In this document: piece after piece, positions 1 through 53,569 of the stretch | Position numbering within the stretch: position 1 is the stretch's first letter | How the letters are laid out: each line of letters opens with the position of its first letter | DNA from: a virus | IMG/VR virus record: IMGVR_UViG_3300045988_160359 | Coordinates: 1 to 53,569 of that record | Reading direction: 5' to 3' (one strand) | DNA: 53,569 nt | Position numbers and translations under genes: made by a program | The notes under the pieces: generated by a model | Database searches by the model: none | Seen by the model: the letters and a program-made list of their open reading frames with translations, nothing else | What the model was told of the DNA's origin: nothing

Positions 1-11
1 CTTTCTTCATC

Positions 12-52
12 TTATATATATATTATATTATAAATTTATAAAAAAATCAAAT
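12..52. repeat. AT-rich ~40-45 bp element, copy 1
   Basis: tatatatatattatattataaatttataaaaaaatcaa is about 85% identical to the sequence at 2813..2855. The two copies are in direct orientation and flank the early gene block 87..2758. Confidence 0.45.
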
Positions 53-74
53 AAGAGTATTTGGCATCGCCAAA
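43..74. terminator. Hairpin terminator downstream of minus-strand gene 87..398
   Basis: Perfect 13-bp inverted repeat aagagtatttggc / gccaaatactctt. It is flanked by an A-run on one side and T-rich sequence on the other, so it could act on either strand. Confidence 0.5.
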
Positions 75-86
75 TACTCTTATATA

Positions 87-398
87 TTAGTGTCCAAAAT
101 CATAAATTGAGGTTTCGTATACGAATGAATCGTACTGACAGAGACGGAGGTCAGGCTCAATATCCTTCCACCAATCGGGGCAGTATGTAATCTCAGGATA
201 ATGTTCAGCGCGCTGACACATCTGAATATCATCATCCAGGAGTTCCTCGACAAATGCGAGACAAATCTCTTCGGCTTCTGCGCGGTCAATGCCGTGGAAA
301 ATATAGCGCTGGTCAGCATAGAGGGAATCGGGCTCGACAACAAATGCTTTGCGGATTTTAACAGCCATTTTCAATTCTCCTTGTATTGATTTTTCCAA
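87..398 (-). CDS. Hypothetical early protein (103 aa)
   Basis: Intact ORF in the standard code, in the same orientation as the whole early block. No motif recognised. Confidence 0.5.
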   Translation of the reverse strand: MEKSIQGELKMAVKIRKAFVVEPDSLYADQRYIFHGIDRAEAEEICLAFVEELLDDDIQMCQRAEHYPEITYCPDWWKDIEPDLRLCQYDSFVYETSIYDFGH

Positions 399-456
399 AA
401 TTATTTGGTATAATGATAATAGAAATATAAGGTGGTGAAAATCTTGACGAATTTAA

Positions 457-825
457 TTACGCATTATCATAATCAAATATATCTTCATAGTCGCGGTCGT
501 CGTCTATCGCTCGAATCGCGTAAGAATCAATATATTCATTACGCACATCAATGGACATTTCAATTGCGTCTCTATACATTTCTTTGGTTAATGCTGCTGA
601 TTTACCATTTTTGCGCGCGTTTTCTTCCAGTTCGGCAATTATATCATCGAGAGTAGGTAGACGATATTCATTTTCACACTCTTCATAGCGCAAGCAAGTT
701 TCATTGTATGCGCTAGCCTCGGCATCTTCATCATTGTCGAAACGGGCCGAGAACAGATATAGAAATGTGTCAGGTTCATCGACAGTTTCGATGTAGGAAT
801 AGAGATTATAGAGTTCCATTTTCAA
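457..825 (-). CDS. Highly acidic small early protein (122 aa), possible DNA mimic
   Basis: Intact ORF. By my count about 34 Asp/Glu against about 12 Lys/Arg, giving a strong net negative charge. The function is inferred only. Confidence 0.5.
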   Translation of the reverse strand: MKMELYNLYSYIETVDEPDTFLYLFSARFDNDEDAEASAYNETCLRYEECENEYRLPTLDDIIAELEENARKNGKSAALTKEMYRDAIEMSIDVRNEYIDSYAIRAIDDDRDYEDIFDYDNA

Positions 826-1158
826 ATGCCTCTTTAATTAGATTATCATCTTCTACTGGAACGGCGTAAAACCACATATCTACGGTAGTATTCATACAGT
901 ATTGTTTACGCCCGATAGCATCCATTAATTTAGAGTCGATACCTTTTTCAATAAGATAGGGATTCCGGTGCGCCAGGTCGATATAATCTTCAACTCGACC
1001 AATCTGAGGCTCCCACTCAAATTGACTGTCGATACATCGAGTGGCTGCATAGAGAGTGGCCTCATGGAAATTTTCAAACTCTTTTGATTTTTCTTGAATA
1101 CAAGGCGTTTCTCGGTCTGGCGAGAAAACATTATAATAGTAAATATTATACAGCATTA
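806..1158 (-). CDS. Hypothetical early protein
   Basis: The start is placed at the internal Met of MLYNIYYY, which is preceded by GGAGGAG. The track ORF runs 806..1210. Confidence 0.4.
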
Positions 1159-1364
1159 ATACGCTCTCCTCCGTCTCGACTTTCCCAAGCCTCAACGAGA
1201 CGCTTAGCATCCTGCGCGCAAATCGTGATAGGGGCGATATACTCAGACCCTCCGATAGGGAGAATTTTCAGTTTATTGCCGATGCCGATATAGAATGAAC
1301 TGATGGTGTCGAGGTCGATACAGAAACAGCCACAGTCTTCAAGGTTAATTCTAAATAGTGTCAT
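1146..1364 (-). CDS. Hypothetical small early protein
   Basis: The start is placed at MTLFRINLEDCGCF, preceded by GGAGGATGG. The track ORF runs 1146..1412. Confidence 0.4.
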   Translation of the reverse strand: MTLFRINLEDCGCFCIDLDTISSFYIGIGNKLKILPIGGSEYIAPITICAQDAKRLVEAWESRDGGERINAV

Positions 1365-1558
1365 TCTCTTCCATCCTCCGGTATCCAAATTACTGCCGGG
1401 ATTGCTTTCCATACTACTTCTGGAATATCGCCAAACTTATCGAGTGCCTTATCATAGGCATAGGTATCTGCGACGAGGGGATTATTTTCCTCGATAGTTT
1501 CAAGGTAATAAATCGCACCACGTTTGCCGATGTAGATGTCGTAGCCCTTACGTTTCAT
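1361..1558 (-). CDS. Hypothetical small early protein
   Basis: The start is placed at MKRKGYD, preceded by GGAGGAG. The track ORF runs 1361..1612. Confidence 0.4.
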   Translation of the reverse strand: MKRKGYDIYIGKRGAIYYLETIEENNPLVADTYAYDKALDKFGDIPEVVWKAIPAVIWIPEDGRE

Positions 1559-1686
1559 ACGCTCCTCCTGGTCAGTTTTGTTAAATTTAAGAATTTTGCC
1601 CAACGTGCTCACACATTAATGATTACGTCAGGCGAAGGAAAATTTGTTTTAGTCCGAGCAAGAAGCCAATTCTGGCGAATCTTGTT

Positions 1687-1854
1687 GAGTTATTCATCTT
1701 TTGTGGGAAACGGAAATTTATAGGAACCGCCATTTTTGAGAAGCATTACTGTGCTGAAATTTACCTCGCCATTATAGACTTTGGCGACACCAATGATTTC
1801 ACTGGCTTCAACGGTGAAGTAAGGAGAACCGTTATGCATTACTGTAAATATCAT
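1687..1854 (-). CDS. Small ORF (~55 aa) coupled to the upstream gene by an ATGA start/stop overlap
   Basis: Its ATG overlaps the TGA stop of gene 1851..2300. The sequence reads MIFTVMHNGSPYFTVEAS.... It is below the ORF-track size cutoff. Confidence 0.3.
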
Positions 1855-2300
1855 ATAACCTCCTGAATGTTAGCGCAGTATCGAAGTTGTTTATTACAAC
1901 TTTCTGTTTCAGCGTCCCAACAAGGACAACCTTTCTTACACGTAATGAGGATTCTGTCGGGGTTTTTTATAATCGTCTGTCCTATCATATTTCCCTGACG
2001 GATTTGTTTTTGTATTTGTTTCGGAAGTGGCGATGGGTCTGTTTCAAAAAGGCAGATATTCCCATTATGGCAATTATCACATGTAGACAGACGATTACAG
2101 CAATCTGAACAAACAATCTTATTACTTTTGCTATCATAAATTACCTCAGTATGGTGAATTTGACGGTGGCAAATGTCGCACTCGTAGCGTTTGCTACTGA
2201 ATGAGGCACAAGCAATGTTGTGAGAGATAGCCGGTTGTCCACTAATCTTACAGCGCATATCATCGAAATAGGCGCACTCTTTACAGGTTCTTTGCCACAT
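1851..2300 (-). CDS. Cysteine-rich multi-zinc-ribbon protein (149 aa)
   Basis: Many CxxC and CxxH pairs, for example CKEC, CDIC, CSDCC, CDNC and CPC. The function is unknown. Confidence 0.55.
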   Translation of the reverse strand: MWQRTCKECAYFDDMRCKISGQPAISHNIACASFSSKRYECDICHRQIHHTEVIYDSKSNKIVCSDCCNRLSTCDNCHNGNICLFETDPSPLPKQIQKQIRQGNMIGQTIIKNPDRILITCKKGCPCWDAETESCNKQLRYCANIQEVI

Positions 2301-2758
2301 TAGGTTTCATCTCCGTGGCTGGGCATCTCAATAGGGAGGCCGTTCTTAACGCACTCATTGATATATTCGATAGACTGCTGAGACAGAGGGAGTTTGTCAG
2401 AGGGGCCATAGTTGCCGCTGGTCAGATGCTTCTCAATTTCCTTCATAACTTCATCAGTCTTTTCTGCGGACAGCACAGAATTAACATTCTTAAATTGAAC
2501 ATTTTTGTCCTCGCGCGCGTAATCGCTGCTGAAATAGTCGTACTTGGTAATCTTATCAGCAATCCAGTCGGGCGTCAGGAGGACTTCACCGGGCTCCATA
2601 CCTTCAATTTTGATATCCGCGATGTCTTCATCATCAACCATATCACAAACCTTCTCAACCGCATTGGCATAATTTTCGGCATATACGAAACCGTGAGCAT
2701 TCTGTTCAGCGCCATCGAAGAAATGGACGTCGAAACGATAAAAGCCGGCAGCATTCAT
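2300..2758 (-). CDS. Hypothetical early protein (152 aa)
   Basis: Intact ORF preceded by GGAGG. It is the last GC-richer gene before the AT-rich island. Confidence 0.5.
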   Translation of the reverse strand: MNAAGFYRFDVHFFDGAEQNAHGFVYAENYANAVEKVCDMVDDEDIADIKIEGMEPGEVLLTPDWIADKITKYDYFSSDYAREDKNVQFKNVNSVLSAEKTDEVMKEIEKHLTSGNYGPSDKLPLSQQSIEYINECVKNGLPIEMPSHGDET

Positions 2759-2812
2759 ATTTATTACCTCCTGATTAGTTGTAGTTGAACTGTTGTTAAT
2801 TCATTTCTTATT

Positions 2813-2855
2813 GTTTATATATATATTATATAAAAATTTTTATTAAAAATCAATT
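2813..2855. repeat. AT-rich ~40-45 bp element, copy 2, at the left edge of the AT-rich island
   Basis: tatatatatattatataaaaatttttattaaaaatcaa. Compare with 12..52. Confidence 0.45.
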
Positions 2856-2940
2856 AATTATACATTGTACGGCACGCGGAGGACAAAATAGGACAAACAT
2901 ATAAATTATATTTTCAAGATATGGTGAGAGGTGATAAAAA

Positions 2941-3096
2941 TTGGCAAATGAGAATAATACAGTTAAAATCAGTGTTAGACTGACACAAACTGAGAAAGAT
3001 GAATTACAAAATTTTGCCCAAGCGCAGGATTTAACAATGTCTCAGGTTATACGCAAGGCATTGAAAGAGTATATGAATAAAACAGACAGAATCTAA
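2941..3096 (+). CDS. Ribbon-helix-helix (Arc/CopG/omega-like) DNA-binding protein, ~51 aa, TTG start
   Basis: The translation ...VKISVRLTQTEKDELQNFAQAQDLTMSQVIRKALKEYM has the typical RHH beta-strand plus two helices. The TTG start lies 6 nt after GAGAGGTGA. It is below the ORF-track cutoff. Confidence 0.5.
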   Translation: MANENNTVKISVRLTQTEKDELQNFAQAQDLTMSQVIRKALKEYMNKTDRI

Positions 3097-3111
3097 GGAG
3101 TTGCCAAATTA

Positions 3112-3330
3112 ATGCTAAATACTAATAAAAGAAAAATTATATACTCATTAAGAGTATATGTAGGGCTTAAAGAACGAGGGTTTATCCCTATTGCAACAAC
3201 AGAAAATCCTACCAAACCTAATTTTATGTGTTGGATATTTGAACGGTCAGATGAGTTTGATGATGCATTAAAAGAACTTATGCCTGAATGTAAAAATTAT
3301 AAGTCAGGTGGTGAAAAGTCTAATGGCTGA
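3112..3330 (+). CDS. Hypothetical 72-aa protein
   Basis: ATG preceded by AAGGAG. The stop overlaps the start of the next gene as ATGGCTGA. Confidence 0.45.
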   Translation: MLNTNKRKIIYSLRVYVGLKERGFIPIATTENPTKPNFMCWIFERSDEFDDALKELMPECKNYKSGGEKSNG

Positions 3331-3766
3331 TGTTGAAAAACGTTTTGTATTTTATGGAGAATGGTTAAACAATATTAAATCATTAGATTAGGCCACTTAG
3401 GATAAGGTTATTGCTGATATTGTGCGTTATGGCACTAATGAAGATATGTTTTATAGTGATGACCCTGTGGTATCAACTATTGTTAATTTTACCAAAGGGG
3501 CAATTGACCATTCAAAAGATGAATATTTAAAAAAGGTTATGGCAGGTAAAACAAATGGTAGAAAGAAATCTGTTGATGATGATTAGATATTAAAACTTGC
3601 GAGAGAAGGTAAAACCGCGAGTTAGATTGCGGAATTATTGAATTTGAGTGTGAGTTCAGTGAATCATAGCGAGGGATGGAAGCGTCGTAAAGAATCAGTT
3701 GCTGAAAAATCAGTCGTTGAAGAATCGGTGCTTGAATAGAAAAAACCAGTTGAGTTTATATTTTAA
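3323..3766 (+). CDS. DNA-binding protein with a C-terminal resolvase-type HTH; needs read-through of 5 in-frame TAG codons
   Basis: When TAG is read as sense, the single frame gives ...GRKKSVDDD-x-ILKLAREGKTAS-x-IAELLNLSVSSV. Gln fits the HTH consensus at TAS-Q-IAELL. Under the standard code the ORF is only 21 aa long. Confidence 0.5.
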
Positions 3767-3950
3767 TTGCAAATTTGCAAAAATGTTTTTGCAAATTAAT
3801 TGCAATGCAATGCAAAAATGTTTTGCAAATTTTGCAAGTTTGATTGCAACTTGTTGCAATTGCAAATTGCATTATATAATATATATTTTTGCAAAAAAAT
3901 TGCAAAGTTTTTGCAAATTGCAAAAACTTATTTGCAATTTTATTTGACAA
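3766..3950. repeat. Dense array of about 15 copies of the palindromic hexamer TTGCAA, mostly as TTTGCAAA or ATTGCAAT
   Basis: Directly visible in the sequence, for example ttgcaaatttgcaaaaatgtttttgcaaattaattgcaatgcaatgcaaaa...ttgcaattgcaaattgca. Confidence 0.7.
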
Positions 3951-4327
3951 AACTAACGCTGTGGCACTTGAAAAGTGGCAGTAATGGAAAATTTGGAATA
4001 AAAAGTTCCTATTAATGTATAAATATAATATATAAAAAGGATGTATATGGGTATGATAAATTTTTATAAAGGTTCTTATGAGAATTTAGTAAGTAAAGCA
4101 TTAAATTTTTAGAAAATAGATAATATATATTTAACTAATAATAATGATTTATATTTTTGTATTGAGGAAGCAGGAAGGGTAAATAAGGACGTAGAGAATC
4201 CATTTTTAAATGATAATATAAATGAAATATATGGGTTTAATATATAAAAATAAGAAATAAGCGCATACTTACTTTTTATTTGAATTTAATTAGAAAAATT
4301 ATAAATAGGTAAAAGGAGAAATAAAAA

Positions 4328-4807
4328 ATGGGTTATCATAGTGGATTAAATGGGGAATATAATATTCCTGTGGAAGTAAATAATAAGAATGTAGCGCATT
4401 TTAAAAGATGCTGTAAAGAAGAAGTGCCTGAAAAGGCAATTAAAATAGAAACATATTTAAAAGATGATACAATCTATTTTGTATTACCAAATAATTATAA
4501 ACCTGTAAAGATTTGTTTTGATAGTAATGAAGAAGATAAATGCTATGCCTATGGTGGTAAGGGCAATAAAAAGTTGAATACTAATATTGATTTTACTTCA
4601 TCAGACCCTCGTACTACTGGATATTATTAGAATAATGATTATGTAAATATTAGTGATACGACAGATTACGCATAGCCTAATAATACTTATGTTTCTATAT
4701 TTGATTCTCTTCTGGATTTAAGTAAACAAGTAAATGCTATGGGGTATAAAGCAGAAGACGCTAGTGATGTATTAAATAATATATTTGATAAGTTATATAG
4801 TAAATAA
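4328..4807 (+). CDS. Hypothetical protein (~159 aa) with 2 in-frame TAG codons
   Basis: RBS AAAGGAG. Track ORF 4328..4630 ends at a TAG. The same frame then continues to a TAA at 4805-4807. Confidence 0.45.
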
Positions 4808-4961
4808 TTAACAAGGTTAATATTGTGGCATTTGATTTATATATAAAATTATTATATAATATTTATATATAAGAATAGGAGGTGCCATTTTTGAAATTTC
4901 ATTTGAAAAATGGGGTATAAATAGACATTTTGAAAAATGAAATGAAAAAATGAAATGAAAA

Positions 4962-5345
4962 ATGAAAAATGAATTTACTTATGATGAATTGAAAAATAAA
5001 TACAGTAAAAGAGTTGGAAATTATAAAGGCAGAGATGTAATTGTACGCTCTAAATATGATGATTTGGGCGATAATGTATATATTTTATATGATTATAACA
5101 ATGCCCTTATTGTTGATGGCTATTGGATTGCGACTATCAGTGAAGATGGTAGTTTAAATCATAGAAGAGCAACACCCTGGATTAAGATGGATCGAGCCTC
5201 GCCGGCGGGCAGGCCACTAACGTGTCCTGAAAGTGATTCGGGTGGCGAGAATGATATTAGTCTTGATGTTGACTCAACTCTCGTTGATTCTCTCTTGGAA
5301 TCGGCGTATAATGATATTTTGAGCGATTTGATGTATAAAGAATAA
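4962..5345 (+). CDS. Hypothetical protein (127 aa)
   Basis: Intact ORF preceded by an ATGAAA repeat leader. Confidence 0.45.
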   Translation: MKNEFTYDELKNKYSKRVGNYKGRDVIVRSKYDDLGDNVYILYDYNNALIVDGYWIATISEDGSLNHRRATPWIKMDRASPAGRPLTCPESDSGGENDISLDVDSTLVDSLLESAYNDILSDLMYKE

Positions 5346-5347
5346 AA

Positions 5348-5388
5348 AAATGGAGTGGTTTATCGCCACTCCATTTTTTTTAACCAAT
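5348..5388 (+). terminator. Rho-independent terminator closing the island operon
   Basis: ggagtggtttatcgccactcc hairpin followed by tttttttt and preceded by an A-run. Confidence 0.6.
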
Positions 5389-5770
5389 GATGTTTTTTTT
5401 GACTTATAACGCTTTTTTGAATCTGAGGTTAATACTTATTTAATTGTTTTATCTCCTAATAAACTAAATTAAATAAACCTATTAGCGGGGTTAATGAATA
5501 TAATTGTAAATAACGAATAATGGAACCTTATAATGTTTTTTCTTAATAACAAAATGATTATGGTAGAATGATGATAGTTTTGAAAAATTGAAAAATGAGA
5601 AAATGATGGAAGTTTGGTGCCCCCGCTCGGTACCAACTCATCACTCAATTTCATCGTTATCGTCATCCTCTGAATTTTTCAAGATACCCTTTCCAAAAAA
5701 CGTCGAGCCCAGGTATTCTAATCGCCAATTTCCCAAATAAAAAATACCTGGGCCGACACGTTAATCGAAA

Positions 5771-6145
5771 TTAAATGCGAGAAATCCAGTCGTTGAGAAT
5801 TTCGTCTACGGTTTTACCTTTCTTAATCGCACCCTTAGAGTTTGTCTCAAACCGGAAACCAGGCAGTTCAATCTTGAAGTTACCAGGGTCCTTGTAGAAT
5901 TTAAGGAAGTTGTCCATTACCTTAATGACGTCCTCGCCCTTCAACTCTGCACCCTTATAGCCGACGTAGGCCGCATAGTCGTTGATAGCATCGGCAACCG
6001 CTTCCGCTCGGGCCATCTTTTCTTTGTCCTTCTTCTGGTCAGCATATGCCTTGGTGGCGTCATTTAGCATCGCAGTCATTTCCTTAGCAATATCCTCAGC
6101 GCTCTCGCCATTCATTAAGCGCGTCAGAATATCGTTCTTATTCAT
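5771..6145 (-). CDS. Hypothetical early protein (124 aa)
   Basis: Intact ORF. Confidence 0.5.
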   Translation of the reverse strand: MNKNDILTRLMNGESAEDIAKEMTAMLNDATKAYADQKKDKEKMARAEAVADAINDYAAYVGYKGAELKGEDVIKVMDNFLKFYKDPGNFKIELPGFRFETNSKGAIKKGKTVDEILNDWISRI

Positions 6146-6249
6146 ATAAATAACCTCTTTTCATTTTGTATACATATATTATACAAAAAATTTTTTTAAA
6201 AGTCAAGTGAGAAAAAAAATGTTTTTTTTTATCATTATAACATAAATTT

Positions 6250-6490
6250 TTTTTTATGTCAAACCGGGCGGCATATGGGTACCGCTCGGGGCCCTTTACG
6301 GGATTTTTAGGGCGCATATGGAGGCCGCTAGAATTACGGAAAATTTTCCATATGGGGGTACAGATCGGAATTTCGGACCGCAGCGCCCGCGCTCGGCCCG
6401 TTGTATCCTCCCCTTTTATTATACCACACTGGGCTCGCGCTGTCAATAGGCAAAATGAACAAAAATTAAGGGTGGATTTCTCCACCCTTA
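6250..6490 (-). promoter_or_regulatory. Variant terminator-promoter-leader module upstream of 5771..6145
   Basis: On the minus strand the gggtggagaaatccaccc hairpin plus T-run terminator is followed by TTGACA-N17-TATAAT and a long GC-rich leader. Confidence 0.4.
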
Positions 6491-6494
6491 ATTT

Positions 6495-7103
6495 TTAATC
6501 CTCCCACGGCAGTTCGGGCGAGATTTCGTCCAGTTCCGCCTTGTCGTTATAGTCAGCGTTGATTGCCGGAATGTCGATAAACGAACGGCTTGCCACATAG
6601 TCAGCCATGTGTACCAGTCTGTCGATAGGAGTAAACGGTCTATCCGCCTTGTTGGTAGTCCACTGACCCATGTGGGACTTGATGGCTTGCGTCAACTCAT
6701 AGGGGCAATCCTCATTGAAAAACACCATCCATGTCCGGCAAACTTGGTCAGCGGCAATCGCGCCGTGCTGGGCATACTGTTCCTTGTCGAACTCGTGTAA
6801 GCCATACTTGGCTGTATCGTGGAGCAGACAGGCAACTCGTGCGTAGTCCTTGCGCTCGTCAGTCAGATACGCCCACTGGCTCATACGGAGCAATTCCTCA
6901 CAGAACCACGCCACCGCCTTAGTGTGCCGAACCAGACCGCCCTCACCCTGCGACATAGTCGGATGGAACTTACCGGAAGAACTTGCGCCGATAGTCTAGA
7001 AATAATCAGGAACGCGGCAGTCGAAGTAGAAACGCACGAACGAGCGCAAATCCTCGGACTGGATAAACTCGATTTCGTGGTCAAAAAACTGGCTCTTATT
7101 CAT
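6495..7103 (-). CDS. HD-domain phosphohydrolase; the reading frame contains one in-frame TAG at codon 36
   Basis: HD motif LLHDTAKY, with an upstream His in GKFHP/VRHTKAV. A strong AAGGAG lies 8 nt before the ATG at 7103. Codon 36 is TAG, at plus-strand 6996-6998. The track ORF runs 6495..6956, but its ATG has no RBS. Confidence 0.55.
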
Positions 7104-7227
7104 AGTAGTATCTCCTTGCTGTTGGTGGGTTCCAGCTCCCTCAGATTGTTTATAGTATAGCGCATTTCGGGACAAAATGCAATAGTCAATTTATACAAAC
7201 TTTCGCTGGAAAAATTATTGAAAATGT

Positions 7228-7350
7228 GTATTGACAAAAATGCCGGGCGCCACAATCGTGAGCGCCCGGTTCATTATACCACAGTCAGAGGGTGTTGTCA
7301 ATAGTCAAATTGAATAAAAAAATTGCTCTCAATTGAGAGCAATTTGATAA
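7228..7350 (-). promoter_or_regulatory. Promoter / hairpin / terminator module, minus-strand promoter only
   Basis: On the minus strand TTGACA-N17-TATAAT is followed by the conserved hairpin ccgggcgcc...ggcgcccgg. The aaattgctctcaattgagagcaattt hairpin sits at the gene boundary. Confidence 0.5.
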
Positions 7351-7673
7351 GTTCGACGAATGGTAATTTCAACAGACTTCGGCTTCACAGGACAGGCAAA
7401 TCTGTCATTTCTCACAAACACGCCGTATCCCATTTTCTGCCAATGCTCACGGTTTTTGTCCTCGTATCGCAAAGTGTTATACTTGGAGAGCGGTATCGAA
7501 AAATCGTAAACAAATTCAGAATTGTGCGGTAAACGGTGAATGGCGGTTTTGCGATAGTTTCTTGTGTGTTCCTGCTGTCTGCGTTTTAGGTCGTTAGTAG
7601 TGCCTATTTTCAGAATGTATACACCATTTTCATCATAATAGTGCCCTACATACAAAAATTCCTTGTTTTTCAC
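7329..7673 (-). CDS. GIY-YIG nuclease-domain protein
   Basis: Motifs YVGHYY...GVYILKIGTT...RRQQEH. The start is placed at an in-frame GTG preceded by GAGGA. The track ORF starts at a TTG at 7727. Confidence 0.55.
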   Translation of the reverse strand: MKNKEFLYVGHYYDENGVYILKIGTTNDLKRRQQEHTRNYRKTAIHRLPHNSEFVYDFSIPLSKYNTLRYEDKNREHWQKMGYGVFVRNDRFACPVKPKSVEITIRRTYQIALN

Positions 7674-7723
7674 ACTTTTTTCCTCATTTTTCAGGGAAAA
7701 TGGGGGATTTCTCCCCCATTTTC

Positions 7724-8122
7724 TCAACTTTTCGGCTTGCGCTTCTGCACAAGGGTCAGTTCATAGGAATTTTCACCGATTTTGAACGCAATCTGTCTCT
7801 CTTTGTTGGTAATTTCCACATTTTCACAGGCATTTTCGCTGTTTTCGGTCAAAAATCTTGCCAATTCAGCGATAATGGACGCTTTCGTGGGATTTGCCTT
7901 GCGTTCTCTCGTGGTGAATTTGTATGCGGTGGGGGTTTTGCGTGTGCCAGTTTTGGCGAATTTCTGTGCGACTTTGAGCTGTTCTTTCGACAGGTCAAAA
8001 TCCTGTGCCTTGCCCTTGTCGATTTCTCGGTCAGAGTTCCACACGGCTTCTGCTTCATCAGCCGTCCAGCCCATTTTCGCCATAGCGTTTTTCAGCCATT
8101 CAGTTTTGGAGATTTCAGCCAT
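7724..8122 (-). CDS. Cassette protein B (132 aa), paralog of 10339..10695
   Basis: Shares the motif PTAYKF-x2-RERKANPTK-x-IIAEL with 10339..10695. Confidence 0.55.
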   Translation of the reverse strand: MAEISKTEWLKNAMAKMGWTADEAEAVWNSDREIDKGKAQDFDLSKEQLKVAQKFAKTGTRKTPTAYKFTTRERKANPTKASIIAELARFLTENSENACENVEITNKERQIAFKIGENSYELTLVQKRKPKS

Positions 8123-8182
8123 AAAACACCGCCTTTTTAGATTTTAGAGGATAGGGGGGGAGAATGTCTCCCCCCTCATACC

Positions 8183-8635
8183 TTACTTGGCGGTGAAATA
8201 CGCCTTGCGCTTATCCTCGATACGGTCTGCCTGACCGTCCAGCACCATCTGACGCACCAGAGAGGAGACTTTCTGGTTGGATGCCTCGGCGATAGCGGGG
8301 ACAGACTTCATCAGAGCGGACACAGTGAACTTCTCGCCCTTGTGGGCGTCCAGGAACGCCTTGATGTCAGCCTTGATACCCTCGTTTGCCACCTGCGTGG
8401 CGGTCGGCTTCTTGTCCACGGTGTTCTTGCGGTCGAGCAGTTCCAGCTCATGCTTGGCGAACTCCGCCATCTCTGCGGGAGAAATGTCCACATAGACAGT
8501 CTCGAAGTCCTCGGAAGTGCCGATACGCTGGGAAATGGGGAACTTGAACTCGCCCACCTCGGCAAAGGTTTTGAGGGCGGTGAAGTAGTCGCGCTTGGTC
8601 ATACGGCGGTTAGCGGTGGAAGTGATAGCAGTCAT
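8183..8635 (-). CDS. Cassette protein A, paralog of 10747..11178
   Basis: Shares HELELLDRKNTVDKKPT-x-TQ and NQKVSSLVRQMVLDGQ...EDKRKA with its paralog. The start is placed at the internal Met of MTAITST. Confidence 0.5.
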   Translation of the reverse strand: MTAITSTANRRMTKRDYFTALKTFAEVGEFKFPISQRIGTSEDFETVYVDISPAEMAEFAKHELELLDRKNTVDKKPTATQVANEGIKADIKAFLDAHKGEKFTVSALMKSVPAIAEASNQKVSSLVRQMVLDGQADRIEDKRKAYFTAK

Positions 8636-8894
8636 AGTATCAACCCTTTCTGCGTTTTTAGGTGTCGCCCACCATATTGTTGTTTCCCTCTTGGAACATC
8701 TATATTCTAACACATATCCGAAGCCTTGTCAAGACTTTTTTTCGGATTTGTGGAATTTTTTTTAAGGTACACGCCCCGCCGGAGAACCTCTCGCCCTCTC
8801 CCTTGGAACAATTATATACTACCACACCCTTGGGCAGATTTCAATAGTCAATACTCACAAAAAATGGGATTTTCAACATCCAAAATTTGTGCAA

Positions 8895-9050
8895 AAAAAC
8901 ACTTGACAAAATTTGTGCTCCGTGGTATAATGGAAATTTCGGGTGCCATAGCCGTGAGCGCCCGACCCATTTTAACACATTTGAGCGCATTTGTCAATAG
9001 GTAAAATGCACAAAAATAAACCAGCGTAGTTGGCTACTACGCTGGTTCCC
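8895..9050. promoter_or_regulatory. Convergent-promoter / hairpin / terminator module
   Basis: The plus strand has TTGACA-N17-TATAAT at ~8903-8931. The minus strand has TTGACA-N17-TAAAAT at ~8997-8969. Between them lies the hairpin cgggtgccatagccgtgagcgcccg. The accagcgtagttggctactacgctggt hairpin follows. Confidence 0.55.
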
Positions 9051-9407
9051 CTGTTGATACTCGCCAGCCGTCCGGACAGCCAGCCCACTTCTACACAGCT
9101 TGACACTTAGAGCAGGCGCAATGCCCATGTAAAGGTCTTTCTCGGCACGCGGTGAATGTGGTTAGAACTTCGTACCCAGTCCCAATTTCTAACGAGGGGT
9201 TCAAGATGGCGGTTGAGAAGAAATTATTGAGTGGGACAAACACTCTATTAAACTCCATCTTGGCTGGGGTCTTAATCAATCTATAATACATATCTAATCA
9301 ATAAATCATAGATTGATTACTAAGGTGGTCGATACAATCGCCATTTCATTTTTCTCACCTCACGATGTTAGTATAGCATAGGCGGGGCTGTTTGTCAAGA
9401 GTTTTTT

Positions 9408-10091
9408 TCAAAATTCCAAATCATCACAGACGCCATAGCCGGAGAAATCGAGGATAACCGGAGAAATGCCAATGTAGCCGATGTTTGAGCCGTGGAGGTC
9501 GTTGATGTGATACTTTTTAACGAACTCACAGAGGGCGATAACCTTGCGTTTGCCGTAGATAGAAACGGCAACTTTCGCCCATAGCCCATCGAGGTCGCGC
9601 CCGTAGCCGTTAACATCAGCTTTGCGGAACTGACGCTCGATTTGAGAAATACGACAGTCGGGGACAGTCTTTGCGATACGCGAGAGACGAGTTTTTATAC
9701 CGTCCTCACTCCAATGGATTTTGTGTGCGCTGTTGGTGATAATCTGTTGTGCGGTAAACGCAACAGGGTCATCACCCTCACGCGGAGGAACAATGTAGCC
9801 AGCCAACTCGGTGGCGGGGAAAAAATCCGCGAGGTTTGCATCTACGGCTTTCTTATACACAGCCACTTCGCGCTCTGCATCCCGCGTCTCCGTAGACCAT
9901 TTGAGGACATACCCCAAATCAGGGAACACCAGACATTCCTTGCTTGCGCCGTTGCTGGACGCTACTTTGACATTAGGATATGCGTCGTGGATAACGCGGG
10001 CTAAGGTGTCCGCGTCTCTGACGCGCCTTGGCTTTTCAGATACCGCCTGCTGAATGGTCAGGATAAAATCCTGAACTCTCGGAAACTTCAT
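9408..10091 (-). CDS. Protein-kinase-like early protein (APH/CotH-like fold; 227 aa)
   Basis: VAVYKK (VAxK-like), YHINDLHGSNIGY (Brenner-type HxDLHxxN catalytic loop) and ILDFSGYG (DFG-like). The RBS is AAAGGAG. Confidence 0.45.
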   Translation of the reverse strand: MKFPRVQDFILTIQQAVSEKPRRVRDADTLARVIHDAYPNVKVASSNGASKECLVFPDLGYVLKWSTETRDAEREVAVYKKAVDANLADFFPATELAGYIVPPREGDDPVAFTAQQIITNSAHKIHWSEDGIKTRLSRIAKTVPDCRISQIERQFRKADVNGYGRDLDGLWAKVAVSIYGKRKVIALCEFVKKYHINDLHGSNIGYIGISPVILDFSGYGVCDDLEF

Positions 10092-10194
10092 CGTTCATCG
10101 CTCCTTTCAGTATCATTATTATAACACATTACAGGGGAATTGCAATAGTCAATACCTACAAAAAACGGGATTTCCAACATCCAAAATTTGTGCA

Positions 10195-10340
10195 AAAAAA
10201 CGCTTGACAAAATTGCCAGTGGGGGTGTATAATAGAAATTTCGAGCGCCACATACGTGGACGCGCGACCGAATTATACCACACGCGCCCGGATTTGTCAA
10301 TAAGCAAAATGCACAAAAATGAGGGAGATTTCTCTCCCTC
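10195..10340. promoter_or_regulatory. Convergent-promoter / hairpin / terminator module
   Basis: Plus strand TTGACA-N18-TATAAT and minus strand TTGACA-N17-TATAAT. The central hairpin is gcgccacatacgtggacgcgc. On the minus strand a gagggagagaaatctccctc hairpin plus T-run terminator follows. Confidence 0.55.
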
Positions 10341-10695
10341 ACTTGCGCGGGCACGACAGCACAACCTTGTATTTTGTTCCATCAAGCGTGAATAAAAATT
10401 CGCGCTCCGCGTTGCTCACGTTCAGGTCAGTCGCGCCGTATGTGGTCAGTGTCTCGGTCAGCAGAGTGATGATAGTCTGCTTTGTGGGATTAGCCTTTCT
10501 TTCTCTTGGTGCGAACTTGTATGCGGTCGGCTGGCGTCCTACTCCCCGCGCTTTCTTGCTTGCCTTTTCCTGTTCTTCGGTCAGCGGAAACGGATTGCCG
10601 CCCTTGTCGATGATAGCATCTTGAACAATAATGTCCTTTGCTTCGGCTTCGGTGCAATCCAGCTTTCGCATGAGGTCGGCAACTCGGTCAGTCAT
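10339..10695 (-). CDS. Cassette protein B' (118 aa)
   Basis: PTAYKFAPRERKANPTKQTIITLL, paralogous to 7724..8122. Confidence 0.55.
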   Translation of the reverse strand: MTDRVADLMRKLDCTEAEAKDIIVQDAIIDKGGNPFPLTEEQEKASKKARGVGRQPTAYKFAPRERKANPTKQTIITLLTETLTTYGATDLNVSNAEREFLFTLDGTKYKVVLSCPRK

Positions 10696-10746
10696 GCGGT
10701 ACTCCTTTCAGGGGTAGGGTGGGGATTGCTCCCCACCCTTTGAGGT

Positions 10747-11178
10747 TTACGCGCTCACCTTGCGGAAGAACGCCTTGCGCTTGTCCTCCACGCGCTCCAC
10801 CTGCTTATCCAGCACCATCTGCCGGACGAGGGAGGACAGCTTCTGATTGCTCATGTCCTTGCAGACGGGGAACTCTTTGAGCATCTCGCTGATGGAATAC
10901 AGCCGGTTGCTCTCCATAGCGGACAGGACAGTGGTCTTGATGACCTCATTCTCCTGCTGGGTCTTGGTGGGCTTCTTATCCACGGTGTTCTTGCGGTCGA
11001 GCAGGTCGATTTCGTGGGTGATGAACTCCACCAGCTTGGGGTCAGCCTTGACCTCGGACAGGTTCAGCAGGGCGGTGAAATTGTCGCGCTTGGTGGGCTT
11101 GCGGGTGGTGGTGTTAGTGTTAGCCATAGTATCAATTCCTTTCTCCATTTGGTTTTGAGGGCTTTGCCCTCCTGACAT
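10747..11178 (-). CDS. Cassette protein A'
   Basis: Paralogous to 8183..8635. The true start may be the internal Met of MANTNTTT at about 11127. Confidence 0.5.
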   Translation of the reverse strand: MSGGQSPQNQMEKGIDTMANTNTTTRKPTKRDNFTALLNLSEVKADPKLVEFITHEIDLLDRKNTVDKKPTKTQQENEVIKTTVLSAMESNRLYSISEMLKEFPVCKDMSNQKLSSLVRQMVLDKQVERVEDKRKAFFRKVSA

Positions 11179-11880
11179 TATCTATTATAACAGCTTGCGC
11201 TGGGATTGTCAAGAGTTTTTTCAAAATTCTTGATTTTTTTTGATAGTGTCAACAGGGGAACGCTCCACAAGGGTTCACAGACGACTTACCACCTCGCCTG
11301 ACGAATAAGGTGTTGCTGTTGGTTCAACGTTTCCATGCGCATGGACGAACTGACCAATCTACTCACTTTTCGTTCATCGTTTGGGTTTACTGCGCTGGTA
11401 TAGTCCTTACTTCCTTTACTCTCACACGGTTCGCGACCCGTGGATTTCTTGGGTGGGGCTATTCCCCTCTTGACATTATCAATTATAACACAGGTGCTGG
11501 GGATTGTCAAGAGGTTTTTTGAAATTTTTCCAAATTTCTGAAACCTGTCTACACAGGCGACACATTAGACGCATCTGCCGTGCCGTTCCCCTCTTGACAT
11601 TATCCATTATAACACAGATGCTGGGGATTGTCAAGAGGGGAAATGCGGGTCAGTTACCGAGTTGTCACACCCGCCAGCGTGGCTCCCCCGAGGAGCAACT
11701 TGCTGTCCCCTCTTAACATTATTCATTATAGCACCTTTGATGGAGTTTGTCAAGAGGGAATTTTGGTCTTTTTTTTCAGTACGGCGCGCTCTCACTTACA
11801 CTTGGGACATTACCTACCATTAGCCCAGCCCACGGGGTCTCACCCCCTCTTGACATTATGTAGTATAGCACAGGTGAGCA
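11165..11880 (-). repeat. Tandem array of five ~50-bp palindromic promoter repeats (CTCTTGACA ... TGTCAAGAG)
   Basis: Copies at ~11168, 11464, 11590, 11707 and 11845. On the minus strand each reads TTGACA-N17-TATAAT(TATAGC). They are separated by 70-250 nt of non-coding sequence. Confidence 0.6.
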
Positions 11881-11929
11881 TGAATTACAATAGGCAAACT
11901 ATACAAGTTTCGGGAAAAATAAATAAAAA

Positions 11930-12090
11930 AATTTGTGTAAAAAAACTCTTGACAAAATTGCTGGCGGGGTGTATAATGGTGAATTCCGGCCGAGACGCGC
12001 GAAATCGGCCGGCCATTATACCATGCCCAGGCGCGTTTGTCAATAGGGAAAATTATACAAAAAATGAGGGGAAAATCCCCTCATTTTTTA
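11930..12090. promoter_or_regulatory. Convergent-promoter / hairpin / terminator module
   Basis: TTGACA-N17-TATAAT on both strands. The central hairpin is ccggccgagacgcgcgaaatcggccgg. A bidirectional terminator follows: gaggggaaaatcccctc with A/T runs on both sides. Confidence 0.55.
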
Positions 12091-12621
12091 GTCCATCTGA
12101 CAAGCGAGAAATGCGTCCCGCTTTTCGTTCAGTTTGACGATTTCACCCGCGATTTTGTCAGCCCTCATAGCCAACAGACGCCCATAGCTTCTGCGCCACG
12201 CCAGCATACCATCGGGATTGACCGTGTAAATATACTTTTCCTTTTCCACGGTCTTGGTGTCCTTACGCTCCGTGCGGAAATTCTGTCCATTCATAGTCCG
12301 CAGAGCGTTCTGCGCCACTTCCGGCAACCGCATCCAGTCATACTCGGTCATCAGGGCGTTGCCATCCTTGTCAATCATCCAGATTTCCGCTTCCCACGGG
12401 TCGAGCGTGATTTCCTTGGTGGATTTCTCGGTGCGAACTGCCTTGATGATACCCTCGTCCCGCAGGAACGCCAGAGAATTGTAGGTGTATCGCCGATAGT
12501 CGTGCTTTGCTTTGGTGAAGTCCTCGGAAGTGAACTCCTTATTCCCGAACAGGTCTACCAGCCACTTGTAGGTCTTGACCGTGCGGTTGAAGTTGTGAAC
12601 GTTAGCGTAGCGAGCTTTCAT
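12088..12621 (-). CDS. Hypothetical early protein (177 aa)
   Basis: Intact ORF. Confidence 0.5.
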   Translation of the reverse strand: MKARYANVHNFNRTVKTYKWLVDLFGNKEFTSEDFTKAKHDYRRYTYNSLAFLRDEGIIKAVRTEKSTKEITLDPWEAEIWMIDKDGNALMTEYDWMRLPEVAQNALRTMNGQNFRTERKDTKTVEKEKYIYTVNPDGMLAWRRSYGRLLAMRADKIAGEIVKLNEKRDAFLACQMD

Positions 12622-12733
12622 AGTTTTTCTCCTTTTCTATTGGTGGGGCTTACCATCGTTTCCCCTACCTTGAATTTGTAATGTTATTATAGCATGGAAT
12701 GGGGGCGTTGTCAACCCCCATTCCAAACTTTTT

Positions 12734-12949
12734 TTACGGGGGATCGTGCTTGCGGTACTCAGTCAGGTCAGGGTCGCCAATCCATTCAGAAAAGTCAACC
12801 CAGGAGTCGAACACGTGAAGAATTTCGATTTCATCAGGTTCAAACACCCCGCCACAACAGGCGCAGATTACGAAACCATTTTCAAGCTGGATACCAGCCT
12901 GAACGCCATCAGAATGGTCGCCCTTAAAAAGCACTTGCTTAATAGGCAT
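12734..12949 (-). CDS. Hypothetical small protein (71 aa)
   Basis: Intact ORF with a CACCGG motif. Confidence 0.4.
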   Translation of the reverse strand: MPIKQVLFKGDHSDGVQAGIQLENGFVICACCGGVFEPDEIEILHVFDSWVDFSEWIGDPDLTEYRKHDPP

Positions 12950-13016
12950 TGTACTTACCTCCTTGTTTTAGTATAGTCATTATACCACATGAGAAAGGGG
13001 CTGTCAAGCCCCATTC

Positions 13017-13673
13017 TCAAAACTTGGGAAAACATTTTACCTCAAAGGGCGCGTCCCATGCGTGGACGTTCTTGGTGTATCGCTTGTGCATCTTCTGACA
13101 GGCGAGGAAAATTTCCATTTCCTGCATAGCGTCAGACAGGGCGGTGTGTTCTTCGGAAAAGTCGGGGTTATCGTGGAGATAACCATACACCGCTTCGACA
13201 GAGGTTGCACAGGTCTTGCCATTCTTGGAACGCTTGCCATGCTCTCGGCAGTATTCCGCATAGGACTTTTTGTGGGTGATAGTTTCCAGTGCCATCAGAT
13301 AAAGGTCGATGAACTCGAAATTATCCAGCAGGTCGCGGAAACAGGTCTTGCAGAAGTCAAAACCGGAATTGTACGCCATCACATAGCGAACGCCGTAATG
13401 GTCGCACAGGTTTTTGACTACCTCATAGGCTTCGCGCTCCGTGGCGATAGCGGAGATTTCGCCAGTTTTGAGCCGTTCGGCATATACGGGAAAATTCTTC
13501 TTGGCGTAGCCATCGAGGGCGATTTCGTCATAATGCTCCATCACCAGCAGGGAAGTGGTGGCGAGGATTTCGCCCTTGCGGTCGTGGATAATCGCGCCCA
13601 CATTATACATTCCCGTGGGGTGAGCCGCGCCGCCTACCGTTTCAGTGTCCAGCGTGCAGTAGATATTTTTCAT
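13017..13673 (-). CDS. DnaQ-like DEDDh 3'-5' exonuclease
   Basis: Exo I LDTETVG, Exo II YNSGFDF and Exo III HTALSDA. Confidence 0.6.
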   Translation of the reverse strand: MKNIYCTLDTETVGGAAHPTGMYNVGAIIHDRKGEILATTSLLVMEHYDEIALDGYAKKNFPVYAERLKTGEISAIATEREAYEVVKNLCDHYGVRYVMAYNSGFDFCKTCFRDLLDNFEFIDLYLMALETITHKKSYAEYCREHGKRSKNGKTCATSVEAVYGYLHDNPDFSEEHTALSDAMQEMEIFLACQKMHKRYTKNVHAWDAPFEVKCFPKF

Positions 13674-13784
13674 TATTCATTCTCCTTTTCTCTTGGTTGG
13701 GCTTACCATCGTTTCCCATACCTTAATTACATTACATATTATAGCAGACAGGGGTGAGGTTGTCAACCCCTGTCTGCTATTTTT

Positions 13785-14231
13785 TTACAGGTTTCGCAAA
13801 ATTTCCATCAGGAGGTCGGCGTTGTATGCCATATTGTGAGTGTTTGCCGTCCACTCGTTGAGGTTGCGCTGTTCGTCATCGAACAAAATCGCGTTGGGGC
13901 AGGTCGCACAGTTGGACTTGGGAACGCCATAGGGGACAATATGGATTTCGTCCCACTGAACGCTGGGGAGATGTTTTGCCAGCCAGTCGCGCTTGACTTC
14001 GGCTACTTCGGCATTGAACTTATCCGTTCCGCTCTTGGACAGCCAGCTGATGATGCCGATATTGTAGCCACGCGCCTGCAAGCGGTTCAGGTAGCGGGCG
14101 AGGGTGGAGAAATGGACAAGCGGGCGAGCGTCCGCATATACGCTTGTGTCAGCGGCTTCCAGCTTTGCCAGCCAGTTAGGGTCGCCATACAGGTCGGCGA
14201 TAGTCCCGTCCATGTCCAGATAGATAGTCAT
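13785..14231 (-). CDS. HAD-superfamily phosphatase (DxDGT)
   Basis: MTIYLDMDGTIAD at the N-terminus after GAAAGGAAG. The track ORF extends to 14354. Confidence 0.55.
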   Translation of the reverse strand: MTIYLDMDGTIADLYGDPNWLAKLEAADTSVYADARPLVHFSTLARYLNRLQARGYNIGIISWLSKSGTDKFNAEVAEVKRDWLAKHLPSVQWDEIHIVPYGVPKSNCATCPNAILFDDEQRNLNEWTANTHNMAYNADLLMEILRNL

Positions 14232-14384
14232 AGTATCAACTTCCTTTCTTGATTGTAATGCTATTATACAGGATAAAACGCAATTTGTCAACAGTTTTTT
14301 TCGGTTTTGCTCTTGGTCATTTCGCACAAACTTTCGGGATGCGCGCTTGGGCAAATTTGTTCAATTTACCTATTGACAAAATTG

Positions 14385-14520
14385 CTGGCAGGGTGTATAA
14401 TGGAAATTTCGAGCGCCAGGGCCGTGGGCGCTCGGCCGAGTATACCACAAATAGGGGTGTTTGTCAATAGGTAAATTGAACAAAAAAAATCTCCCAAATT
14501 TGGGAGATTTTTCAATTTAC
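14385..14520. promoter_or_regulatory. Convergent-promoter / hairpin / terminator module
   Basis: Plus strand TTGACA-N17-TATAAT. Minus strand TTGACA-N17-TATACT. Hairpin tcgagcgccagggccgtgggcgctcgg. Terminator tctcccaaatttgggaga. Confidence 0.55.
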
Positions 14521-14720
14521 TTGTTGGCGTGGAGAATGGAGTGCAGGATTACGACAATGAGCCAAATGACCAGCACCAGCTTCCACGAGAACACGATGGC
14601 GAAAGAGCCGATGGACGCGATGCCGATAGCAGGGAGAAGCCAGCAGAACAGCCAAACCAGTCCGGCGGTACACAGGAAGTCGAAAGCGGCAAGTGCCAAA
14701 AACAACAGAACGATGAACAT
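14517..14720 (-). CDS. Small hydrophobic membrane protein (67 aa)
   Basis: Almost entirely hydrophobic. The RBS is GAGAGGAG. Confidence 0.5.
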   Translation of the reverse strand: MFIVLLFLALAAFDFLCTAGLVWLFCWLLPAIGIASIGSFAIVFSWKLVLVIWLIVVILHSILHANK

Positions 14721-14722
14721 TT

Positions 14723-14920
14723 TTATTCTCCTCTCTTAAATACGATGGTTTTGTGTGTGGTAAAGGTCGCTCCGCGAACAAGCGGGTCATTTGCCAGGTC
14801 ATTTGCGATGAATGACAAGGCTTCATTCTCGTTCTTGAACCACTCGCTATTAGTGAAGCGTTCGCCCCAAGAAGTTATGCCCCACCACTCGATGTTGTAG
14901 TAGACATCTTTGGTTTCCAT
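14723..14920 (-). CDS. Hypothetical small protein (65 aa)
   Basis: RBS AAGGAGGG. Confidence 0.5.
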   Translation of the reverse strand: METKDVYYNIEWWGITSWGERFTNSEWFKNENEALSFIANDLANDPLVRGATFTTHKTIVFKRGE

Positions 14921-14933
14921 TGTTAATCCCTCC

Positions 14934-15083
14934 TTAGTAAATTTGTTCGCCGTTGTGATAGCGTTCGTATCTCGCTTCGAGGAAGTCGAGAATGAACTCG
15001 AAATCGTCCGCGTCCGCGGGGTCTACGAACGCCTTTTCGAGGATTTCGCCGGTGTGGTCATTGAAAACTTTAATCATTTCCAT
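14934..15083 (-). CDS. Hypothetical small acidic protein
   Basis: The start is placed at MEMIKVF after AAGGGAGG. Confidence 0.4.
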   Translation of the reverse strand: MEMIKVFNDHTGEILEKAFVDPADADDFEFILDFLEARYERYHNGEQIY

Positions 15084-15149
15084 TTTGTTGTCCTCCCTTA
15101 TTTGATGATACCATTCTAACACAGAGGGGCTGATTTGTCAACCCCTATT

Positions 15150-15626
15150 TTACAAATTTTTGCTTTCTGCCACGAAATATTTTGCGCCATACTGCGCCAC
15201 AATGTCCTTGACCTTTTTGCTCTCAGCTTGCGTGGCACAATAGAAATTAAATAGCGTGTGTTTGTTGCTAATCTCAATGTATGAGTGTGGAATGTCTCGC
15301 AGGTCAAAATCCACGGCGGCTCGATACTTAGTAGGAACAGTCATTTCGATTTTCCACAACTTTTCTTTGCGCGCCAACTCCTCAACCCACTTAACCGCCA
15401 GCACACCAATGAAATTACAGGCGGCGGTGATGCCCATTTTTGCCAACGTAGAAACGCCGTCAATGTTAGTCAAAATAATAACATAGGAATAGAAGCCATA
15501 GGTTAGCGCATTGATACCGGCGGCAACCCATTTATTGCCTTTAACAGTCAGAATAGACTTGATGGTGGACAGCACCACATTCACAGCGGTACAGATAATG
15601 AATAGAATAATAGCGTTCATAATCAT
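15150..15626 (-). CDS. Membrane protein with two N-terminal TM segments and a cytoplasmic domain
   Basis: The start is placed at MIMNAIILFIICTAV after AAAGGAG. Confidence 0.45.
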   Translation of the reverse strand: MIMNAIILFIICTAVNVVLSTIKSILTVKGNKWVAAGINALTYGFYSYVIILTNIDGVSTLAKMGITAACNFIGVLAVKWVEELARKEKLWKIEMTVPTKYRAAVDFDLRDIPHSYIEISNKHTLFNFYCATQAESKKVKDIVAQYGAKYFVAESKNL

Positions 15627-15762
15627 CACTCCTTTTTCAGTATAATAATAATAACACATTTAATTGAAAATGTCAAGAAAAATTTTTGTCGTAGTTAAAT
15701 TCTCACAAGATTAGTTTTTTGTTCCGTGTAGTTAGTTATAGCTAAACTTGAAAAGAGGGGCG

Positions 15763-16134
15763 TTAATGCCCCTCTGTTAGTTTGTTATACATACTCCACA
15801 GCGTTTCACAGGAATGGTTAGTCTGTTCAGCCATCCATACAATTTGGTCATCAGTCGGCAGGTATTTATCATCACGCCACCCGAAAAATCTTTCACAGGA
15901 CTGGTATGCCTTATACTCGTCCTCTGTCAGTTTGCCGCGCAACCGCCAGTCCCAGCAAACAGAGTCCACCATAGACCATATACACGCGCCTACGATAGTC
16001 AGTACCATAATCGCAACCGTTGCATATAGCACCAGTGTGGATTTTATCATACCATACACCAGCAGACCGAAACCACACACAATGAGGAAATTGCGCCCAT
16101 ACCTTTTAAGGGTCAACTTCTGAAAATCAGACAT
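15763..16134 (-). CDS. Membrane protein (123 aa)
   Basis: Two hydrophobic segments. Confidence 0.5.
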   Translation of the reverse strand: MSDFQKLTLKRYGRNFLIVCGFGLLVYGMIKSTLVLYATVAIMVLTIVGACIWSMVDSVCWDWRLRGKLTEDEYKAYQSCERFFGWRDDKYLPTDDQIVWMAEQTNHSCETLWSMYNKLTEGH

Positions 16135-16345
16135 TTTCTCTACTCCTTAACATATTGTCAGTAAATTCGTTGGAGAACTCCTCGGCGAAATCCTCACCAT
16201 AACCACGATTGGCAATTACCTCCATAACTGTCTCAATGCCGGACATATAATAGGGATTGCCGTTGATGGCATCATAACGCCCTTGGAACATAGGGCATTC
16301 GCGCAGGTCGCTGAAAACCATCTGATACGCTTTCTTCAACTCCAT
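16127..16345 (-). CDS. Hypothetical small protein (72 aa)
   Basis: Intact ORF. Confidence 0.45.
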   Translation of the reverse strand: MELKKAYQMVFSDLRECPMFQGRYDAINGNPYYMSGIETVMEVIANRGYGEDFAEEFSNEFTDNMLRSRENV

Positions 16346-16424
16346 TGTTCTTACCTCCTTGTTTCAGTATAGCCATTATACCGTATTACAGGATAGAAGT
16401 CAATCGTCAAATTGCACAAAATTG

Positions 16425-16560
16425 CGGCGAAAAATTTGTGGAGTATACCTATTGACAAAATGCCGGGCGCCACAATCGTTGGCGCGCGGCCGAAAATGTC
16501 AAGTGAAAAATTATACAAAATTTGGGCTGGATTTTTGTTCATCCAGCCCAAATGATTTTT
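16425..16560. promoter_or_regulatory. Degenerate copy of the promoter / hairpin / terminator module
   Basis: It has TTGACA boxes and the gccgggcgccacaatcgttggcgcgcggc hairpin, but weak -10 elements. The gggctggatttttgttcatccagccc terminator is present. Confidence 0.4.
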
Positions 16561-16807
16561 AGTCCTTTTCAAAAATAAAATCCGGTTTGAAAATGTAGAG
16601 GAACGCCACAGCGTAATGGAAAATCGGAATGATTGAGCCGGTGATGACTGTCAGCCAGTTAGAAAACGGACTGCGCTTGCTTTCGCCCCGGTTCTTGAAT
16701 GCTTCCTGCGCCTGTTCCTTGTTTTTCTTCATAGTCGAAATGATGCTTGCGATGCCCAGCCAGTAGAGAACGATACCGATGATGTAAATAATGAGAATGA
16801 TTTTCAT
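16559..16807 (-). CDS. Small membrane protein (82 aa)
   Basis: Two TM segments. Confidence 0.5.
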   Translation of the reverse strand: MKIILIIYIIGIVLYWLGIASIISTMKKNKEQAQEAFKNRGESKRSPFSNWLTVITGSIIPIFHYAVAFLYIFKPDFIFEKD

Positions 16808-16891
16808 AAATGTATCTCCTTTTTATTTGATTTACTTTTCCGATTTTGGAACGAAGCCACGGTTACTGGCTTTTGCGCTGAGAGTAAATGA

Positions 16892-17173
16892 TTATTCAAA
16901 CAAAACTTTTTCCCGGATGGTATAGCTTGCGATAATAGCACCGGAAAGCAAAACATAGGTTTCAAAACTGTATTTTTTCTTTTTGGAGGTATACGCCCTA
17001 CGCTTGCCGTTGAAATGCTCCTGAATGGTAAAACCCATTTCTGCATCAACGAGGTACAGGAAATAACTCAGTTCTTCAAACAGAGATAAAACCATTTCTT
17101 CGGCATCAGCTCGATTACCAAACAGTGCTATTAGTCTGGATGAATTTTCAAATACGGCATACCCAGTTTTCAT
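16892..17173 (-). CDS. Hypothetical small protein
   Basis: The start is placed at MKTGYAV after AAAGGGAGG. Confidence 0.4.
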   Translation of the reverse strand: MKTGYAVFENSSRLIALFGNRADAEEMVLSLFEELSYFLYLVDAEMGFTIQEHFNGKRRAYTSKKKKYSFETYVLLSGAIIASYTIREKVLFE

Positions 17174-17190
17174 TTTACTTACCTCCCTTT

Positions 17191-17391
17191 TTAGTGCTTT
17201 GGAACGAAACCCCGGCAGAATTGACGACACCAGGTGCGCTCGTTCTTTCGCTTCATACATTTACTCTCGCCCATACTGTTCATTACCTTGCCGTGGTTAT
17301 AACCCCAGTATTCACAGTTGGAACATCTTACCTTGTCAGGCTCTACGCAATAACGGTCGGCCAGTTCAGTTCTGATTTCAAAAGTAGTCAT
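17191..17391 (-). CDS. Cys-rich small protein (66 aa)
   Basis: CVEPDKVRCSNCEYW...C...C. Confidence 0.45.
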   Translation of the reverse strand: MTTFEIRTELADRYCVEPDKVRCSNCEYWGYNHGKVMNSMGESKCMKRKNERTWCRQFCRGFVPKH

Positions 17392-17479
17392 TCGGGGTAT
17401 CCTCCTTTATTTGATGTATTTATTATACCACACTTCTTGGTTGTTGTCAATAAAAAATGTGGGATTTCTCCCACATTTT

Positions 17480-17710
17480 TTATTTATTTTCTAACCGCAT
17501 TTTATCAGATCCGATAAGCGCGGCCAGCAGGTTTGAGGTATCACGGACTTGGCTCATAGAATACTCTTCGCCAATGTTGGAAATAGCGTATTCTTGTTCG
17601 TAGTCATACATCAAATCGAACAGGTGAGAAATGACCTCACGGGCGTCTTGAAGTTTGTTCTTTTCCTCTTGGGTAAGTTGAACCTGAACGTTTGAGGTAA
17701 TAATGTTCAT
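17480..17710 (-). CDS. Small protein (76 aa), paralog of 17726..17953
   Basis: LTQEEKNKLQDAREVISHLFDLMYDYEQEY aligns with LTENERKTLRDAYDILNELYDVIADNDCEY. Confidence 0.45.
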   Translation of the reverse strand: MNIITSNVQVQLTQEEKNKLQDAREVISHLFDLMYDYEQEYAISNIGEEYSMSQVRDTSNLLAALIGSDKMRLENK

Positions 17711-17725
17711 TTGTTGTACCTCCTT

Positions 17726-17953
17726 TTATTTACCGATTTCCACTTTTTCAGTGGGGGCAAGCATTTGAAGCACATTGGCTGTAAGCGCGACGTCCACTCT
17801 GTCATAGCCATTCCCGCAAGTATCGCTCACATACTCGCAATCATTATCGGCGATGACATCATACAATTCATTGAGAATGTCATAGGCGTCGCGCAAGGTT
17901 TTCCGTTCATTCTCTGTCAACTTGGCATAGATGGGAGCTTTGATAATTTCCAT
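17726..17953 (-). CDS. Small protein, paralog of 17480..17710
   Basis: The start is placed at MEIIKAP after AAAGGAG. Confidence 0.45.
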   Translation of the reverse strand: MEIIKAPIYAKLTENERKTLRDAYDILNELYDVIADNDCEYVSDTCGNGYDRVDVALTANVLQMLAPTEKVEIGK

Positions 17954-18022
17954 TTTGATATTCTCCTTTCTCTTGGTATTATCTATTATAGCAGATAAGG
18001 ACTTGTTTGTCAAGCCCTTATC

Positions 18023-18352
18023 TTAATTTTTATTCATCAGGTAGTTAGTCTCGATAGTCCAACCGCAGTCTTGACAGGTGTAGTAAAATGTTTCGCTCAT
18101 ACGGTAGCGAGTAGAGGAAGAGAAGCGGTATTCGCCGCCGCACTTGACACATACGCCATTATTGAAAGTGTCGCAGTCATTGATGTGTTCCTGTCCCATC
18201 ATAGCACCAACACCGAAGAAGATAGCACAGCAGATAATGAATGACAGTACCTTGCTCACCCAACGGTCGCAACACCCAATAGCAACAGATAAACCGATAG
18301 GCAGACCAGCGACACCACCCATAAGCAGACCACCGATAATTACATCAGACAT
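18023..18352 (-). CDS. Membrane protein with a C-terminal zinc ribbon
   Basis: The start is placed at MSDVIIGG after AAGGGAGG. CVKCGG...CQDCG. Confidence 0.45.
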   Translation of the reverse strand: MSDVIIGGLLMGGVAGLPIGLSVAIGCCDRWVSKVLSFIICCAIFFGVGAMMGQEHINDCDTFNNGVCVKCGGEYRFSSSTRYRMSETFYYTCQDCGWTIETNYLMNKN

Positions 18353-18422
18353 TTTTTCGTCCTCCCTTGTTTTGTTATACTCATTATAGCAGAAATGGGG
18401 CTTGTTGTCAAGCCCCAATTTT

Positions 18423-18746
18423 CTACTTTACTACATAAAATTCGGGGTGGCGTTCTTCATTCTTGCGAATGCGCTTGACCAACTGTTGAGGTAAGCGGTT
18501 TTTGCCAGCACTCTTGTATATAGCGACAGCCCGTTCAAAGGTTGCGGGGTATGCGGTGATGATGAAATTCTCATATAAGTCCAGCACCAAAATGATGCCA
18601 GTCGAGAGCAAACGCAGGCGCGCAGTTTGGCGTTGGTCAATGACCTCAATCATCACGCGGTCAGAATATCCGAGATATTCCTGTAAGAGGGCGAGCCGGT
18701 TAGCCCGCTCCTCTGTCAGATGGTTCGACATAGTGTAGTTTTCCAT
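18423..18746 (-). CDS. Hypothetical protein (~107 aa)
   Basis: The start is placed at MENYTMSN after GGGGTGG. The track's 186-aa ORF fuses it with the upstream gene. Confidence 0.4.
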   Translation of the reverse strand: MENYTMSNHLTEERANRLALLQEYLGYSDRVMIEVIDQRQTARLRLLSTGIILVLDLYENFIITAYPATFERAVAIYKSAGKNRLPQQLVKRIRKNEERHPEFYVVK

Positions 18747-18751
18747 ATTAC

Positions 18752-18928
18752 CACCCCATATTGAACACGAAGCGCACCAGACCGATACAGGCAACGCCAT
18801 ATAGGATAGAGCCAACGAGGAAGTGCCAGTCGTGCGTCTGACGATAGACCATATACCCGCCGACACACTGAACGCCAGCGAAGCCAGCGAGGGCGAGGAT
18901 TGCGAGGATTGCGATAGTAGCCATTGTG
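18752..18928 (-). CDS. Small membrane protein (~58 aa)
   Basis: MATIAILAILALAGFAGV... after AAAGGAGG. Confidence 0.35.
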
Positions 18929-19044
18929 AATGACCTCCTTTAATTGATGGTATAAGTATAGCATACCTACTGGGCGTTGTCAACCGTCAAATTGCACAAA
19001 TTTCGGGATAAAAAATTGTTGAAAATACCGAACACAAAATGCTT

Positions 19045-19190
19045 GACAAATTGGCTGGGCTGTGGTATAATGGAATTTCCGGCCGCAACAGTCGTGGGCG
19101 GCTGGCCAAATTATACCATAGAAATGCTATTTTGTCAATAGGCAAAATGCACAAAAAAATGAGCCAAAATTTGGCTCATTTTATAATTCC
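19045..19190. promoter_or_regulatory. Convergent-promoter / hairpin / terminator module
   Basis: TTGACA-N17-TATAAT on both strands. Hairpin ccggccgcaacagtcgtgggcggctgg. Terminator gagccaaaatttggctc. Confidence 0.55.
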
Positions 19191-19284
19191 TATTCCGATA
19201 AGACAGAGGTACAGAAGAACACCACCGAAACCGAAAAATACAATCAGTCCCATAAACCACTGCCACAATCTTTCGTGTTTCATA

Positions 19285-19470
19285 TTATCTCAGCCCCCTA
19301 AAATCAACCACTTTGCCGTCTACCATCTCATGCCAGTAGAGCTTATCATTGTAGCGGATAGCCCGCACGCGGTAGTTGTGATTATCCCATGTGGTGTATT
19401 CTTTGTCGATTACATACTCGCCATAGCGGAGAACAGAATTGATAAATGTGTTGGTAAATGTCTGTTTCAT
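19285..19470 (-). CDS. Hypothetical small protein (61 aa)
   Basis: Intact ORF. Confidence 0.45.
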   Translation of the reverse strand: MKQTFTNTFINSVLRYGEYVIDKEYTTWDNHNYRVRAIRYNDKLYWHEMVDGKVVDFRGLR

Positions 19471-19480
19471 ATTCGCGCCC

Positions 19481-19702
19481 TCACATTCCGCGGACTGCGC
19501 CGCACTCGCTCATACCGTTTTCATCAAAGCGGGCGATAGGCTCGCCGTTCATCTCGCGGAGTTCAGCCCACGCTTCACCAAAGCCGCCATCAGCCAGCAT
19601 CAGCCGCACCAGCTCACACGCCGTTTCAAACTTGTTCCACGCGGCTTCATCACCGCTCACGCGCACGACTTCAACATTATTGACTACCACACTGTATTCC
19701 AT
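19481..19702 (-). CDS. Hypothetical small protein
   Basis: The start is placed at MEYSVVVNN after GAGGGAGG. Confidence 0.4.
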   Translation of the reverse strand: MEYSVVVNNVEVVRVSGDEAAWNKFETACELVRLMLADGGFGEAWAELREMNGEPIARFDENGMSECGAVRGM

Positions 19703-19783
19703 CTTGAATACCTCCCTCATTTGATAATACAATTATAGCACGCTTATTTATATTTGTCAATAGAAAAAATGAAAAAATCCGAA

Positions 19784-20062
19784 TTAGCTTCGGATTTTTT
19801 CAACGGTGATGATATTGGAATTGTCCCAGTTATAAGACACGGAGAACTGCTCATATAGACCATATATAAACCGCGTCCAGCCTTTGGTGCAGAACTCTCT
19901 CTGCCAATATCTTTCCAGAGGGCGCAGCTCCCACTGGATATACAACTGTTCTTCAAGGAAATCGCATATACTGGTGTCGGTGTCCCACTGGGCAGTAGCA
20001 GTTTCGCTATACTGCGCCTCGCTGTCGATGAACCTAATCTTGTACTCACGTGTCATACTCAT
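19784..20062 (-). CDS. Hypothetical small protein
   Basis: The start is placed at MSMTREYK after AGAGGAGG. Confidence 0.4.
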   Translation of the reverse strand: MSMTREYKIRFIDSEAQYSETATAQWDTDTSICDFLEEQLYIQWELRPLERYWQREFCTKGWTRFIYGLYEQFSVSYNWDNSNIITVEKIRS

Positions 20063-20174
20063 GACCTCCTCTGTTTTATGTATACAGTATAGCACAGGGG
20101 TGCGTGAATGTCAATAGTCAAAATGCACAAATTTCGGGATTTGGAATGTATAATTTTTGTTCATAATGCCTATT

Positions 20175-20290
20175 GACAAAATTGTTGGGACATGGTATAA
20201 TGGTAAATTTCGCGCGCCAGGGCCGTGGGCGCGCGACCGAGTATAGCACAAATGGGGCGCGTTGTCAACAGGCAAAATGACCAAAATTTT
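20175..20290. promoter_or_regulatory. Convergent-promoter / hairpin module
   Basis: Plus strand TTGACA-N17-TATAAT. Minus strand TTGACA-N17-TATACT. Hairpin tcgcgcgccagggccgtgggcgcgcga. Confidence 0.55.
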
Positions 20291-20346
20291 CAATCGAATT
20301 ATGGGCATAATGCCATATATAAAAAACAAGGGCTTTCGCCCTTGTC

Positions 20347-20538
20347 TTAGTAGCCCCTCTTTTCCAGTCTTTCCAGCCGGTCGGCGAGGGAACGCGCCAG
20401 CAGAACTTTTTTCCATTTCATAAGCTCGGCTTTGTTGCCCTCGGTGTTCGCCCAGATGCCCCAGGTGATGCCCTCGTTGATGATTTCCGCTTTCTTCATG
20501 CCCATCAGGTTTTCGAGATACTGTTCAAAGTTTGTCAT
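20347..20538 (-). CDS. Hypothetical small protein (63 aa)
   Basis: Intact ORF. Confidence 0.45.
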   Translation of the reverse strand: MTNFEQYLENLMGMKKAEIINEGITWGIWANTEGNKAELMKWKKVLLARSLADRLERLEKRGY

Positions 20539-20635
20539 AGCGTTTAGCTCCTCTCTTTTGATGGTTTAATTATAGCAAGTTAAACGCAGTTTGTCAATAG
20601 TTTTTTCAAAAAAAATAAAAAAAATAGTCGAGGGA

Positions 20636-20800
20636 TTAACCCTCGACTACTGCGACAACCTCGCCGTTCATACACGCGTGAACGTCGAACTCAACGCCTT
20701 TCCAGCTATCGCTGTAAAGGTACGTCCAGTCATCGCCCAGCACATAGGGCAGAGGCTTTACAGGGAGCACGCCGTCGGGAGTCTTTACAGTAGTCATCAT
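20636..20800 (-). CDS. Hypothetical small protein
   Basis: The start is placed at MMTTVKTP after GAAGGAGG. Confidence 0.35.
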   Translation of the reverse strand: MMTTVKTPDGVLPVKPLPYVLGDDWTYLYSDSWKGVEFDVHACMNGEVVAVVEG

Positions 20801-21106
20801 AGTCTTGCGACCTCCTTCATTTGATGGTTTAATTATAGCACCGTAGGTACATTTTGTCAAGCCCTTTTTCAAGAAATTTCAAAAATTTCTTCGTAGCCAT
20901 CATCCCATACCTGCCGGCATTTAGTGTTATCTTCATTAGCGTATTCGTCATAGCCAAAGCCCATGGACTCAACACGTCCTACAAAAATCCATTCCATTTA
21001 ATTATCTCCTTCCTTTTATCTGTTTGTATTATAATACAAAGGAGGGCTTTTGTCAATACTTTTTTCAAAATTTTTTCAAAAAAAAATAGGGCTTCCGCCC
21101 TATTTT

Positions 21107-21415
21107 TTAGCAGTAGGCAAGCGTCATAGTCGCCCATTTCAGCACGGAAATTTGATTACACGCTTTGCCGATTTCCATAGCTTCACGCTTTGTCGCCACG
21201 CGCTTGCTCCGGTCAACGAACCAAATTCCCCCACTATACCACACGCCACAATTTCCGCCGTAGTCTCTCACCGCGTCAATGGCTTCCTGTGCGGTCTTAC
21301 ATTCGATGCCCTCTGTGGCAACCTGCCAGCCGGATTTATAGTTTACCTTTTTGCCCATTTTGAGGGTCAGCCCGTCATTGTTGCCCAGCTTGCGGATAGA
21401 ACGAATGTTAATCAT
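21107..21415 (-). CDS. Hypothetical protein (102 aa)
   Basis: Intact ORF. Confidence 0.5.
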   Translation of the reverse strand: MINIRSIRKLGNNDGLTLKMGKKVNYKSGWQVATEGIECKTAQEAIDAVRDYGGNCGVWYSGGIWFVDRSKRVATKREAMEIGKACNQISVLKWATMTLAYC

Positions 21416-21534
21416 GTTGTGTATCTCCTTTGTTGTTTTGTTGTACTCATTATAACACGCCTATTTCGTTTTGTCTATTGGCAAACTATACAAATCGGGA
21501 TTGCGAATTTTGTGCGAAATTTTCGCATTTTTCT

Positions 21535-21640
21535 CTTGACAACTGGTGGGCTGCTGTGGTATAATATTTCGGGGCGCCACGTGCTTGATGAGCGCGACGA
21601 TGCTCGTTAAAATTTTAACAATCCAACAGCAAAAAATAAA
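21535..21640. promoter_or_regulatory. Promoter / hairpin module, followed by one TTTTAACAATC iteron
   Basis: Plus strand TTGACA-N18-TATAAT. The hairpin is cggggcgccacgtgc.... aaaattttaacaatcc lies at about 21613. Confidence 0.45.
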
Positions 21641-21646
21641 GGACGC

Positions 21647-21835
21647 TTATTCAGCGTCCCATTGAGTGATTTCTTCAAGGGTCAGCCCATAGAACTCAAC
21701 AGCTTCTGCCAGCTCCGCGGCTTCTTCCTCTGCGCCATAGCTTGTCCAATAGGCGTCCAGTAAGTTGATGATTTTCTCATAGGCTTCATCGGAAAGAGTA
21801 TCAATGATGTTGGAAACCTCGAATGTGTTTTTCAT
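21647..21835 (-). CDS. Hypothetical small acidic protein (62 aa)
   Basis: Intact ORF. Confidence 0.45.
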   Translation of the reverse strand: MKNTFEVSNIIDTLSDEAYEKIINLLDAYWTSYGAEEEAAELAEAVEFYGLTLEEITQWDAE

Positions 21836-22180
21836 TTTATGTACCTCATTTCTTAATTTCTGTATTCATTATAACACGCTTATTTGTGTTTGTCAATAGT
21901 TTTTTCAAAAAAAATAAAAAAAATAACAGGGCTTTTGCCCTGTTATACTGTGGGGATAAAACTCACAACCTTGCCGTGCTTGCGTTCCTCGACTTTGCGC
22001 TCCTGTGCGCTCAGACCGTAGAACCATGCCTGTGTGCCGTCCGCGAATTTGTACCAACCCTGTGTGCTTTTTTTCATTTTTGTGTACCTCATTTCTTAAT
22101 TTCTGTATTTAGTATAACACCTATTTCGGGATTTGTCAATAGTTTTTTCAAAAATAAACAGGGCTTTCGCCCTGTTTATT

Positions 22181-22369
22181 TTATTTAATTTTCAGAATTT
22201 CCTTGCCCAGCTTGCCGGACTTGAATACACGGCGGACGCTCACGATGTTGGCTTTTCGCAAAAACCCTATTGCGATGTTGTGGGCTTCGTTGCCCGTGCG
22301 GGCGATGATGGAAAGCGTCTGCCCCTCGGCGTTGATGCAGATGTAGGTATTAGCGATAGTGCGTGTCAT
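22181..22369 (-). CDS. Hypothetical small protein
   Basis: The start is placed at MTRTIANT after AAGGAGG. Confidence 0.4.
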   Translation of the reverse strand: MTRTIANTYICINAEGQTLSIIARTGNEAHNIAIGFLRKANIVSVRRVFKSGKLGKEILKIK

Positions 22370-22382
22370 AATTACTTCCTCC

Positions 22383-22619
22383 TTAATACATTTCCTCAGA
22401 CTGAGCAAGATAGAAATGGTCAATCTTGGTCAAGTCCAGCAGTTCGTACTTTTCCACACCCTCAGCAAGCAGGGCGTTCAGCTTGTCCACCAGCTCCGTA
22501 CCATTGTCCTTGCGTGCCTGAACGAACAGAAAGTCAGAACAGGTTTTCTCCCACTGTGTCCCTCTGTTGTAAACAACAGGCTCTTTCGTGGTGTAGCAGA
22601 CTCCATAGATGTTAGACAT
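22383..22619 (-). CDS. Hypothetical small protein
   Basis: The start is placed at MSNIYGV after AAAGGAGG. Confidence 0.4.
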   Translation of the reverse strand: MSNIYGVCYTTKEPVVYNRGTQWEKTCSDFLFVQARKDNGTELVDKLNALLAEGVEKYELLDLTKIDHFYLAQSEEMY

Positions 22620-22691
22620 TGTATCGTCCTCCTTTGTTTTACTGTAATCATTGTAGCACACATAGGGCAATTTGTCAAGAGGTTTTTTCAA

Positions 22692-23520
22692 AAATAACCT
22701 ACTTATTTTCGGGACAGAGATTGTGATTATTTTAACAATCGGATTTGCGATTTTTTTTCTTTAACACTTTAATGTAGTGAAGTCTGGGGCGTTGCGACCG
22801 TGTTCGGCATCCAACAGTGAATGTGAAATTTTTAACAATTAAACAGCGACTTCACCACATCCACACATTGTGAATTTTTTAACAATCTTGCTCGGTCAGC
22901 GAATGTATCAACTGTGCCGTGTGTATCCTGCTTGCTACCTGTGCAAGCGCACTCTTTACTCTCTTGCTCTTGGCTCTCACATTGTTAAACTTTTAACAAT
23001 CTTGCTCGCCCCTCTGTGAGGACTGTACGTTGCGGGATGCGCGCCGTTCAGCGCCCGCACTGCTGTGTTGTTTGGCAATTGTGCGAGGGCTTATTCTTGG
23101 GCGATTAGGGCCGTTAACGATGATGAACCTAAAAGAGAAATGGAATACTTACATTAGATTTGTTGGTGCGCGGTTCCCGGTGAGCCGACCGGTGGGAAGC
23201 GCGGTCTATTCTCTTATTGTTGGTCTATTCTCCTCCACCATCTACTACCCATAGCTCACCCTCTATCTCATACCCTACCATACCATACTACTATACTACA
23301 TTGTTAATACATTAACAATGTATCTATCATTGTGTTGTGTTGTGTGTTGTTCTCTTTGTCTGTTGGTCGTTCGCTCGTTGGCTCGCTCTGCCTTGTCCAC
23401 TGTGCCGTGCGTGTCCTTGTCCTCTTTTGGTTGAGTGATTGTTAAATCTTTCACAATCTTACTACATTATTAATCTTTTAACAATCTTACTACATCGTTA
23501 AATTTTTAACAATCTTAGGG
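22692..23520. repeat. Non-coding region with at least 7 TTTTAACAATCTT iterons, a 26-bp palindrome and a CA-rich to GT-rich switch
   Basis: Iterons lie at ~22735, 22843, 22884, 22990 and three tandem copies at 23440-23510. Palindrome tacattgttaa-taca-ttaacaatgta at ~23280. It is flanked on the left by ccataccatactactatactac and on the right by tgtgttgtgttgtgtgttg. Confidence 0.6.
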
Positions 23521-23536
23521 CAACAAAAAAACCTCC

Positions 23537-23632
23537 CTCAGTGAGGGAGGCAGATGAGGCACATCAAGATGCCAGTGCCCGCGACAACAGCGACCGCGGT
23601 GATGAAGCGCACGACTTTGTAGATGATAGACA
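23537..23632 (-). CDS. 31-aa hydrophobic peptide
   Basis: MSIIYKVVRFITAVAVVAGTGILMCLICLPH after AAAGGAGG. The cctccctcactgagggagg hairpin plus T-run follows. Confidence 0.3.
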
Positions 23633-24063
23633 TAGACCATTCCTCCTTTGATGATACTATTATACCAGATTTCAGGATGCGTGTCTATTGACAGAATACA
23701 CAAATTTGCAAGAGATTTTTTGTGGAGTTTGTATTTATTGCGAATGAGGACCGCGACAGCCATTCGCGGTCCTGCGAGTTGAGGGGTTGTATTGGGGATG
23801 GTCTAGTCTTTCCGCGTGCGCCAAGCCCAAGAAGGTCTCGATAGTGTTCAGATTTTTTCTCAGATAAAAACCGACCGGGGGGGGTGGGTTTCGGGAAAAA
23901 ATTTTTTTTGCTTTTTATTTTTTTGTTTGGCTGGTACAAACTCTCACCAAAACTTTTTTCAATTCAAATAACGGTAAAAAGAATTACTTTTTAATTTTAT
24001 TTCTACCAAAAAACCAAATAGGAAAAAATAAAATTAATCCTATCAATGCTAATGCTTCAAGAA

Positions 24064-24207
24064 TCATTTCTTATTCTCCTTCTTAGGGCGACCACGTTTA
24101 GGGTTTTCGCCCCATACAATTTGATGAACTGCTTTAGTAGCATAATAATTAGCTTTTTTCTGCATTTTAGCAGCGAGGGCATTTCCAAAACTTTTATATT
24201 TAGGCAT
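24064..24207 (-). CDS. Small basic protein (47 aa)
   Basis: MPKYKSFGNALAAKMQKKANYYATKAVHQIVWGENPKRGRPKKENKK. Confidence 0.35.
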   Translation of the reverse strand: MPKYKSFGNALAAKMQKKANYYATKAVHQIVWGENPKRGRPKKENKK

Positions 24208-24208
24208 A

Positions 24209-24526
24209 TTACATTACTCCATTAATAGCATCAGTTAGTTTTTGAGGAATTTCAATTCCTAAATCATCTAATACTTCTTTAGCGCGTAAATATTCTATTC
24301 TACTACCATATCGTTTACTCACTCGCACTCCAACATAAACTTCACCATTATATTCAATAGTATAAAATTCCATACGGTCGCCAGGAGTAATACCATATTT
24401 TTGTCTTAAATTTTTAGGAAAAACAAGACGGCCTAAACTATCAACCTAATGGATAGAACCTTCATTATGAACTATTGCTTGGCCTTCTCGCATTACAATA
24501 TCAAAATAATTTTTTCCATCTTCCAT
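24209..24526 (-). CDS. AbrB/MazE/SpoVT-type swapped-hairpin DNA-binding protein, with 1 in-frame TAG
   Basis: VDSLGRLVFPKNLRQKYGITPGDRMEFY matches the AbrB N-domain consensus vDelGRvvIP.elR..lgi..gD.lei. A single TAG lies 27 codons after the ATG. Confidence 0.55.
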
Positions 24527-24530
24527 AAAA

Positions 24531-24824
24531 TCACTTCTCCTCCATTATATGACATTTTTCTCCAGAAGACTTAATAATATGCCAAATATACTCACCATCA
24601 TTAATAACTCCTAAATACTTGTCATTATTATTTACATATGTATCCAATTCCCAACCTGTGCCAACAGCATTAATTTGAAAATATTTTTTGGGTGCTTTTT
24701 CATCATAAGCTGCCCATACGCATGGATTATTATTTACATCTAATCCAGCAGATACAATATCAGTCAGATGGTCCATAATATGAGTTGACCCTGGAGTTTC
24801 AATTAAATATTTATAAATCTTCAT
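24531..24824 (-). CDS. Hypothetical protein (97 aa)
   Basis: Intact ORF. Confidence 0.45.
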   Translation of the reverse strand: MKIYKYLIETPGSTHIMDHLTDIVSAGLDVNNNPCVWAAYDEKAPKKYFQINAVGTGWELDTYVNNNDKYLGVINDGEYIWHIIKSSGEKCHIMEEK

Positions 24825-24825
24825 A

Positions 24826-25152
24826 TTACTCCTCTTTTAACACTTCTACCCAAACACGCACATCTCTATCTTCTGCATTCATTACTCGATTTTTATCATA
24901 TACAAAAATAGGGCAATGTAGTGGATAACAATTTAATCGCATAATTTTAATATCAATATTATCCACATAAATAATCATATTATCTTGAATATACGGCCAA
25001 TAATCTTGACCTTCACCCAATAGGATACAAGTATATCCTGCTTCAATTAATTGTTCAAGATTAATATATTGATTAAATGATACACCCATAAATAGAATAG
25101 TAGTGCCTCGTTTAAAATTTTTTAAAATATATTTAATCTATTTTTCAGTCAT
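24826..25152 (-). CDS. Hypothetical protein with 1 in-frame TAG near the N-terminus
   Basis: MTEK-TAG-IKYILKNFKRGTTILF continues into track ORF 24826..25089. Confidence 0.4.
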
Positions 25153-25334
25153 CACCATTCCACCCTTCCGGTAAAAATATATCTAAAATTCTTTGCAATA
25201 AATCACTCGCAGCAAATATTGGACCACCAATAAAAATATTAAACAAACAATTAATTTATTTTCACCAGCGCTTTGAATTGCATCAATATATTCAAACATT
25301 ACTAATGCTGAAATGATTATCCAAAAAATAACAA

Positions 25335-25733
25335 TTACATAGGCTCCCAAAAATATTCACCATCCTTATATTTATTTACTCGAACATTGTGGACTAATAC
25401 TCTTATAGAGCCGTCTTCTTCTAATTGATTGGCGTATCCAGGCGGTGGCGGGCCCTTGGACAAAACTGAATAAGCGATTATATTAGAATTTTCATAATTA
25501 GAGAAGTCTGTAATTTTTGCGGATTCTTTCGCATTAAATTGGAGATGTAATAGCAAACAACAAGGAAAACTTTCTTCAATATTATTTGCGTCTTCATAAT
25601 AATCTGCTATTAAATTATATTTTTGTTCAATGTTTTCAGGGTCAAGAAGTTTAGCGACTCCTTTTGTAAACAATATATTATATATAATAGATAATATTAA
25701 TAATATACTTAATATAATAATAGCAATTACCAT
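25335..25733 (-). CDS. Membrane-anchored protein (132 aa)
   Basis: N-terminal TM segment. The RBS is AAAAGGAG. Confidence 0.45.
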   Translation of the reverse strand: MVIAIIILSILLILSIIYNILFTKGVAKLLDPENIEQKYNLIADYYEDANNIEESFPCCLLLHLQFNAKESAKITDFSNYENSNIIAYSVLSKGPPPPGYANQLEEDGSIRVLVHNVRVNKYKDGEYFWEPM

Positions 25734-25754
25734 AAACTTCTCCTTTTATTTTTT

Positions 25755-25880
25755 ATTATAATAATAATACAAAAAATTTTTTTTATTGTCAAATTTTTTC
25801 CAATTAATAGTATCGTTTAAAAATTTTTTAAATGCATTTATTAAAATTTGACACCTGGAAAAATTTTTTGTATAATGAAG
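25755..25880. promoter_or_regulatory. Divergent promoter region between the minus-strand regulatory block and the plus-strand late module
   Basis: Plus strand TTGACA cctggaaaaattttttg TATAAT at ~25848-25876. Minus strand TTGACA-N17-TATTAT at ~25790-25760. Confidence 0.5.
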
Positions 25881-25904
25881 ACGTAAAAAAATCTGGAGGT
25901 AATA

Positions 25905-26966
25905 ATGATAAAATTAGATTATTCCTTACAAACTCCAGAAGAAAGAAATGAATTAGTCAAGAAAATATTAGAGGAAACCCCAGACCCCTCTCCTCGATAT
26001 TTAGAAATATTAGGGGACTATATCATTCTTTGTATGGAGAAACAAGAGAAAAAGGAGCGTAAATTATTAACTGATAATCGTATGGCAACAGTTAATAAAC
26101 GTGAAACATCTTTTGAAGGTCTTGTTTCCCAATTTGAGAATGGCGAAGATGGAATTTATAATTTAATTACTGAAAATAAAAATACAATATTTTAGCCTAA
26201 AATTACAATTACTAAAAAAGATATAGAAGAAATACCTCATTTAAAATAGTTAAGAGACGCCATTACTACTTGGGAAGCCAAATTACGAGTTAGCGAAGGA
26301 CGCGAGGCATTTATAATTAAACGTGCTATTATTGAAATGCGTAAAGATTAGTATGTTATTAAAAATGCAGTTCGTCGTCCAATTGTTATGACTAAAATTA
26401 CTCGTTCAAGAAATTTTATTCCATTAGAGGACACGACTTGCATTTTTGATGATGATGGTTATCCAATCCCGGATGGCGTTTCACTCTTAGACCCTAGAGT
26501 ATGTTCTGCAATTTTATGTAATTATTCTCGTTTAAAGCAAGATAGTTGGGGAGATTTTGAAAGAGATTTATGGTATATTATGGAAGATTTCGATAATTTA
26601 TGTACCATTGCTCTTAAAGATTATCCCTTATATGATAGAATAGTTGAATATAAAATTGATGGATTATAGAATATAGACATTCAAAAGAAAATTCAAGAGG
26701 AATTTAATATTACTCATAGTTTAGAATATATTTCTAGTTTATGGCGTAATAAAATTCCAAAATTAATCGCCTCTGCGGCTGAAGACCAATACCTATATGA
26801 TTATTATTTACATAAAGCAAAAGGTAAATATAAAAAATGTAGTCGCTGTGGGCAAATTAAATTAGCACATAATAAATATTTTAGCAAAAATAAAACTAGT
26901 AAAGATGGTTATTATAGTATTTGTAAAAAATGCCGTAATGCTAAAAACAAGGGCAAACAGTTATAA
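25905..26966 (+). CDS. Hypothetical protein with a C-terminal zinc ribbon (~353 aa, 4 in-frame TAG)
   Basis: Track fragments 25905..26195 and 26388..26669 are in one frame, joined through TAGs. The C-terminus reads CSRCGQIK...YYSICKKC. Confidence 0.5.
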
Positions 26967-27008
26967 TTTTGAGATGCCTGTTATTGGATAGATATAAGGA
27001 GGAAAATT

Positions 27009-28205
27009 ATGACTGTAGATAATGATAAAAAAGTATATTATTGCGAACGATGTAATAGAACTATGGGCGCTGACCAGTTTTATACATCTAATAATTTAGA
27101 AAAATATCCAAATGATGGAAAACTCCCTCAATGTAAAAAATGTATTACAATGCTTGTAGATAATTGGAATCCAGAAACTTATATGTGGATTCTACAAGAA
27201 ATTGATGTACCTTATGTTCCAGATGAGTGGAGTAAATTAATGGTAAAATATGGACAAGATAAATCTAAATTAACTGGTATGAGTATTTTAGGTAGATATT
27301 TGTCCAAAATGAAACTTAAACAATATAGAGATTATCGATGGAAAAATTCTGAGTTTTTATAGGAAGTGGCTAATAATAAATTAGAACAAACTATGAAACG
27401 ACAAGGCTATGATGCCCAGCAAATAGCAACAGCTATTGCTAAATCTACTGTCGCTATCCCAGAAGAAGAATTAAAACCTTACACTCCTGAATTACCAGAA
27501 CGTTTTAGAGATGGTGATGATTATTTTGATCAATAGAATGGTATTGAATATGATCCAGCAGATGACCTCGATTTAACAGAAGAAGATATTTTATATCTTC
27601 GTATGAAGTGGGGTAAAGCGTATAAACCCGAAGAATGGGTTAAACTAGAGCAACTCTATGAAGAAATGATGAGTTCTTATGATATCCGCGGCGCTGGCCA
27701 TATTGATACATTAAAATTAATTTGTAAGACATCCTTAAAAGCAAACTAGTTGATCGATATTGGTGATATCGAAGGTTTCCAAAAGATGAGCAAGGTTTAT
27801 GATAGTCTAATGAAATCAGGTAATTTCACCGCCGCTCAAAACAAAGCAGATACAGGAGAAGCATTTGATTCTATTGGAGAATTAGTGGCCATGTGTGAAA
27901 CTGAAGGATTTATTCCTCGGTATTATATGGAGGGACCAAAAGATAAAGTTGATGAAACTTTACAAGATTTAAAGAATTATACACACACATTAGTCACTGA
28001 AGAGATGAATCTAGGTAATCTCATTGAAGGGGCTATTAAGAAAATGCAAGAAGAAGAAAATAAAGAAGAAGACCAAGATATTGAAGAAGATTTAACGATG
28101 GAAGAAATCGATCATCTTAAAGATGAAGATTTAATTGAATATAATGATTTCCTTGAGGAAGAGTCTGAAATAGATGCTTAGACTTTAAGGAATTTAGAAG
28201 GATAA
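27009..28205 (+). CDS. Putative terminase small subunit (N-terminal CxxC...CxxC zinc ribbon, acidic C-terminus; 3 in-frame TAG)
   Basis: The call rests on its position directly upstream of terL. Track ORFs 27009..27362 and 27750..28181 share one frame. Confidence 0.35.
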
Positions 28206-28206
28206 T

Positions 28207-29940
28207 ATGGCTTTATAGGATTTACTTGATTTATCTTAGAAGCGTAAAAAGATTGGAATTTCAGAGGACCGTCTTCGTGCGATTATACCAGAAGCAAGAT
28301 AGTACATAGCCTTTTGGAGAGAATATCCAGATATGTTTATCGACTTCATGGCAGGACCTGATGGCGGCCCTCAACATTTTAAACTCTATTTTTATTAGAG
28401 AATCTTTTTGCGCGCTGCGATGCGTCATAAATATATTTATGCTGTATTCCCTCGTGCTTATTCAAAATCTTTTTTATCAATGATGGTCTTAATGTGTCGT
28501 GCGATTCTATATCCTAGATGTAAATTATTTATTACTTCTGGTGGTAAAGAACAAGCGGCTGGAATTGTAAAAGAAAAAGTTCAAGAAATTTGTACTCTTA
28601 TTCCTGCATTTTAGAAAGAAATAGATTGGCGTCGTGGTTAGACACTTGAAGGTAAGGATTATGTTAAATATGTATTTAAAAATGGTTCATATTTTGATAA
28701 TATTGCTGCAAGAGAATCTTCTCGTGGTAAACGTCGCCATGGTGGTTTAATTGAAGAGTGTGTTGGCGTTGATGGTGATATTTTATCACAAGTTATTATT
28801 CCTACAATGAATATTTCTCGTATGTGTATGGATGGTACTACTCAACCTGATGAAACTCTTAATAAATCTCAAATTTATATTACTACTGCTGGATATAAAA
28901 ATACTTTCCCCTATGATAAATTAATCCAATTATTAGTTTGGGAGATTGTTAAACCTTAGCAATCTATTATTATGGGTGGTACTTATCGTATTCCTGTTTT
29001 AATGAAATTGTTAGATGCGAATTTTATTAAAGACTTAAAAATGGACGGAACGTTCAATGAAAGTTCATTTGACCGAGAGTATGAAAGTAAATGGTCTGGC
29101 ACAGTAGAAGATGCATTTTTTAATGCTGAAATATTTGATAGAAATAGAATATTAAATTAGCCTGAATATGAAGCATCCGGGCGTAATTCAAAATTAGCAT
29201 CTTATGTACTTGCTGTCGACGTTGGCCGTAAAGGATGCGATTCAGTTATTTGTGTATTTAAAGTAACTCCACAATCACAAGGTGGTTCAATTAAAAGTTT
29301 AGTAAATATATATACATTATCTGATGAACATTTTGAAGACCAAACTATTAAATTAAAAAAATTATATTATAAATATAATGCTGATAGAATTGTAATTGAT
29401 GGTAATGGTTTAGGAATTGGTTTAATTGATTATATGGTTAAGACATAGATTGACCCTGAAACTAATGAAATTTTCCCTGATTTTGGCGTTGTTAATGATG
29501 ATGATTTATTTTATAAAAAATATAAAACATCTAATACAGTATTAGATGCTATGTATATTATAAAAGCTAATGCGCCACTTAATACTGAAGCTCATGCGAT
29601 TGCCAAATCACAACTTGCTTCTGGAAAAGTGAAATTTTTAATTGATGAGCGCGTAGCAAAAAATAAACTTCTTGCTAAAAAGAAAGGTCAAACCATGACT
29701 CCAGAATAGAGGGCAGAAGAATTAAAACCATTTACATTAACTTCCATATTAAAAGAAGAAATGATGAATTTGCGTGAAGAAACTGAAGGAGTAAATATTA
29801 TCCTGAAGCAAGCAAATAAAAGTATCCGAAAAGATAAATTTTCTGCTTTTGAATATGGACTATATTATTTAAAATTAGAAGAAGATAAAAAGAAGAAACG
29901 TAAAAAGTTTAATGCTAAAGATTGGTGTTTCTTAAATTAA
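28207..29940 (+). CDS. terL: Terminase large subunit (~577 aa) with about 10 in-frame TAG codons
   Basis: Walker-A-like VFPRAYSKSFL. Nuclease-domain motifs LAVDVGRKGCDSV and IVIDGNGLGIGLIDYM. Track ORFs 28408.. and 28972.. lie in the same frame and are separated only by TAGs. Confidence 0.75.
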
Positions 29941-29950
29941 GGAGGTAATT

Positions 29951-30307
29951 ATGAGAGCGTCTAGAGGCGAAATTAAAATTGAAGAGATTTTGCGACAAGC
30001 TGAATTACCATTTAAGATGGAGTATATTTTCCCAGATTTGAAGGCACCAAGCGGTAGACCTTTACGTTTCGATTTTGTCGTTTTTGATGATGATGGTAGA
30101 ATTGATTTTATTATTGAATATTAGGGTAAATAGCATTATGAGCCTAGTGCGAAATTTGGTGGTAAAAAAGGTTTATATCAACAACAATATAATGATAATC
30201 AAAAACGACGTTTTTGTGCTTTACATGATTTTAAATTAATAGAGATTCCTTATACAGATGAAAATCTTATTACATATGATTATATAATGCAATTAGCTGG
30301 ATATTAA
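29951..30307 (+). CDS. Small nuclease-like protein (possible PD-(D/E)xK/DUF559-like) between terL and portal, with 2 in-frame TAG
   Basis: RFDFVVFDDDGRIDFIIEY-x-GK-x-HY has an FDF...IExDG-H pattern. The RBS is GGAGGT. Confidence 0.4.
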
Positions 30308-30319
30308 GGAGGTGGAATT

Positions 30320-31981
30320 TTGGATACTAAAGAATTATCACGTTAGGAAATCATCCACTCCAAAGGATTTAATATCAGCAATGGAACAAGTGATTATCGA
30401 ACTGCTGATCCAACAGAATATCGTAAGATAAAAGTTGGGGTTCAAACATTAGATGATGCTGTATTAGATTTAGGGTCATTCGCTCGATTATATCCTAATC
30501 GCCGCGGTCCATGTCGTATGGTTACTAAAAATGATGTATTACGAGCTATGATAAATCGTGATATTGTTGAAATGCGTAGAATTTCTAATTTATTTTATGA
30601 TATTAGCGGTATTTATGAGCGAGTATGTAATTATTTTGCTTATTTGTATAGATATGATTGGTATGTTGCTCCAGAGATTTTAGATGATACAGTAAAAGAT
30701 GAAAAAGTTTTAAAAGATTTTTCAAAGTTATTAAATTACTTAGATAATACTTATATTAAAAAAATCTGCGGTGATATTGCTCAAAGTATTATGAAAAATG
30801 GTTGTTATTATGGATATATAGTACAATCTGCAAATAGCTTAATGTTACAAGAATTACCTGCTAGTTATTGCCGCTCTAGATACTTTGTGGCTGGTATGCC
30901 AGCGATTGAGTTTGACATGCGGTTTTTTGATTAGTTTCCAGATCCTAATTATCGTATGCGCGTATTAAAATTATTCCCCGAAGAATTTTAGCGCGGATAT
31001 GTTTTATATAAGAAAGGAAAATTACTTCCTGATATTAAGGGAGATTATAGTGGAAGTTGGTATTTACTATCTCCAGAATTAAGTGTAAAATTTAATTTTA
31101 ATGGTAGTGATGCCCCGCCATTTATTAATTCTATTCCTGCTCTTATGGATTTAGATGCTGCTCAAGATTTAGACCGCAGAAAACAAATGTAGAAGTTGTT
31201 AAAAATTATTGTTCAAAAACTTCCAATGGATAAAAATGGCGATTTAATATTTGATATTGATGAATCTCGTGATATACATAATAATGCTGTTGCTATGTTA
31301 TCAAGAGCTATTGGTGTTGATGTTTTAACAACATTTACTGATGTTCAATCTATTGATTTATCAGATAAAAATACTACAACTACTACAGATGATTTAGCAA
31401 AAGTTGAACGTACTGTTTATAATAATTTAGGTATTTCTCAAAATCTATTTAATACTGATGGTAATTTATCATTAGAGAAGTCTATCCTTAATGATGAATC
31501 AACTGTTAGAAACTTGTTGTTGCAATTTAACATTTTTTTTGATAGAATAGTAAAGATGAAAGTTGCGAACAATAAGAAATATAGTTTTAAATTTTATATG
31601 CTTGAAACTACACAATATAATTATAAAGAAATGTCAAAATTATATAAAGAACAGACGCAACTTGGTTATTCTAAGATGCTACCTCAAATTGCTCTTGGTC
31701 ACTCTTAGAGTTTTATTTTAAATACTGCGGTATTTGAAAATGATGTGTTGAAATTAACTGAAATTATGATCCCACCATTAATGTCTTCTACTATGAGTAG
31801 TCAAGATGTTTTGGGTAATAAAGGTTCAAACAATTAGAATAAAACACAAAATAATTCAGGAAGTAGTAATCAATAGACTACTACAAAACAGACTACTGAA
31901 ACAAAATAGTCTGGGCGACCTGAAAAGGCTGATGATTAGAAAAGTGAAAAAACCATAAAAAATAAAGAGTCAATGAATTAA
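30320..31981 (+). CDS. Putative portal protein (~553 aa) with about 8 in-frame TAG codons
   Basis: TTG start 7 nt after AAGGAGGTG. Track ORFs 30518.. and 31196.. lie in one frame. The call rests on size and the terL-portal gene order. Confidence 0.5.
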
Positions 31982-31992
31982 GGAGGTAAATC

Positions 31993-33582
31993 ATGAAGCA
32001 TCAAAGTATTAAACTTGAAACGCCTTGTGAATTTATTAATATAACTCCTATTAATCCTTTGATTTCTAAATGCCAAATTAAAGTTTGCTACGTTGGGGAT
32101 AAACCAAATCGCAATCGAAGCATTATTTCTAAAGAAACTGCGAGGGAGATGGCTAATAGTCTCCCTGGCAGTCCTATTGTTGGTTTTTACAATAAATCTA
32201 ATGGAGATTTTGAGGAACACAATAGAATTATTGATATTTCAAATGGAAAATTTGAAATGAAAGACACTACTAAACCTTACGGTTTTGTAGATTTAGGTGC
32301 CAAGGTTTGGTTTTAGAAATTTTTAGATGATGGCGTTAATGAACATGAATATCTTATGACTGAAGGATATTTATGGACCGGCCAATATCCAGAATGTAAG
32401 CGCATCATTGAGCAAGGCAATAATCATTCTATGGAGCTCGATGAAGGCACTTTAGATGGAACTTGGACGAAAGATAATAATGGAAAGCCGTAGTTTTTCA
32501 TTATTAATGAAGCAATTATTTCTAAACTTTGTATTTTAGGAGAAGAGTGTGAACCTTGCTTCGAAGGCTCCTCTATTACAAAGTTTTCTCTTTCATTTGA
32601 TGATAGTTTTAAAAATGAACTATACTCAATGATGAATGAACTAAAAGAATTATTAAAAGAAGGAGGAGCAAAAGTGTTTAATAGATATGCCGTAGAAATC
32701 GGAGATTCTCTATGGAGTGCTTTATGGGAATATGTAAATAAAGCTTTCCCTGATGGCTCTAACAATTATTGCTCTAAATATCGTATTGAAGGTGTTTTTG
32801 AGGATAATAGTCAAAAATTTGCTATTCTTCAAGATCGCGGAGATATGAAATATTATCGTTTAAACTTTTCTTTAAATGATTCTGATGGTCTTGTTCCTGG
32901 TGAAGGTTTAATTGAAGTGACTAAATCTTATACTCCAGCAGCAGAGCCTCAGTTTGCTTTAGATGCGGTTGAAGCTTATGAAGCCGAATTTAAGAAAAAG
33001 CAAGAAGAAGAAGAAAATAAAAAGGCAAACGATGATAAGGGCGATAATTCTGGCGACCCTGAGAACAAAAAAGATGATGGTTCTTCTAAAAATAATGGTC
33101 AAAAGTCAGAAAATGAAGATGACGATCCTTCAGAAGATGATGAGGATAAAAAGAAAAAGAAAAAGTATTCCTTGGATGAAATTGAAGAATACGTTAGCTT
33201 AAAGGCAGAATATGAAGAATTGCAAAATAAATTTAGTTTATTAGAGGCTGAAAATAAAACTCTAAGTGAAACTAATACTTCTTTAACTGAGTTTAAAAAT
33301 AGTATTGAACGCAAGGATAAAGAAGCTATGATTCAATCATTCTATATGCTGTCTGATGATGATAAGAAAGATGTTATTGATAACATTGATAAGTATTCTG
33401 TTGATGATATTGAAGCAAAACTTTCTGTTATTTGTGTTCGCAACAAGGTTAATTTTAACCTTGATGATGATAATAATGATAAAGGCCCAACTACCTATAA
33501 TTTAAGCAATTTAGATGATGACAGAGATGCTGGAATGCCAGCTTGGGTCAAGGCTGTTCTAGAATCAGCCAATAAAAACTAA
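31993..33582 (+). CDS. Putative scaffold (or protease-scaffold) protein with an acidic low-complexity and coiled-coil C-terminal half, and 2 in-frame TAG
   Basis: 31993.. and 32629..33582 share one frame. It has a KKQEEEENKK...EDDEDKKKKKK stretch and heptad-like LQNKFSLLEAENKTL. It lies between the portal and the capsid genes. Confidence 0.4.
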
Positions 33583-33600
33583 TAAGGAGGACATACTTAA

Positions 33601-34536
33601 ATGTTTAAGGATTTTTTAAATTCTCGTTTAGGCGTTGGTAAAAATCCACCTAAGTCACAGGCTAAGTATGTTGAGTTTGGTTATGGTCAGGTTGAGCCAA
33701 ATCACCTGTCTGCACAAAGAACCGCTCAAATTTATGCTCAGTTGCCTGCTAACAAGGATATTAATATTCTTGAAAATGGCCAATTTGTCAAGTATGATTA
33801 CGCTGCTAATGCCAATGGTATTGGTGAAGTGAATTTTACTGGCAAGGGCGAGTGGATGCTAGTTTATAATGAGATTAAGTTATATCGCGATCATCCTGAT
33901 GGAACTAAGCAGTGGGATTGCGAATTTGCTATGCTAAAGGACGACTATCAGGCTCGTATTTATTCTCCATACGATTGGGAGCATACCGAGGTTGAATATG
34001 GTGGACGTTTCTGGAATGGTGTTGATGAAACTGGTGCTGATCACAAGGTGCTTGAGCACACTGTTGCTTTAGACCAGGGTCTAAAGACTGTTACCATCGC
34101 TGGCGAAGTTTATGATGTTAAGGACAATAAGTTTACTTATAATGGTGTAGAGTATGAGATTGATCCTAAGACCAATCAGACTAAGACTCCTGTGCCTGTA
34201 AAGTATACTTATGATAAGGTTCTAACTGATGTTGCTGACATTTACGAAGAGCTGACTTGGACTAATGATCCATATAAGAAGCTTGGTGTTTATCATGAGA
34301 AGCGCATGACTCCAGGCACTGCAATGGTTCCTCGTGTCTTTAAAACTAATGTTGGTGATCATTATACTACTAATATGATTAATGAAGATAGTGTTTCTGT
34401 TGGTGACATTTTAGCTCCAGCAGCTGCTGACGGAATTCTTGTAAAAGATGAGAGTCAGGATATGAAGTGGCAGGTTGTTAAGGTATATACTATGCCTGAT
34501 GGACAACGTGGCGCTAAAATTCTACGTATTGCGTAA
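33601..34536 (+). CDS. Head protein (311 aa), TAG-free
   Basis: Intact ORF with a strong RBS AAGGAGG and higher GC than its neighbours. Confidence 0.45.
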   Translation: MFKDFLNSRLGVGKNPPKSQAKYVEFGYGQVEPNHLSAQRTAQIYAQLPANKDINILENGQFVKYDYAANANGIGEVNFTGKGEWMLVYNEIKLYRDHPDGTKQWDCEFAMLKDDYQARIYSPYDWEHTEVEYGGRFWNGVDETGADHKVLEHTVALDQGLKTVTIAGEVYDVKDNKFTYNGVEYEIDPKTNQTKTPVPVKYTYDKVLTDVADIYEELTWTNDPYKKLGVYHEKRMTPGTAMVPRVFKTNVGDHYTTNMINEDSVSVGDILAPAAADGILVKDESQDMKWQVVKVYTMPDGQRGAKILRIA

Positions 34537-34553
34537 GAAAGGAGAGAAGAATA

Positions 34554-35660
34554 ATGTTAGATAGAAACAATTTAGTTGCTTTAATGAAGACTGTTGCTAA
34601 GGCTGATCCTTCTTCTCCTGTGGCTTACAGTTATAATGGTCAGAACCTTTCTTATGAGGCTCTGAACGATACTTTACGTAATGAGATGAATGAGCTAGCT
34701 GGTACTAATGCTCTATATCGTGAAAATAAAAATTTAATTTTCTCAATGATTGAGGAGACTTTGGATGAAGTTCTTCCTAAGAAGGTTTCTCAATCTTATG
34801 AGCAGTTTGCTGAAGTTAAGCAGTTTGCTCAGGGTGATAAGCCTATTTTCCGTCGTCCTCTAAATACACGCGCACGTGCTAAGCAGTTTGTGACTCGTGT
34901 TGGACTGGCTGGTATCTATGAAGTCTTCAAGCTGGGACCTGCTGAGAACGAGAGCTTTGAGGTTCGTACTTCTGCTATCGGCGGAGCGGCTCAAATCGGC
35001 TTCGAAGAGTTCTTAGATGGTCGTGTTGATTTTGCTGAAGTTACCAAGATTATTATGGATGGTATGGATGAACTGATTTACAAGGAAGTTGCTTTGGCTT
35101 TGAAATCTTCTATTAATCAGCTACCTCCTGCTAACCGTGTTGCTGCAGCTGGTTTTGATGAAGGTGCTATGGATCGTTTGATTACCATTGCTTCTGCTTA
35201 TGGTACTCCTACTATTTATTGTACTTATGAATTTGCTGTTCGTATGATTCCTAATGAAGCTTGGCGTTATACTGAAGCTATGAAGACTGAGCTGTGGAAT
35301 ACTGGTCGTTTGGCTACCTATAAGGGGACCAAGGTTGTTATTCTAGAGCAGGGCTTCGAAGATGAAAGTAATACCCGTAAGGTTATTGATCCTGGTTATG
35401 CATGGATTATTCCTACTGGTGTTGATGGCAAGCCTGTAAAGATTGCTTTCGAGGGCGGAACTATTGTTGATGAATTCAGCAATTATGATCGTTCTCGTGA
35501 GATTCAGGTTTATAAGAAGGTCGGCGTTGGTTGTATGTTGGCTAACAACATTTGCTCTTATGTTGATACTTCCTTAATGGGTCAAATGTATACTTGGAAT
35601 TATGATGGCATTACTGGTAAGGTTGTTACCTATGATGGCCGTAAGAGTGGTACTATTTGA
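34554..35660 (+). CDS. Putative major capsid protein (368 aa), TAG-free
   Basis: Size, position after the scaffold gene, strong RBS GAAAGGAGAG, GC-richer codon usage and a very strong terminator immediately downstream. Confidence 0.55.
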   Translation: MLDRNNLVALMKTVAKADPSSPVAYSYNGQNLSYEALNDTLRNEMNELAGTNALYRENKNLIFSMIEETLDEVLPKKVSQSYEQFAEVKQFAQGDKPIFRRPLNTRARAKQFVTRVGLAGIYEVFKLGPAENESFEVRTSAIGGAAQIGFEEFLDGRVDFAEVTKIIMDGMDELIYKEVALALKSSINQLPPANRVAAAGFDEGAMDRLITIASAYGTPTIYCTYEFAVRMIPNEAWRYTEAMKTELWNTGRLATYKGTKVVILEQGFEDESNTRKVIDPGYAWIIPTGVDGKPVKIAFEGGTIVDEFSNYDRSREIQVYKKVGVGCMLANNICSYVDTSLMGQMYTWNYDGITGKVVTYDGRKSGTI

Positions 35661-35689
35661 TTAAAACCTTAATATAACTATTGTTTAAG

Positions 35690-35728
35690 GGGAGAAGGGA
35701 TTTACTCCCTCTCCCCTTATTTTTTTTA
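35690..35728 (+). terminator. Strong rho-independent terminator after the capsid gene
   Basis: ggggagaagggatttactccctctcccc followed by ttatttttttt. Confidence 0.65.
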
Positions 35729-35748
35729 GAGAAAAAGGAGATAATAAA

Positions 35749-36336
35749 ATGATTCATTCTGAAGATATGTTTAATGTAAAAAATAGAAGTACTAGTGTTG
35801 TTGTATATAGAATTCCTGAGAGTAATTTGAGACGTGAGTGGGCACCTGGTGAAGTAAAGCGCATTCCATTTAGTGAATTAGAAAAATTGACTTATCAACC
35901 CGGTGGTCGTGAGTTAATTGCTAATTTCTTACAGATTATGGAAAATGAAGTTACTGATGATTTAAATGTCCATCGTGAGCCTGAATATAATATGTCAGAA
36001 GAGCAAGTGCGTGATTTAATTCTTAGTGGTTCTATTGATGCATTTTTAGACGCTCTTGATTTTGCTCCTATTGGGGTTATTGATTTGATTAAAACCATGT
36101 CTGTTCAACTACCCATTACTGATATGGCTAAGCGTGAAGCTCTAAAAGCTAAAACTGGTTTTGACGTAGATAAAGCTATTGAAAATGACCGTGCTAGTAA
36201 AGAAGATGATAAAAAGGAAACTATCGCAGATAAGCCAGCTGAAAGACGTGTTACAGAATCTGCTCCCGCAGGACGTCGTACATCTGGAAATGCTTACAAA
36301 GTAGTAAAGCAAGCTGAAACTAAATCTGCTGAATAA
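35749..36336 (+). CDS. Structural protein (195 aa), TAG-free
   Basis: Intact ORF with RBS AAGGAG. Confidence 0.45.
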   Translation: MIHSEDMFNVKNRSTSVVVYRIPESNLRREWAPGEVKRIPFSELEKLTYQPGGRELIANFLQIMENEVTDDLNVHREPEYNMSEEQVRDLILSGSIDAFLDALDFAPIGVIDLIKTMSVQLPITDMAKREALKAKTGFDVDKAIENDRASKEDDKKETIADKPAERRVTESAPAGRRTSGNAYKVVKQAETKSAE

Positions 36337-36357
36337 TAAATAAATAGGAGGCGTATC

Positions 36358-36945
36358 ATGGGAACTAAATTCACTGATATTTATAATCGCTTCCTTGGGA
36401 AAATTACTGATGACCTTTATATTGAATTAACTCCAGAAGACACAATTAAAGATTTGCGTGCGATACTTTTAAATATTTTACCTGAATTTGAATTTCCTAG
36501 ATTTGATATTTATGATTATACTATTGATTAGGAAATTAAATATGAAGATGAAATATTAGAAGATGATTTTGTAATTGGTCTTTTGTGGGAAGATGAAACA
36601 GATGAAGAATCAGAAATCCGCCCTCCTCGTGTAATGGTAGAACATTCATCTTTTGGAGCTGAATTAACGCCAGAGGAAATTAATATTTTAGCTATATTGA
36701 TGATGGTGAACTGGGTACAACGCCAAGTCACTTCTATTGAACACACTCGTATGAAATATAGTGGTTCAGATTTTAAAATGACTTCATAGGCTAATCATTT
36801 ACAAAAATTGATGTCTTTATTAAGTGAATGTTAGAGACAATCATTCCATATGCAACGTTTATATAAACGTCGTAAATTAGTAGAAGGGAAATACGAATCC
36901 AATTGGGGCGTATTTCATTATAAGAATTATCCTTATGATAACTAA
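36358..36945 (+). CDS. Head-tail connector region protein (~195 aa, 3 in-frame TAG)
   Basis: RBS AGGAGG. Track ORF 36583..36789 is in the same frame. Confidence 0.45.
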
Positions 36946-36973
36946 GTATCATACAGATATTTCTGATGAAGTC

Positions 36974-37234
36974 ATGGAGAAAAATATAGTAAGATTAACT
37001 AATCAACTGTGGAAATTAATCCCTATGAGAGAAAATGAAGAAGATTGGGATAAACAATTAAATACAGTTATTATTGAAGTTGCGGGCTTAAATGAAATTT
37101 TTATTTAGGACCCGCGATTTTTATAGTTGCTTAGTAAATTAGAAGGGCTAAATGTTTTAAATGATATTGAGTTCTCAATTTATAGAAAAACTGTATTTGA
37201 ATGTATTAGTTTATTATAGGAGATTAAAAAGTAA
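36974..37234 (+). CDS. Small protein (~86 aa, 3 in-frame TAG)
   Basis: MEKNIVRLTNQLWKLIPM.... The read-through frame ends in a TAATG overlap with the next gene. Confidence 0.3.
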
Positions 37235-38385
37235 TGCCAAAACGTCCAGAAAAAATGGAAAAATTATTGCCTTATGGTTTAAATACTAATAAAAGTGTAA
37301 ATCTTGTAGGGGCTCGTTTAGGTGATACAAGTATAAAAATTCCTTAGCCAGATTCAGTTGATGGTAGTTTAGATATGGCTAAAAGATTAATGAGTGCGGG
37401 TGGTTTTGCCCAACAGTAGCGAATGATCAAAGATAAACGACATTCGTTAGACCAAGCTACTAAATATTCTTATTAGGCGGCTTGGGTGCGTAAATGCGCG
37501 GCTACAGAGGTAGAAACTAAAAAAGAAAAAAATATTTTACCTCCTGTTCGAGCATTAATGAATCCTAATAAATTAAAATAGGATTATGATGATAAAGTTA
37601 TTTCAATTGGATTTGAACATAAATTTAATTGTGGAGATGTATTTGAATGGTGTAATACTGGAACTTATTGGTTAATTTATTTATAGGATTTAGATGAATT
37701 AGCTTATTTCCGTGGGGACGTTCGTAGATGTACTTATCAAATTCCATTTATGATGGATGATGAATTAAATGTAGTTTATGTGGCTAATCGAGGTCCAGTA
37801 GAAACTAAAATTGATTATATTCAAAAACATACTACCAGTGTAGACAATCCAAATTATTCTTTAAATTTATTAATTCCTAAAAATGAAAAAACTTTGAAAT
37901 TTTTTAAACGTTATTAGAAGTTTTATATTTGGCCGGAAGACGGTTCAGTTTATGATACTTGCTGGAGAGTTGAAGCTGTAAATAATATTAGCATGACTGG
38001 TGTTATTGAAGTAAATGCTGTTGAATATTATGCTAATGAGTTTACAGATGATCGAGACGCAGGATTAGCTGATGTATTTAAAATACCAGATCCAATATTA
38101 AAACGTAAAATTATAGATGATAACAAAGATAATAATAAAATTTTAAATATAGTTGGTGAAACCTTTATTAAGCCTAAAAAAGAATATGATTTTAATTTAA
38201 ATATTAAAAATGTTCGAGGAACTTGGAAAATTGAAGGCAATGATGTCCCTGTTCGAATTATTAGTGAAGGGACTAATGATAAAGGATTTTCAACAATTAA
38301 ACTTAAATGGGACTCTACTTATAGTGGTTAGTTTGATTTAGTATATGGAACTAGTCGAAAAACTATAGTAGTAGAATCATTGTTC
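37234..38385 (+). CDS. Connector/neck region structural protein (~383 aa, about 7 in-frame TAG)
   Basis: Track ORF 37993..38331 is in the same frame as the ATG at 37234. Confidence 0.45.
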
Positions 38386-38410
38386 TAATGAGTAAAAGGA
38401 GATTGAAAAC

Positions 38411-39013
38411 ATGAGAATAGACGGATATCATATTCCAAAATCAAGTTTTCTATCTATGGAAAAAGATACTGGGATTATTGTTAATGAAATATTAAAAAAT
38501 AATCGTTTAAAAAAATTATTATATTATACTAGTAGTGATGCTATGGAAAAACCTAATCTTACTGAAGATTAGTCTTTAAGTTTACTAGGAACTAATATTA
38601 AAATAGTGCCTAAATTATATGTTGATGGCTCTGTTTTAAATTATGTATTAATTAATTTTGATAATTTTATTCCCAGTGAAAATCCAGAGTTTAGAGATAA
38701 TACTATTCAATTTGATATTATATGTCATTTTGACCAATGGAATTTAAGAGATTATGCATTGCGCCCATATAAAATTGCTGGAGAGATTGATTCAATGTTT
38801 AATTTAAAAAAATTGACTGGTATTGGTTATTTAGAATTTGTGGGTGCTACTTAGATTGTTTTAAATGATGAATTTGCTGGGCTATGTTTGATGTATCGCA
38901 CTGTTCATGGTGGTGAAGATGAAAAGTATATGCCAACTTATCCTGATAAAAATAGTGGCAAAATTAAAGAGGAACAATTTATTAAAGAATTCAAGGATTA
39001 TATTAGTAAATAA
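38411..39013 (+). CDS. Structural protein (~200 aa, 2 in-frame TAG)
   Basis: RBS AAAGGAG. Track ORF 38606..38854 is in the same frame. Confidence 0.4.
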
Positions 39014-39741
39014 TGGATTACCGCTTAAGTTTAATTTGCGGAACTGATATGTTGATTCCTGAATGTAATTTAGTCGCTCATCAACCAAGGATAAAAGAAA
39101 TTTCATTTATTGGGGAATCTGATTTTTTTATTGGAGCATAGACCCTCTGTTTACATAAAACAATGTTTATAGAGGACAAAACTATTCTAGACAGTATCAA
39201 TAATTTTTAGATATTTATGACGATAATGTTATAGGATGAAACAAAGGATAAAAAAGCTAACATTTTAAATGTTTTAAATTTATTATTTCCATCATATAAA
39301 GTAAATGTGACACCAAACTCATTATTATTTATAAAAGAAGGTGTTCCTCCTATTACTGTAGATGGAAATAATTTTGAAGCATTACAAGAAGTGTTGCGTT
39401 TAATCTTTTGTATGCACAATGGCCCGATGGATTAGTAGGCTTTCAATCCTGCCAACGACAAGGCTCGTGAGATTGCTCAAAAGCTAATGCGAGGGAGACA
39501 GCGAGTTGCCGCTCAAAACGGTAATTCGAATGTAAGTGTTTTTAGTTAGTATATGTCAATCTTGACTATTGGATTAGGCTCAATGTCATTATAGGATTTG
39601 ACAAATCTGACAATGTTCCAATTATATGATTTAATGGAGAGATATACGCTATATACTGCTTGGGACCTGGATGTGCGCTAGCGTTTAGCTGGTGGTAAAC
39701 CTGAAGGGACCCCGGATAATTGGATGAAAAACATTCATTAA
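39013..39741 (+). CDS. Structural protein (~242 aa, about 8 in-frame TAG)
   Basis: TAATG start overlap. The frame is continuous through TAG codons only. Confidence 0.4.
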
Positions 39742-39768
39742 TTAAAAATACAAGGAGGAAATAACACT

Positions 39769-40848
39769 ATGAAATTCGGTGTCCGCGAAATTTGTGATGT
39801 TGTATTAAAGGCTAAGTCAGCACAGAAAATTGGTAATAAGATATTCTATGCTGGTGAACCTGTTATTTATTTTGACACCCTAAAAACTTCTAGTTTAGAA
39901 GGTGCTGCTACCACTGTATATGCACAAGGTGGTCGTGGTAACTCTCGTTTGGTAGCATGGGAAGGTGAAAGAACTTTAACCTTCACTATGGAGGATGCTT
40001 TAATTTCTCCTGAAGGATTTATGATTCTTTCCGGTGCTGGCTTAATTGCTGCTAATGCAGATAAGCCAATTTATCAGCATGTGACTGAAACTGTTGATGC
40101 TAGCGATTCTTTACGTTTTAAGTTTGATGCTGCTGGATTTAAGTTCGCTGTTTATACTGAAAATAAGCCTTATCTACCTGCTAATGCTGGTGATAACTTC
40201 GCTTATGTAATGTTTATGAAGAATGGTGAAATTACTACTGAGCCTTATATTCCTGTTCATGAGGGTGATGATACAACTATTGATAATGAGGCTATGCCTG
40301 AGACTGTAACTGATGTAGATGGTAAAACTTATTATCGTGTAGCTGTTATGGATCATAAAATGTATGTTGGTTTGGCTTCTTACGAGGATGAGCAAAATGG
40401 TGGTCATAAGTATACTCCAGAAAGTGGAGATAATACTGCTTATGATGTAGTTACTCTACCAAATCGTCTAAAGTTCGATTCTGTGTTAGTTGATTATTAC
40501 ACTGAGCGTAAGTCTGGTGCTACTCAAATGGAAATTACTGCTGATAAGTTTGGTGGTAACTATTATCTTGAGGCTTCTACTCTATTCCGTGATACTAATG
40601 GTGTAGACATGCCTGCTGAGTTCATTATTCCTAACTGCAAGATTCAGTCTAACTTCACCTTCACTATGGCTTCTTCTGGTGACCCAAGTACATTTACTTT
40701 CACCTTAGACGCATTCCCTGATTATACTCGTTTCGATCATAGTAAGAAGGTTCTGGCTGCAATTCAAGTAATTGAGTATCTGGATAATGAGGATTTACAT
40801 CGTCATAGTACAGTTCACCAGAAATCTCACGATAGTTATAATTGGTAA
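39769..40848 (+). CDS. Putative major tail protein (359 aa), TAG-free
   Basis: RBS AAGGAGG, a strong terminator downstream, and a position upstream of the chaperones and tape measure. Confidence 0.5.
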   Translation: MKFGVREICDVVLKAKSAQKIGNKIFYAGEPVIYFDTLKTSSLEGAATTVYAQGGRGNSRLVAWEGERTLTFTMEDALISPEGFMILSGAGLIAANADKPIYQHVTETVDASDSLRFKFDAAGFKFAVYTENKPYLPANAGDNFAYVMFMKNGEITTEPYIPVHEGDDTTIDNEAMPETVTDVDGKTYYRVAVMDHKMYVGLASYEDEQNGGHKYTPESGDNTAYDVVTLPNRLKFDSVLVDYYTERKSGATQMEITADKFGGNYYLEASTLFRDTNGVDMPAEFIIPNCKIQSNFTFTMASSGDPSTFTFTLDAFPDYTRFDHSKKVLAAIQVIEYLDNEDLHRHSTVHQKSHDSYNW

Positions 40849-40867
40849 TTTAATTAAAAATTTTATG

Positions 40868-40900
40868 GGGAGAGGATTTATTCCTCTTCCCATTTTTTTA
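40868..40900 (+). terminator. Rho-independent terminator
   Basis: ggggagaggatttattcctcttcccc followed by attttttta. Confidence 0.6.
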
Positions 40901-40922
40901 TTTTGTAAGGGAAGAAAGAAAA

Positions 40923-41987
40923 ATGGATAAAATTAATAATTCATCTTATGATTTAACACAAGCAATTTAGGCAGAATTTAAACGAATTGCTCCCTCATTA
41001 GTTTCTGAAGTATCAAATAGTTATATTAATGAATACAAACAAATTAATTCTGAATTAATAGAAGATACATATAGAGATGTTATAGAAAAAGCAATTGTTT
41101 TTCGTGAGGTATGTCGTTTTACTTTAATGCAACGCACTAGTAAGAAAAGTCTTACAATTCGTAAGATTGATCAATATGAAGAAATTACTTATACTGCTTT
41201 ACTTAATTTTCAGAATGCTTTTAATACTCTTAAAAATTAGACAATAAAAATGATATTTGTTTATAAAGGTGAAAATGGGGAGTGGACATTAGGAGAAGGG
41301 GAAAATGATTTATCTCATACCGCTAAAAATCAATGGGGACATTTATGGTATTCATTAAAAGGTATCGAACATACTCTTCAAAAAATTGATAATGGATTTG
41401 ATGCTCGCAAAAATTTAGATGCTACAATGAATGAAGTCCAAAAGAGATGGGATATTTCTAAAAAGAAACACAATGATAAACAAAGAAATTTACCAATATT
41501 ATGGAAAAATGGACAAGGTAAATGGGATGGATATTTTATAAATAATCAAGGAACAATAAAAGAAGCTTATGCAAAATTTTATTTACATAAAATTGCAGTA
41601 GATAATGGAGTTGCTACAGAAGAGTCTGTGAAGTATTTTATTACTGATGAAAAATATGGTGCATGTTCAGTAGACAATACCCCAGGATTTGCAATAGGAG
41701 ATACAAATATTGGTAATATTCATTATGCTATTAAATCAGAAAGTGCTAGTCTATTAGGATATGCAACTTTATATAAACAAGCTAAACAATTATGTGATGA
41801 TTTAATTAGTGCAAAAACTATGACAACAAAAGAATTAGAAAATGCTTTTAATGTTTTTGTTAATGGGAAGAATACTCCTGTAAAACAAGCTGTAAGAATA
41901 GCCGGAGAAGAGTTAGTTATGGCTAATGGTGATTATAAAAAAATTGCTATTCCAACCAAAAATAAAAATAAGAAAAAATCTAAATAA
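40923..41987 (+). CDS. Tail assembly region protein (~354 aa, 2 in-frame TAG)
   Basis: 40923.. and track ORF 41250..41987 share one frame. Confidence 0.45.
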
Positions 41988-42053
41988 TAAAAAAATTGAC
42001 AATAAACTAAATTTTTAGTATAATATAAATAAGTGTAAAAGGAGGATTTTGAA

Positions 42054-42578
42054 ATGGCAAGAGTAACATTTTCAAAGTTAAATTTAAGTAAAAATATAGA
42101 AGTATCAACCTTTGAATGGGGAGATTAGATTATTGAAGTCAAAGATTATCTTCCTATTGGAGATAAGTTAAATCTTATTTCAGAAATTATTAATGATTCT
42201 ATTGATAAAAATGGTTATTATAATCCTGCTCGTGTATATCTTCATACTATTTTAAAAATGATTATGGCATATACAAATGTAAGTTTTACTGACAAGCAAA
42301 AAGAAGACCCAAAGAAATTATATGATTTAGTAGTAGGTTCTGGTTTTTCTGCTAAAGTATTTGGAGAAATTAATCCAGGAGAATATGCACAAATTAAAAG
42401 TTGGGTTGCGGAAACTATTCATTCAATTTATGAGTATAAAAATTCTGCGGCTGGTATTTTAGATATTATTTCTACGGATTATAAAGATACAACATTTGAT
42501 ATGGAACAATTAACTAATGACATTCAGAATCCTGAAACATTAGGATTGCTAAAAGATGTTTTGACCAAGTTGGGATAA
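42054..42578 (+). CDS. Tail assembly region protein (~174 aa, 1 in-frame TAG)
   Basis: RBS AAAGGAGG. Track ORF 42258..42578 is in the same frame. Confidence 0.45.
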
Positions 42579-42626
42579 TTAAACTATTTAATTTTTTAAA
42601 ATTAAATAGGAATAATCAAGTGTATG

Positions 42627-42663
42627 GGTGTGAGAAGATTATTTCTCACACCCATTTTTTTTG
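42627..42663 (+). terminator. Rho-independent terminator
   Basis: gggtgtgagaagattatttctcacaccc followed by atttttttt. Confidence 0.6.
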
Positions 42664-42693
42664 TTTATATTATGAGAGAAAGGAGTCCCGTTT

Positions 42694-45600
42694 ATGGCAA
42701 AACAACTAAATGTCGCATTAGATTTTACTGCAAATACTACTCAAGCGAAATAGCAGATTTAGGAATTGCAGTAGTTATTAACTAAAGTAGCATATAGTAC
42801 TGACTTAGGTATTAATCCCAGTCAAATGAAAGAAGCTTCTGCTGCGGCTAAAGAATTAGCTATTCATTTAAATGAAGCGTATAATTAGAAAACTGGTAAT
42901 TATGATTTAAGTAAATTAAATGCTAGTTTAGCTAAATCAAAAACTAATGTGACTGAATTATCTACCAGCTTACTCCAAGCGGGAACAACTGGACAACAAG
43001 CATTTATAAAATTAGCTCAATCAATAGCGGCGGCTGATTAGCCAATGATTACATTAAATGCTCGTTTATAGGATTTTTTGACTACTGTTAAGAATACAGT
43101 TAAATGGCAAATTTCTTCAAGTATGATTCATGGGGTAATGGGAGCTTTGCAAGGAGCTTATCGTTATGCTTAGAATTTAAACAGTTCATTAAATGATATT
43201 CGAATTGTTACTGGTCATAATATTGACTATATGGATAAATTTGCTGATAAAGCAAATAAAGCAGCAAAGGCATTAAGCACTTCTACATTAAATTATACTG
43301 ACGCTTCTTTGATTTACTATCAACAGGGTTTGTCAGACAAAGAAGTAGAAGATAGAACTGCTGTTACTATTAAAATGGCTAATGCTGCTGGTGAAAGCGC
43401 AGATAAAATATCAGATCAATTAACTGCTGTTTGGAATAACTTCTATGATGGGTCACAATCATTAGAATATTATGCCGATGTTATGACTGCATTAGGTGCA
43501 GCGACAGCTTCCAGCACAGATGAAATTGCGGCTGGATTAGAAAAATTTGCGGCCGTGTCTAACACAGTAGGCTTAAGTTATGAGTATGCTACTTCTGCTT
43601 TAGCAACTGTAACAGCAACAACTCGTCAATCTGCTGATGTAGTTGGTACTGCATTTAAAACATTATTTGCTCGTATTCAAGATTTAGAATTAGGGAAAAC
43701 TCTTGAAGATGGTACTACATTAGGAAAATATTCTCAAGCTCTTGATACTGTTGGCATTTCTATTAAAACAACAGATGGCGGATTGCGAGAAATGGATGAT
43801 ATCCTTAGTGATTTAGGTGAAAAATGGAATTCATTTGATGTTGAAGGTAATCCATTAATTTCTAAAGATGCTAAAGTAGCATTAGCTCAAACTGTTGCTG
43901 GTGTTCGTCAATATACGCAATTAATGGCATTAATGGATAATTGGGATTTTATGAAAGAAAATCTCGAAACTGCTCGTAATGCTACTGGTACATTAACTGA
44001 ACAATAGAAAATTTATGAAGAATCTTGGTAGGCTGCTAATAAACGTTTAAAAGCTTCTTTTGAATCTTTATATACTGATTTAATTGATGATAAATTTTTT
44101 ATTAAATTTACAGATTTTTTATCTGATATGGTTGATGGTGTTGATTCTTTTATTGATAAAATTGGTGGAATTAAACCTTTATTATTAGGATTTTTATCAT
44201 TAATTGGTTAGACATTAAGTTCTAAAATTTAGCCGGCTTTAGATAATGCAATAAATAATATTCAAATTTTAGTAGGTGGAGCAGATAAAGTTTATGCTAA
44301 AATATCTAAAGAAACTTCTGATAATATTAAACTATAGTTAGAAGCAAGAACTAATTTTACTCCAGCTCAAGAATAGGAATTAAAAAATTCTTAGGAATTA
44401 TTAGGAGTAAAAAATAAATTAGCAACAGTGTCTGAAAATTTATCTGTTAGTGAAAAAAGATATTATGAAAATGAAATTCAATTTATTGAAAAACAATAGT
44501 AGGAAACAGTAAAATTAATTAAATTACGAGAACAATTAAATAAAGATACTAATCCTATTGATTTAAATGCTCCTAATCAAATTTATGATTATGGTACTAG
44601 TTATTTACAGAAGTTAAAAGCTAATAAAGATAAAGTTTAGTAGTTATATCGTAATAATCCATCTGAAAGTAATTAGGCAGATTTAGTCGCTGCTAGAAAT
44701 GATTTAGCTTTTTTTTAGAATGATAAATTAGATATTCAGGAACAGGCGGCATCTCAGTTAGCACAAACAGTTGAAAAATTAACAAATGCTTATAAAACTT
44801 TTATTGAAGTTGGACATGAAACAAATGAAACTTTACTATCAGGAAATGATTTATACTCTTTAACAATTGAAGGACTTAAAAAATTAGGAACTTAGTATAC
44901 TAAATTAAATGGTGAAATTGATTTTGAAACGGTTCGAACTTCTATTGATATGCTTATTGGTCCAGTAGATGAAGTCACAAAATCTTCAAAAGATTTTCAA
45001 AATGCTTTAGAAGCTATTGAAAGTGCATTAGATGGAGGAAAGCCGAAAGAAGTAAGTTAGGCTTTTAAGCAGTTAGCAGAAGTTCTAAAAAATACTACTA
45101 TTGAAGGAAAAAATGCGGCTAATGCTTTAGAACAAATGGGTCGTTCAACAAGCAAATCAATGAAATAGGCTAAAGGTGATATTTAGGCGCATGGTAAAGC
45201 ATTAAAATAGTGGGGATAGGCTACTAAAGAAGCAAAAGAGGCACAAGAAGGACTTAATCAAGCAGTTATTAATTTTAAACCAGTTCATAAAATACCTTTC
45301 ACTTAGAGCGTAATATCATTGGCTTCTGCTTGTGGTTCTGCTGCGATGACATTGCAATCATTTAATTCTATGATGCAAACATTATCTGATCCTGATATTT
45401 CTGGATGGGAAAAATTTACATCTGTTTTATTTAGTATTTCTATGATTGTCCCTGGGGTGTCTAGTGTTTTACGAGGATTAAGTACTACTAATGCCTTTTT
45501 ACAACAATAGTCTTAGAAACAATTTCTTACACTTTCTTTAGAAAATGTAGCGATAGAGGCTAATACAATAATATTAACTTAGAATCAAAAAAAGAAAATA

Positions 45601-48600
45601 GATAATATATTAGCTAGTAAAAAATTAAATGATGCTTTTAAAAAGAATGCTATACAAGCAGTTTTAGCTGCAGGAGGAGTGGTTACTGAAACTACAGCGT
45701 TGCAAGCTGAAGCTATTGTAGCAGGAAAGGCGACGGTAACAACTAATGCTTTTTCTACAGCTTTAAAAGGTTTATGGTTAAATATTGCTCCAGTTTTAGC
45801 CACTATTTGGCCTTTAATTGTAGCTTTAGGAGCTTTAGTAGCGGCTTGGACGATATATAACAATGCTACTGGGGCAGCAGCTGAAAACGCGGAATAGAAT
45901 AATAAAAATTTAGAAGAAACTAAAACTGCTTTAGATGATGTAAATAGTAGATTAAATACATTAAATAGTACTTTATCTGGGCTAAATGATAAACGTAAAA
46001 ATATTGACAATCTCACTTATGGAACTATAGAATGGCGAGATGCTGTTAATGAGTTAAATGATGAAGTTGATGACTTAATTGAAAAATATGGTTTAATAAA
46101 AGGATAGGACTGGGATATTGATGCTCAAGGGCGTAAGTATATTACAGACACTGGCGCGGAGACTATGCGTACTTCAATGGATGAAGAACGTTCTAATTTA
46201 TTATCAGCAAAAGCTGCTCAATAGAAATTTAAAGATAAATATGAATACGATTAGAGAAAAAGAGAAATTATTTCTGATTATACTAAACGCGGATAGACCC
46301 ATTATGATAATGATGTAGAATAGATTACTTCTAAAGATCTAGACACTATTATTAATGCTAAATTACGTAATCCAAACTTAGAAATTGATTCTGATGCATT
46401 AAAAGATTTAGGCTTAGATTAGAGTGTTATTGATTTAATTGATAATAATACTGAATTACAAGATGCTATTAAAGAATTGACTATATAGGCACAACGAATT
46501 GCTGACACAGAAACTAATGATATGTATAATAAAATGGTTTCTGAAGGGATTTTAGAAGATTTAAAAGAGGCAGGAGTCAGTGATGAATATGCCTCTGATA
46601 TTGCTTATAAAATGGCTGAAGATGCAGCCCGTAATTCTAATGCTATAGATTATACTGACTAGTCTGCTACCGCTTTTAATGTTTTAAATAATTCAAATGA
46701 AAATATTCAAGAGTTTTTAAAAGAAAGAGGATATACTTATAAAGACAATAATTTTTGGGGTAATCTATCTAAATTATAGAATGATAAAACTATTGAAGTA
46801 TATACAGATGAAGATTAGAAAGAGACTAAAAATATTTCTGTTTCAGAATTACGAGCTTGGTTGGAAAATAAATTAGCAGCTGAAGATACTGTGGCTAATA
46901 TTGATGATTATGTAGGAATAGAAGCCGATAGTAAAACAACTTGGGAAAACGCTTTTAAAGCAAAAGAAACTTGGAATAAAAATCAATCAACTGTAAATGA
47001 ATTTGAACAAATAAATCAACAGGGGACTCCAAACGAAGATTCTTTTGATAATACAGAAGATTATCAAGCGGCTTATAATAATTATCAAGATTAGTTAAAA
47101 GAAAAAGCTCAAGCTATGTCAGATATGTTAAAATAGAATTCTGAAGAGTATGCTTCTATGTTTAATATAACTAAAGAAGGTTTCGAAGAATGGATTAGTG
47201 ATAGTGACAATATTATTGAACATTATGATTTAATTAAGAAAGCAGTTGAAGGAGACGCTGAAGCTGTAAATGAATTACGAAAATTAACTGGTCTTAATAT
47301 TGGTACTATTAAAGATATTTAGGATGCTTGGAATGATAACAGCAAAGAACTAGATAAATATATTGAAAAATTAGAAAAAAATCAAGATTTAACAGAAGCT
47401 GAATATGAATCTTTTGGAGATTTTTTAAATGCTAATTCTGATAGTTTTGCTTCTTTAGCAGCAGTGAGTGAAGATACATTTGATAAAATGTTATCTCATA
47501 ATAAAGATTTTATTAAAAAATCTGGTCCATTGATTCCTAAAATGATGAAAGGCGATACTAAAGCTGTTCAACAATTTAGAGTAGAAGCATAGCGTCAAAT
47601 TGTTTTAGATGTTAATAACACTAAAGCCCGTTCAGCAATGGCTCAATTAGAGGACTCTGCTGATGCTGCGGCTGGAACAGTTGAATCAGATGTTCAAAAT
47701 GCTTTTGATTATATTTCTAATTATATAGAAAACAATCCGATTGAAGTCGGAGCAGAAGTCAATGATGCTGGATTTATTGATGCTTGTAATAAAATAATTG
47801 CCGCTAGTGGATGGACATCTGAACAAGCACAAAAAGAATTTGCTAAAATGGGATTTAATTTAGAATTAAATCCAGTCACTCCTTAGGTTACTAAAAAACA
47901 TTATGAAGTATTAGAAGCTTCAGATGTCCCTGATGCTGTTGATTCAAACCATCATAAAAAAGGTGACCCTGAGGTAGTGTCTTATGAAGCTACCGATACT
48001 ATTGAATACCCCGCAGCAGTTAAGGCTGTAACTGGTGGCGGCTTAGAAATGGGCGGTGAAGTCACTGGAGGCACAAAACCTTCTGGAGCCACTGGAGGAA
48101 ATGGTAGCGGTGGTAGTAGTGGAGGTGGCGGTGGAAGCTCATATACTCCTCCTCCTCCAAAAGAATATAAAGATGAAATTGAGCGTTATCATGTAATTAA
48201 ACAAAAAATTGAAGATTTAGAAGAAGTAATGGAACATTTAGCAAAAGCTAAAGAGCGGGCATTTGGCACTTCTAAATTAGAATTAATGGATCAAGAAATT
48301 GAGAAATATGATGAAATGATTGATTTATAGAATCAATATCTTGATGAAATTAATAAATATTGGGATGAAGATAGAGCTTTAATTGCATCTTATGGCGCTG
48401 AATTTGATGAAACTGGTGCTATTACTAATTATGATGAAATTATGAAGCGCCAGATTGATAAATATAATTCATCTATTGGTAGAAATGAAGAGGCTGATGA
48501 TGCGGCTGAAGATGCTTATGATGATTTTATTAAAGCTTTAGAATAGTATGAAGAAACTAATAATTTACGCCAAGACGAATTGGAAAAATTATATGATTTA

Positions 48601-50991
48601 CAAACTGAATTAGCTGATGTAATTTTTGAAAAGACTTAGTATAAAATTGAAATTAAGATTGCTGTTAAAGATGATGAATTAGAATACCTTGATTATTTAT
48701 TAAGTAAAATTGAAGATGATGCTTATTCGGCGGCTGAGGCTATAGCTTTAATTGGTGATAAAACTTAGAATACTCTTGATAAAATTACTACTTATCAAAA
48801 AGGATTAATAGAGTTATTAAATAATCATGGTATTGATTCAATAGAAGAATTAGAGGGAATGTCTGAAGCTGATTTAAAAGCTAAAGGATTTACTGCTAAA
48901 GAAATTGAGCAATTAAGAGACTGGCGTTCAGAATTATTATCTAGTAATCAAGAATTACTTGAAATGCGTAATACAATTCAAGAAAAAGTATTAGATAGTT
49001 TCAATCAATTTAGTGAAGATATCGAGCATCAAATTGAATTATTTGATCATTATCAAAATATTTTAGAAGGTGTTAAAGATATTACATCATTATTAGGAAT
49101 GTAGTTGGGAGAACAGTCTAAAATAGTAATTCGCAATTTAAATCGTTCATTAATGAATAATAGTATTAATAACTTAGCTGGAACTAAAAAAGAATTAGAA
49201 GCATTGAAATAGATGCGCGCAGACGCTTAGGCTGAGCGTGATAAAGTGGCAGCTAACGGAGATGAACAAGCTATTAAGAAATGGGATAAAACCTTACAAG
49301 AAATTGATGATAAAATTAATGGCGCAGAAGAAAGCTTTTTAGATAGTTGGCAAGAAGCATTATAGAGAGCAAAAGACATCTTTAATGAAGAAATGGATAA
49401 TATTATTCAAGAATTTGAAAAAGGAATTGCTCCTATTCAAGGCACCATTGATGCATTACAAGAAGCCATTGACCAAGCTAATGAAATTGATGCACAATAT
49501 TTAAGTGATACTGATAAAACTTATGAATTAAATAAATTAAGACGTTAGATTGAAGGTTCTATAGAAGATACTGATATTATCGCCCATAAACAAGCATTGA
49601 ATAAATTGCAAGATGAGTTAAATAAAAAATTAAAAGATGGTTCTTAGATTAGTGAATATGATTTGAAAATTTTACAATCTAAATATGAATTAGAATTAGC
49701 ACGTCAAAAATTAGAAGATACTCAAAATAATAGTGAAGTTGTACGCTTGACTCGTGATAATAATGGTAATTGGGGATATGTATATAGTGCCGATGAAGAT
49801 AAAATTGCTGAAGCCGAATAGGCTTATGAAGATAAATTAAATGCTTACCAAAAAGCAAATGAAGAATATTTAAAAACTCTTGAAAGCAATATTCTCCAAG
49901 TGTAGGCGGACTATAAAGAAAAACTTAAAGAAATAGAGTTAGGATTGGCTGACGGAGAAATAACAAAAGAAGAGGCTGAAGCTAGAATTGCTAATTTGAA
50001 CGATTGGTATTTAAATAAGATGCAATATCTTGAAGGCGAATATAAAAAGTTATTTGAAAATAGTCAAGACGCAACAGAAAAATTCACTTCATATTATTAG
50101 ACTAATACTGATAATATTAAAAATACATTTGAGAAAACTACTTTAGCTATTAAAGGTGGATATGAATCATTAGACGCAATGTTCAAACGATTCTGGGAAA
50201 GTCATGACAATGTATTAGATAATTCAATGAAACTATTAGATGATCTTAGTAAAAAATAGGATGAAATAAATCAAACTGCTGGTATTGAAGGTAGTTTTGC
50301 TAATGAGGCCTCTGGTTGGTCTATTAAGATTACTGGTGATTCTGATAAGGCATTAGCTGATATGGATGGGATAGTTAAGAACGCTACCGATTCCTTCAAA
50401 GACGTTATTGAAGCAGCAGGTAAATGGGAAAAAATTTATAGTGAAAAAATTAATAGTGCCATTGATCGGAATGAAGCTCTCGTGGTTAGTCTTAATAAAA
50501 TGGTTGCATTATTATCTGGAATAGATAGCATCGATTATAGTAAGTATGGAAAGAAAATAGATTCTCGCGCTACCGCGACAGATAATAATATAATTAGCAC
50601 TCAACATAATTCTAAAAGCTTTAACAGTACTGATTATATTGCAGAACAATCTTTCCCCTTAACTTATGATATATTTGATAGATTAGATATGAGTAAATAG
50701 ATAGATGAATGGATGTAGAGTAATGAATTAACAATTGATACTGCATTAATTGATAGCTTAGATGTATCAAGTATTTTACAAAGTATAGGATTAAATGTTT
50801 AGACTATTGTAAATTATTTATCTAATTTAACTCCTTCTTCTCTTGGTATTGATAGAATTGCACAAGAATTGATGCAGCAAGTCTCTATTAATGCTGATTT
50901 CCCGAATGTGACTGATAGTAATGAAATTATGGAAGCATTTGAAATGATGGAGAATGAAGCAAGTCAATACGCTAGTCGAAAGACTATTTAA
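42694..50991 (+). CDS. Tail tape measure protein, ~2,765 codons, containing many tens of in-frame TAG codons
   Basis: Nine track ORFs all lie in one frame: 43231, 45319, 45679, 46861, 47638, 47977, 48859, 50362 and more. It has a TP901-type TMP core (AGLEKFAAVSNTVGLSYEYATSALA), hydrophobic TM stretches and a G/S-rich linker. Only TAG interrupts the frame. Confidence 0.8.
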
Positions 50992-50994
50992 TTT

Positions 50995-51035
50995 AAATGG
51001 CGAGGTTTAATTACCTCGCCATTTTTTTATTGGTC
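50995..51035 (+). terminator. Rho-independent terminator after the tape measure gene
   Basis: ggcgaggtttaattacctcgcc followed by atttttttat. Confidence 0.6.
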
Positions 51036-51103
51036 AAATATAAATAATAAAATAAGATTTTTTCTTAAAAATTATTAGAATATGAGAAAAAGGAGAGCAA
51101 ATT

Positions 51104-53569
51104 ATGTCTAATGAATTAAATGAAAAAATATTCCGATCAGTAGACACAATTGTATCTGCTCGATTATAGAATTTACCATTTGACTAGACAATAATCGGTG
51201 TGGTAGAAAGTGTACCTGAAAAATCAGAAGCGCAAAAATACATAGTAAATTATAAAGGTGCAAAATTAACAGTATTTGTAAATGATACTGATAAAAAATA
51301 TGCAATAAATGAAGAAGTATATGTATTAATTCCTGGTGGAGATTTTTCAGCTAAAAAACTTATTACAGGTAGAGTTATAAGTGATTATTAGGCTGATGAA
51401 AAAAGAAATGAAAATAATTATCTGCCATCATTTAGCCATTGGGTTTCGCCTGAGCAAGAATATAGTTTAATTGTTGAAAATAGTAATTCAGAATCAACAA
51501 AATTAATTTATGAAGTTGCATTAAATGATTCTCCTATTATTGGTTATACAACCTTATAGTTAGCTTATAATATTGCCGCGGATTTATACAATAATGAAAA
51601 AATTGTTGATTAGGGAATATATGGAGTAAGAGTTATTTTAACAGCAATTGATTAGAATACTGTTAATACTAATGATAATAATTTAAAACAAGACTTAATA
51701 TATAATATGACTTGTGATAATATGTTATTAATGAATAAATATCGTTCAGGTGGATATACGGCACAAAATTTCAATATTACGATTACTGATAAAATTATTA
51801 CTAATATAAAAATTATTGCATACCACAATGGAAAATTTTATGACAGTGATAATAATAAAATTACCCAAAAAGATGATTTATATGTTAAATTAAAAAATTT
51901 CACATTAACTACTGGGTATTTAAAAAAGGATTTAGACAATGACAGTAATAGTGATATTGCAATTTATTTTTATTCTCTTAATGGTATATAGTATAAAAGT
52001 AATACTAATGAATTAGATGTTACAACAGCATTTCGTCCAGTAAATAAAGTTACTGGTACTATTATTACCTATCCTATTACTAATATTTAGTTATATAGAT
52101 ATAATGACAGCAATACTATCAATACGTCAGGAGTTGGAATAGGCTGGGATTTGATTAATAATGTAATTTAGAAAAATACTACATTAAGTTTTAAATTGCA
52201 ATCTGGCGATTAGATTACAAAAGCGATTTATTGTGTTAAAATTAGTTTTAATGTTAATAATATACCAAATGTTTATGCCGTTTCAAATAAATTAACATTT
52301 ACTAATTAGACTTCTAATGAAAATATTTCATTATTAGCGGGAATTACATTAACTCCTAATAACAATAGTAATGTTTTCTACTCTTATGGACAAGATAATT
52401 AGTTATTAGCTCGATCTGATAGCGAAAAACTATAGAGAATTGCTGTATCATTTTCGTCAAAAGATACAACTGGAAATACTACATTAGTCCCAGGAGTCAA
52501 TTTAACTTATTATTTACCAGTAAAGAATACTATGATTTTACCTGTTGATTCTAGACGAGAAATTAATAAAAAAAATCAATAGGAGTATTATACATTTAAT
52601 AAAAAATTAACAAGCGATGATTTACAATCAAATATTTTTTACATCCCATTTAAAATTGCTAATTTATATAATCCATTATTTAAAAATAATACAATTATTT
52701 GTGATGTAGAAATTAATGATTAGATTTATACTCAAAACTTAGATTTATTGTTCGGTGTTAGTGGTTCTTCAGGTGCTAATTATGTTTTATAGTTAGAATT
52801 ATAGGATAGTGCTTCTAATTAGAAGGTAAAATCTATTTTTTATAAAGCAACTAATTAGCCCGTGTATAAAATTTAGTATTATTTATATGATTATGCTTGG
52901 AATTCAATTCCTAATAATAATTTAAAAAATATTTCATTTACATGGTATAATTCAGCATTAAACAATAATTCTAAAATAAAATTAGATAATAAAACGGGAG
53001 TTATTACTTTATTACAAGATTTAGTCGCAGAAGATGGAATTGCTTCTAAATTAATAGTTTAGATGACTGGCACTTATCAAGGAATTGAATTAAAAGGATA
53101 TATCACAATACCAGTAAGTTTTAATCCTTTATGTGCTTGTATTGATGGCTGTTCTATTATTACATATGATATAACAGGCAAAAAACCAATTTATGAAAAA
53201 ACTCCTTATAGATTATATCAATATTCTGATTCGTTAGATTTATAGATTATAGATGATATAGAGTGGAATTTAATAGATGAAAGTGGATTATTAAAATTTA
53301 ATTCTATTGATCCTAGTGGGCCTAACTCTAAAATTAAAATTATTACTCCACCAACAATTTATTCCCCACAAAATAAATCTTCATATATAACGGCGAGTCT
53401 AAATAGTTCAATTGTTTGGATATAGCCAATTTTAATGATAAATAATACTTATCCAACAGCCATGTGGAATGATATGCGTGGAAATGAAATTAATTTTAAT
53501 AACAATGAACTTCAATTATTTTCTGCAACTGTTGGACAATTAGATGCTAAACAAGCAAATGGAGTATTA
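51104..53569 (+). CDS. Distal tail / tail fibre protein, partial (runs off the window end), with many in-frame TAG
   Basis: Track ORFs 51200, 51707 and 53063 share the frame of the ATG at 51104. The sequence is Asn/Thr/Ser-rich, which is typical of fibre proteins. Confidence 0.5.

Follow-up and report, generated by a model that had tools for sequence, protein, structure and literature searches.

Hairpin promoters with the -35 box in the loop in the early region of a TAG-recoded siphovirus: analogues of the PeSL cassettes of T4-like phages

Six hairpin promoters in the early block

The DNA analyzed here (the window) is IMG/VR virus record IMGVR_UViG_3300045988_160359, positions 1 to 53,569, with a length of 53,569 nt. 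It comes from an uncultured, TAG-recoded large siphovirus of Firmicutes, the terminase of which is similar to those of Enterococcus and Geobacillus phages. The early genes lie in a block of about 18 kb (6-24 kb) with plus-strand late genes on both flanks. The promoter grammar of this region is exceptionally dense. The window contains 29 perfect copies of TTGACA-N17-TATAAT vs 0.05 expected, 27 of them within 6.2-21.9 kb, and about 44 promoters if up to one mismatch is allowed. A sequence-only reading had counted more than 25 consensus promoters in a 23-kb early region; the count stands, but the block is shorter. Seven consensus promoters inside the block are on the plus strand (8903, 10204, 11949, 14373, 19043, 20173 and 21536), each followed at about 100 nt by a terminator of its own.

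Six minus-strand promoters of the early region carry the -35 box in the loop of a hairpin, and these hairpin promoters are a real feature of the DNA. All six were located where the sequence-only reading had placed them.

S1, 18383-18426, minus strand: promoter core 18383-18411 (-10 TATAAT 18383-18388, -35 TTGACA 18406-18411); hairpin 18389-18426, inner stem GGGGCTTG/CAAGCCCC at 18396-18417, loop ACAA, -22.2 kcal/mol; predicted target gene 18023-18352, minus strand
S2, 17985-18031, minus strand: core 17985-18013 (-10 17985-17990, -35 18008-18013); hairpin 17993-18023, AGATAAGGGCTTG/CAAGTCCTTATCT with one G.U pair, -18.3 kcal/mol; predicted target gene 17726-17953, minus strand
S3, 15113-15161, minus strand: core 15113-15141 (-10 TAGAAT 15113-15118, -35 15136-15141); hairpin 15125-15146, AGGGGTTGA/TCAGCCCCT, loop CAAA, -14.1 kcal/mol; predicted target gene 14934-15083, minus strand
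S4, 13738-13787, minus strand: core 13738-13766 (-10 13738-13743, -35 13761-13766); hairpin 13744-13777, GCAGACAGGGG/CCCCTGTCTGC, -23.9 kcal/mol; predicted target the 218-aa gene 13017-13673, minus strand, via a 64-nt leader
S5, 12979-13019, minus strand: core 12979-13007 (-10 12979-12984, -35 13002-13007); hairpin 12991-13018, GAGAATGGGGC/GCCCCTTTCTC, -19.3 kcal/mol; predicted target gene 12734-12949, minus strand
S6, 12686-12735, minus strand: core 12686-12714 (-10 12686-12691, -35 12709-12714); hairpin 12696-12724, GGAATGGGGG/CCCCCATTCC, 9-nt loop, -22.8 kcal/mol; predicted target the 177-aa gene 12088-12621, minus strand
Possible seventh, atypical composite, 8704-8752, minus strand: -10 TAGAAT 8704-8709, -35 8727-8732; looser hairpin 8711-8752, ATCCGAA...TTCGGAT with an A-rich bulge, -10.3 kcal/mol, below the threshold for the other six; kept in relatives L001-L006

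The core is TTGACA-N17-TATAAT at all sites with one exception, the TAGAAT at 15113, so that the claim of a consensus -10 box exactly 17 nt away is correct for the spacing and, at five sites, for the hexamer. At 6/6 sites the loop contains the -35 box and the 3' arm occupies the spacer. The six stems have 9-16 pairs and tight loops, with 4 to 12 nt between the arms, and cover about -47 to -13. Their RNA minimum free energies (39-nt fold) range from -14.1 to -23.9 kcal/mol. The remaining 38 promoters of the region reach 0 to -7 kcal/mol, apart from two at about -10 (8704-8732 and 17422), and the fold at 17422 borrows one arm from an adjacent terminator. A GGGG/CCCC core is common to the paralogous sites, while the outer arms differ yet are mutually complementary. 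The GGGG(C)/(G)CCCC stem attributed to every site occurs at five of them; S2 has AAGGGC/GTCCTT, in which GGGC/GTCC with its G.U pair replaces GGGG/CCCC.

Excess over chance, distribution and conservation

We defined a hairpin promoter by dG ≤ -14 and at least five enclosing pairs, a description that applies to 6/37 minus-strand promoters of the region. Shuffling gave an expectation of 0.10 (maximum 2 in 300 shuffles), and swapping of upstream arms among the promoters gave 0.23, compared with the six observed. The design is also widely distributed. The pattern GGGGC-TTGACA-N3-7-GCCCC-N5-9-TATAAT matched 84 times in 78 IMG/VR stretches, with 54 distinct sequences among the matches. Of the 84, 82 have a spacer of exactly 17 nt, and one third of the sites have U-rich spacers. 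A control pattern with non-complementary arms occurred in 8 stretches with 4 distinct sites, and overall the control patterns gave 4-5 distinct sites vs 54 for the G-first hairpin. Polarity was marked: 78 G-first stretches vs 8 C-first stretches, a difference of about 10-fold.

The stems are conserved in relatives, with compensatory changes, and the hairpin is therefore under selection. At the site orthologous to S4, which precedes the 218-aa gene, two pairs are altered on both sides (G-C to A-U and C-G to U-A), and one-sided intermediates at these two pairs were not found among the orthologues compared; the orthologue in L006 gained one additional pair, again on both sides. S1 occurs in L001-L006. 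S2 is restricted to the window and L004/L005 and is missing from L001, and the S3 variants in L001 and L003 have stems weakened to about -10. In relatives at 61-67% identity the hairpin junctions are not kept at orthologous genes, and none occur in L012, L014 and L015.

Comparison with known elements

The closest counterparts are the promoter-early stem-loops (PeSLs) of the T4-like phages RB49/phi1, PST/T4 and nt-1/KVP40 (Arbiol et al. 2010, PMC2839356; Comeau et al. 2014, PMC4122927). In both kinds of element a near-perfect TTGACA-N17-TATAAT promoter is preceded by an AT-rich region in which the previous gene stops, and a polyG-then-polyC stem-loop overlies the promoter, with overlap of the -35 box among the published subclasses. 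Downstream, a small gene, in most cases an orphan, begins after a Shine-Dalgarno sequence. Both are clustered in a hyperplastic early region, and both show indels between close relatives with junctions within the element. In the RB49 sequence GGGG-loop-CCCC stems adjoin the -10 box and one, upstream of regA, encloses the -35 box. The host and lineage are unrelated, however, and the elements of this siphovirus are analogues, not homologues, of the PeSLs. Their only type of overlap is the -35 box in the loop of a longer stem (9-16 pairs), whereas the RB49 stem-loop mostly covers the -10 box or lies within the spacer. For PeSLs, terminator activity and mini-circles have been described; in the window, termination is a prediction from the sequence.

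Bidirectional intrinsic terminators (A-tract, GC hairpin, U-tract) are similar in their G-first GC hairpin and in A-rich 5' and pyrimidine/U-rich 3' flanks that are able to pair, and the stand-alone terminators of the window (e.g. 12058-12090 and 17449-17484) are built alike. The hairpin promoters differ from them in that the loop is a promoter hexamer, the spacer and -10 box replace the sense U-tract, and the flanking genes are co-directional, not convergent. Many small early genes in a Firmicutes phage, each with a strong sigma-A promoter, a strong ribosome-binding site and a terminator of its own, also recall the SPO1 host-takeover module (a Bacillus phage) and gene cassettes of the moron type. 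We know of no report that a terminator hairpin covers the -35 box in these modules. SPO1 and morons have been discussed alongside PeSLs (PMC2839356).

The -35-in-loop design is also present in the cultured Enterococcus phage BC611 (Saphexavirus, NC_018086), where a AAAGGGGC/GCCTCTTT hairpin encloses the -35 box of a promoter whose spacer is 17 nt, at record positions 40389, 42602, 45571 and 47313, directly upstream of early and replication genes. In these four elements the stem is shorter and a clear sense U-tract comes after it in the spacer, whereas the stems in the window fill the spacer; three of the four have a sense-only G.U pair (GGGGC/GCCTC). Judged by their sequence, the BC611 elements appear to be canonical sense terminators.

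The proposed role of the hairpin at gene junctions

The hairpins are associated with gene ends. The 25 nt before the -35 box contain the end of a long same-strand ORF in 62% of 124 hairpin promoters, compared with 15% of 526 hairpin-less promoters. The six upstream stop codons in the window lie 0-12 nt from the stem or inside it: the TAG of S1 (18423-18425) is in the outer stem and the TGA of the 218-aa gene (13017-13019) in the 5' arm of S5, the TAA at 18023-18025 adjoins the stem of S2, and S3, S4 and S6 follow TAA codons at 15150-15152, 13785-13787 and 12734-12736. No separate terminator was found at any of these six junctions; many other junctions of the region have a canonical hairpin and T-run immediately upstream of the promoter.

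With a probability of roughly 0.55, we propose that the elements are compact junctions between co-directional early genes, i.e. PeSL-analogue cassettes of a promoter and a sense terminator or attenuator; that the promoters are active, that transcription terminates and in which direction this matters are inferred. The host sigma-A/sigma-70 promoter, with its consensus -35 box, 17-nt spacer, usually TG-extended -10 box and A-tracts phased upstream, would fire the downstream small gene. The GC-rich, G-first hairpin, which begins 0-14 nt past the upstream stop and ends at the -10 box with the -35 box in its loop, would be transcribed by polymerases reading through from the upstream gene. In this RNA it may work as an attenuator or intrinsic terminator, whose imperfect tail would consist of the pyrimidine-rich 3' arm plus UAUAAU from the -10 box, or at minimum as a protective 3' hairpin. 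The next transcription unit would thus be insulated without a separate terminator. A PeSL stem-loop was shown by experiment to have terminator activity: the PeSL211/210 stem-loop, placed between a strong promoter and lacZ, cut expression about as much as rrnB T1 (PMC2839356). The sense tail scores at the six sites are 0.6-1.6 for the outer stem and 1.0-3.1 for the GC core, compared with 2.5-6 for the canonical terminators of the region, and a canonical sense U-tract was not found at any of the six; sense termination may therefore be weak. The best case is S5, where the inner stem was flagged as a sense terminator and the tail past it is UUUCUC (score 3.06); S1 was flagged as terminator-like on either strand.

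It is unlikely that the main purpose of the hairpin and plus-strand T-run is to stop antisense or read-around transcription from running into the early block. Such transcription could come from the flanking plus-strand late genes or from the seven plus-strand promoters inside the block, and the presence of both favors this explanation. The plus-strand tails also beat the sense tails at five of six sites (outer stem), and among 125 sites a tail score of 2 is reached in antisense at 63, in sense at only 4. The plus-strand promoters, however, already have their own terminators, and the tight link to a same-strand stop codon is not predicted. The T-run, said to be present at every site, is missing at S5 (12979-13030, tail AAAACTTGGG), split from the stem of S6 by AAAC at 12725, and only moderate at 15147 (S3, T-rich 15148-15161) and 18418 (S1). 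Runs of seven T overlap the stop codons at S4 (13780-13786, plus-strand tail score 4.3) and S6 (12729-12735), and S2 has five T at 18027-18031. Where found, the runs sit at -49..-56, and all promoters of this phage group have phased A-tracts at -45..-40 and -56..-51, with the same positions in 534 hairpin-less contexts. Because of this position the T-run is probably an UP-element-like promoter feature, which makes an antisense terminator unnecessary as an explanation; it is not good evidence for one. What remains of the proposed promoter and antisense terminator is a genuine composite of a terminator-like GC hairpin and a consensus promoter of host type. Since the A-tract precedes the stem, the opposite strand would read as hairpin plus U-run and should stop antisense transcription, possibly as a side effect or secondary function rather than a demonstrated purpose. 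In BC611 the U-tracts are in sense, and the G.U pairs become A.C mismatches in antisense RNA. A wobble-pair strand test on 131 sites was neutral (26 G.U vs 25 A.C). The placement after stop codons, the BC611 elements and the PeSL reporter result favor a sense read-through role at least as much as an antisense role.

It is similarly improbable that the hairpin does not terminate and instead marks polycistronic early transcripts for RNA processing or stabilization. The upstream cistron would end in a protective stem-loop, as a 3' exonuclease block or an RNase III-type site, much as in the early mRNAs of T7 or SP82, which have hairpins between cistrons. Very stable stems (-18 to -24 kcal/mol) without a U-tract immediately past stop codons, and the conservation of pairing and not of sequence, are consistent with this. 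RNase III substrates need about two helical turns, for which 9-16 pairs with tight loops are short. Furthermore, other phages do show canonical U-tracts at related sites, and the analogous PeSL stem-loop lowered downstream expression like a terminator (PMC2839356).

We consider it less probable still that the inverted repeat by itself does little, as a passenger of a mobile cassette that spreads by promoter-core recombination or as a structure that favors this exchange by template switching at hairpins. A recombinant junction was observed: in L002, L003 and L006 the S1 hairpin is joined at TATAAT to the 5' UTR of S2 and the gene between them is deleted, while L004 has both elements. S4 and S6 match over about 100 nt, leader included, and are thus paralogous cassettes (78% cross-match, shared leader hairpin). 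The variable presence of S2 and the absence of the junctions at orthologous genes in the relatives at 61-67% identity point the same way, as does the crossover of RB49 mini-circles, which mapped to the stem-loop (PMC2839356). Among relatives with 88-92% identity, synteny is mostly broken at promoter or terminator modules, but these are also intergenic DNA and the two associations cannot be separated. Against a mere passenger, the compensatory substitutions at one orthologous site indicate selection on pairing itself, and the at least 10-fold enrichment over non-complementary and reversed-polarity controls, in many unrelated contigs, argues for function.

A DNA-level device, either a cruciform that occludes the -35 box (supercoiling-dependent gating) or a palindrome for a dimeric phage repressor, would suit a palindrome centered on the -35 box with a constant GGGG/CCCC core, but is very improbable: variable inter-arm distances and covarying outer arms misfit a protein operator, loops of 4-12 nt disfavor extrusion, and a DNA-only model does not predict the G-first polarity. 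The suggested occlusion finds no support.

The promoter and sense terminator or attenuator cassettes proposed here would also be homologous exchange sites, because they share the promoter core, and could in this way insert or delete gene cassettes, an idea that the S1/S2 junction and the synteny breakpoints support. The hairpin promoters are a fresh example of the known PeSL promoter/terminator cassettes of T4-like phages and not a new kind of element.

Promoters and hairpins of the early block

The minus-strand early block (~6-24 kb) has a G+C content of 42-49% and dense small genes; its flanks are plus-strand coding with ~30% G+C. The G+C content steps abruptly near 6.0 and 24.0 kb, from 42-49% in the early block to 28-35% in the rest of the phage. 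Nine early proteins were compared with Pfam: seven had no family, one was assigned to NT5C above the cut-off, and one gave weak sub-threshold matches only. The long ORFs of the flanks (terminase, portal, tape measure protein) appear only with TAG read-through; the 2772-aa tape measure protein contains 63 in-frame TAGs and the terminase ORF 11.

1-6000 and 24000-53569 (e.g. 28189-29940, 30308-31981, 42676-50991), plus strand: late genes interrupted by in-frame TAG

The early block on the minus strand uses the standard code with TAG as a stop, for example at 18423-18425. No tRNA genes were found in the window. The closest relatives of the terminase come from large Firmicutes siphoviruses (Enterococcus VRE9_4, H1 and EF1, Geobacillus E3 and the TAG-recoded Phass-1), which fits the Gram-positive-style signals of this DNA, i.e. 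TG-extended -10 boxes and GGAGG ribosome-binding sites. A megablast search with 12-19 kb of the window against deposited phages gave no match.

Perfect copies of TTGACA-N17-TATAAT occur 29 times in the window, where 0.05 are expected. The sequence-only reading had counted more than 25 consensus sigma-70 promoters in the early region, and this number holds, with 27 of the perfect copies lying within 6.2-21.9 kb. About 44 promoters are found when up to one mismatch is allowed. Six of the minus-strand promoters are combined with a hairpin:

18383-18426, minus strand: composite S1, a host-type promoter with its -35 box inside a hairpin loop
17985-18031, minus strand: composite S2
15113-15161, minus strand: composite S3
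13738-13787, minus strand: composite S4, upstream of a 218-aa gene (13017-13673)
12979-13019, minus strand: composite S5
12686-12735, minus strand: composite S6, upstream of a 177-aa gene (12088-12621)

A promoter scan combined with folding placed the -35 box in the loop of a GC hairpin at all six of the places for which this had been described. In each case the 5' arm reaches the -35 box, TTGACA lies in the loop and the 3' arm fills the spacer up to the -10 box, which is always preceded by TG. The expected spacing of exactly 17 nt is present throughout; the -10 box, which had been called consensus everywhere, is TAGAAT at one site, so that five of the six promoters are perfect. The stems comprise 5-16 pairs with a GGGG(C)/(G)CCCC core around the -35 box. 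This core had been ascribed to every site and is indeed the general case, but the stem at 17985 is AAGGGC/GTCCTT, with GGGC/GTCC in place of GGGG/CCCC and a G.U pair. In four of the six hairpins the pairing extends into the -35 box, whose TTG(A) is matched by CAA or TCA from the spacer, which leaves a tetra- or pentaloop. The RNA folds over 39 nt reach -14.1 to -23.9 kcal/mol, compared with 0 to -7 for the other promoters of the region.

The hairpins are more numerous than chance would give. Shuffling the flanks of the 37 minus-strand promoters gave 0.10 expected hairpins (maximum 2 in 300 shuffles), and exchanging the real upstream arms among promoters gave 0.23; six are observed. A looser seventh element may be present at 8704-8752. 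At all six sites the upstream stop codon is inside the stem or 0-12 nt away, and a GGAGG-type ribosome-binding site with an ATG follows 29-64 nt downstream of the -10 box.

Other regulatory modules are repeated in the same block:

8875-9055, 10176-10350, 11921-12095, 14345-14520, 19015-19195, 20145-20320 and 21508-21680, both strands: convergent-promoter module of ~135 nt with consensus promoters
16420-16560: degenerate copy of the convergent-promoter module
12621-12685 and 13673-13737 (core 12646-12664 and 13699-13717), minus strand: paralogous 64-nt leaders behind S6 and S4
11184-11753, minus strand: tandem array, four perfect consensus promoters spaced ~120-300 nt apart

In the convergent module ~66 bp separate the -35 boxes, and the two -10 boxes have a GC hairpin between them; a conserved TAGGCAAAATGCACAAAAA and a terminator follow. 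From its plus-strand promoter an antisense RNA of ~105 nt would be made, directed against the 5' end of the minus-strand transcript. The S6 and S4 leaders have in common a small hairpin (GGUAGGGG-AAACGAUGGUAAG-CCCCACC), which differs between them by one compensatory pair (G-C vs U-A) and precedes the ribosome-binding site by ~25 nt. The promoters of the tandem array are much alike in their spacers (TTGACAATCCCCAGCA.CTGTGTTATAAT) and also resemble one another downstream (GATAATGTCAA); no obvious long ORF was found between them.

Conservation and distribution of the composites

With the 218-aa protein as query we retrieved 16 related IMG/VR loci. Six of these (L001-L006) are 88-92% identical to the window on the DNA level across the early block, and five of the six composites were found throughout them. 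The S4 stem reads GCAGACAGGGG/CCCCTGTCTGC in the window, GCAAATAGGGG/CCCCTATTTGC in L002-L005 and GCAGATAGGGGC/GCCCCTATCTGC in L006. Among these orthologues two pairs are altered on both sides and a further pair has been added by gains in both arms; one-sided intermediates were not seen. Of the cells in the S4 alignment 98.6% are paired, as against 32-55% when the partner is shifted by 1-3 columns. In distant relatives, with 61-67% protein identity, the same design appears at other junctions with unrelated stem sequences; this indicates that the pairing is selected and that a given junction is not bound to a given gene. Two of the distant loci (L009 and L016) carry six composites each, and none were found in L012, L014 and L015. 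The hairpin with the -35 box in its loop is a real feature under selection.

The distribution of one version was examined in IMG/VR with the exact pattern GGGGC-TTGACA-N3-7-GCCCC-N5-9-TATAAT, which permits spacers of 13-21 nt. The search resulted in 84 matches in 78 stretches (54 distinct sequences) from many samples and contig sizes, and 82 of the 84 have a promoter spacer of exactly 17 nt. A control with a non-complementary second arm gave 8 stretches with 4 distinct sites, and one with reversed polarity (C-first, GCCCC...GGGGC) gave 8 stretches with 5 distinct sites. A BLAST search with a typical element found matches in intergenic DNA of many cultured Firmicutes phages. Enterococcus phage BC611 (NC_018086) has four promoters, at positions 40389, 42602, 45571 and 47313, with the -35 box in the loop of a AAAGGGGC/GCCTCTTT hairpin; here a clear sense U-tract comes next, within the spacer. 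Early genes, that of the DNA polymerase among them, lie downstream of the BC611 composites. This cultured phage offers a ready experimental system for the composites.

Strand served by the hairpin

The sequence-only reading had also assigned a plus-strand T-run to each composite and had stressed an antisense terminator. At 12979-13030 no T-run is present, and two or three other sites have a weak or offset one. The T-runs of the window include:

12729-12735, plus strand: T-run of S6 (-50 to -56)
13780-13786, plus strand: T-run of S4 (-49 to -55)
18027-18031, plus strand: T-run of S2 (-49 to -53)

We aligned 534 hairpin-less promoter contexts from loci L001-L110 on the -35 box. Adenine peaks upstream of these promoters at -45 to -40, -56 to -51 and -65 to -62, and thymine at -51 to -47, with a period of ~10-11 bp. 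This helically phased A/T pattern is UP-element-like, and it suggests that almost every early promoter in this group of phages may have a full UP element or curved DNA. The same peaks are seen in hairpin promoters, whose stems begin at ~-40 or at ~-46 to -48, at the end of an A-tract. The A-tracts of the six composites fall in the peaks at -45 to -40 and -56 to -51 that are common to the 534 other contexts. The plus-strand T-runs listed above fall in these peaks too, which accounts for the T-run as part of the promoter. The idea that the A-tract tracks the base of the stem, as a terminator tail would, was rejected because A-tracts are phased to the -35 box in all promoters. With their hexamers, 17-nt spacing, extended -10 TG and phased A-tracts the composites fit a sigma-70/sigma-A promoter with a UP-like element. 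The T-run gives the composite the look of an antisense terminator; this may well have consequences but does not indicate purpose.

Taken from the outermost pair, the tails speak for the antisense strand: a score of at least 2.0 was obtained at 63 antisense and 4 sense ends over 125 sites. The composites of the window score 0.6-1.6 (sense) and 0.2-4.3 (antisense) from the outer stem, and their sense tails score 1.0-3.1 from the GC core. Measured from this core the two strands are about equal in the six composites and well below the canonical stand-alone terminators of the region, which score 2.5-6. Only S4 (antisense) and S5 (sense) have canonical-looking tails. An earlier count of wobble pairs among close relatives (4 sense G.U vs 1 antisense) was discarded, the set having been chosen by the sense fold. 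Over 131 sites chosen strand-symmetrically we found 26 sense and 25 antisense G.U pairs, so the wobble test is uninformative on strand.

Placement favours a sense role. At 62% of 124 hairpin promoters the last 25 nt before the -35 box contain the end of a long ORF on the same strand (median 19 nt), compared with 15% of 526 hairpin-less promoters (median 90 nt). None of the six composites has a separate terminator; at many other junctions a canonical hairpin with a T-run lies just upstream of the promoter. Three of the four BC611 composites contain G.U pairs, which would be A.C in an antisense RNA, and the spacer is U-rich in roughly one quarter to one third of the sites from IMG/VR.

We conclude that an element of this class is basically a predicted sense terminator, or attenuator, combined with the promoter that follows, and that in the version of the window the stem was probably lengthened across the spacer to the detriment of the U-tract. 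In its general form the promoter-terminator composite proposed from the sequence holds; the weight given to an antisense terminator and to a -35 box occluded by the hairpin is unsupported.

Several other explanations were considered. A polarity-blind DNA structure is argued against by the rarity of C-first hairpins. This rarity counts only on that point; the polarity scan (8 C-first vs 78 G-first stretches) was dropped as a sense/antisense discriminator, since a hairpin that is G-first on one strand is G-first on the other as well. A processing hairpin for RNase III, whose substrate is double-stranded RNA of about two helical turns, was rejected because the stems have only 5-16 pairs. An N4-type hairpin promoter for a virion RNA polymerase was rejected as well: the sequence varies from stem to stem, hexamers of perfect host consensus occur, and the giant ORF of the window encodes the tape measure protein, not a polymerase. 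A protein operator and a cruciform switch were both set aside.

Relation to promoter-early stem-loops and cassette shuffling

The promoter-early stem-loops (PeSLs) of the T4-like phages RB49 and phi1 consist of a near-perfect sigma-70 promoter and an AT-rich upstream region with a preceding stop codon; their stem-loop, often polyG then polyC, takes five positions relative to the promoter, overlap with the -35 box included (Arbiol 2010, PMC2839356; Comeau 2014, PMC4122927). They show terminator-like activity in a lacZ assay and have a part in the insertion and deletion of orphan genes (PMC2839356, PMC4122927). In our scan of RB49, GGGG-loop-CCCC lies mostly within the spacer or over the -10 box, with one case around the -35 box, upstream of regA.

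The composites resemble PeSLs in having a near-consensus promoter with a stable G-first stem-loop on it, in adjoining the preceding stop with a ribosome-binding site and ATG downstream, and in lying in a region of mostly orphan genes with indels at the elements among close relatives. They differ in favouring one geometry and longer stems; terminator activity has been demonstrated for RB49/phi1 only (PMC2839356). The phage itself is not a T4-like myovirus; its siphovirus-type terminase and 2772-aa tape measure protein make the composites an analogue in another lineage. They share every structural and comparative PeSL feature that could be tested, and are best filed with this known kind by analogy, not descent. 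An Rfam search of 5.5-26.5 kb gave nothing above chance, and such composites are not mentioned in the papers searched on TAG-recoded phages (Phass-1, PMC10607447) and on an Enterococcus phage genome (PMC7503890).

Gene order around S1 and S2 varies among the close relatives. The window and L004/L005 have gene X, S1, gene A (109 aa), S2 and gene B, with B1 in the window and B2 then B1 in L004/L005. In L002, L003 and L006 gene A is deleted, and the S1 hairpin with its spacer passes into the 5' UTR downstream of S2, the junction lying exactly at TATAAT; in L001 S2 is absent and the next gene follows directly after gene A. S1 and S2 have the inner sequence GGGGCTTGACA(A)ACAAGCCC in common, and S4 and S6 are paralogous over ~100 nt, including the structured leader. 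Most synteny breakpoints among close relatives are at promoter or terminator modules, a preference that is inseparable from plain intergenic location. Two diverged small-gene paralogues (MEIIKAPIY.../MEFIESPIY..., 17726-18352; L001-L006) vary in number and order at 88-92% identity, which indicates a probable rapid duplication and loss of early cassettes.

A more far-reaching reading is tentative, and we would give it about three chances in ten: that the hairpin with the -35 box in its loop is a general, unformalised class in Firmicutes phages, in which ~45 bp serve as a consensus sigma-A promoter and a two-way insulator, the UP-like A-tract doubling as antisense U-tract, the spacer and -10 box as sense tail, and the shared core as crossover for cassette exchange.

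These results do not overturn the current understanding. For gene and terminator predictors they are a caution that a promoter and a terminator may share the same 45 bp, and the composites provide a simple signature by which contigs of uncultured phages can be searched for early host-takeover regions and for the borders of cassettes. If termination is confirmed, synthetic biology would also gain from them very small parts that combine an insulator with a promoter. T4-like phages of Gram-negative hosts are not alone in having the PeSL design. Large TAG-recoded siphoviruses and cultured Enterococcus phages have it too, apparently by independent recurrence: a consensus host promoter with a G-first stem-loop, reused as a boundary for the shuffling of small early genes.

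Follow-up and report, generated by a model that had tools for sequence, protein, structure and literature searches.

The question raised by this locus is what purpose a phage might have for a long stretch of early-region DNA that encodes no protein yet is full of repeats. The window analysed here (the whole stretch of 53,569 nt, part of a genome of at least ~100 kb, with related contigs measuring 97–201 kb) had been predicted to contain at this place a replication origin, or else a packaging or partition site, built of iterons and a palindrome at a switch in base composition. Our analyses rather point to a cis-regulatory operator array for a dimeric repressor, most probably the host redox sensor Rex, and not to an iteron origin; we would put the probability of this reading at about one half.

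An array of palindromic boxes in a gene-free region

The region indeed lacks a credible open reading frame, as originally stated: the longest one comprises 74 aa, begins with TTG and contains 1-nt and 4-nt indels in close relatives. The layout of the region and its surroundings is given in table 1. The at least seven 'direct' copies reported earlier are real as repeats, and each turns out to be the right half of a palindrome of 20 bp, ATTGT(T/G)AA-N4-TT(A/C)ACAAT, which is the actual repeat unit. The 13-mer TTTTAACAATCTT occurs exactly four times (at 22877, 22991, 23476 and 23504), twice more in the region with two mismatches (22730 and 23448) and once outside it (21613); taken alone, it is weakly enriched window-wide (15 matches versus 7.8 expected). 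Nine copies of the palindrome were recovered from the whole 53.6-kb window with a cut-off of at least 14 of 16 positions, versus 0.1 expected by chance, and their distribution is strongly skewed, all of them being confined to 1.9 kb (21603–23513). Eight of these boxes (R1–R8) lie inside the ORF-free region and one (R0) is an outlier. The 26-bp palindrome described previously is present and represents a perfect copy of the 20-bp box (R5). The three tandem copies are likewise found at the right end, where they directly follow the terminator when read in the minus direction, and they recur every 28 bp, not every ~30 bp (R6–R8; the best tandem repeat of the window, with a TRF score of 104). Because the T/G variation in one arm is uncompensated in the other, the boxes are DNA sites and not RNA hairpins.

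Table 1. Features of the gene-free region and its borders (coordinates refer to the window).
Feature	Position	Strand	Sequence or remark
R0, Rex-type box (outlier)	21603–21622		CTCGTTAAAATTTTAACAAT
Early promoter, left border	22650–22678	minus	TTGACA-17-TACAAT, extended -10; drives gene 22383–22619
ORF-free control region	22679–23530		852 bp, between minus-strand terminator and next minus-strand early promoter
R1, Rex-type box	22720–22739		ATTGTGATTATTTTAACAAT; centre at about position -86 relative to the start of early promoter 22678–22650
Second palindromic motif	22766–22785	plus	CACTTTAATGTAGTGAAGT; family ACTTTA-N6-T(A/G)AAGT
R2, Rex-type box	22820–22839		AATGTGAAATTTTTAACAAT
R3, Rex-type box	22867–22886		ATTGTGAATTTTTTAACAAT
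Highly conserved non-box block	22900–22980		93% invariant columns
R4, Rex-type box	22981–23000		ATTGTTAAACTTTTAACAAT; perfect consensus match
C/A/T-rich tract, nearly G-free	23205–23296	plus	least conserved part of the region (52% invariant columns; indels)
-10-like hexamer beside R5	23295–23290	minus	TATAGT
R5, Rex-type box, central perfect palindrome	23297–23322 (box 23300–23319)		TACATTGTTAA-TACA-TTAACAATGTA
-10-like hexamer beside R5	23325–23330	plus	TATCAT
G/T/C tract	23330–23433	plus	one A in 104 nt
R6, Rex-type box, tandem triple	23438–23457
R7, Rex-type box, tandem triple	23466–23485
R8, Rex-type box, tandem triple	23494–23513
Intrinsic terminator of small upstream gene, right border	23531–23551	minus

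The boxes match the operator of Rex

The core of the box is identical to the consensus of the Rex operator in Clostridia, TTGTTAANNNNTTAACAA (PMC9600882, PMC4600107). Scored against the Rex form TTGT(T/G)AA-N4-TT(A/C)ACAA, four of the nine boxes are perfect (with the known G/C variant allowed) and the other five have one mismatch. A logo built from 183 unique boxes from related loci reads S-A-TTGTTAA-AWWT-TTAACAA-T-S, with a spacer consensus A-W-W-T whose positions 8 and 13 are conserved at 96–97%; the deviations from the logo are mostly a G at half-site position 5 and, mirroring it, a C in the other arm, and they produce the general Rex half-site TTGTGAA/TTCACAA (the operator consensus of S. 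aureus is TTGTGAAW4TTCACAA; PMC2883068). The A following TGT(T/G)A and the T preceding T(A/C)ACA within the half-site mark the boxes as Rex-type and not as Crp/Fnr sites of the form TGTGA-N6-TCACA. Many boxes additionally share the flanks YAC... and ...CTTGCTCG, which Rex would not need.

Like the bacterial Rex operators (ROP; PMC2883068, PMC9600882), the phage boxes consist of the identical inverted repeat of 18 bp, in which the 4-bp spacer is rich in A/T, and they permit the same half-site variant. The bacterial sites precede fermentation or respiration genes, whereas the phage boxes are not located beside metabolic genes, and the phage array is much denser (8 boxes in 830 bp) than any of the host promoters described in the studies consulted. 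No Rex homologue was detected in the window or in ~1.7 Mb of related loci (with a query validated against PDB 1xcb), and only four contigs in IMG/VR encode Rex, none of them from the family of the window phage. Rex matches in the GenBank phage collection were rejected as phage genes, coming from short, unannotated, bacterial-looking contigs, and their sole use was to supply Rex sequences of gut Firmicutes. All cultured phages that are most closely related by TerL have Firmicute hosts, and the MAG bins are mostly Clostridia, the binning of phage contigs being unreliable; from both we infer a Firmicute host.

Conservation and placement of the boxes in related phages

Six close relatives share the region at ~89% nucleotide identity, with frameshifting indels. 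The box core is 94% invariant among them (π 0.022) versus 76% for the rest (π 0.093; Fisher p = 1.4e-6), and the 4-bp spacer varies like the background. Conserved half-sites around a drifting spacer are the footprint of a protein-binding site and, judging from these alignments, purifying selection acts on the half-sites but leaves the spacer free. The repeats are thus conserved in relatives, their sites being the most conserved positions of the region, and the part of the original prediction that described a conserved gene-free control region of repeated protein-binding sites is supported by the comparison.

Relatives (many such cases occur in L028, L083 and L007) carry boxes singly or in pairs at individual early promoters, either upstream or downstream of them. 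Around strong promoters, the boxes stay clear of the core and peak ~19–21 bp upstream of the -35 element, with a second peak 37–60 nt after the -10 element of convergent promoters. In the window, R0 lies 37 nt past the -10 element of a perfect plus-strand promoter (21536–21565), behind a GC-rich leader hairpin and facing the early genes, and this promoter–hairpin–box module recurs in L002–L005, L007, L012, L017, L093 and L109. Other boxes near promoters in the window are only R1 and R5, the latter at weak divergent promoter-like sites (9/12) in which a half-site, TTGTTA, stands 17–18 nt from a -10-like hexamer on each side; R5 with its flanks (23290–23345) is 97% invariant. The idea that half-sites double as -35 elements more generally was rejected, as the apparent peak at 17–18 nt came from counting the central palindrome redundantly in close relatives. 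In the clade of the window phage, most boxes are far from any strong promoter and the majority of strong early promoters lack one.

L013, L014 and L016 carry no boxes, although the late regions of these phages are 96–97% identical to that of the box-bearing L007 (97% for L013), and no neighbouring phage protein was found to track the presence of boxes. Boxes are also missing from the searched parts of Geobacillus phage E3 (its first 50 kb) and of Phass-1, a gut phage, so the feature is lineage-specific.

Replication origin, packaging and DNA entry

The iterons of the lambda origin are dyad-symmetric and bind the initiator. They and the iterons of plasmid oriV resemble the boxes in being closely spaced non-coding repeats with internal dyad symmetry, and one can envisage an origin in which the palindromes bind an initiator while the purine/pyrimidine-asymmetric flanks favour unwinding or R-loop priming. 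A three-site tandem array beside a compositionally extreme tract, in a conserved and ORF-free region, would suit such a role, and in phage phi29 boxes for the host protein Spo0A do occur at origins as well as at promoters (PMC2731898). We nevertheless consider an origin very unlikely. The region differs from the iteron systems in that no initiator or helicase-loader gene is located nearby, DnaA boxes show no enrichment and do not occur in it, and an AT-rich unwinding element is missing apart from the boxes themselves, the flanks having 45–62% GC. The same boxes are, moreover, scattered at the early promoters of relatives and dispensable in some of them. Better classical candidates exist at 3760–3950 (TTGCAA repeats) and in AT-rich tandem repeats at a GC boundary.

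The switch from CA-rich to GT-rich sequence that had been noted at the central palindrome is real in so far as the left tract is almost without G (GC skew -0.92) and the right one without A (AT skew -1.0; its A-free run 23330–23398, plus 34 further bases, is the longest of the window). It is not a mirror-type inflection, both flanks being pyrimidine-rich on the plus strand. The cumulative GC skew, a weak test when computed for the window and not for a whole genome, has its minimum not at 23300 but 2 kb off, at 25421, where it tracks a flip in gene orientation; the G-free tract causes a dip of only 30 units. We also considered the two flanks as arms of a hairpin and rejected this possibility, since neither as DNA nor as RNA do they fold better than shuffled sequences (z 0.15 and 0.01).

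Some resemblance can also be seen to the injection stop signal of phage T5 (bioRxiv 10.1101/866236). The T5 region, which carries eight DnaA boxes and borders the pre-early genes at their inner end, is like ours large, non-coding, rich in repeats and palindromes, endowed with a constant set of host-protein boxes, and conserved beside poorly conserved small early genes with strong promoters. It is situated in a terminal repeat, is tied to two-step DNA entry, and its boxes serve a different protein. The shared layout would agree with an analogous DNA-entry signal, and in L096 the box cluster is only ~340 bp upstream of the late/packaging operon; still, a function in entry, packaging (pac) or partition (parS) appears highly improbable. 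The boxes are scattered, near-identical relatives can do without them, and no Par gene or recognisable small terminase gene adjoins the region. A genome terminus near the region was considered and rejected: the contigs L008 and L010 end close by inside AT-rich tandem repeats, and the other contig ends are unrelated to these, so that they look like assembly breaks with no defined terminus. Among 40 proteins from the early region and the left end, we recognised no replication-initiator, Par or small terminase family (three late proteins among those scanned have no Pfam family, and the small terminase subunit could be among them); the nearest DNA-binding genes, coding for an RHH protein and a DUF6291-HTH protein, are 19 kb away.

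The placement of boxes on either side of early promoters, together with their absence from phages with 97% identical late regions, argues against both an origin and a packaging function. The functional part of the original prediction thus does not fit repeats that are palindromic and operator-type, are used at early promoters of relatives, are missing from near-identical phages, and have the sequence of the site of a host repressor, Rex.

Box type changes with the host lineage

Enterococcus phage H1 (OP534061.1), a cultured relative, has the same architecture as the window phage. Its 138-kb genome contains five Rex boxes of the Bacilli type (TTGTGAA) versus 0.07 expected, all located in two ORF-free gaps that are homologous to the gene-free region of the window, whereas boxes of the clostridial type (TTGTTAA) are not enriched (1 versus 0.2 expected). 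A Rex half-site, TTCACA, constitutes the -35 element of an 11/12 promoter in H1, an arrangement analogous to that of R5. The same gene-free zone of H1 contains four cre boxes for CcpA that match TGTAAGCGCTTACA at 13–14 of 14 positions (three exactly), with 0.00 expected; ArgR-like boxes are not enriched in H1. Exact LexA boxes of the Firmicute type, defined by a published consensus (PMC2248561), form arrays in other relatives (8 in L081, 16 in L083 and 5 in L057, versus 0.04, 0.21 and 0.16 expected). The Bacilli-type boxes of H1, combined with the LexA arrays, indicate that the type of box follows the host lineage.

Mycobacteriophage 'stoperators' are a known multi-site silencing system, and by analogy the boxes could be bound by a dimeric repressor encoded by the phage itself, with Rex-like specificity and a role in silencing early transcription or in superinfection immunity. 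The many intergenic early-region copies in some relatives (14 in L028, 19–24 in L083) would be in keeping with such a system, boxes past promoters would suit roadblocks, and the conservation of flanks extends beyond the Rex core; only a part of the genome of the window phage is seen, so the regulator could be encoded elsewhere. Nevertheless, we regard a phage-encoded repressor as unlikely: no DNA-binding family was recognised in 30 proteins of the early region of the window (searched with Pfam and, for ten of them, PHROGs), most early promoters there have no box, and the complete genome of H1 combines host-type Rex boxes with the absence of any rex or Rex-like gene. The switch of box type with the host lineage likewise speaks for a host protein, and, given the co-occurrence of exact LexA and CcpA boxes, several phage regulators would have to mimic host ones.

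A possible mode of action

Our best reading, in which the protein involved is host Rex, is that the array would couple phage transcription to the redox state of the host, as a variant of the known cases of Spo0A, CtrA and DnaA boxes. At a low NADH/NAD+ ratio in the host, Rex dimers would occupy the boxes. Rex bound at R5 would cover the -35 elements of the two weak divergent promoters, the tandem triple and R0 (downstream of a convergent promoter) may act as roadblocks, and boxes upstream of early promoters may tune the access of RNA polymerase. A rise in NADH would release Rex from the DNA. The region of the early/late switch would in this way be coupled to the metabolic state of the host, as in lytic deferment. 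Replicating phage DNA would also constitute a sink for Rex, since the good boxes of one genome amount to ~1/3 of the whole predicted host regulon, which comprises 27 sites (PMC9600882).

Such titration could even be the main function: hundreds of replicated copies of 8–9 high-affinity boxes would act as a DNA decoy that sequesters Rex and thereby derepresses host fermentation genes for the reoxidation of NADH. This idea accords with the concentration of boxes, in this clade, in a stretch that lacks ORFs and is distant from strong promoters, with their number (9 here and up to 24 in L083, versus the 27 sites of the host regulon) and with a tandem triple of 28-bp period that has no obvious promoter target. 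It seems distinctly improbable, however, as the fixed box positions by promoters in relatives and the box over the -35 element in H1 point to regulation in cis, we found no precedent in the literature, and titration is deduced from box numbers alone. If the decoy nevertheless operated, host metabolism would be reprogrammed by non-coding DNA and not by a protein, and the sister arrays for LexA and CcpA in relatives would likewise act on the SOS response and catabolite control.

Host-regulator boxes known from phages

Regulation of phage development by host-regulator boxes is known for a short list of signals: sporulation is wired in via Spo0A, the cell cycle via CtrA and DNA damage via LexA. 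If the boxes described here bind host Rex, redox or energy state would join this list, and a family of large Firmicute gut phages would sense the NADH/NAD+ ratio directly through their non-coding DNA. In phages with CtrA boxes, the sites occur at or close to promoters, as do the boxes of relatives of the window phage, and neither system requires the phage to encode the regulator itself. There the regulator is a cell-cycle protein whose binding and regulatory effect have been shown experimentally, whereas here it is predicted from sequence to be the Gram-positive NADH/NAD+ sensor Rex; a further difference is that the box changes with the host lineage (TTGTTAA versus TTGTGAA). Phages phi29 and Nf provide the other parallel, being lytic phages of Firmicutes with several operators for a host master regulator in their early/late promoter region; their Spo0A boxes suppress phage transcription once the host has entered a certain physiological state (PMC2731898). 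The 0A boxes of phi29 are few, only 7 bp long and overlap with known promoters and origins, whereas the present array consists of 8–9 palindromes of 20 bp, mostly off strong promoters, and phi29 senses sporulation, whereas the window phage would sense redox state.

Taken together, the change of box type with host lineage and the LexA and CcpA arrays in equivalent regions of relatives suggest a general design principle, in which the region of the early/late switch would serve as a hub for global regulators of the host. The type of box could then mark the host of uncultured phages. The family of the window phage comprises, besides the cultured Enterococcus phage H1, members in which the stop codon TAG is translated as an amino acid, and the idea is testable now, as H1 and its host are in culture. 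No tRNA or suppressor tRNA occurs in the window, and no DNA similarity to known phages or plasmids was found.

Other elements of the region

Apart from the boxes, the region contains a highly conserved block (table 1) that includes a hairpin, GCTTGC-N7-GCAAGC (22930–22948), and a 22-bp sequence (22908–22929) that recurs as a direct repeat at 23396–23417. A structured RNA in the GC-rich core was considered and rejected: no Rfam match was obtained at gathering or E-value thresholds, there is no promoter, and RNAalifold run on seven close relatives gave a slightly positive covariation term with 2–3 compensatory pairs on either strand. The second palindromic motif, CACTTTAATGTAGTGAAGT, is probably an operator for another regulator; motifs of the same family occur in many copies beside Rex-type boxes in L028 and L089. 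A further palindrome, TGTCTAGACA, is present in L028, and the literature points to a GntR-type operator in its case.

The repeats match the Rex operator

The stretch at the upstream end of the early block, from the terminator at 23551-23531 to the promoter at 22678-22650, had been proposed to be an iteron-type replication origin, or else a packaging or partition site. It indeed has no credible ORF, the longest one carrying frameshifting indels in relatives. The 13-mer direct repeats are present as four exact copies and three with two mismatches (the one at 21613 included), but their unit was misjudged: a repeat search lines up seven copies as in-register 31-mers, each internally dyad-symmetric. 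The tandem trio likewise exists, with a period of 28 bp rather than ~30 bp, as does the 26-bp palindrome (23297-23322). Scanning the window for ATTGTTAA-N4-TTAACAAT yields an array of nine copies at 14/16 positions or better, against 0.1 in shuffled sequences, and since this one scan matches both the palindrome and the "iterons", the former is simply the perfect member of the latter family. G-bearing left half-sites (ATTGTGAA) combine with A-bearing right half-sites (TTAACAAT), and such uncompensated variation indicates DNA sites for a dimeric protein rather than RNA hairpins.

The core of these boxes is identical to the clostridial consensus operator of Rex, the bacterial NADH/NAD+-sensing repressor, TTGTTAA-N4-TTAACAA (PMC9600882, PMC4600107); the form known from S. 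aureus is TTGTGAA-W4-TTCACAA (PMC2883068). A logo built from 183 unique boxes shows, as the most frequent deviations, a G and a C which turn the clostridial form into the general one. The A and T just within the half-sites are 96-97% conserved, which fits Rex but not Crp/Fnr-type sites (TGTGA-N6-TCACA). Where it could be tested, the phages lack rex: Thermus Rex (verified against PDB 1xcb) had no homologue in the window itself or among the related loci fetched, and a gut Firmicute Rex profile recovered only four Rex-encoding contigs from IMG/VR, none of the window's phage family. None of the neighbouring early genes was recognised by Pfam or PHROGs as coding for a DNA-binding protein, and Rex boxes in phages did not come up in our literature searches.

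The flanks of the central palindrome do differ in composition, the left tract being nearly devoid of G and the right one of A, but both are pyrimidine-rich on the plus strand, and the supposed switch is not a mirror-type inversion of strand asymmetry. The two tracts do not pair together, which rules them out as hairpin arms. The right-hand tract contains by far the longest A-free stretch of the window (the next longest run is 41 nt); neither of its strands can hold stop codons or a consensus -10 element.

Conservation and distribution of the boxes

Searches with the first late protein gave 80 related loci in IMG/VR and 27 in genome bins. In six loci with 98-99% protein identity, the entire non-coding region is preserved at ~89% nucleotide identity. 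The repeats, whose lack of conservation was to count against the original prediction, carry a clear footprint of selection: half-site positions are 94% invariant among these six (π 0.022) as opposed to 76% elsewhere (π 0.093; Fisher p = 1.4e-6), the 4-bp spacers evolving like the background. Strong conservation also extends over the block 22900-22980 and around the central palindrome, and the CA-rich tract varies most, with 52% of its positions invariant. What more distant relatives have in common with the region is limited to the boxes and a second palindrome; the latter usually adjoins Rex-type boxes and reaches more than ten copies in locus L028 and four in L089. Further palindromes were noted, GATGTCTAGACATC (GntR-type in appearance) in L028 and AGTTAGTTATAACTAACT-like ones in L089 and L096.

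Other viral contigs likewise have box clusters (10 in 650 bp in L081, nine in L089, 13 in L093, and seven in L096, where the first late gene is just ~340 bp away), and in L028 and L083 the boxes are dispersed across the early region (14 and 19-24 copies). None was found in the parts examined of Geobacillus E3 and Phass-1. Three boxes are present in L007, but L013, L014 and L016 lack them despite sharing 96-97% identity with it in the late region; box-bearing cassettes have been swapped out or lost as a 130-bp indel. This absence from near-identical phages speaks against a packaging signal or an essential origin, and the boxes behave as accessory cis-regulatory elements.

Boxes matching those of other host regulators

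The closest cultured relatives by large terminase all infect Firmicutes. Enterococcus phage H1 (52.6% TerL identity) shares the layout of the window, including leftward small early genes (an exonuclease homologous to the window's, at 30%, and a similarly annotated HAD-type hydrolase) and an ORF-free gap of 980 bp ahead of the late operon; a second gap of ~800 bp lies inside the early region. In the complete genome of H1 (138 kb), all five Bacilli-type Rex boxes (0.07 expected) fall within these gaps; clostridial-type boxes are not in excess, and no rex gene was found. The -35 element of an 11/12 promoter facing the late operon is a half-site of one Rex box. The gaps also hold four cre (CcpA) boxes, TGTAAGCGCTTACA at 13-14/14 positions (three exact; 0.00 expected), and further repeated palindromes, e.g. 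ATAACAAGTGTTAT. Exact Firmicute LexA (Cheo) boxes, CGAAC-N4-GTTCG (PMC2248561), form arrays in L081, L083 and L057 (8, 16 and 5 against 0.04, 0.21 and 0.16 expected), interleaved with Rex-type boxes in the first two; the window has one, a chance level.

The type of Rex box thus covaries with host lineage and, judging by the motifs, three host global regulators are represented in equivalent phage regions. This favours host regulators over mimicking phage proteins, which would explain the pattern far less well as the putative binders.

Boxes, promoters and a possible mechanism

The window derives from a large tailed phage with a plus-strand structural and packaging module (25887-53569, ~30% GC) whose ORFs are long only with TAG as sense. 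Phage Phass-1, related by TerL, is classed in GenBank under "Caudoviricetes code 15 clade". The window yielded no tRNA. The minus-strand early block (about 5.5-24 kb, 45-50% GC) comprises dozens of small standard-code genes, each with its own terminator and a near-perfect TTGACA-17-TGnTATAAT promoter. At least ten perfect (12/12) sigma-70 promoters with extended -10 fall within 3.7 kb at 19000-22700, some of which lie on the plus strand and converge on the early genes. The set of early genes is highly mosaic, also between relatives whose late proteins are 98-99% identical.

Boxes avoid the core of strong sigma-70 promoters. One peak lies 19-21 bp upstream of the -35 element, adjoining an A/T-rich UP-like tract, and another, preceded by a GC-rich leader hairpin, 37-60 nt after the -10 element of promoters converging on early genes. 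The latter arrangement recurs as a mini-module, in which a perfect promoter facing against the early genes leads through a hairpin of 37-44 nt to a Rex-type box; the outlying box at 21603 belongs to one, and between L007 and L013 the module behaves as a ~130-bp indel. It may be a gated antisense transcript. Most boxes of the window's clade are not near strong promoters, and many share extended flanks.

At low NADH/NAD+, Rex dimers would sit on the boxes. Within the central box, TTGTTA stands as a -35-like element for each of two weak, divergent promoter-like sites (-10 TATAGT and TATCAT at 17-18 nt), and bound Rex would cover it. The triple array behind a terminator and the box behind a convergent promoter could act as roadblocks that NADH would free. 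With nine boxes per genome, compared with 27 predicted sites in a whole host regulon (PMC9600882), replicating phage DNA might also drain Rex.

A plus-strand transcript starting at the central palindrome would run antisense to a gene for a 31-aa hydrophobic peptide, which stands directly beside the array, has a strong promoter and is conserved in the close clade.

Known systems and the origin reading

The systems that come nearest are phage Delta, with an intergenic region dense in CtrA boxes (PMC9437464), phi29 with its Spo0A boxes (PMC2731898) and T5, whose injection stop region bears DnaA boxes (bioRxiv 10.1101/866236). The present array would follow the same logic with another regulator and another host signal. 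As the Spo0A boxes of phi29 lie at its origins (PMC2731898), host-regulator sites and an origin could coincide, yet nothing positively supports one here and we consider it improbable that the box region is or contains an origin. The window yielded no recognisable initiator or Par gene and no enrichment of DnaA boxes, and no AT-rich unwinding element adjoins the boxes beyond the boxes themselves. The cumulative GC-skew minimum, a weak indicator on a partial genome, maps to 25421, where transcription diverges. No terminase small subunit was identifiable in the window, the three late proteins tested having no Pfam match. No DNA-binding genes were found there other than those for an RHH and a DUF6291-HTH protein, at 2.9-3.7 kb.

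More classical iteron-like DNA occurs elsewhere. At the GC boundary, the units form AT-rich tandem repeats of ~45 bp in relatives, and two contigs end inside them; the adjoining AT-hook-like protein is kept in many relatives (41-100% identity). The TTGCAA field is a more classical iteron, origin or partition candidate than the box region. Just before it (2941-3096 and about 3326-3740) lie RHH (CopG/NikA-like, DUF6290), weak, below-threshold DUF5659-like, and TAG-containing DUF6291 plus resolvase-type HTH genes. A short tandem repeat at 4931-4973 lies in a stretch of 23% GC with a strong positive GC skew.

Features of the window and of related phages (window coordinates unless a locus is named)
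Feature	Position	Strand	Remarks
Tandem repeat TGAAAAA / TGAAAAATGAAA	4931-4973		just upstream of ORF 4962-5345
TTGCAA/TTTGCAA field	3760-3950	both orientations	AT-rich, ~190 bp, roughly 18 copies
Promoter-hairpin-box mini-module	21536-21622; L003, L007, L012, L017, L093, L109		recurrent
Box starts	21603, 22720, 22820, 22867, 22981, 23300, 23438, 23466, 23494		ATTGTTAA-N4-TTAACAAT scan
Second palindrome	22766-22785		family ACTTTA-N6-T(A/G)AAGT
A-poor tract	23330-23433		104 nt, one A; A-free runs of 69 and 34
31-aa peptide gene (MSIIYKVVRFITAVAVVAGTGILMCLICLPH)	23538-23633	-	stand-alone; promoter 23687-23659, RBS, terminator 23551-23531
GC-boundary element (high/low GC)	23850-24060; L007 8780-8960; L081 1240-1400; starts of L008, L010		conserved; G-run (ccgaccggggggggtgggtttcggg), A/T runs, then ttttcaatt(t)caaat(t)ac units
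47-aa basic protein	24064-24207	-	AT-hook-like KRGRPKK motif; adjoins boundary element
TerL-like ORF	28189-29940	+	long only with TAG as sense
Portal-like ORF	30308-31981	+	long only with TAG as sense
Tape-measure protein	42676-50991	+	2771 aa with TAG read as sense
H1 ORF-free gaps	OP534061.1 90400-91550, 99700-100450 (L145-L148)		all five Rex boxes inside
LexA box arrays	L081 539-1157; L083 throughout; L057 1541-1846

Follow-up and report, generated by a model that had tools for sequence, protein, structure and literature searches.

Amber recoding in phages, in which TAG is read as glutamine (genetic code 15), is already well described (10.1101/2021.08.26.457843; PMC9523058; PMC10607447). 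Gut phages using this code include the crAss-like, Lak and 'gemstone' clades (10.1101/2021.08.26.457843), with peptide-level proof of glutamine at TAG coming from crAss-like phages only (PMC9523058). The group of phAss-1 corresponds to the NCBI 'Caudoviricetes code 15 clade', and members of the proposed genus Phassvirus are 80-86% identical to one another at the nucleotide level (PMC10607447).

The sequence analysed here, 53,569 nt of the IMG/VR record IMGVR_UViG_3300045988_160359 (hereafter the window), is approximately a quarter of the genome of a human gut siphovirus of 195-200 kb (about 197 kb), and is 97-98% identical to the IMG/VR contig 140174. TAG is a sense codon in the AT-rich genes of this phage. 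Under the standard code, the longest open reading frame in the window is 380 aa; when TAG is translated as sense, as proposed in an earlier note made from the sequence alone, the + strand between 25,905 and 53,569 resolves into 19 contiguous genes encoding proteins of up to 2,765 aa, most preceded by an AAGGAGG-type Shine-Dalgarno sequence. The claim of that note that the late genes are broken by TAG alone holds across all 19, in whose 8,930 codons TAG occurs 142 times in frame and TAA and TGA never do, the 18 complete genes terminating with TAA (17) or TGA (one). The tape measure gene (42694..50991, + strand; 2,765 aa) has 63 in-frame TAGs and no TAA or TGA, as against 133 and 452 of the latter two codons in its off-frames; an open frame of this length would be expected by chance with a probability of ~1e-59, calculated at the lower off-frame stop density. 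Matches to PHROG profiles, like those to Pfam, span the TAG positions at nearly full length, the PHROG matches extending over residues 8-485 of 487 in the portal protein (E = 5e-79) and, through three profiles, residues 11-577 of the large terminase, while the core of the tape measure protein is matched with E = 3e-43.

The late genes, all on the + strand, begin with a 353 aa CDS (25905..26966; four TAGs, the first at codon 96) with 6,893 homologues among public metagenome proteins. It carries an unconfirmed PHROG label of 'sigma factor', for which Pfam, PDB sequence and fold searches found no match. As an observation that counts against the model of timing set out below, this first recoded gene also has a perfect host-type promoter-like sequence, TTGACA-N-TATAAT, immediately 5' of it (25848..25876, the end being approximate). 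There follow genes for a YonG_N-family protein (27009..28205; 398 aa, four TAGs), the large terminase (28207..29940; 577 aa, ten TAGs; matching phrog_15503, phrog_24618 and the TerL families phrog_5909 and phrog_38), an HNH/homing-endonuclease-like protein (29951..30307; 118 aa, two TAGs), the portal protein (30518..31981; 487 aa, eight TAGs, TAA stop) and a YonD_N-family protein (31993..33582; 529 aa, two TAGs). The next three genes are free of TAG: 33601..34536 (311 aa, GC 0.40), that of the major capsid protein (34554..35660; 368 aa, Pfam YonB, TGA stop) and 35749..36336 (195 aa). Five head/tail-joining genes occupy 36358..39741, at 36358-36945 (three TAGs), 36935-37234 (three), 37234-38388 (seven), 38411-39013 (YomW, two) and 39013-39741 (YomV, eight), and precede the gene of the tail tube protein (39769..40848; 359 aa, Pfam YomU_Tube), again TAG-free. 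Between this and the tape measure gene lie a gene hypervariable among strains (40923-41987; 354 aa, two TAGs) and a 174 aa CDS (42054-42578; one TAG), and a tail-fibre-like gene (51104..53569; >822 aa, 23 TAGs) runs off the end of the window.

The earlier note was correct in describing TAG as sense in the late structural module, but confining it to that module proved too narrow. A low-GC island on the + strand includes an HTH_7 protein gene (3323-3766; five TAGs) and a second gene at 4328-4807 (two TAGs), and near the divergence point the - strand carries an AbrB/MazE-type gene of low GC (24209-24544; one TAG) and a further low-GC gene (24826-25299; two TAGs). The feature therefore follows AT-rich genes rather than the structural module alone. 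The helix-turn-helix motif TAS-TAG-IAELL is likewise real (Pfam HTH_7, 31.2 bits), but is located at ~3,614, outside the 24,060-53,569 interval to which the note had assigned it. Sense TAGs were present in nearly all of the AT-rich genes found. The recoded genes have GC contents of 17-33%. Window-wide, 23 short early genes on the - strand were analysed, comprising 18 in a code-neutral block (5771..22691) and five at 87-2758; these have a GC content of 0.39-0.56, have no TAG in 3,291 codons and all terminate in TAA or TGA, and the block contains 29 perfect sigma-A-type TTGACA/TATAAT promoters.

Comparison with relatives shows which amino acid TAG stands for. In three sister lineages these genes are devoid of in-frame TAG, and the portal gene is terminated by TAG. 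At the TAG sites of the window these lineages have glutamine in 31/53, 30/52 and 34/53 cases (58-64%), equal to the conservation of ordinary glutamines in the same comparison (62%), and the log-likelihood for the residue at these sites is -268 for glutamine and -509 for glutamate, the next best. Among near-identical strains, TAG exchanges with CAA or CAG at nine of ten variable TAG sites, while across 80 IMG/VR loci the orthologous codons at 55 of the window's TAG sites are TAG (1,127), CAA (1,067, at 49 sites) and CAG (218). On these alignments UAG in the AT-rich genes is a glutamine codon, as in genetic code 15 and as the earlier note had supposed from the helix-turn-helix position.

As that note had stated, the window itself has no suppressor: neither ARAGORN nor Rfam finds any tRNA in it. 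The expectation that the machinery lay elsewhere in the genome was borne out by near-identical genomes, in which a tRNA(CUA) is present within a phage array of ~28 tRNAs, ~43 kb to the left of the window. It was read in those genomes; the IMG/VR locus L122 ends ~1.5 kb before the site, and the tRNA region of contig 140174 is 97% identical to locus L137. Four independent assemblies share one and the same tRNA(CUA) sequence, which reaches 55 bits with the Rfam tRNA model and has a consensus host-type promoter, TTGACA-N18-TATAAT, upstream of it. The same tRNA, identical or with one base changed, lies 3' of the same neighbour gene in ten further metagenome loci from close relatives, and occupies that place in every close-relative locus that reaches the position. 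It is 72-74 nt long, with a U1.U72 mismatch and G73, where tRNA-Gln has U1-A72 as its first acceptor pair and G73 as discriminator; from the codon alignments and these acceptor-end features we infer that it has glutamine identity. The note had also envisaged release factor or aminoacyl-tRNA synthetase genes, none of which were seen in the ~100 kb examined. In many Firmicutes GlnRS is missing, and Gln-tRNA is produced through transamidation.

Other accounts of the TAG codons fare poorly. That they are sequencing or assembly errors, or that the genes are pseudogenes, is recommended only by the broken-up look that these genes have when the standard code is applied, and has virtually no claim to credence: an identical capsid protein and the gene layout are seen again in dozens of assemblies made independently, and in at least 80 public assembly blocks and ~200 IMG/VR contigs, TAG is conserved at 54 of 55 sites and the frames are broken by TAG alone. 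This reading was accordingly rejected. It is most improbable, too, that TAG is a sense codon for something other than glutamine, be it pyrrolysine, tyrosine, serine or leucine through a type II suppressor, or glutamate, lysine or tryptophan. 'Pyl' is the default ARAGORN label for any CUA tRNA, some relatives, including phAss-1, have CUA tRNAs of 91-92 nt with a long variable arm, and on crude identity tRNA-Gln does not clearly stand out as the nearest to the suppressor. Against this, glutamine dominates the TAG-aligned columns at the rate of its ordinary conservation, the runner-up trails it by 240 log-likelihood units and the commonest partner codon is CAA, which is two mutations from TAG; the tRNA of this clade folds as an ordinary cloverleaf and its variable loop is short, and the genes called in the loci that were read include no pyl genes. 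Pyrrolysine decoding was rejected on the basis of this cloverleaf, the lack of pyl genes in those loci and the glutamine columns. Very improbable as well is suppression supplied by the host, through a host amber suppressor or by a host that uses code 15 itself, making the phage tRNA(CUA) irrelevant. Such a view accords with the lack of a tRNA in the window itself, but does not explain why close relatives conserve a tRNA(CUA), complete with a promoter, at the same position, nor the early genes, whose total avoidance of TAG would be needed only if TAG meant stop at the start of infection. Furthermore, published surveys report the standard code for bacteria that recoded phages infect (10.1101/2021.08.26.457843).

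Taken together, the evidence makes it very probable that UAG encodes glutamine in the AT-rich genes, the whole virion module among them, that the phage tRNA(CUA) decodes it and that early genes are code-neutral; recoding may, in addition, time the synthesis of the virion. Under this model UAA and UGA would remain the sole stops, and the GC-rich early genes, with no TAG and with TAA or TGA ends, would read alike in both codes. The suppressor would be made from the phage array by means of its host-type promoter, and only after its build-up would full-length recoded proteins appear, so virion protein synthesis would be delayed. Alternatively, recoding may play no part in timing, C-to-T drift in AT-rich genes having neutrally turned CAG into TAG after capture of a suppressor, a change that GC-rich genes escaped; this is a serious possibility, even if on balance we doubt it. 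The TAG share of glutamine codons declines as gene GC rises (Spearman rho -0.78), TAGs are spread evenly along genes, and CAG is nearly absent where TAG is common, being largely replaced (CAA 212, CAG 22, TAG 142 in the late genes, such that TAG makes up 38% of glutamine codons in those that bear it). In addition, the sister lineages are equally low in GC and lack TAG, and AT-richness therefore preceded recoding. Neutral drift is less easily reconciled with the four late genes at 33601, 34554, 35749 and 39769 (GC 0.36-0.41). The earlier note had reported these as TAG-free, and their status is non-random: they have no TAG alongside 37 CAA or CAG codons, compared with 142 TAG and 234 CAA or CAG codons in the remaining late genes (p = 8e-8, Fisher test). 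Together with the absence of TAG from the early genes, this points to selection against the codon where early or very efficient translation counts; the reason for its avoidance in the four late genes may be that a codon is decoded less efficiently by suppression than in the ordinary way. The views of drift and timing are compatible and do not exclude one another.

Lineages with capsid proteins 77-90% identical to that of the window differ in having either a heavily recoded virion module or one with no in-frame TAG. A speculative and rather unlikely extension of the preferred timing model is that code 15 is naturally switched on and off within the clade, the change of code in recoded genomes being part of a broader design of two dialects in which an ArfA-like protein rescues ribosomes. 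One dialect may be the GC-rich, TAG-free and host-like early set with its consensus host promoters and the second the genes of 17-33% GC in which TAG is glutamine, served by ~28 phage tRNAs; the small ArfA-like protein, the gene for which lies inside the tRNA array, may then rescue ribosomes that, after expression of the suppressor, run past the ends of host or early messages terminated by TAG. The finding leaves the understanding of how phage recoding works unchanged. For annotation, around half of the window, apparently gene debris under the standard code, becomes a complete virion module under code 15, and the list of amber-recoded phages gains a large and very common clade of gut siphoviruses. 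Its main asset is comparative: recoded lineages and those free of in-frame TAG occur side by side in one clade, and the gain, loss and cost of recoding are thus answerable from existing data.

In common with the described code 15 gut phages, in-frame TAGs are found mostly in structural genes, tRNA(CUA) is phage-encoded, TAA is favoured as a stop, recoded genes are of low GC and close relatives are standard-code and TAG-depleted. This phage is unlike them in its SPbeta-like siphovirus virion module, in the lack of a release factor or synthetase gene in the same ~100 kb and in the very sharp split in GC between early (45-55%) and recoded (17-33%) genes, and it could be placed in none of the clades named there. 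The best match among complete genomes in GenBank is phAss-1 (OQ749652), judged from protein sequence to be a distant relative, with a capsid protein 50% identical. The two share an origin in the human gut, TAG codons within virion genes, a tape measure gene of great length, a large tRNA array that includes tRNA(CUA) and the lack of an aminoacyl-tRNA synthetase, which for the present phage refers to the ~100 kb examined; a search with the phAss-1 NrdD returned only phAss-1 relatives. However, phAss-1 is 136 kb in size rather than ~197 kb, and has three suppressors, two beside nrdD, as opposed to the one of 72-74 nt found here. Megablast of 7.4 kb gave no nucleotide-level match to phAss-1 or other GenBank phages, and on this basis and that of the capsid identity, membership of Phassvirus was rejected. 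The order and families of the head and tail genes are those of Bacillus phage SPbeta: precomputed Pfam matches for public calls of the same genes identify YonG_N, YonD_N, YonB, YomW, YomV (weakly), YomU_Tube and PhageMin_Tail, and the collinear Yon/Yom families and very long tape measure gene make this an SPbeta-like virion module. Unlike it, the GenBank relatives of the module have no evident TAG recoding, and the capsid protein has only 22-41% similarity to those of cultured SPbeta-like phages. Lastly, the tRNA(CUA) resembles the supE-type tRNA-Gln(CUA) of E. coli in its anticodon, weak first acceptor pair and G73, although here the suppressor is phage-borne and dedicated.

The window has a GC content of 36% over its 53,569 bp, and its longest open reading frame under the standard code is 380 aa. 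When TAG is taken out of the set of stop codons, frames of 2,771, 828, 583, 557 and 530 codons appear, all on the + strand and to the right of 25.9 kb; TGA and TAA were rejected as sense codons, as dropping either from the stops yields no comparable long frames. Read with code 15, in which TAG specifies glutamine, the region from 25,905 to the end of the window resolves into 19 contiguous genes, most with an AAGGAGG-type ribosome binding site in front, which together contain 142 in-frame TAGs among 8,930 codons and not one in-frame TAA or TGA. Of those that are complete (18), 17 terminate with TAA and one with TGA. The tape measure frame (42694-50991) alone carries 63 TAGs in 2,765 codons, and the two off-frames of the same interval contain 133 and 452 TAA and TGA codons, so that an open frame this long cannot have arisen by accident. 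Matches to PHROG profiles span the TAGs nearly end to end: that of the portal (E = 5e-79) covers residues 8-485 of 487, the large terminase (TerL) is covered by three profiles, and the core of the tape measure is matched with E = 3e-43. TerL found no match among PDB sequences. Since the frames are restored only by TAG readthrough and the profile matches run across the TAGs, the proposal of the earlier note that TAG is a sense codon in late structural genes, which are interrupted by TAG but never by TAA or TGA, stands. The base following TAG is somewhat enriched for A (p = 0.08, not significant).

The first recoded gene (25,905-26,966), in which the earliest TAG is codon 96, encodes a protein with 6,893 homologues (E < 1e-5) among public metagenome proteins, none of which has a Pfam domain. 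Its PHROG label is 'sigma factor'; searches of Pfam and PDB sequences returned no match, and Foldseek, run from a poor AlphaFold model (pLDDT 64), found nothing below E = 0.03.

The residue inserted at TAG was assessed by aligning 16 late genes with orthologues in 80 IMG/VR loci, allowing 55 window TAG sites to be compared. The codons opposite these sites are TAG (1,127), CAA (1,067, at 49 sites), GAA (225) and CAG (218), followed by a long tail; as CAA lies two mutations away from TAG, the pairing of the two is a matter of synonymy and not of mutational nearness. Of the 80 loci, 19 are almost devoid of TAG, and fall into three groups (L041-L053, L072-L075 and L083-L084) with 81-87% capsid identity to the window. 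One representative of each was used (L049, L083 and L072, with capsids 87, 83 and 82% identical to that of the window); in these the 16 aligned virion genes are free of in-frame TAG, and the portal gene stops with TAG. Glutamine occupies 31/53, 30/52 and 34/53 of the window TAG sites in L049, L083 and L072, respectively, and the conservation of ordinary glutamines in the same alignments is 62%. The log-likelihood for the TAG residue is -268 for glutamine, the runner-up being glutamate at -509, and when strains sharing 98.6% or more capsid identity are compared, the alternative codon at nine of ten TAG-polymorphic sites is CAA or CAG. Based on the glutamine rate at TAG sites, the likelihoods and the strain polymorphisms, TAG is concluded to encode glutamine, a residue that the earlier note had found to fit at the helix-turn-helix position. 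Since the three representatives lack in-frame TAG in the 16 virion genes, recoded lineages and those TAG-free in their virion genes are interleaved within the clade.

The association of TAG with the late structural module holds in part: the late genes are recoded, and sense TAGs are also present at 3323-3766 and 4328-4807, on the minus strand at 24209-24544 and 24826-25299, all in low-GC genes, and in an accessory island of relatives. The helix-turn-helix reading TAS-TAG-IAELL is real, matching Pfam HTH_7 with 31.2 bits when glutamine is placed at TAG, but lies at ~3,614, outside the late module to which it had been ascribed, in a gene (3323-3766) with five in-frame TAGs within a low-GC island. 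The sense-TAG trait tracks AT-rich genes, the TAG share of glutamine codons being negatively correlated with gene GC (rho = -0.78). In the accessory island, read in the relatives' loci L110 (728-5045) and L121 (about 6,000-17,800), 11 kb of 17-29% GC on the 'early' strand holds genes with up to 12 in-frame TAGs each; their products, judged by eye from motifs, resemble radical-SAM proteins, GT8 glycosyltransferases and FkbM methyltransferases, and a Cys/Tyr/Gly-rich protein of 209 aa is also encoded. In a further gene of moderate GC, encoding 487 aa (L109 3291-4754 / L110 3-362), the terminal TAG is followed by 33 protein-like in-frame codons to a TAA; this TAG may be a sense codon, or may give two C-terminal forms depending on suppression.

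Within the recoded genes (GC3 = 0.17), glutamine is encoded by CAA 212 times, CAG 22 times and TAG 142 times, indicating that TAG took the place of CAG. Four late genes (starts 33601, 34554, 35749 and 39769), including those for the major capsid protein (34554-35660) and the tail tube (39769-40848), had been named as TAG-free; this was confirmed and is non-random (p = 8e-8), these genes having kept CAG and a higher GC, and the median TAG count of their orthologues in recoded relatives is zero. Full-length virion proteins would not be makeable until a suppressor accumulates, and such late timing agrees with the published model (10.1101/2021.08.26.457843). Neutral drift from CAG to TAG, once a suppressor had been captured, accounts for part of the pattern just as well.

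In the left half of the window, 23 short genes are transcribed leftward (GC 0.39-0.56, GC3 0.56); they have not a single TAG among 3,291 codons and stop only with TAA or TGA. Perfect TTGACA-N16-18-TATAAT sites number 29 in about 16 kb (6,178-22,678), mostly on the minus strand and mostly with an extended -10, a density of roughly one per small gene; promoter-like sites in this block total 98, against 37 +/- 5.5 in shuffled sequence. Lacking TAG and equipped with TAA or TGA stops and perfect promoters, the early block is read identically under both codes and requires no polymerase beyond that of the host. Another perfect promoter lies at 25,848, just upstream of the first recoded gene. Perfect + strand promoters at 8903, 10204, 11949, 14373, 19043 and 20173 face the minus-strand early promoters, several being followed by a conserved GC hairpin (CGGGCGCC...GGCGCCCG); these arrangements may produce antisense transcripts or 5' leader structures. 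In the ORF-poor interval 22,717-23,521, adjoining an AbrB/MazE-type gene (24209-24544), a 31-nt motif occurs seven times; it is based on the palindrome ATTGTTAA..TTAACAAT and could be an operator or origin-like array. The GC-rich left half was considered as host DNA or a chimeric join, and rejected as such on its short phage-type genes and the recurrence of the same junctions in many assemblies. A sharp GC split exists within one genome (window 5,800-23,000 against 25,900-53,569, with L110 and L121): 45-55% in early genes (GC3 up to 0.83), 25-33% in virion genes and 17-29% in the accessory island. Virion modules of sister lineages without in-frame TAG are equally low in GC, making this split independent of recoding.

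The earlier note saw no suppressor tRNA(CUA) in the window, and neither ARAGORN nor Rfam finds any tRNA there. Walking left of it, along an IMG/VR contig and then ENA contigs, early genes give way to an AT-rich recoded island and then, from ~30 kb off the window, to a tRNA array. About 43 kb from the window is a tRNA with anticodon CUA, TCCGGCTTGGAGTAATGGTAGCCCGCCTGACTCTAAATCAGGTCGCCTCGGTTCGAATCCGAGAGCCGGTGCCA, whose sequence does not vary among four independent assemblies, including contigs of 199,522 and 195,452 bp. It scores 55 bits with the Rfam tRNA model, has a U1.U72 mismatch and G73, and is preceded by TTGACA-N18-TATAAT. In 10 more metagenome loci from close relatives this tRNA, unchanged or with one base changed, again lies downstream of the same neighbouring gene; one of these loci and several more distant relatives have instead a CUA tRNA of 91-92 nt, with a long variable arm, U1.U72 and G73. 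In L146, L147, L157-L160 and phAss-1 (12442-12532), this longer type is found either in place of or alongside the one of 72-75 nt. Where their tRNA regions overlap, L137, a close-relative locus carrying the tRNA, matches the IMG/VR contig at 97% identity, and the IMG/VR locus ends ~1.5 kb before the tRNA(CUA) site, such that the suppressor is established for the lineage rather than for the window's own molecule. Of the two sources that the earlier note had proposed for the recoding machinery, the rest of the genome or the host, the first is borne out at this level. All loci obtained around the suppressor site are from recoded lineages.

No release factor or aminoacyl-tRNA synthetase gene was found in the roughly 100 kb read, and beside the suppressor Rfam identified tRNAs only, with no Theta/HDV-like ribozymes or other families. 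NrdD synteny with phAss-1 led only to phAss-1 relatives, and comparing the phage tRNA set with late-gene codon preferences yielded no signal, the set being close to complete. Within the array, about 32 kb left of the window, is a conserved 50-aa ORF (L122 12172-12324, in the IMG/VR locus left of the window; also in L139, L141, L142 and L143) resembling Pfam ArfA, alternative ribosome-rescue factor A, through a KGKGAYTRKQKH motif (E = 2e-5, 24.3 bits against a cutoff of 25.5); a literature search found no paper tying phage ArfA to recoding. Every array read also has, at one shared position (L122 13282-13354), a conserved tRNA-like gene called as 'Phe(aaa)'; its 4-bp anticodon stem and CCAAAAG loop make it unlikely to be an ordinary tRNA. 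Just past the array (L139 17348-20432, L140 and L141) are encoded a 509-aa DUF2828/DUF7788 protein and an 830-aa protein matching MVP_shoulder and Vault_3 (major vault protein).

The exact capsid protein recurs across public assemblies, in at least 80 blocks, on contigs of up to 195-200 kb in differing circular permutations, implying a genome of ~197 kb. IMG/VR contains about 200 related contigs, including IMGVR_UViG_3300045988_140174 (197,697 bp), which over 16 kb shares 97-98% identity with the window. Public gene calls on related contigs already read through TAG, and the Pfam families on them (YonG_N, YonD_N, YonB, YomW, YomV, YomU_Tube and PhageMin_Tail) assign the virion module to an SPbeta-like siphovirus type. 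The gene at 40,923-41,987 is hypervariable among otherwise near-identical strains, ranging from 305 to 363 aa, with a BLAST orthologue in only 4 of the 80 loci.

No nucleotide-level relative was found among GenBank phages, and the window phage is without a cultured relative. Among complete genomes, phAss-1 is the best match by capsid protein (50% identity). NCBI classifies it in the 'Caudoviricetes code 15 clade', and its published description gives 41 ORFs containing TAG and three genes for tRNA(CUA) (PMC10607447); the window phage is not a member of Phassvirus. The clade itself, abundant and holding both recoded lineages and those TAG-free in their virion genes, is the most useful by-product of the analysis. 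Each part of the finding has an established precedent: Borges et al. (10.1101/2021.08.26.457843) reported TAG recoding of late genes, suppressors carried by phages, a preference for TAA, low GC, and relatives in one clade that use the standard code and are depleted in TAG; phage recoding was confirmed by metaproteomics (PMC9523058), and a related recoded group has been described (PMC10607447).

Follow-up and report, generated by a model that had tools for sequence, protein, structure and literature searches.

A conserved leftward operon with an AbrB/SpoVT-like gene and in-frame TAG codons beside the virion operon of a TAG-recoded phage

The sequence analysed here (the window) is the whole 53,569-nt stretch of IMG/VR virus record IMGVR_UViG_3300045988_160359. 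On its minus strand, positions 23984–25733 hold a compact operon of seven tightly packed ORFs with a GC content of 27–32%, which is divergent from the virion operon. A first-pass annotation had described an AT-rich minus-strand regulatory block made up of an AbrB-like gene and four small proteins. The base composition was as described, but there are six ORFs beside the AbrB-like gene, and the term regulatory overstates the case as three of these ORFs encode membrane proteins and two encode proteins of unknown function. The features are listed in order from the virion operon leftwards.

25905..26966, plus strand: first gene of the virion operon, 353 aa, 4 TAG codons (PHROG 'sigma factor' phrog_5767, E 2.2e-53)
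25848..25876, plus strand: predicted rightward promoter of the virion operon, TTGACA, 17-nt spacer CCTGGAAAAATTTTTTG, TATAAT (score 12/12)
25764..25792, minus strand: predicted leftward promoter of the block, TTGACA, 17-nt spacer ATAAAAAAAATTTTTTG, TATTAT (score 11/12)
25335..25733, minus strand: first gene of the block, 132-aa protein with an N-terminal transmembrane helix, no TAG (from the ORF listing)
25145..25350, minus strand: protein of ~68 aa with two transmembrane helices, in two frames in the window (25183–25350 and 25145–25246)
24826..25152, minus strand: 108-aa protein with TAG at codon 5 (25138–25140), Shine-Dalgarno sequence GGAAGGGTGG upstream
24531..24824, minus strand: DUF7352 protein, 97 aa, TAG-free here (Pfam PF24043, E 2.9e-10; phrog_3848)
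24209..24526, minus strand: AbrB/SpoVT-type predicted DNA-binding protein, 105 aa (Pfam, profile and fold)
24064..24207, minus strand: basic protein, 47 aa, with the AT-hook-like motif PKRGRPKK (read by eye from the sequence)
23984..24067, minus strand: 27-aa peptide with a single transmembrane helix, its ATG overlapping the stop codon of the 47-aa gene
23860..23935, minus strand: A/T-rich stretch with a weak hairpin at the end of the low-GC block (folding and GC step), a possible but uncertain terminator

The 132-aa protein is 64–98% conserved among relatives and gave no significant family match in Pfam, NCBIfam or PADLOC searches. The gene for the ~68-aa protein is frameshifted in the window by a homopolymer difference (T5 versus T6). 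The ORF is unbroken in eight related loci (L001, L008, L011–L016), and synonymous changes at third positions show that it is coding; its product is still recognisable in the distant L028, L029, L042 and L020. The 108-aa protein had no match to any family in these three collections or in PHROG, or to a solved structure, the PDB search giving nothing significant. For the DUF7352 protein, comparison with PDB sequences also gave no significant match and a literature search on the domain returned no result. The 47-aa protein, for which no family match was found, is 83–100% conserved within its clade, and L026, L032 and L020 have recognisable counterparts. Its PKRGRPKK sequence (an R-G-R-P core with basic flanks) is kept in the clade and degenerate in L032 and L020, and the AT-hook likeness is a motif reading only. 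The 27-aa peptide is 96–100% conserved in nine close loci. PADLOC and NCBIfam searches with the other block proteins found nothing. At the left end of the block, a terminator scan gave no call at 23860..23935, where the GC content steps from ~30% to 44% in the window and relatives alike. Further left, an array of palindromes occupies 22717–23521.

The two divergent promoters are of the predicted sigma-70/sigma-A type. Their sequences were as first described, but the distance of ~75 bp given for them was not; the −35 hexamers are 55 bp apart and the promoter centres ~84 bp. The leftward promoter is kept in L001, L008, L015 and the divergent L002, and nine lineages keep both as a pair, with variable DNA in between. 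Both belong to one A-tract/T-tract spacer class, which occurs again at 41996–42024 (plus strand) and 6178–6206 (minus strand). The pairing of promoters of one class suggests that the block is co-expressed with the virion operon, rather than sitting in a commitment hierarchy upstream of it. The label 'late' for the rightward promoter is unsure, because it is a perfect host-type sigma-70 consensus. Promoters this close to the host consensus could fire at once on infection, leaving translation as the sole delay.

The sigma-like gene that opens the virion operon has homologues in Enterococcus phages EF1/VRE9, in phiCD211 and in Sundance, and is followed by the YonG_N, large terminase, portal and YonD_N genes. 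This is the gene order of the SPbeta/phiCD211/EF1 virion operon (sigma-like, YonG, YonF large terminase, YonE portal, YonD), which likewise has PHROG 5767 'sigma factor' first and carries the YonG_N and YonD_N Pfam domains. In EF1, however, other genes lie upstream of the sigma-like gene in the same direction rather than divergently, and only the metagenomic lineages have a divergent AbrB and DUF7352 block. At least 12 lineages have an AbrB-like gene at this same spot, pointing away from the sigma-like/YonG/terminase operon, and in every lineage examined the gene adjoins the virion-operon promoter. Its partners differ by lineage, being DUF7352, DUF488 or none.

The genomes of the relatives are ~130–200 kb, the longest related contig being 197.7 kb. 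The contigs from metagenome-assembled genomes (MAGs) that carry the capsid gene were binned mostly with Bacillota, and also with Bacteroidales, Treponema and Gastranaerophilales. No specific host is claimed, since this spread points to binning noise. A member of the Bacillota is the likely host, as the first-pass annotation had proposed from the AbrB fold, but the fold is a weaker basis for this than the SPbeta-, EF1- and phiCD211-type relatives and the sigma-A promoters.

The plus-strand module is unambiguously recoded at TAG. With TAG read as sense, one ORF in the window runs to 2772 codons with 63 TAG, the large terminase gene (10–11 TAG codons) is intact only under this reading, and the portal gene is restored by it too. 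In the genes of the block, TAG and CAA exchange between the window and its relatives at four positions, namely codon 42 in the AbrB-like gene, two codons in the 108-aa gene (5 and ~49) and Gln26 in the gene for the two-helix membrane protein. TAG therefore encodes glutamine in this phage. At Gln26, TAG is found in L002–L007 and TAA in L010. The late programme is not gated by TAG in its entirety, since the major capsid gene and other abundant virion genes have zero TAG.

ARAGORN detected no tRNA, and hence no suppressor tRNA, in the 53.6-kb window, and most of the genome lies outside it. The same was true of ~40 flanking loci, which included 10 kb to either side of the AbrB locus for 10 relatives, the 8 kb past the left end of the window and the surroundings of the capsid gene on 19 MAG contigs. 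A generic amber-tRNA pattern run against IMG/VR had unrelated contigs among the matches listed and zero matches in the fetched loci, and an Rfam scan of the window gave no match at the gathering threshold. Related phages carry two or three suppressor tRNA genes with anticodon CUA (PMC10607447), and with none in the window or flanks the source and timing of suppression were assumed from them. Code-15 gut phages (Borges et al., bioRxiv 10.1101/2021.08.26.457843; the phAss-1 group, PMC10607447) resemble the present one in their low GC content, TAG-free early genes and TAG-rich virion genes, in kinship to Enterococcus phage EF1 and in TAG aligning with Gln. They differ in that TAG is found here in a small DNA-binding-type protein of a divergent operon, rather than in lysis or structural genes, and in that the early and recoded gene sets differ here in GC and promoter type as well.

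TAG use was compared between gene sets using independent gene calls in three relatives (L002, L018 and L020), as the test within the window was underpowered and its early set included dubious ORFs. Early genes had 0 TAG against 76 CAA/CAG codons, with TAG in 0/41 genes. Late genes had 82 TAG against 185 CAA/CAG (19/22 genes with TAG), and the block genes 6 against 22 (4/12 genes). The block differed from the early set (p = 2.5e-4) but not, by codon share, from the late set (p = 0.39). In the window alone, TAG makes up 2/15 Gln codons of the block, which is statistically indistinct from both the early and the late set. The adjacent early region has no TAG, is dense in promoters and has a GC content of 45–50%, against 30% in the recoded set, and its promoters are also of a different, TGn type. 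The GC step at the edge of the block is conserved in relatives. By GC, a preference for CAA over CAG, and TAG tolerance, the block belongs to the recoded set.

With TAG read as Q, residues 26–63 of the AbrB-like protein match PF04014 (MazE/AbrB; 27.7 bits, cut-off 24.7). The NCBIfam AbrB-family domain TIGR01439 fell just short (25.9 bits, cut-off 28.3), and assignment to the AbrB subfamily consequently rests on the profile and fold results. A profile built from 54 family members matched the N-domains of SpoVT (E 1.7e-12), AbrB (5e-11) and Abh (5e-9). An initial structure prediction from four sequences was unusable (pLDDT 51), and when repeated with 54 it gave a monomer model with pLDDT 81 (AlphaFold2). 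The best Foldseek match was 1yfb (AbrB-N; probability 1.00, target-normalised TM-score 0.73, E 1.8e-3), with 2w1t (SpoVT) also among the top matches, though the E-values are modest. The original fold call is thus upheld. The small mobile-element AbrB-fold proteins C68 of pSSVx and C56 of pSSVi were also among the fold matches; these are archaeal, distant in sequence and free of recoding. A tblastn search of 50,697 GenBank phage records with the AbrB-like protein found no match.

The protein shares with Bacillus subtilis AbrB, Abh and SpoVT the residues D29, G32 and R33 (the 'D-x-L-G-R' loop), P37-K38 and R41. SpoVT and AbrB being its nearest solved relatives, it could be a copy directed at the host, reprogramming stationary-phase or sporulation genes. 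The sporulation genes tabulated in a survey of human-gut phages include abrB and spoVT (PMC10294663), and a Bacillota host would suit such a role. However, the likeness is confined to a 45-residue N-domain at ~28–32% identity. The phage protein has ~18 extra N-terminal residues relative to AbrB and SpoVT, and its conserved C-terminal part, a unit of two helices, is family-specific and unlike theirs. In strand 1 the consensus R-K (R8 and K9 of AbrB) is H-Q, the Gln coming from a TAG. Unlike B. subtilis AbrB, the protein is phage-encoded, from a fixed place at the junction of the early region with the virion operon, which favours a role inside the phage. A host-directed function is unlikely.

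The TAG in question is codon 27 of the AbrB-like gene (24446–24448), which lies in the first strand of the domain and aligns with AbrB K9. The first-pass annotation had placed a single TAG shortly after the start of both this gene and the 108-aa gene. That is correct for the 108-aa gene (codon 5), but in the AbrB-like gene the TAG is a quarter of the way in. Reading TAG as sense gives a single ORF of 105 codons. There is no ATG, GTG or TTG between the TAG and codon 52, so the full-length protein needs amber suppression, as had been proposed. The N-terminal extension is translated, being conserved as amino acids with synonymous changes around it. Homologues with as little as 58% protein identity carry TAG at the equivalent codon, in 16 loci from ~6 lineages in all, and the synonymous sites flanking it vary. 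The idea of a gene fusion, with the TAG at the point where a small upstream ORF was joined to an AbrB domain, was rejected as the homology of the 86-aa members starts ~8 residues before it.

The invariance of codon 27 is one argument for a selected gate, in which an early TAG in both the AbrB-like and 108-aa genes ensures that these regulators are made only under suppression, whereupon they reinforce the late programme. Further points in its favour are that codon 5 of the 108-aa gene is TAG in 8/10 loci, that the AbrB-like gene keeps its place beside the virion-operon promoter, and that genes with one TAG could be completed at a lower level of suppression than late genes with 4 to 63. A general gating model in which the genetic code acts as a temporal regulator is also in print (Borges et al., bioRxiv 10.1101/2021.08.26.457843). 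Deeper relatives argue against it. The AbrB-like gene is TAG-free in the recoded and syntenic L018, L020, L033, L038 and L168 and has TAG at unrelated positions in L032, L035 and L046, and in some deeper recoded syntenic relatives the TAG is in a neighbouring gene instead; the DUF7352 homologue has one in L018 and L020. The codon-27 TAG is fixed only in the window's own clade. In close relatives the 108-aa gene has CAA (L008) or CCA (L015) at codon 5, where TAG is ancestral and was twice replaced. No evidence ties the AbrB-like protein to suppression or to the late promoter, and the positive-feedback circuit of the first-pass annotation is not borne out. Selection of some kind may act on codon 27, but a purpose-built gate is quite unlikely, and the TAG seems to be an ordinary codon within a recoded gene set.

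A bolder version makes the twin promoters with their A-tract/T-tract spacers, the AbrB-like protein and the AT-hook-like peptide a master early-to-late switch of a large and undescribed family of SPbeta-like gut phages with TAG recoding, with a single amber codon sensing the level of suppressor tRNA. Rising suppression would complete the one-TAG regulators ahead of other products, and these regulators would go on to set how the virion operon, with its many TAGs, is transcribed. We regard this as improbable.

It is highly unlikely that the AbrB-like protein is a MazE/VapB-like antitoxin whose toxin, in a type II or abortive-infection pair, is encoded by an adjacent small gene. The name of the Pfam family (MazE_antitoxin), the best PHROG match (phrog_4681, annotated 'antitoxin', E 5.3e-10), a remote cluster labelled a PrlF-type antitoxin by its source database, the small size of the protein and the tight overlap of its gene with its neighbours could all be read in this way. 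However, no neighbour belongs to any toxin family in Pfam, PHROG or NCBIfam; the neighbours encode the DUF7352 protein, the 47-aa basic protein and membrane peptides instead. No PADLOC defence-system model was matched, the sequence and fold are nearer to AbrB and SpoVT than to MazE, whose structures match less well, and the AbrB-like gene persists while its partners change among lineages. That the TAG is a true stop, leaving a decayed gene or a 26-aa peptide (24446–24526) and a 54-aa fragment from Met52 (24209–24373), which are precisely the pieces called under the standard code, is barely credible even with no suppressor tRNA in the window, given that the frame is open and the protein conserved through the TAG in all relatives, the domain match runs across it, TAG and CAA exchange elsewhere in this and the 108-aa gene, the essential large terminase and portal need TAG as sense, and the Met52 fragment would be without the DNA-binding hairpin.

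We therefore favour, at a probability of roughly 60%, the view that the block is a conserved leftward operon of a large SPbeta/EF1-like gut Bacillota phage and that its TAGs are ordinary, drifting Gln codons. In a host using the standard code, the AbrB-like and 108-aa proteins, with one TAG each, would be completed only after the phage amber suppressor is active. Such a need for the suppressor would make both of them middle or late products, appearing alongside the virion operon and not before it. The TAGs would then be drifting Gln codons in genes expressed in the middle or late phase. The codon-27 TAG has been kept in one clade, and one likely reason is that a change away from TAG must go by way of CAG, which is rare in these genes. 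The AbrB-like protein would most likely act as a dimer or tetramer on A/T-rich phage DNA; at the twin promoters or at early promoters it would help to set the early-to-late transition, and it may work with the AT-hook-like 47-aa peptide.

The analysis defines a conserved junction module of large, TAG-recoded phages of Bacillota that form an uncultured family. The module combines twin promoters with genes for the AbrB-like protein, the DUF7352 protein, a small basic peptide and membrane peptides. In these phages the genome is divided into two gene sets that differ together in GC, promoter type and TAG use. If amber codons do time the small regulators, the module would offer a tangible example, simple in genetic terms, of a phage's change of code serving as a regulatory input to transcription, which until now has been only a model drawn from gene-content statistics. 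Were the master switch to prove real, it would be a threshold timer linking the change in genetic code to transcription.

The block lies behind a leftward promoter and comprises seven minus-strand ORFs with touching or overlapping starts and stops. A divergent rightward promoter (25848–25876) leads into a gene of the PHROG 'sigma factor' family containing four TAG codons, followed by YonG-like, terminase, portal and YonD-like genes. The first-pass annotation had described this arrangement correctly as an observation, but its ORF count and promoter spacing were wrong.

Features of the block and the divergent promoters
25848–25876, plus: rightward promoter, TTGACA-17-TATAAT
25792–25764, minus: leftward promoter, TTGACA-17-TATTAT
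25335–25733, minus: 132 aa, one transmembrane helix
25145–25350, minus: about 68 aa, two transmembrane helices, frameshifted in the window
24826–25152, minus: 108 aa, TAG at codon 5
24531–24824, minus: 97 aa, DUF7352
24209–24526, minus: 105 aa, AbrB-like, TAG at codon 27
24064–24207, minus: 47 aa, basic, PKRGRPKK motif
23984–24067, minus: 27 aa, one transmembrane helix

The widely conserved two-helix ORF (25145–25350) is disrupted by a T5 homopolymer, which is T6 in five relatives. This frameshift was seen in the window only, and reflects either an error in sequencing or genuine inactivation of the ORF. In the related locus L010, TAA replaces a CAA Gln codon of this ORF, and TAG is found at the same codon in L002–L007.

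The block is located on the minus strand at the junction of two GC regimes. The DNA at approximately 5,500–24,000 is 42–50% GC with only short minus-strand ORFs, while GC is about 30% from approximately 24,000 to the end of the window; the block (27–32%) resembles the virion side. The GC step at the downstream end of the block was present in every relative checked. The plus-strand virion module, from approximately 24,000 to the end, is coherent only when TAG is read as a sense codon, which extends its longest ORF from 381 to 2772 codons (63 in-frame TAG) and restores the large terminase (10–11 TAG) and portal (9 TAG) genes. The 2772-codon ORF (42676–50991, plus strand), with an A/T-spacer-class consensus promoter upstream at 41996–42024, presumably encodes the tape-measure protein, based on its size and position. 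Exchanges with CAA at four positions identify TAG as a Gln codon, namely AbrB codon 42 (in L002), codon 5 of the 108-aa gene (CAA in L008, and also CCA in L015), approximately codon 49 of the same gene, and Gln26 of the two-helix membrane protein. A search for suppressor tRNAs in the window and in the examined flanks of relatives found none. TAG-recoded phages of a related group are known from earlier work, and related phages carry amber suppressor tRNAs (PMC10607447).

TAG use was compared between gene sets in L002, L018 and L020, three lineages for which the gene calls supplied by the database were used.

TAG use by gene set in three lineages
Early genes: TAG 0 versus CAA+CAG 76; genes with TAG 0/41
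Block genes: TAG 6 versus CAA+CAG 22; genes with TAG 4/12
Virion genes: TAG 82 versus CAA+CAG 185; genes with TAG 19/22

In these lineages, the p value was 2.5e-4 for TAG use in block versus early genes, and 0.39 for TAG codon share in block versus late genes. Low GC and a preference for CAA over CAG are also shared with the virion side and, by these measures, the block is a member of the recoded gene set. Four plus-strand virion genes (33601–34536, 34554–35660, 35749–36336 and 39769–40848) contain no TAG and, unlike their TAG-rich neighbours, three of them have a GC content of 0.38–0.41 and use CAG at least as often as CAA. This is consistent with avoidance of TAG where translation must be efficient. 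Because abundant virion genes lack TAG altogether, TAG behaves as a codon that is tolerated yet avoided rather than as a lock on all late genes.

The early region (6178–23687, 17.5 kb) contains approximately 44 near-perfect sigma-70/sigma-A promoters (TTGACA-17-TATAAT, 11–12 of 12 positions), with few exceptions on the minus strand, and the majority have a TGn extended -10 element and a GC-rich spacer. Each precedes a short TAG-free ORF, and GC hairpins follow many of these. The divergent pair belongs to a separate class with a spacer built around AAAAATTTTT. The pattern for this class was found five times in the window versus none by chance, and AAAAATTTTT alone seven times versus 1.45 expected, with three copies in the divergent intergenic region. 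The twin promoters, with this spacer signature, are kept back-to-back in nine lineages though the DNA between them varies, which suggests joint switching of the block and the virion operon. This arrangement is a poor fit for a regulator placed above the late programme. The label 'late' for the rightward promoter is also not justified by the sequence because both promoters are excellent host-type promoters.

Several other elements were noted. A 20-bp palindromic site, ATTGTTAA-N4-TTAACAAT, forms an array of 8–10 copies at 22717–23521 (nine copies within 21500–24100), including three tandem 28-bp repeats at 23445–23517, in a strand-skewed noncoding region of roughly 1.3 kb directly downstream of the block. 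The array is kept in L001, L008, L009, L010, L015 and the divergent L002, and is not conserved in L018 and L020; it may represent operator, iteron or centromere-like sites. In a composite repeat, a plus-strand consensus promoter runs into a conserved GC hairpin (AAATTTCGrGCGCC...GGCGCyCG), and a consensus promoter on the minus strand points back towards the first from about 80 nt away. Units are found at 14356–14486, 7237–7320, 8896–9016, 10198–10319, 16435–16489, 19036–19157 and 20153–20287, with a 25-nt inverted repeat flanking the unit (perfect at 14356–14380/14460–14484), and may be convergent-promoter or antisense units. In L018, L020 and L168–L170, genes for HNH and GIY-YIG homing endonucleases split the terminase region, as in the annotation of a phage intron in Enterococcus phage EF1, whereas the terminase gene in the window is uninterrupted. 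A second low-GC, TAG-containing, plus-strand block (2824–5345) is located on the far side of the early region.

Features of the second low-GC block
2852–2824, minus: promoter TTGATT-17-TATAAT with AAAAATTTTT spacer
2941–3096, plus: 51-aa ORF, ribbon-helix-helix-like
3308–3766, plus: 152-aa ORF, 5 TAG, helix-turn-helix-like C-terminus

With TAG read as Gln, the AbrB-like ORF matched Pfam PF04014 (27.7 bits, threshold 24.7) and PHROG 4681. A 54-sequence family profile matched the experimental N-domain structures of SpoVT, AbrB and Abh (E values 1.7e-12 to 5e-9), and an AlphaFold2 model from the same alignment (pLDDT 81) had AbrB-N and SpoVT as best fold matches. The product is thus modelled with an AbrB-type fold, as the first-pass annotation had proposed, and differs in a conserved, family-specific two-helix C-terminal part. 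A whole-library HMM search recovered 255 relatives, most of about 86 aa and beginning at residue 18–20 of the AbrB-like protein. A published survey of sporulation genes carried by human-gut phages (PMC10294663) lists both AbrB and SpoVT in its gene table. A tblastn search of 50,697 GenBank phage records found no match to the AbrB-like protein. An antitoxin role fails because there is no toxin partner.

The homologous region begins about eight residues upstream of the codon-27 TAG, which aligns with AbrB K9 in strand 1, and there is no ATG, GTG or TTG from this TAG to Met52. Without read-through, translation would yield a 26-aa peptide and, at most, a fragment lacking the DNA-binding hairpin. 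Translation of the N-terminal extension is borne out by the 26 residues before the TAG, which are kept at the protein level (KNYFDIVM, NEG-IH) amid synonymous changes at codons 6, 9, 11, 23, 25 and 26. In the protein database, the four close homologs that are full-length (P0001–P0004) have Q at position 27 and TAG in the underlying DNA. When the equivalent codon was checked across homologs, TAG was invariant in 16 loci from about six lineages, down to 58% identity.

That this TAG is a dedicated gate, the idea behind the proposed commitment circuit, is not supported by deeper relatives. Many deeper TAG-recoded lineages have the AbrB-like gene at this same site, divergently oriented to the sigma-like/YonG/terminase operon, but it has no TAG in L018, L020, L033, L038 and L168, which are recoded with the same synteny, and has TAG at unrelated positions in L032, L035 and L046. 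In those lineages a neighbouring gene (DUF7352 or DUF488) has TAG instead, and TAG at codon 5 of the 108-aa gene was replaced twice among close relatives. From these comparisons, what is conserved is the TAG tolerance of the block, not the TAG position. Judging from codon counts, retention at codon 27 may partly be a matter of mutational path, because the route to CAA passes either through CAG, almost never used in these genes, or through a TAA stop.

The analysis shows the gene structure, the AbrB-type fold, the reading of TAG as Gln, the block's place in the recoded gene set, the conserved synteny and the conserved twin promoters. The phage, whose relatives include Enterococcus EF1, phiCD211, Sundance and Geobacillus E3 and which has SPbeta-type Pfam domains, probably infects a standard-code Bacillota host. 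The AbrB-like protein, with its one TAG, would be completed only after the onset of suppression, alongside the virion operon. Its probable targets are A/T-rich phage sequences at the twin or early promoters, where binding would shape the early-to-late transition, and the AT-hook-like 47-aa peptide may act with it. Gating by TAG is the published model for recoded phages (bioRxiv 10.1101/2021.08.26.457843).

Follow-up and report, generated by a model that had tools for sequence, protein, structure and literature searches.

Why a virus that reads TAG as glutamine throughout its virion genes should leave the codon out of a few of them is the question raised by the stretch of viral DNA analysed here, 53,569 nucleotides long (IMG/VR record IMGVR_UViG_3300045988_160359) and hereafter called the window. 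The window belongs to a gut phage and is placed by its sequence in the phAss-1 / Enterococcus-phage-EF1-like group of large siphoviruses. The late (virion) genes use genetic code 15, in which TAG encodes glutamine; the early genes keep to the standard code. On the plus strand from 25905 to 53569, long ORFs appear only when TAG is taken as a sense codon; ORFs of 100 aa or more give a coverage of 57% under table 11 and 93% under table 15, and the terminase, portal, and tape measure genes, broken by TAG under table 11, become single ORFs. At columns containing TAG, the commonest codon in standard-code relatives was CAA or CAG in 12 of the 16 genes tested, and AAA or GAA in the remaining four. The small minus-strand genes between 5.4 and 24.2 kb are depleted of TAG in all three frames and end in TAA (21), TGA (9), or TAG (1), and the early genes of the window show a 61% preference for CAG among their Gln codons.

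The original prediction singled out four late genes as TAG-free, and each is indeed an ORF with an ATG, a Shine-Dalgarno (SD) site, and no in-frame TAG (Table 1). In tblastn searches, the capsid gene matches genes annotated for the major capsid protein in Bacillus phages (Kirov and the Thrax phages); its product is 50% identical to the phAss-1 capsid protein and 41% to that of Enterococcus phage EF1, with a PHROG match to phrog_4088, and CAG supplies 8 of its 11 Gln codons. The tail-tube gene matches “major tail protein” or “tail tube protein” genes of Tsamsa-like Bacillus phages (39-55% identity to homologues) and belongs to phrog_2729, a virion structural protein. For the ORF at 33601-34536, the only PHROG match is phrog_35301, of unknown function, and a poor AF2 model (pLDDT 52) gave no significant fold match in the PDB; its position makes the product a candidate capsid accessory or decoration protein. 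The 195-aa product was modelled with a pLDDT of 71 (residues 154-195 disordered), likewise with no significant match in a PDB fold search. By position, the five genes separating the capsid and tube regions may encode connector or head-tail joining proteins; 37234-38388, the one member searched against PHROG, matches phrog_31155, of unknown function. The tape measure gene is homologous to a phAss-1 ORF of 3150 codons, described as the tail tape measure protein by Babkin et al. 2023 (PMC10607447), and the terminase and portal are 44% and 40% identical, respectively, to those of phAss-1.

Table 1. Features of the window, in order of position.
Feature	Coordinates	Strand	Remarks
Block of small standard-code genes, GC-richer (42-51%)	5400-24200	-	CAG-preferring, TAG-poor
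Six TAG-containing late genes	25905-33582	+	2-10 in-frame TAG each
Large terminase	28207-29940	+	PHROG match
Portal	30320-31981	+	PHROG match
Scaffold-like gene	31993-33582	+	TAG/Gln intermediate across lineages (0.20)
TAG-free ORF, 311 aa, directly upstream of capsid gene	33601-34536	+	Gln codons CAA 4, CAG 9; GC 0.40
Major capsid protein gene, TAG-free, TGA stop	34554-35660	+	Homology to annotated phage genes
Intrinsic-terminator-like hairpin and T8 run, 3' of capsid gene	35687-35727	+	
TAG-free ORF, 195 aa	35749-36336	+	Folded N-terminal domain, disordered charged C-terminus (AF2)
Five TAG-rich genes between capsid and tail-tube genes	36358-39741	+	2-8 TAG each, 10-33 per 1000 codons
Major tail (tail tube) protein gene, TAG-free	39769-40848	+	Homology to annotated phage genes
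Intrinsic-terminator-like hairpin (12 bp) and T-run, 3' of tail-tube gene	40865-40900	+	Kept in 15/27 lineages
Two TAG-containing genes between tube and tape measure	40923-42578	+	
Consensus-like promoter, 5' of 42054-42578	41996-42024		
Terminator, 3' of 42054-42578	42624-42665		Kept in 27/27 lineages
Tape measure gene, 2765 aa	42694-50991	+	63 in-frame TAG
Tail-fibre-like gene, partial, runs past window end	51104-53569	+	23 in-frame TAG

The neighbours do carry TAG, as had been claimed, from 1-8 in each of the smaller genes up to the tape measure maximum. Per codon, the count is 0/1233 in the four genes versus 143/7763 in the other 15 late genes (Fisher p=8.5e-10), and per Gln codon it is 0/37 versus 143/378 (p=7.8e-8); with the tape measure and fibre genes removed, the corresponding values are p=5.6e-7 and p=2.6e-6. 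Under a position-specific composition model, some 23 TAG codons would be expected in the four genes, where none is observed, and the difference in TAG frequency therefore persists after correction for length and composition. The four genes are also GC-richer, in agreement with the original prediction (0.36-0.41 versus 0.25-0.34 in the other late genes), at all three codon positions, and they favour CAG among Gln codons. Compared with CAA, a Gln codon of equal GC content, TAG is still depleted (TAG:CAA 0:15 versus 143:213 in the other late genes; p=7e-4).

The same pattern is found well beyond the window. Eighty related IMG/VR loci were reduced to 31 recoded and 4 standard-code lineages (<95% nucleotide identity), and in all 31 dereplicated recoded lineages TAG makes up 0-11% of Gln codons in the four genes versus 20-46% in their neighbours. 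Pooled over recoded lineages, TAG/Gln is 37/1334 versus 1500/4421 (odds ratio 0.056) and TAG:CAA is 37:553 versus 1500:2442 (odds ratio 0.11); because the lineages are related, pooled p-values overstate independence, and it is safer to rely on a sign test over the 31 lineages and on the number of distinct TAG columns. By gene, orthologs of 33601-34536 have TAG at 9 of 452 Gln codons and those of the capsid gene at 5 of 417 (31 lineages each), those of 35749-36336 at 16 of 195 (30 lineages), and those of the tube gene at 7 of 270 (26 lineages). The five genes between capsid and tube range from 0.34 to 0.52, and the TAG-rich late genes as a set from 0.19 to 0.52, with no obvious link to copy number. 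All 24 conserved-Gln columns of the four genes are polymorphic for CAA and CAG, and TAG ever occurs in only seven of them, never as the majority, versus 66 of 69 such columns in the neighbours; most of the few TAGs that the four genes do contain are singletons. The deficit relative to CAA shows that the depletion is specific to TAG and not to AT-rich codons in general. In standard-code relatives, the CAG share is 49-83% in the four genes (83% for orthologs of 35749-36336) versus 9-32% in the neighbours, and the early genes share the preference, so the codon bias is independent of recoding.

Homology, conserved terminators, and codon bias suggest that the four genes are the most highly expressed of the block. 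Two accompanying claims of the original prediction do not hold as stated. Their SD sites were thought to be the strongest, but anti-SD duplex energies of -8.9 to -11.2 kcal/mol are exceeded by those of 29951-30307, 31993-33582, and the portal gene, which reach -12.4 kcal/mol. Each gene was also thought to be followed by a strong terminator; this is true of the capsid and tube genes, while no hairpin and T-run comparable to theirs follows 34536 or 36336. The 96-nt stretch containing the capsid hairpin (35655-35750) folds at -26 kcal/mol (z -2.5), and a comparable hairpin and T-run follows the capsid ortholog in 26 of 34 lineages. Conserved terminators are limited to the 3' sides of the capsid and tube genes and of 42054-42578. 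Four-fold-site conservation among recoded lineages is 0.64 for the capsid gene and 0.63 for the tube gene versus 0.39-0.52 for TAG-bearing neighbours.

Suppressor tRNA(CUA) genes have been located in at least seven recoded relatives (capsid proteins 81-90% identical), within tRNA arrays in which many members decode codons ending in A or U, and in phAss-1; none was seen among the listed standard-code relatives. No suppressor tRNA was detected in the window or in the loci extended by ±10 kb, nor in a search for the window's own near-identical lineage. The base 3' of TAG shows a weak and non-significant excess of A (42% versus 30%, p about 0.1), and thus no direct sequence signature of competition with release factor RF1.

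Other recoded phages behave in a similar manner. In phAss-1, the capsid, tube, and flanking genes are likewise TAG-free and GC-rich (0.45-0.51 versus 0.33-0.43 in other genes), next to a tape measure with 110 TAG. In the unrelated crAss001-like phages, depletion tracks known virion copy number with one exception. The virion structure of crAss001 has two capsid proteins at about 535 copies and ring proteins at 12 copies (PMC10172136); among recoded members, TAG/Gln is 3/131 for the capsid protein gp32 and 0/21 for the capsid auxiliary protein gp36 versus 167/671 for other late genes (p=2.6e-11), and TAG takes 22-40% of Gln codons in 12-copy ring proteins. The exception, gp39, also has 12 copies and is also low (1/23), so copy number is an imperfect predictor.

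These observations are probably best explained overall by selection against an inefficiently decoded TAG in the most abundant virion proteins. A phage suppressor tRNA in limited supply would decode TAG in competition with host RF1, and each TAG would therefore risk slow decoding or premature termination, at a cost that would rise with the number of molecules made. For self-assembling proteins that form lattices the cost may be worse, as truncated subunits could poison assembly. Purifying selection would then hold the highest-copy proteins (capsid, tail tube, and the two capsid-flanking proteins) near TAG-free; the four genes would retain a host-like, GC-richer, CAG-preferring dialect, as early genes do, and low-copy late genes would drift towards an AT-rich dialect of CAA and TAG, for which the phage supplies its own tRNA array. 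The central proposal of the original prediction, that selection keeps the capsid and tail-tube genes TAG-free, is thus well supported by the consistency across 31 lineages, the specificity for TAG, the saturated CAA/CAG turnover, and the parallels in phAss-1 and crAss001-like phages.

The prediction also held that TAG gates the remaining late genes, and a timing-based explanation would have the TAG-free genes translated before suppressor tRNA accumulates, or regardless of the state of the code switch, with capsid and tube stockpiled while TAG holds back other late proteins. The CAG preference that the four genes share with the early, standard-code genes (61% in the latter) would fit, as would published proposals that recoded stops postpone the late and lysis proteins (Borges et al.). 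Yet the four lie scattered among TAG-rich genes of the same orientation in a single block, preceded by gaps of 17-88 nt and by no strong promoter match, and capsid protein has no obvious use without the TAG-bearing portal, terminase, and connectors. The graded, copy-number-linked pattern in crAss001-like phages also fits a cost better than a switch, making such timing unlikely, and the depletion needs no gating to explain it. Somewhat less plausible still is a by-product of composition, in which amino-acid content or general codon bias makes the genes GC-richer and TAG is rare only because AT-rich codons are, TAG itself being free of selection. GC1, GC2, and GC3 are all raised, CAG is favoured in standard-code relatives too, and off-frame TAG density is lower (0.028 versus 0.047 per codon); however, TAG:CAA is 9-fold lower in the four genes despite equal GC content, the composition model still calls for TAG, conserved Gln columns are without exception saturated for CAA/CAG turnover yet TAG is kept out, and 35749-36336 lacks TAG with an ordinary GC3 (0.18).

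Repeated recombination of capsid and tube genes from standard-code relatives, which would make them TAG-free by descent, is very improbable. At two points, standard-code lineages fall inside groups of recoded ones, and trees of TerL plus portal and of capsid plus tube disagree on several placements (neighbour-joining, no support values), but just 4 of the 35 lineages are standard-code and the same depletion is found in phAss-1 and crAss001-like phages. In the four genes, the window and each of the standard-code relatives are close to saturation at four-fold sites (mean identity 0.46-0.59), a level not above that of most neighbours; sequence comparison thus gives no sign of recent transfer of the four genes, and their depletion is independent of recoding history. 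That 4 of 19 genes simply happen to lack TAG can be dismissed. The genes were chosen post hoc for that lack, and the shortest of them (195 codons, 5 Gln codons) would on its own have a probability of 0.03-0.09 of containing none, but the joint probability in the window is about 1e-10 and the same orthologs are depleted in 31/31 lineages, which together refute chance.

Whether avoidance of recoded stops scales with virion copy number in lineages as unrelated as Firmicutes siphoviruses and Bacteroides crassviruses is, in our judgement, evenly balanced. If it does, suppression would be leaky or costly throughout late infection, with no neutralisation of host RF1; the ratio of recoded to canonical codons in each gene could predict protein stoichiometry in uncultured recoded phages from sequence alone; and the products of 33601-34536 and 35749-36336 would be flagged as high-copy, capsid-associated proteins. 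Recoded phages are common in gut viromes, and the costs and purpose of their recoding are debated. Conserved, near-absolute exclusion of TAG from what would be the highest-copy virion proteins, beside neighbours with 20-50% TAG-encoded Gln, is population-genetic evidence that TAG decoding is imperfect inside infected cells, and this constrains models of recoding as a clean on/off switch. There may be practical consequences as well. Of 475 code-15 genomes in which table-15 annotation identified a major capsid protein, 407 also yielded it under the standard code (Cook 2024), and TAG-poor capsid genes are a suggested reason. TAG depletion could serve as a cue to abundant structural proteins lacking an assigned function, and the pattern suggests genes to avoid or target in engineering code-locked phages.

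Highly expressed genes use distinct synonymous codons under classical translational selection, and the presumably most abundant proteins of the window likewise draw on a constrained codon set (CAG, more NNC, conserved four-fold sites). In the window, however, the disfavoured codon is a host stop, and the penalty probably includes premature termination beyond slow decoding alone. Gut phages with code-15 late genes (Borges et al. 2021/2022; Yutin et al. 2021; Peters et al. 2022) similarly confine in-frame TAG to a structural/late block with standard early genes, and they share with the window's group suppressor tRNA(CUA) in relatives and a close interleaving of standard-code and recoded relatives. 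Those studies asked which gene families are rich in recoded stops, naming lysis genes and a crAss “tail tube” (in fact a 12-copy ring protein), and their accessible text does not report depleted late genes; within its recoded block, the window's group shows strong, conserved depletion in what would be its highest-copy virion proteins. In phAss-1 (the proposed Phassvirus) and EF1-like large siphoviruses, the capsid, tube, terminase, portal, and very long tape measure genes are homologous to those of the window, and TAG is recoded there too, with suppressor tRNAs. TAG in TerL and the tape measure of phAss-1 was described by Babkin et al. 2023 (PMC10607447), without comment on the TAG-free capsid and tube genes. 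The window represents a separate and far more abundant lineage, whose roughly 200 IMG/VR loci encode capsid proteins of 77-100% identity. Finally, in the ciliate Oligohymenophorea sp. PL0344 (with reference to Tetrahymena and Paramecium), reassigned stops are rarer in highly expressed genes, which are also GC-richer than the AT-rich genome average (PMC10553269). This pairing of reassigned-stop avoidance with higher GC is common to both systems, with expression measured in the ciliates and inferred in the phage. In ciliates the code is fixed across the genome and the release factor is modified, whereas the phage code is partial, presumably switched on in infection, and set against host RF1; the phage contrast is also near-absolute (0-2% versus 20-50% of Gln codons) and lies inside one gene block. 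On the best reading of this analogy, TAG avoidance would be the phage counterpart of the avoidance of reassigned stops in highly expressed ciliate genes.

Four genes of the late block, encoding the major capsid protein, the tail tube and two proteins of no assigned function that flank the capsid gene, lack in-frame TAG, as originally noted: none occurs in their 1233 codons, versus 143 in the 7763 codons of the other 15 late genes. This depletion is real and highly significant (Fisher test, p=8.5e-10 per codon), and chance is thereby rejected as its cause. The same holds per glutamine codon (0/37 vs 143/378, p=7.8e-8) and with the tape measure and fibre genes left out (p=5.6e-7 per codon, 2.6e-6 per glutamine codon). 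Base composition alone is also rejected. While the four genes are indeed GC-richer (0.36-0.41 vs 0.25-0.34, at all three codon positions), per-gene, position-specific base composition predicts about 23 TAG codons in them where none is observed, and TAG is also low against CAA, a codon of equal GC content (0:15 vs 143:213, p=7e-4). The difference therefore survives correction for length and composition. CAG accounts for 22 of the 37 glutamine codons in the four genes versus 22 of the 378 in the other late genes. Within the window, TAG positions show no clear skew along genes, and the excess of A after TAG, although in the direction expected for efficient suppression, is weak and not significant (42% vs 30%, p about 0.1).

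The window (53.6 kb, 36% GC) carries, from 25905 to its end, genes on the + strand only, with long ORFs appearing only when TAG is read as sense; ORFs of at least 100 aa cover 57% of the window under table 11 and 93% with TAG as sense. Late-gene starts were picked by Shine-Dalgarno sites, giving 19 genes in the block. The 18 complete ones all stop at TAA except the capsid gene (TGA), and none stops at TAG. The late block had no megablast match among annotated phages, Rfam gave none at gathering thresholds, and searching PDB sequences with the capsid and tube proteins yielded nothing useful.

Features of the window, and tRNA(CUA) genes in IMG/VR loci of its relatives
Feature	Position	Strand	Remark
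Second AT-rich islet	3100-5350	+	20-36% GC; ORFs using TAG
ORF in islet	3308-3766	+	Gln codons: 5 TAG, 0 CAA, 0 CAG
ORF in islet	4328-4807	+	2 TAG
Early block	5400-24200	-	19 kb; 42-51% GC
Sigma-70 consensus match	25848-25876		12/12
Large terminase	28207-29940	+	
Portal	30320-31981	+	
Scaffold-like protein	31993-33582	+	acidic coiled-coil tail
Upstream flanking protein	33601-34536	+	TAG-free; no assigned function
Major capsid protein	34554-35660	+	TAG-free; TGA stop at 35658-35660
Hairpin and T-run after capsid gene	35687-35727		
Downstream flanking protein	35749-36336	+	TAG-free; no assigned function
Tail tube	39769-40848	+	TAG-free
Hairpin and T-run after tube gene	40865-40900		
Poorly conserved gene	40923-41987	+	
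Sigma-70 consensus match	41996-42024		12/12
Small gene before tape measure	42054-42578	+	
Hairpin and T-run after small gene	to 42665		14 bp
Tape measure	42694-50991	+	2765 aa
tRNA(CUA), locus L101	7777-7866		
tRNA(CUA), locus L108	7965-8054		
tRNA(CUA), locus L112	9078-9167		
tRNA(CUA), locus L134	3369-3458		

The depletion is conserved among relatives. Searching IMG/VR with the capsid protein yielded 198 loci, 80 of which (61 recoded, 19 in the standard code) were kept with ±10 kb of flank each; at 95% nucleotide identity these reduce to 31 lineages with recoding and 4 with the standard code. The TAG share of glutamine codons is 0-11% in the four genes and 20-46% in their TAG-bearing neighbours, and the four genes have the lower share in every one of the 31 recoded lineages (sign test, p=9e-10); pooled values are 37/1334 and 1500/4421, respectively (odds ratio 0.056). 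The effect is specific to TAG, as pooled TAG:CAA counts are 37:553 in the four genes versus 1500:2442 in neighbours, and the few TAGs that the four genes do contain are for the most part limited to one lineage each. At conserved glutamine columns of the four genes, CAA and CAG are polymorphic in 24 of 24, indicating that synonymous turnover is saturated; TAG is seen in 7 of these and is never the majority codon, versus 66 of the 69 such columns in neighbours. TAG columns pair mainly with CAA or CAG in standard-code relatives, which supports the reading of TAG as glutamine. Intermediate shares (about 0.2) are found in the scaffold-like gene and in the small gene before the tape measure (0.19), so that the effect looks graded. 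Such a conserved, TAG-specific depletion supports one part of the original interpretation, selection to keep these presumably abundant virion proteins free of TAG.

Recent transfer of the four genes from standard-code relatives was considered and rejected. When the window is compared with each standard-code relative, four-fold-site identity has almost reached saturation (about 0.5) and is no higher in the four genes than in most neighbours, which argues against recent import. Among the recoded lineages, by comparison, four-fold sites are more conserved in the capsid (0.64) and tube (0.63) genes than in TAG-bearing neighbours (0.39-0.52), as expected under synonymous-site selection. In the standard-code relatives, CAG makes up 49-83% of glutamine codons in the same four genes versus 9-32% in neighbours, and thus the codon usage of the four genes exists without recoding. 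Neighbour-joining trees place the standard-code lineages at two positions within recoded diversity (loci L025-L037, L056-L059 and L067-L068, with capsid proteins 81-87% identical to that of the window), meaning that the code was gained or lost at least twice in this phage family. Trees built from TerL and portal disagree with those from capsid and tube on several placements; some mosaicism is therefore likely, though it cannot account for the pattern.

The expression signals foreseen for the four genes were borne out in part. Their Shine-Dalgarno sites, said to be the strongest, are ordinary for the block (-8.9 to -11.2 kcal/mol), with the portal and scaffold-like genes reaching -12.4. Of the strong terminators expected after each of the four, those following the capsid and tube genes are present as a strong hairpin and T-run, and none follows either flanking gene (after 34536 or 36336). 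A terminator after major structural genes is the usual arrangement to boost their products. Conserved terminator-like hairpins follow the capsid gene in 26/34 lineages, the tube gene in 15/27 and the small gene before the tape measure in 27/27, and occur in at most two lineages each for the other 13 genes tested. This small gene also has its own consensus promoter upstream; by these sequence features it resembles a unit boosted on its own, and it may encode a tail assembly chaperone. That promoter is one of two perfect matches to the sigma-70 consensus (TTGACA, 17 nt, TATAAT); the other lies ahead of the first late gene, where the + and - strand genes diverge. Conservation is poor for the gene that separates the tube terminator from the second promoter (a detectable homologue in only 3/80 loci, ~27% identity); this gene looks like a variable slot within an otherwise syntenic module.

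Tail length follows tape-measure length, and the 2765-aa tape measure would thus imply a very long tail containing several hundred tube subunits. As for the upstream flanking protein, its gene occupies the place that a decoration-protein gene takes in lambda and SPP1, directly upstream of the capsid gene, and by this analogy a decoration-protein role would be a lead. The protein has no match in Pfam and matches only a family of unknown function in PHROGs. Its AF2 model, from a 27-sequence alignment, is poor (pLDDT 52), and Foldseek returned no significant match in the PDB; the top non-significant matches include the phage capsid entries 8pkh, 9kzj and 9kmg, which are not counted as evidence. 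The AF2 model of the downstream flanking protein is acceptable for residues 1-153 (pLDDT 71), with no significant Foldseek match in the PDB. A homologue 96% identical to this protein is listed for 145 contigs, in line with an abundant phage.

The pattern recurs in other recoded phages. The closest described relative, phAss-1 (capsid protein 50% identical), belongs to the NCBI 'Caudoviricetes code 15 clade' and to another proposed genus, carries three suppressor tRNAs and has a rearranged gene order; the standard-code, EF1-type Enterococcus phages are more distant (41%). In phAss-1, the homologues of the scaffold-like, both flanking and capsid genes have no TAG and 45-51% GC, as do the tube gene (538 aa) and the ORF that follows. 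The glutamine codons of its capsid gene are 15 CAG, 0 CAA and 0 TAG, and its tape measure has 110 TAG codons at 36% GC. The crAss001-like phages differ from the window phage in host phylum and morphology. Of 80 loci whose capsid gene is closely related to that of crAss001, only seven, in four lineages, are TAG-recoded (L243, L244, L274 and L288-L291), some with a capsid protein 94% identical to that of standard-code crAss001, so the code switch is recent. The crAss001 virion has a T=9 capsid with nine copies each of gp32 and gp36 per asymmetric unit, about 535 copies of each, and ring proteins in 12 copies (PMC10172136). In the recoded loci, TAG makes up 3/131 glutamine codons in the capsid gene gp32 and 0/21 in the capsid auxiliary gene gp36, versus 167/671 in the other late genes pooled (p=2.6e-11), with 22-40% in the genes for the 12-copy ring proteins gp43, gp40 and gp35 and 45% in that for the muzzle gp44. 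The exception is gp39, present in 12 copies yet with TAG at only 1/23. Borges et al. reported the crAss 'tail tube' family as preferentially recoded; this protein is a 12-copy ring rather than a polymeric tube, which resolves the apparent conflict with depletion in the tube gene.

The early block is GC-rich relative to the adjoining late block (25-35% GC), and its genes, all small (up to about 230 aa), use the standard code. On its - strand each of the three frames shows a 3-fold depletion of TAG, the preferred glutamine codon is CAG, and TAG is the stop in 1 of 31 ORFs. A gene caller with a late-gene codon-usage model did not call these GC-richer genes, which were taken from plain ORF lists and PHROG matches. 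The latter are few and include a 5'-3' deoxyribonucleotidase, and parts of the block seem to carry a promoter and a terminator of their own.

Relatives with capsid proteins 81-90% identical to that of the window carry one tRNA of about 90 nt with a CUA anticodon; ~20 nt, a long extra arm or insert, separate its anticodon stem from the T arm, and ARAGORN calls it tRNA-Pyl. It is part of an array whose tRNA genes are dispersed, 0.5-1.3 kb apart, and which also includes decoders (Ile-UAU, Leu-UAA, Leu-UAG, Arg-UCU and Val-UAC) for codons ending in A or U; no standard-code relatives are among the matches listed for this tRNA. The window has no tRNA genes, and neither have the 31 ±10-kb loci; pattern and synteny searches found a suppressor tRNA only in the 81-90% relatives, not in the window's own lineage.

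The most economical reading is that of two codon dialects in one genome. In the early and highest-copy virion genes, the dialect would be host-like and GC-richer, with glutamine encoded by CAG and TAG absent; in the remaining late genes it would be AT-rich, with CAA and TAG, and dependent on tRNAs of the phage itself. TAG is probably excluded from the abundant proteins because its decoding would compete with host release factor 1 and rely on a single suppressor species, such that the cost of premature termination or slow decoding would rise with the number of copies made. Truncated lattice subunits might also disturb assembly.

Recoding of phage late genes is well described, and the analyses in the open-access papers covered here sought families enriched in recoded stops. 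Babkin et al. mention only TAG in TerL and the tape measure. Cook et al. found the capsid protein in 407 of 715 code-15 genomes under standard-code annotation versus 475 under table 15, counts that fit with capsid genes often being TAG-poor, although the authors do not say so. No report of TAG depletion in major virion proteins was found in the open-access literature on recoded phages, and one may exist elsewhere. While predictable from theory, the pattern is unusually clean, conserved and replicated in an unrelated recoded lineage, and it is useful in two ways, as evidence for a cost of suppression and for predicting stoichiometry. Such a prediction would put both flanking proteins at copy numbers like that of the capsid protein.

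The closest precedent is a ciliate with reassigned UAA and UAG, in which the reassigned codons are rarer in highly expressed genes, which are GC-richer; its authors cite earlier reports that highly expressed genes of Tetrahymena and Paramecium are also higher in GC (PMC10553269). The finding thus extends to phages a kind of codon-usage selection that is already known. In both systems the reassigned codon is avoided in GC-richer genes, with expression rank in the phage inferred from homology, conserved terminators and codon bias. Unlike in the ciliate, however, reassignment in the phage is partial and proceeds against an active host termination system, and the difference between genes is almost absolute inside a single block.
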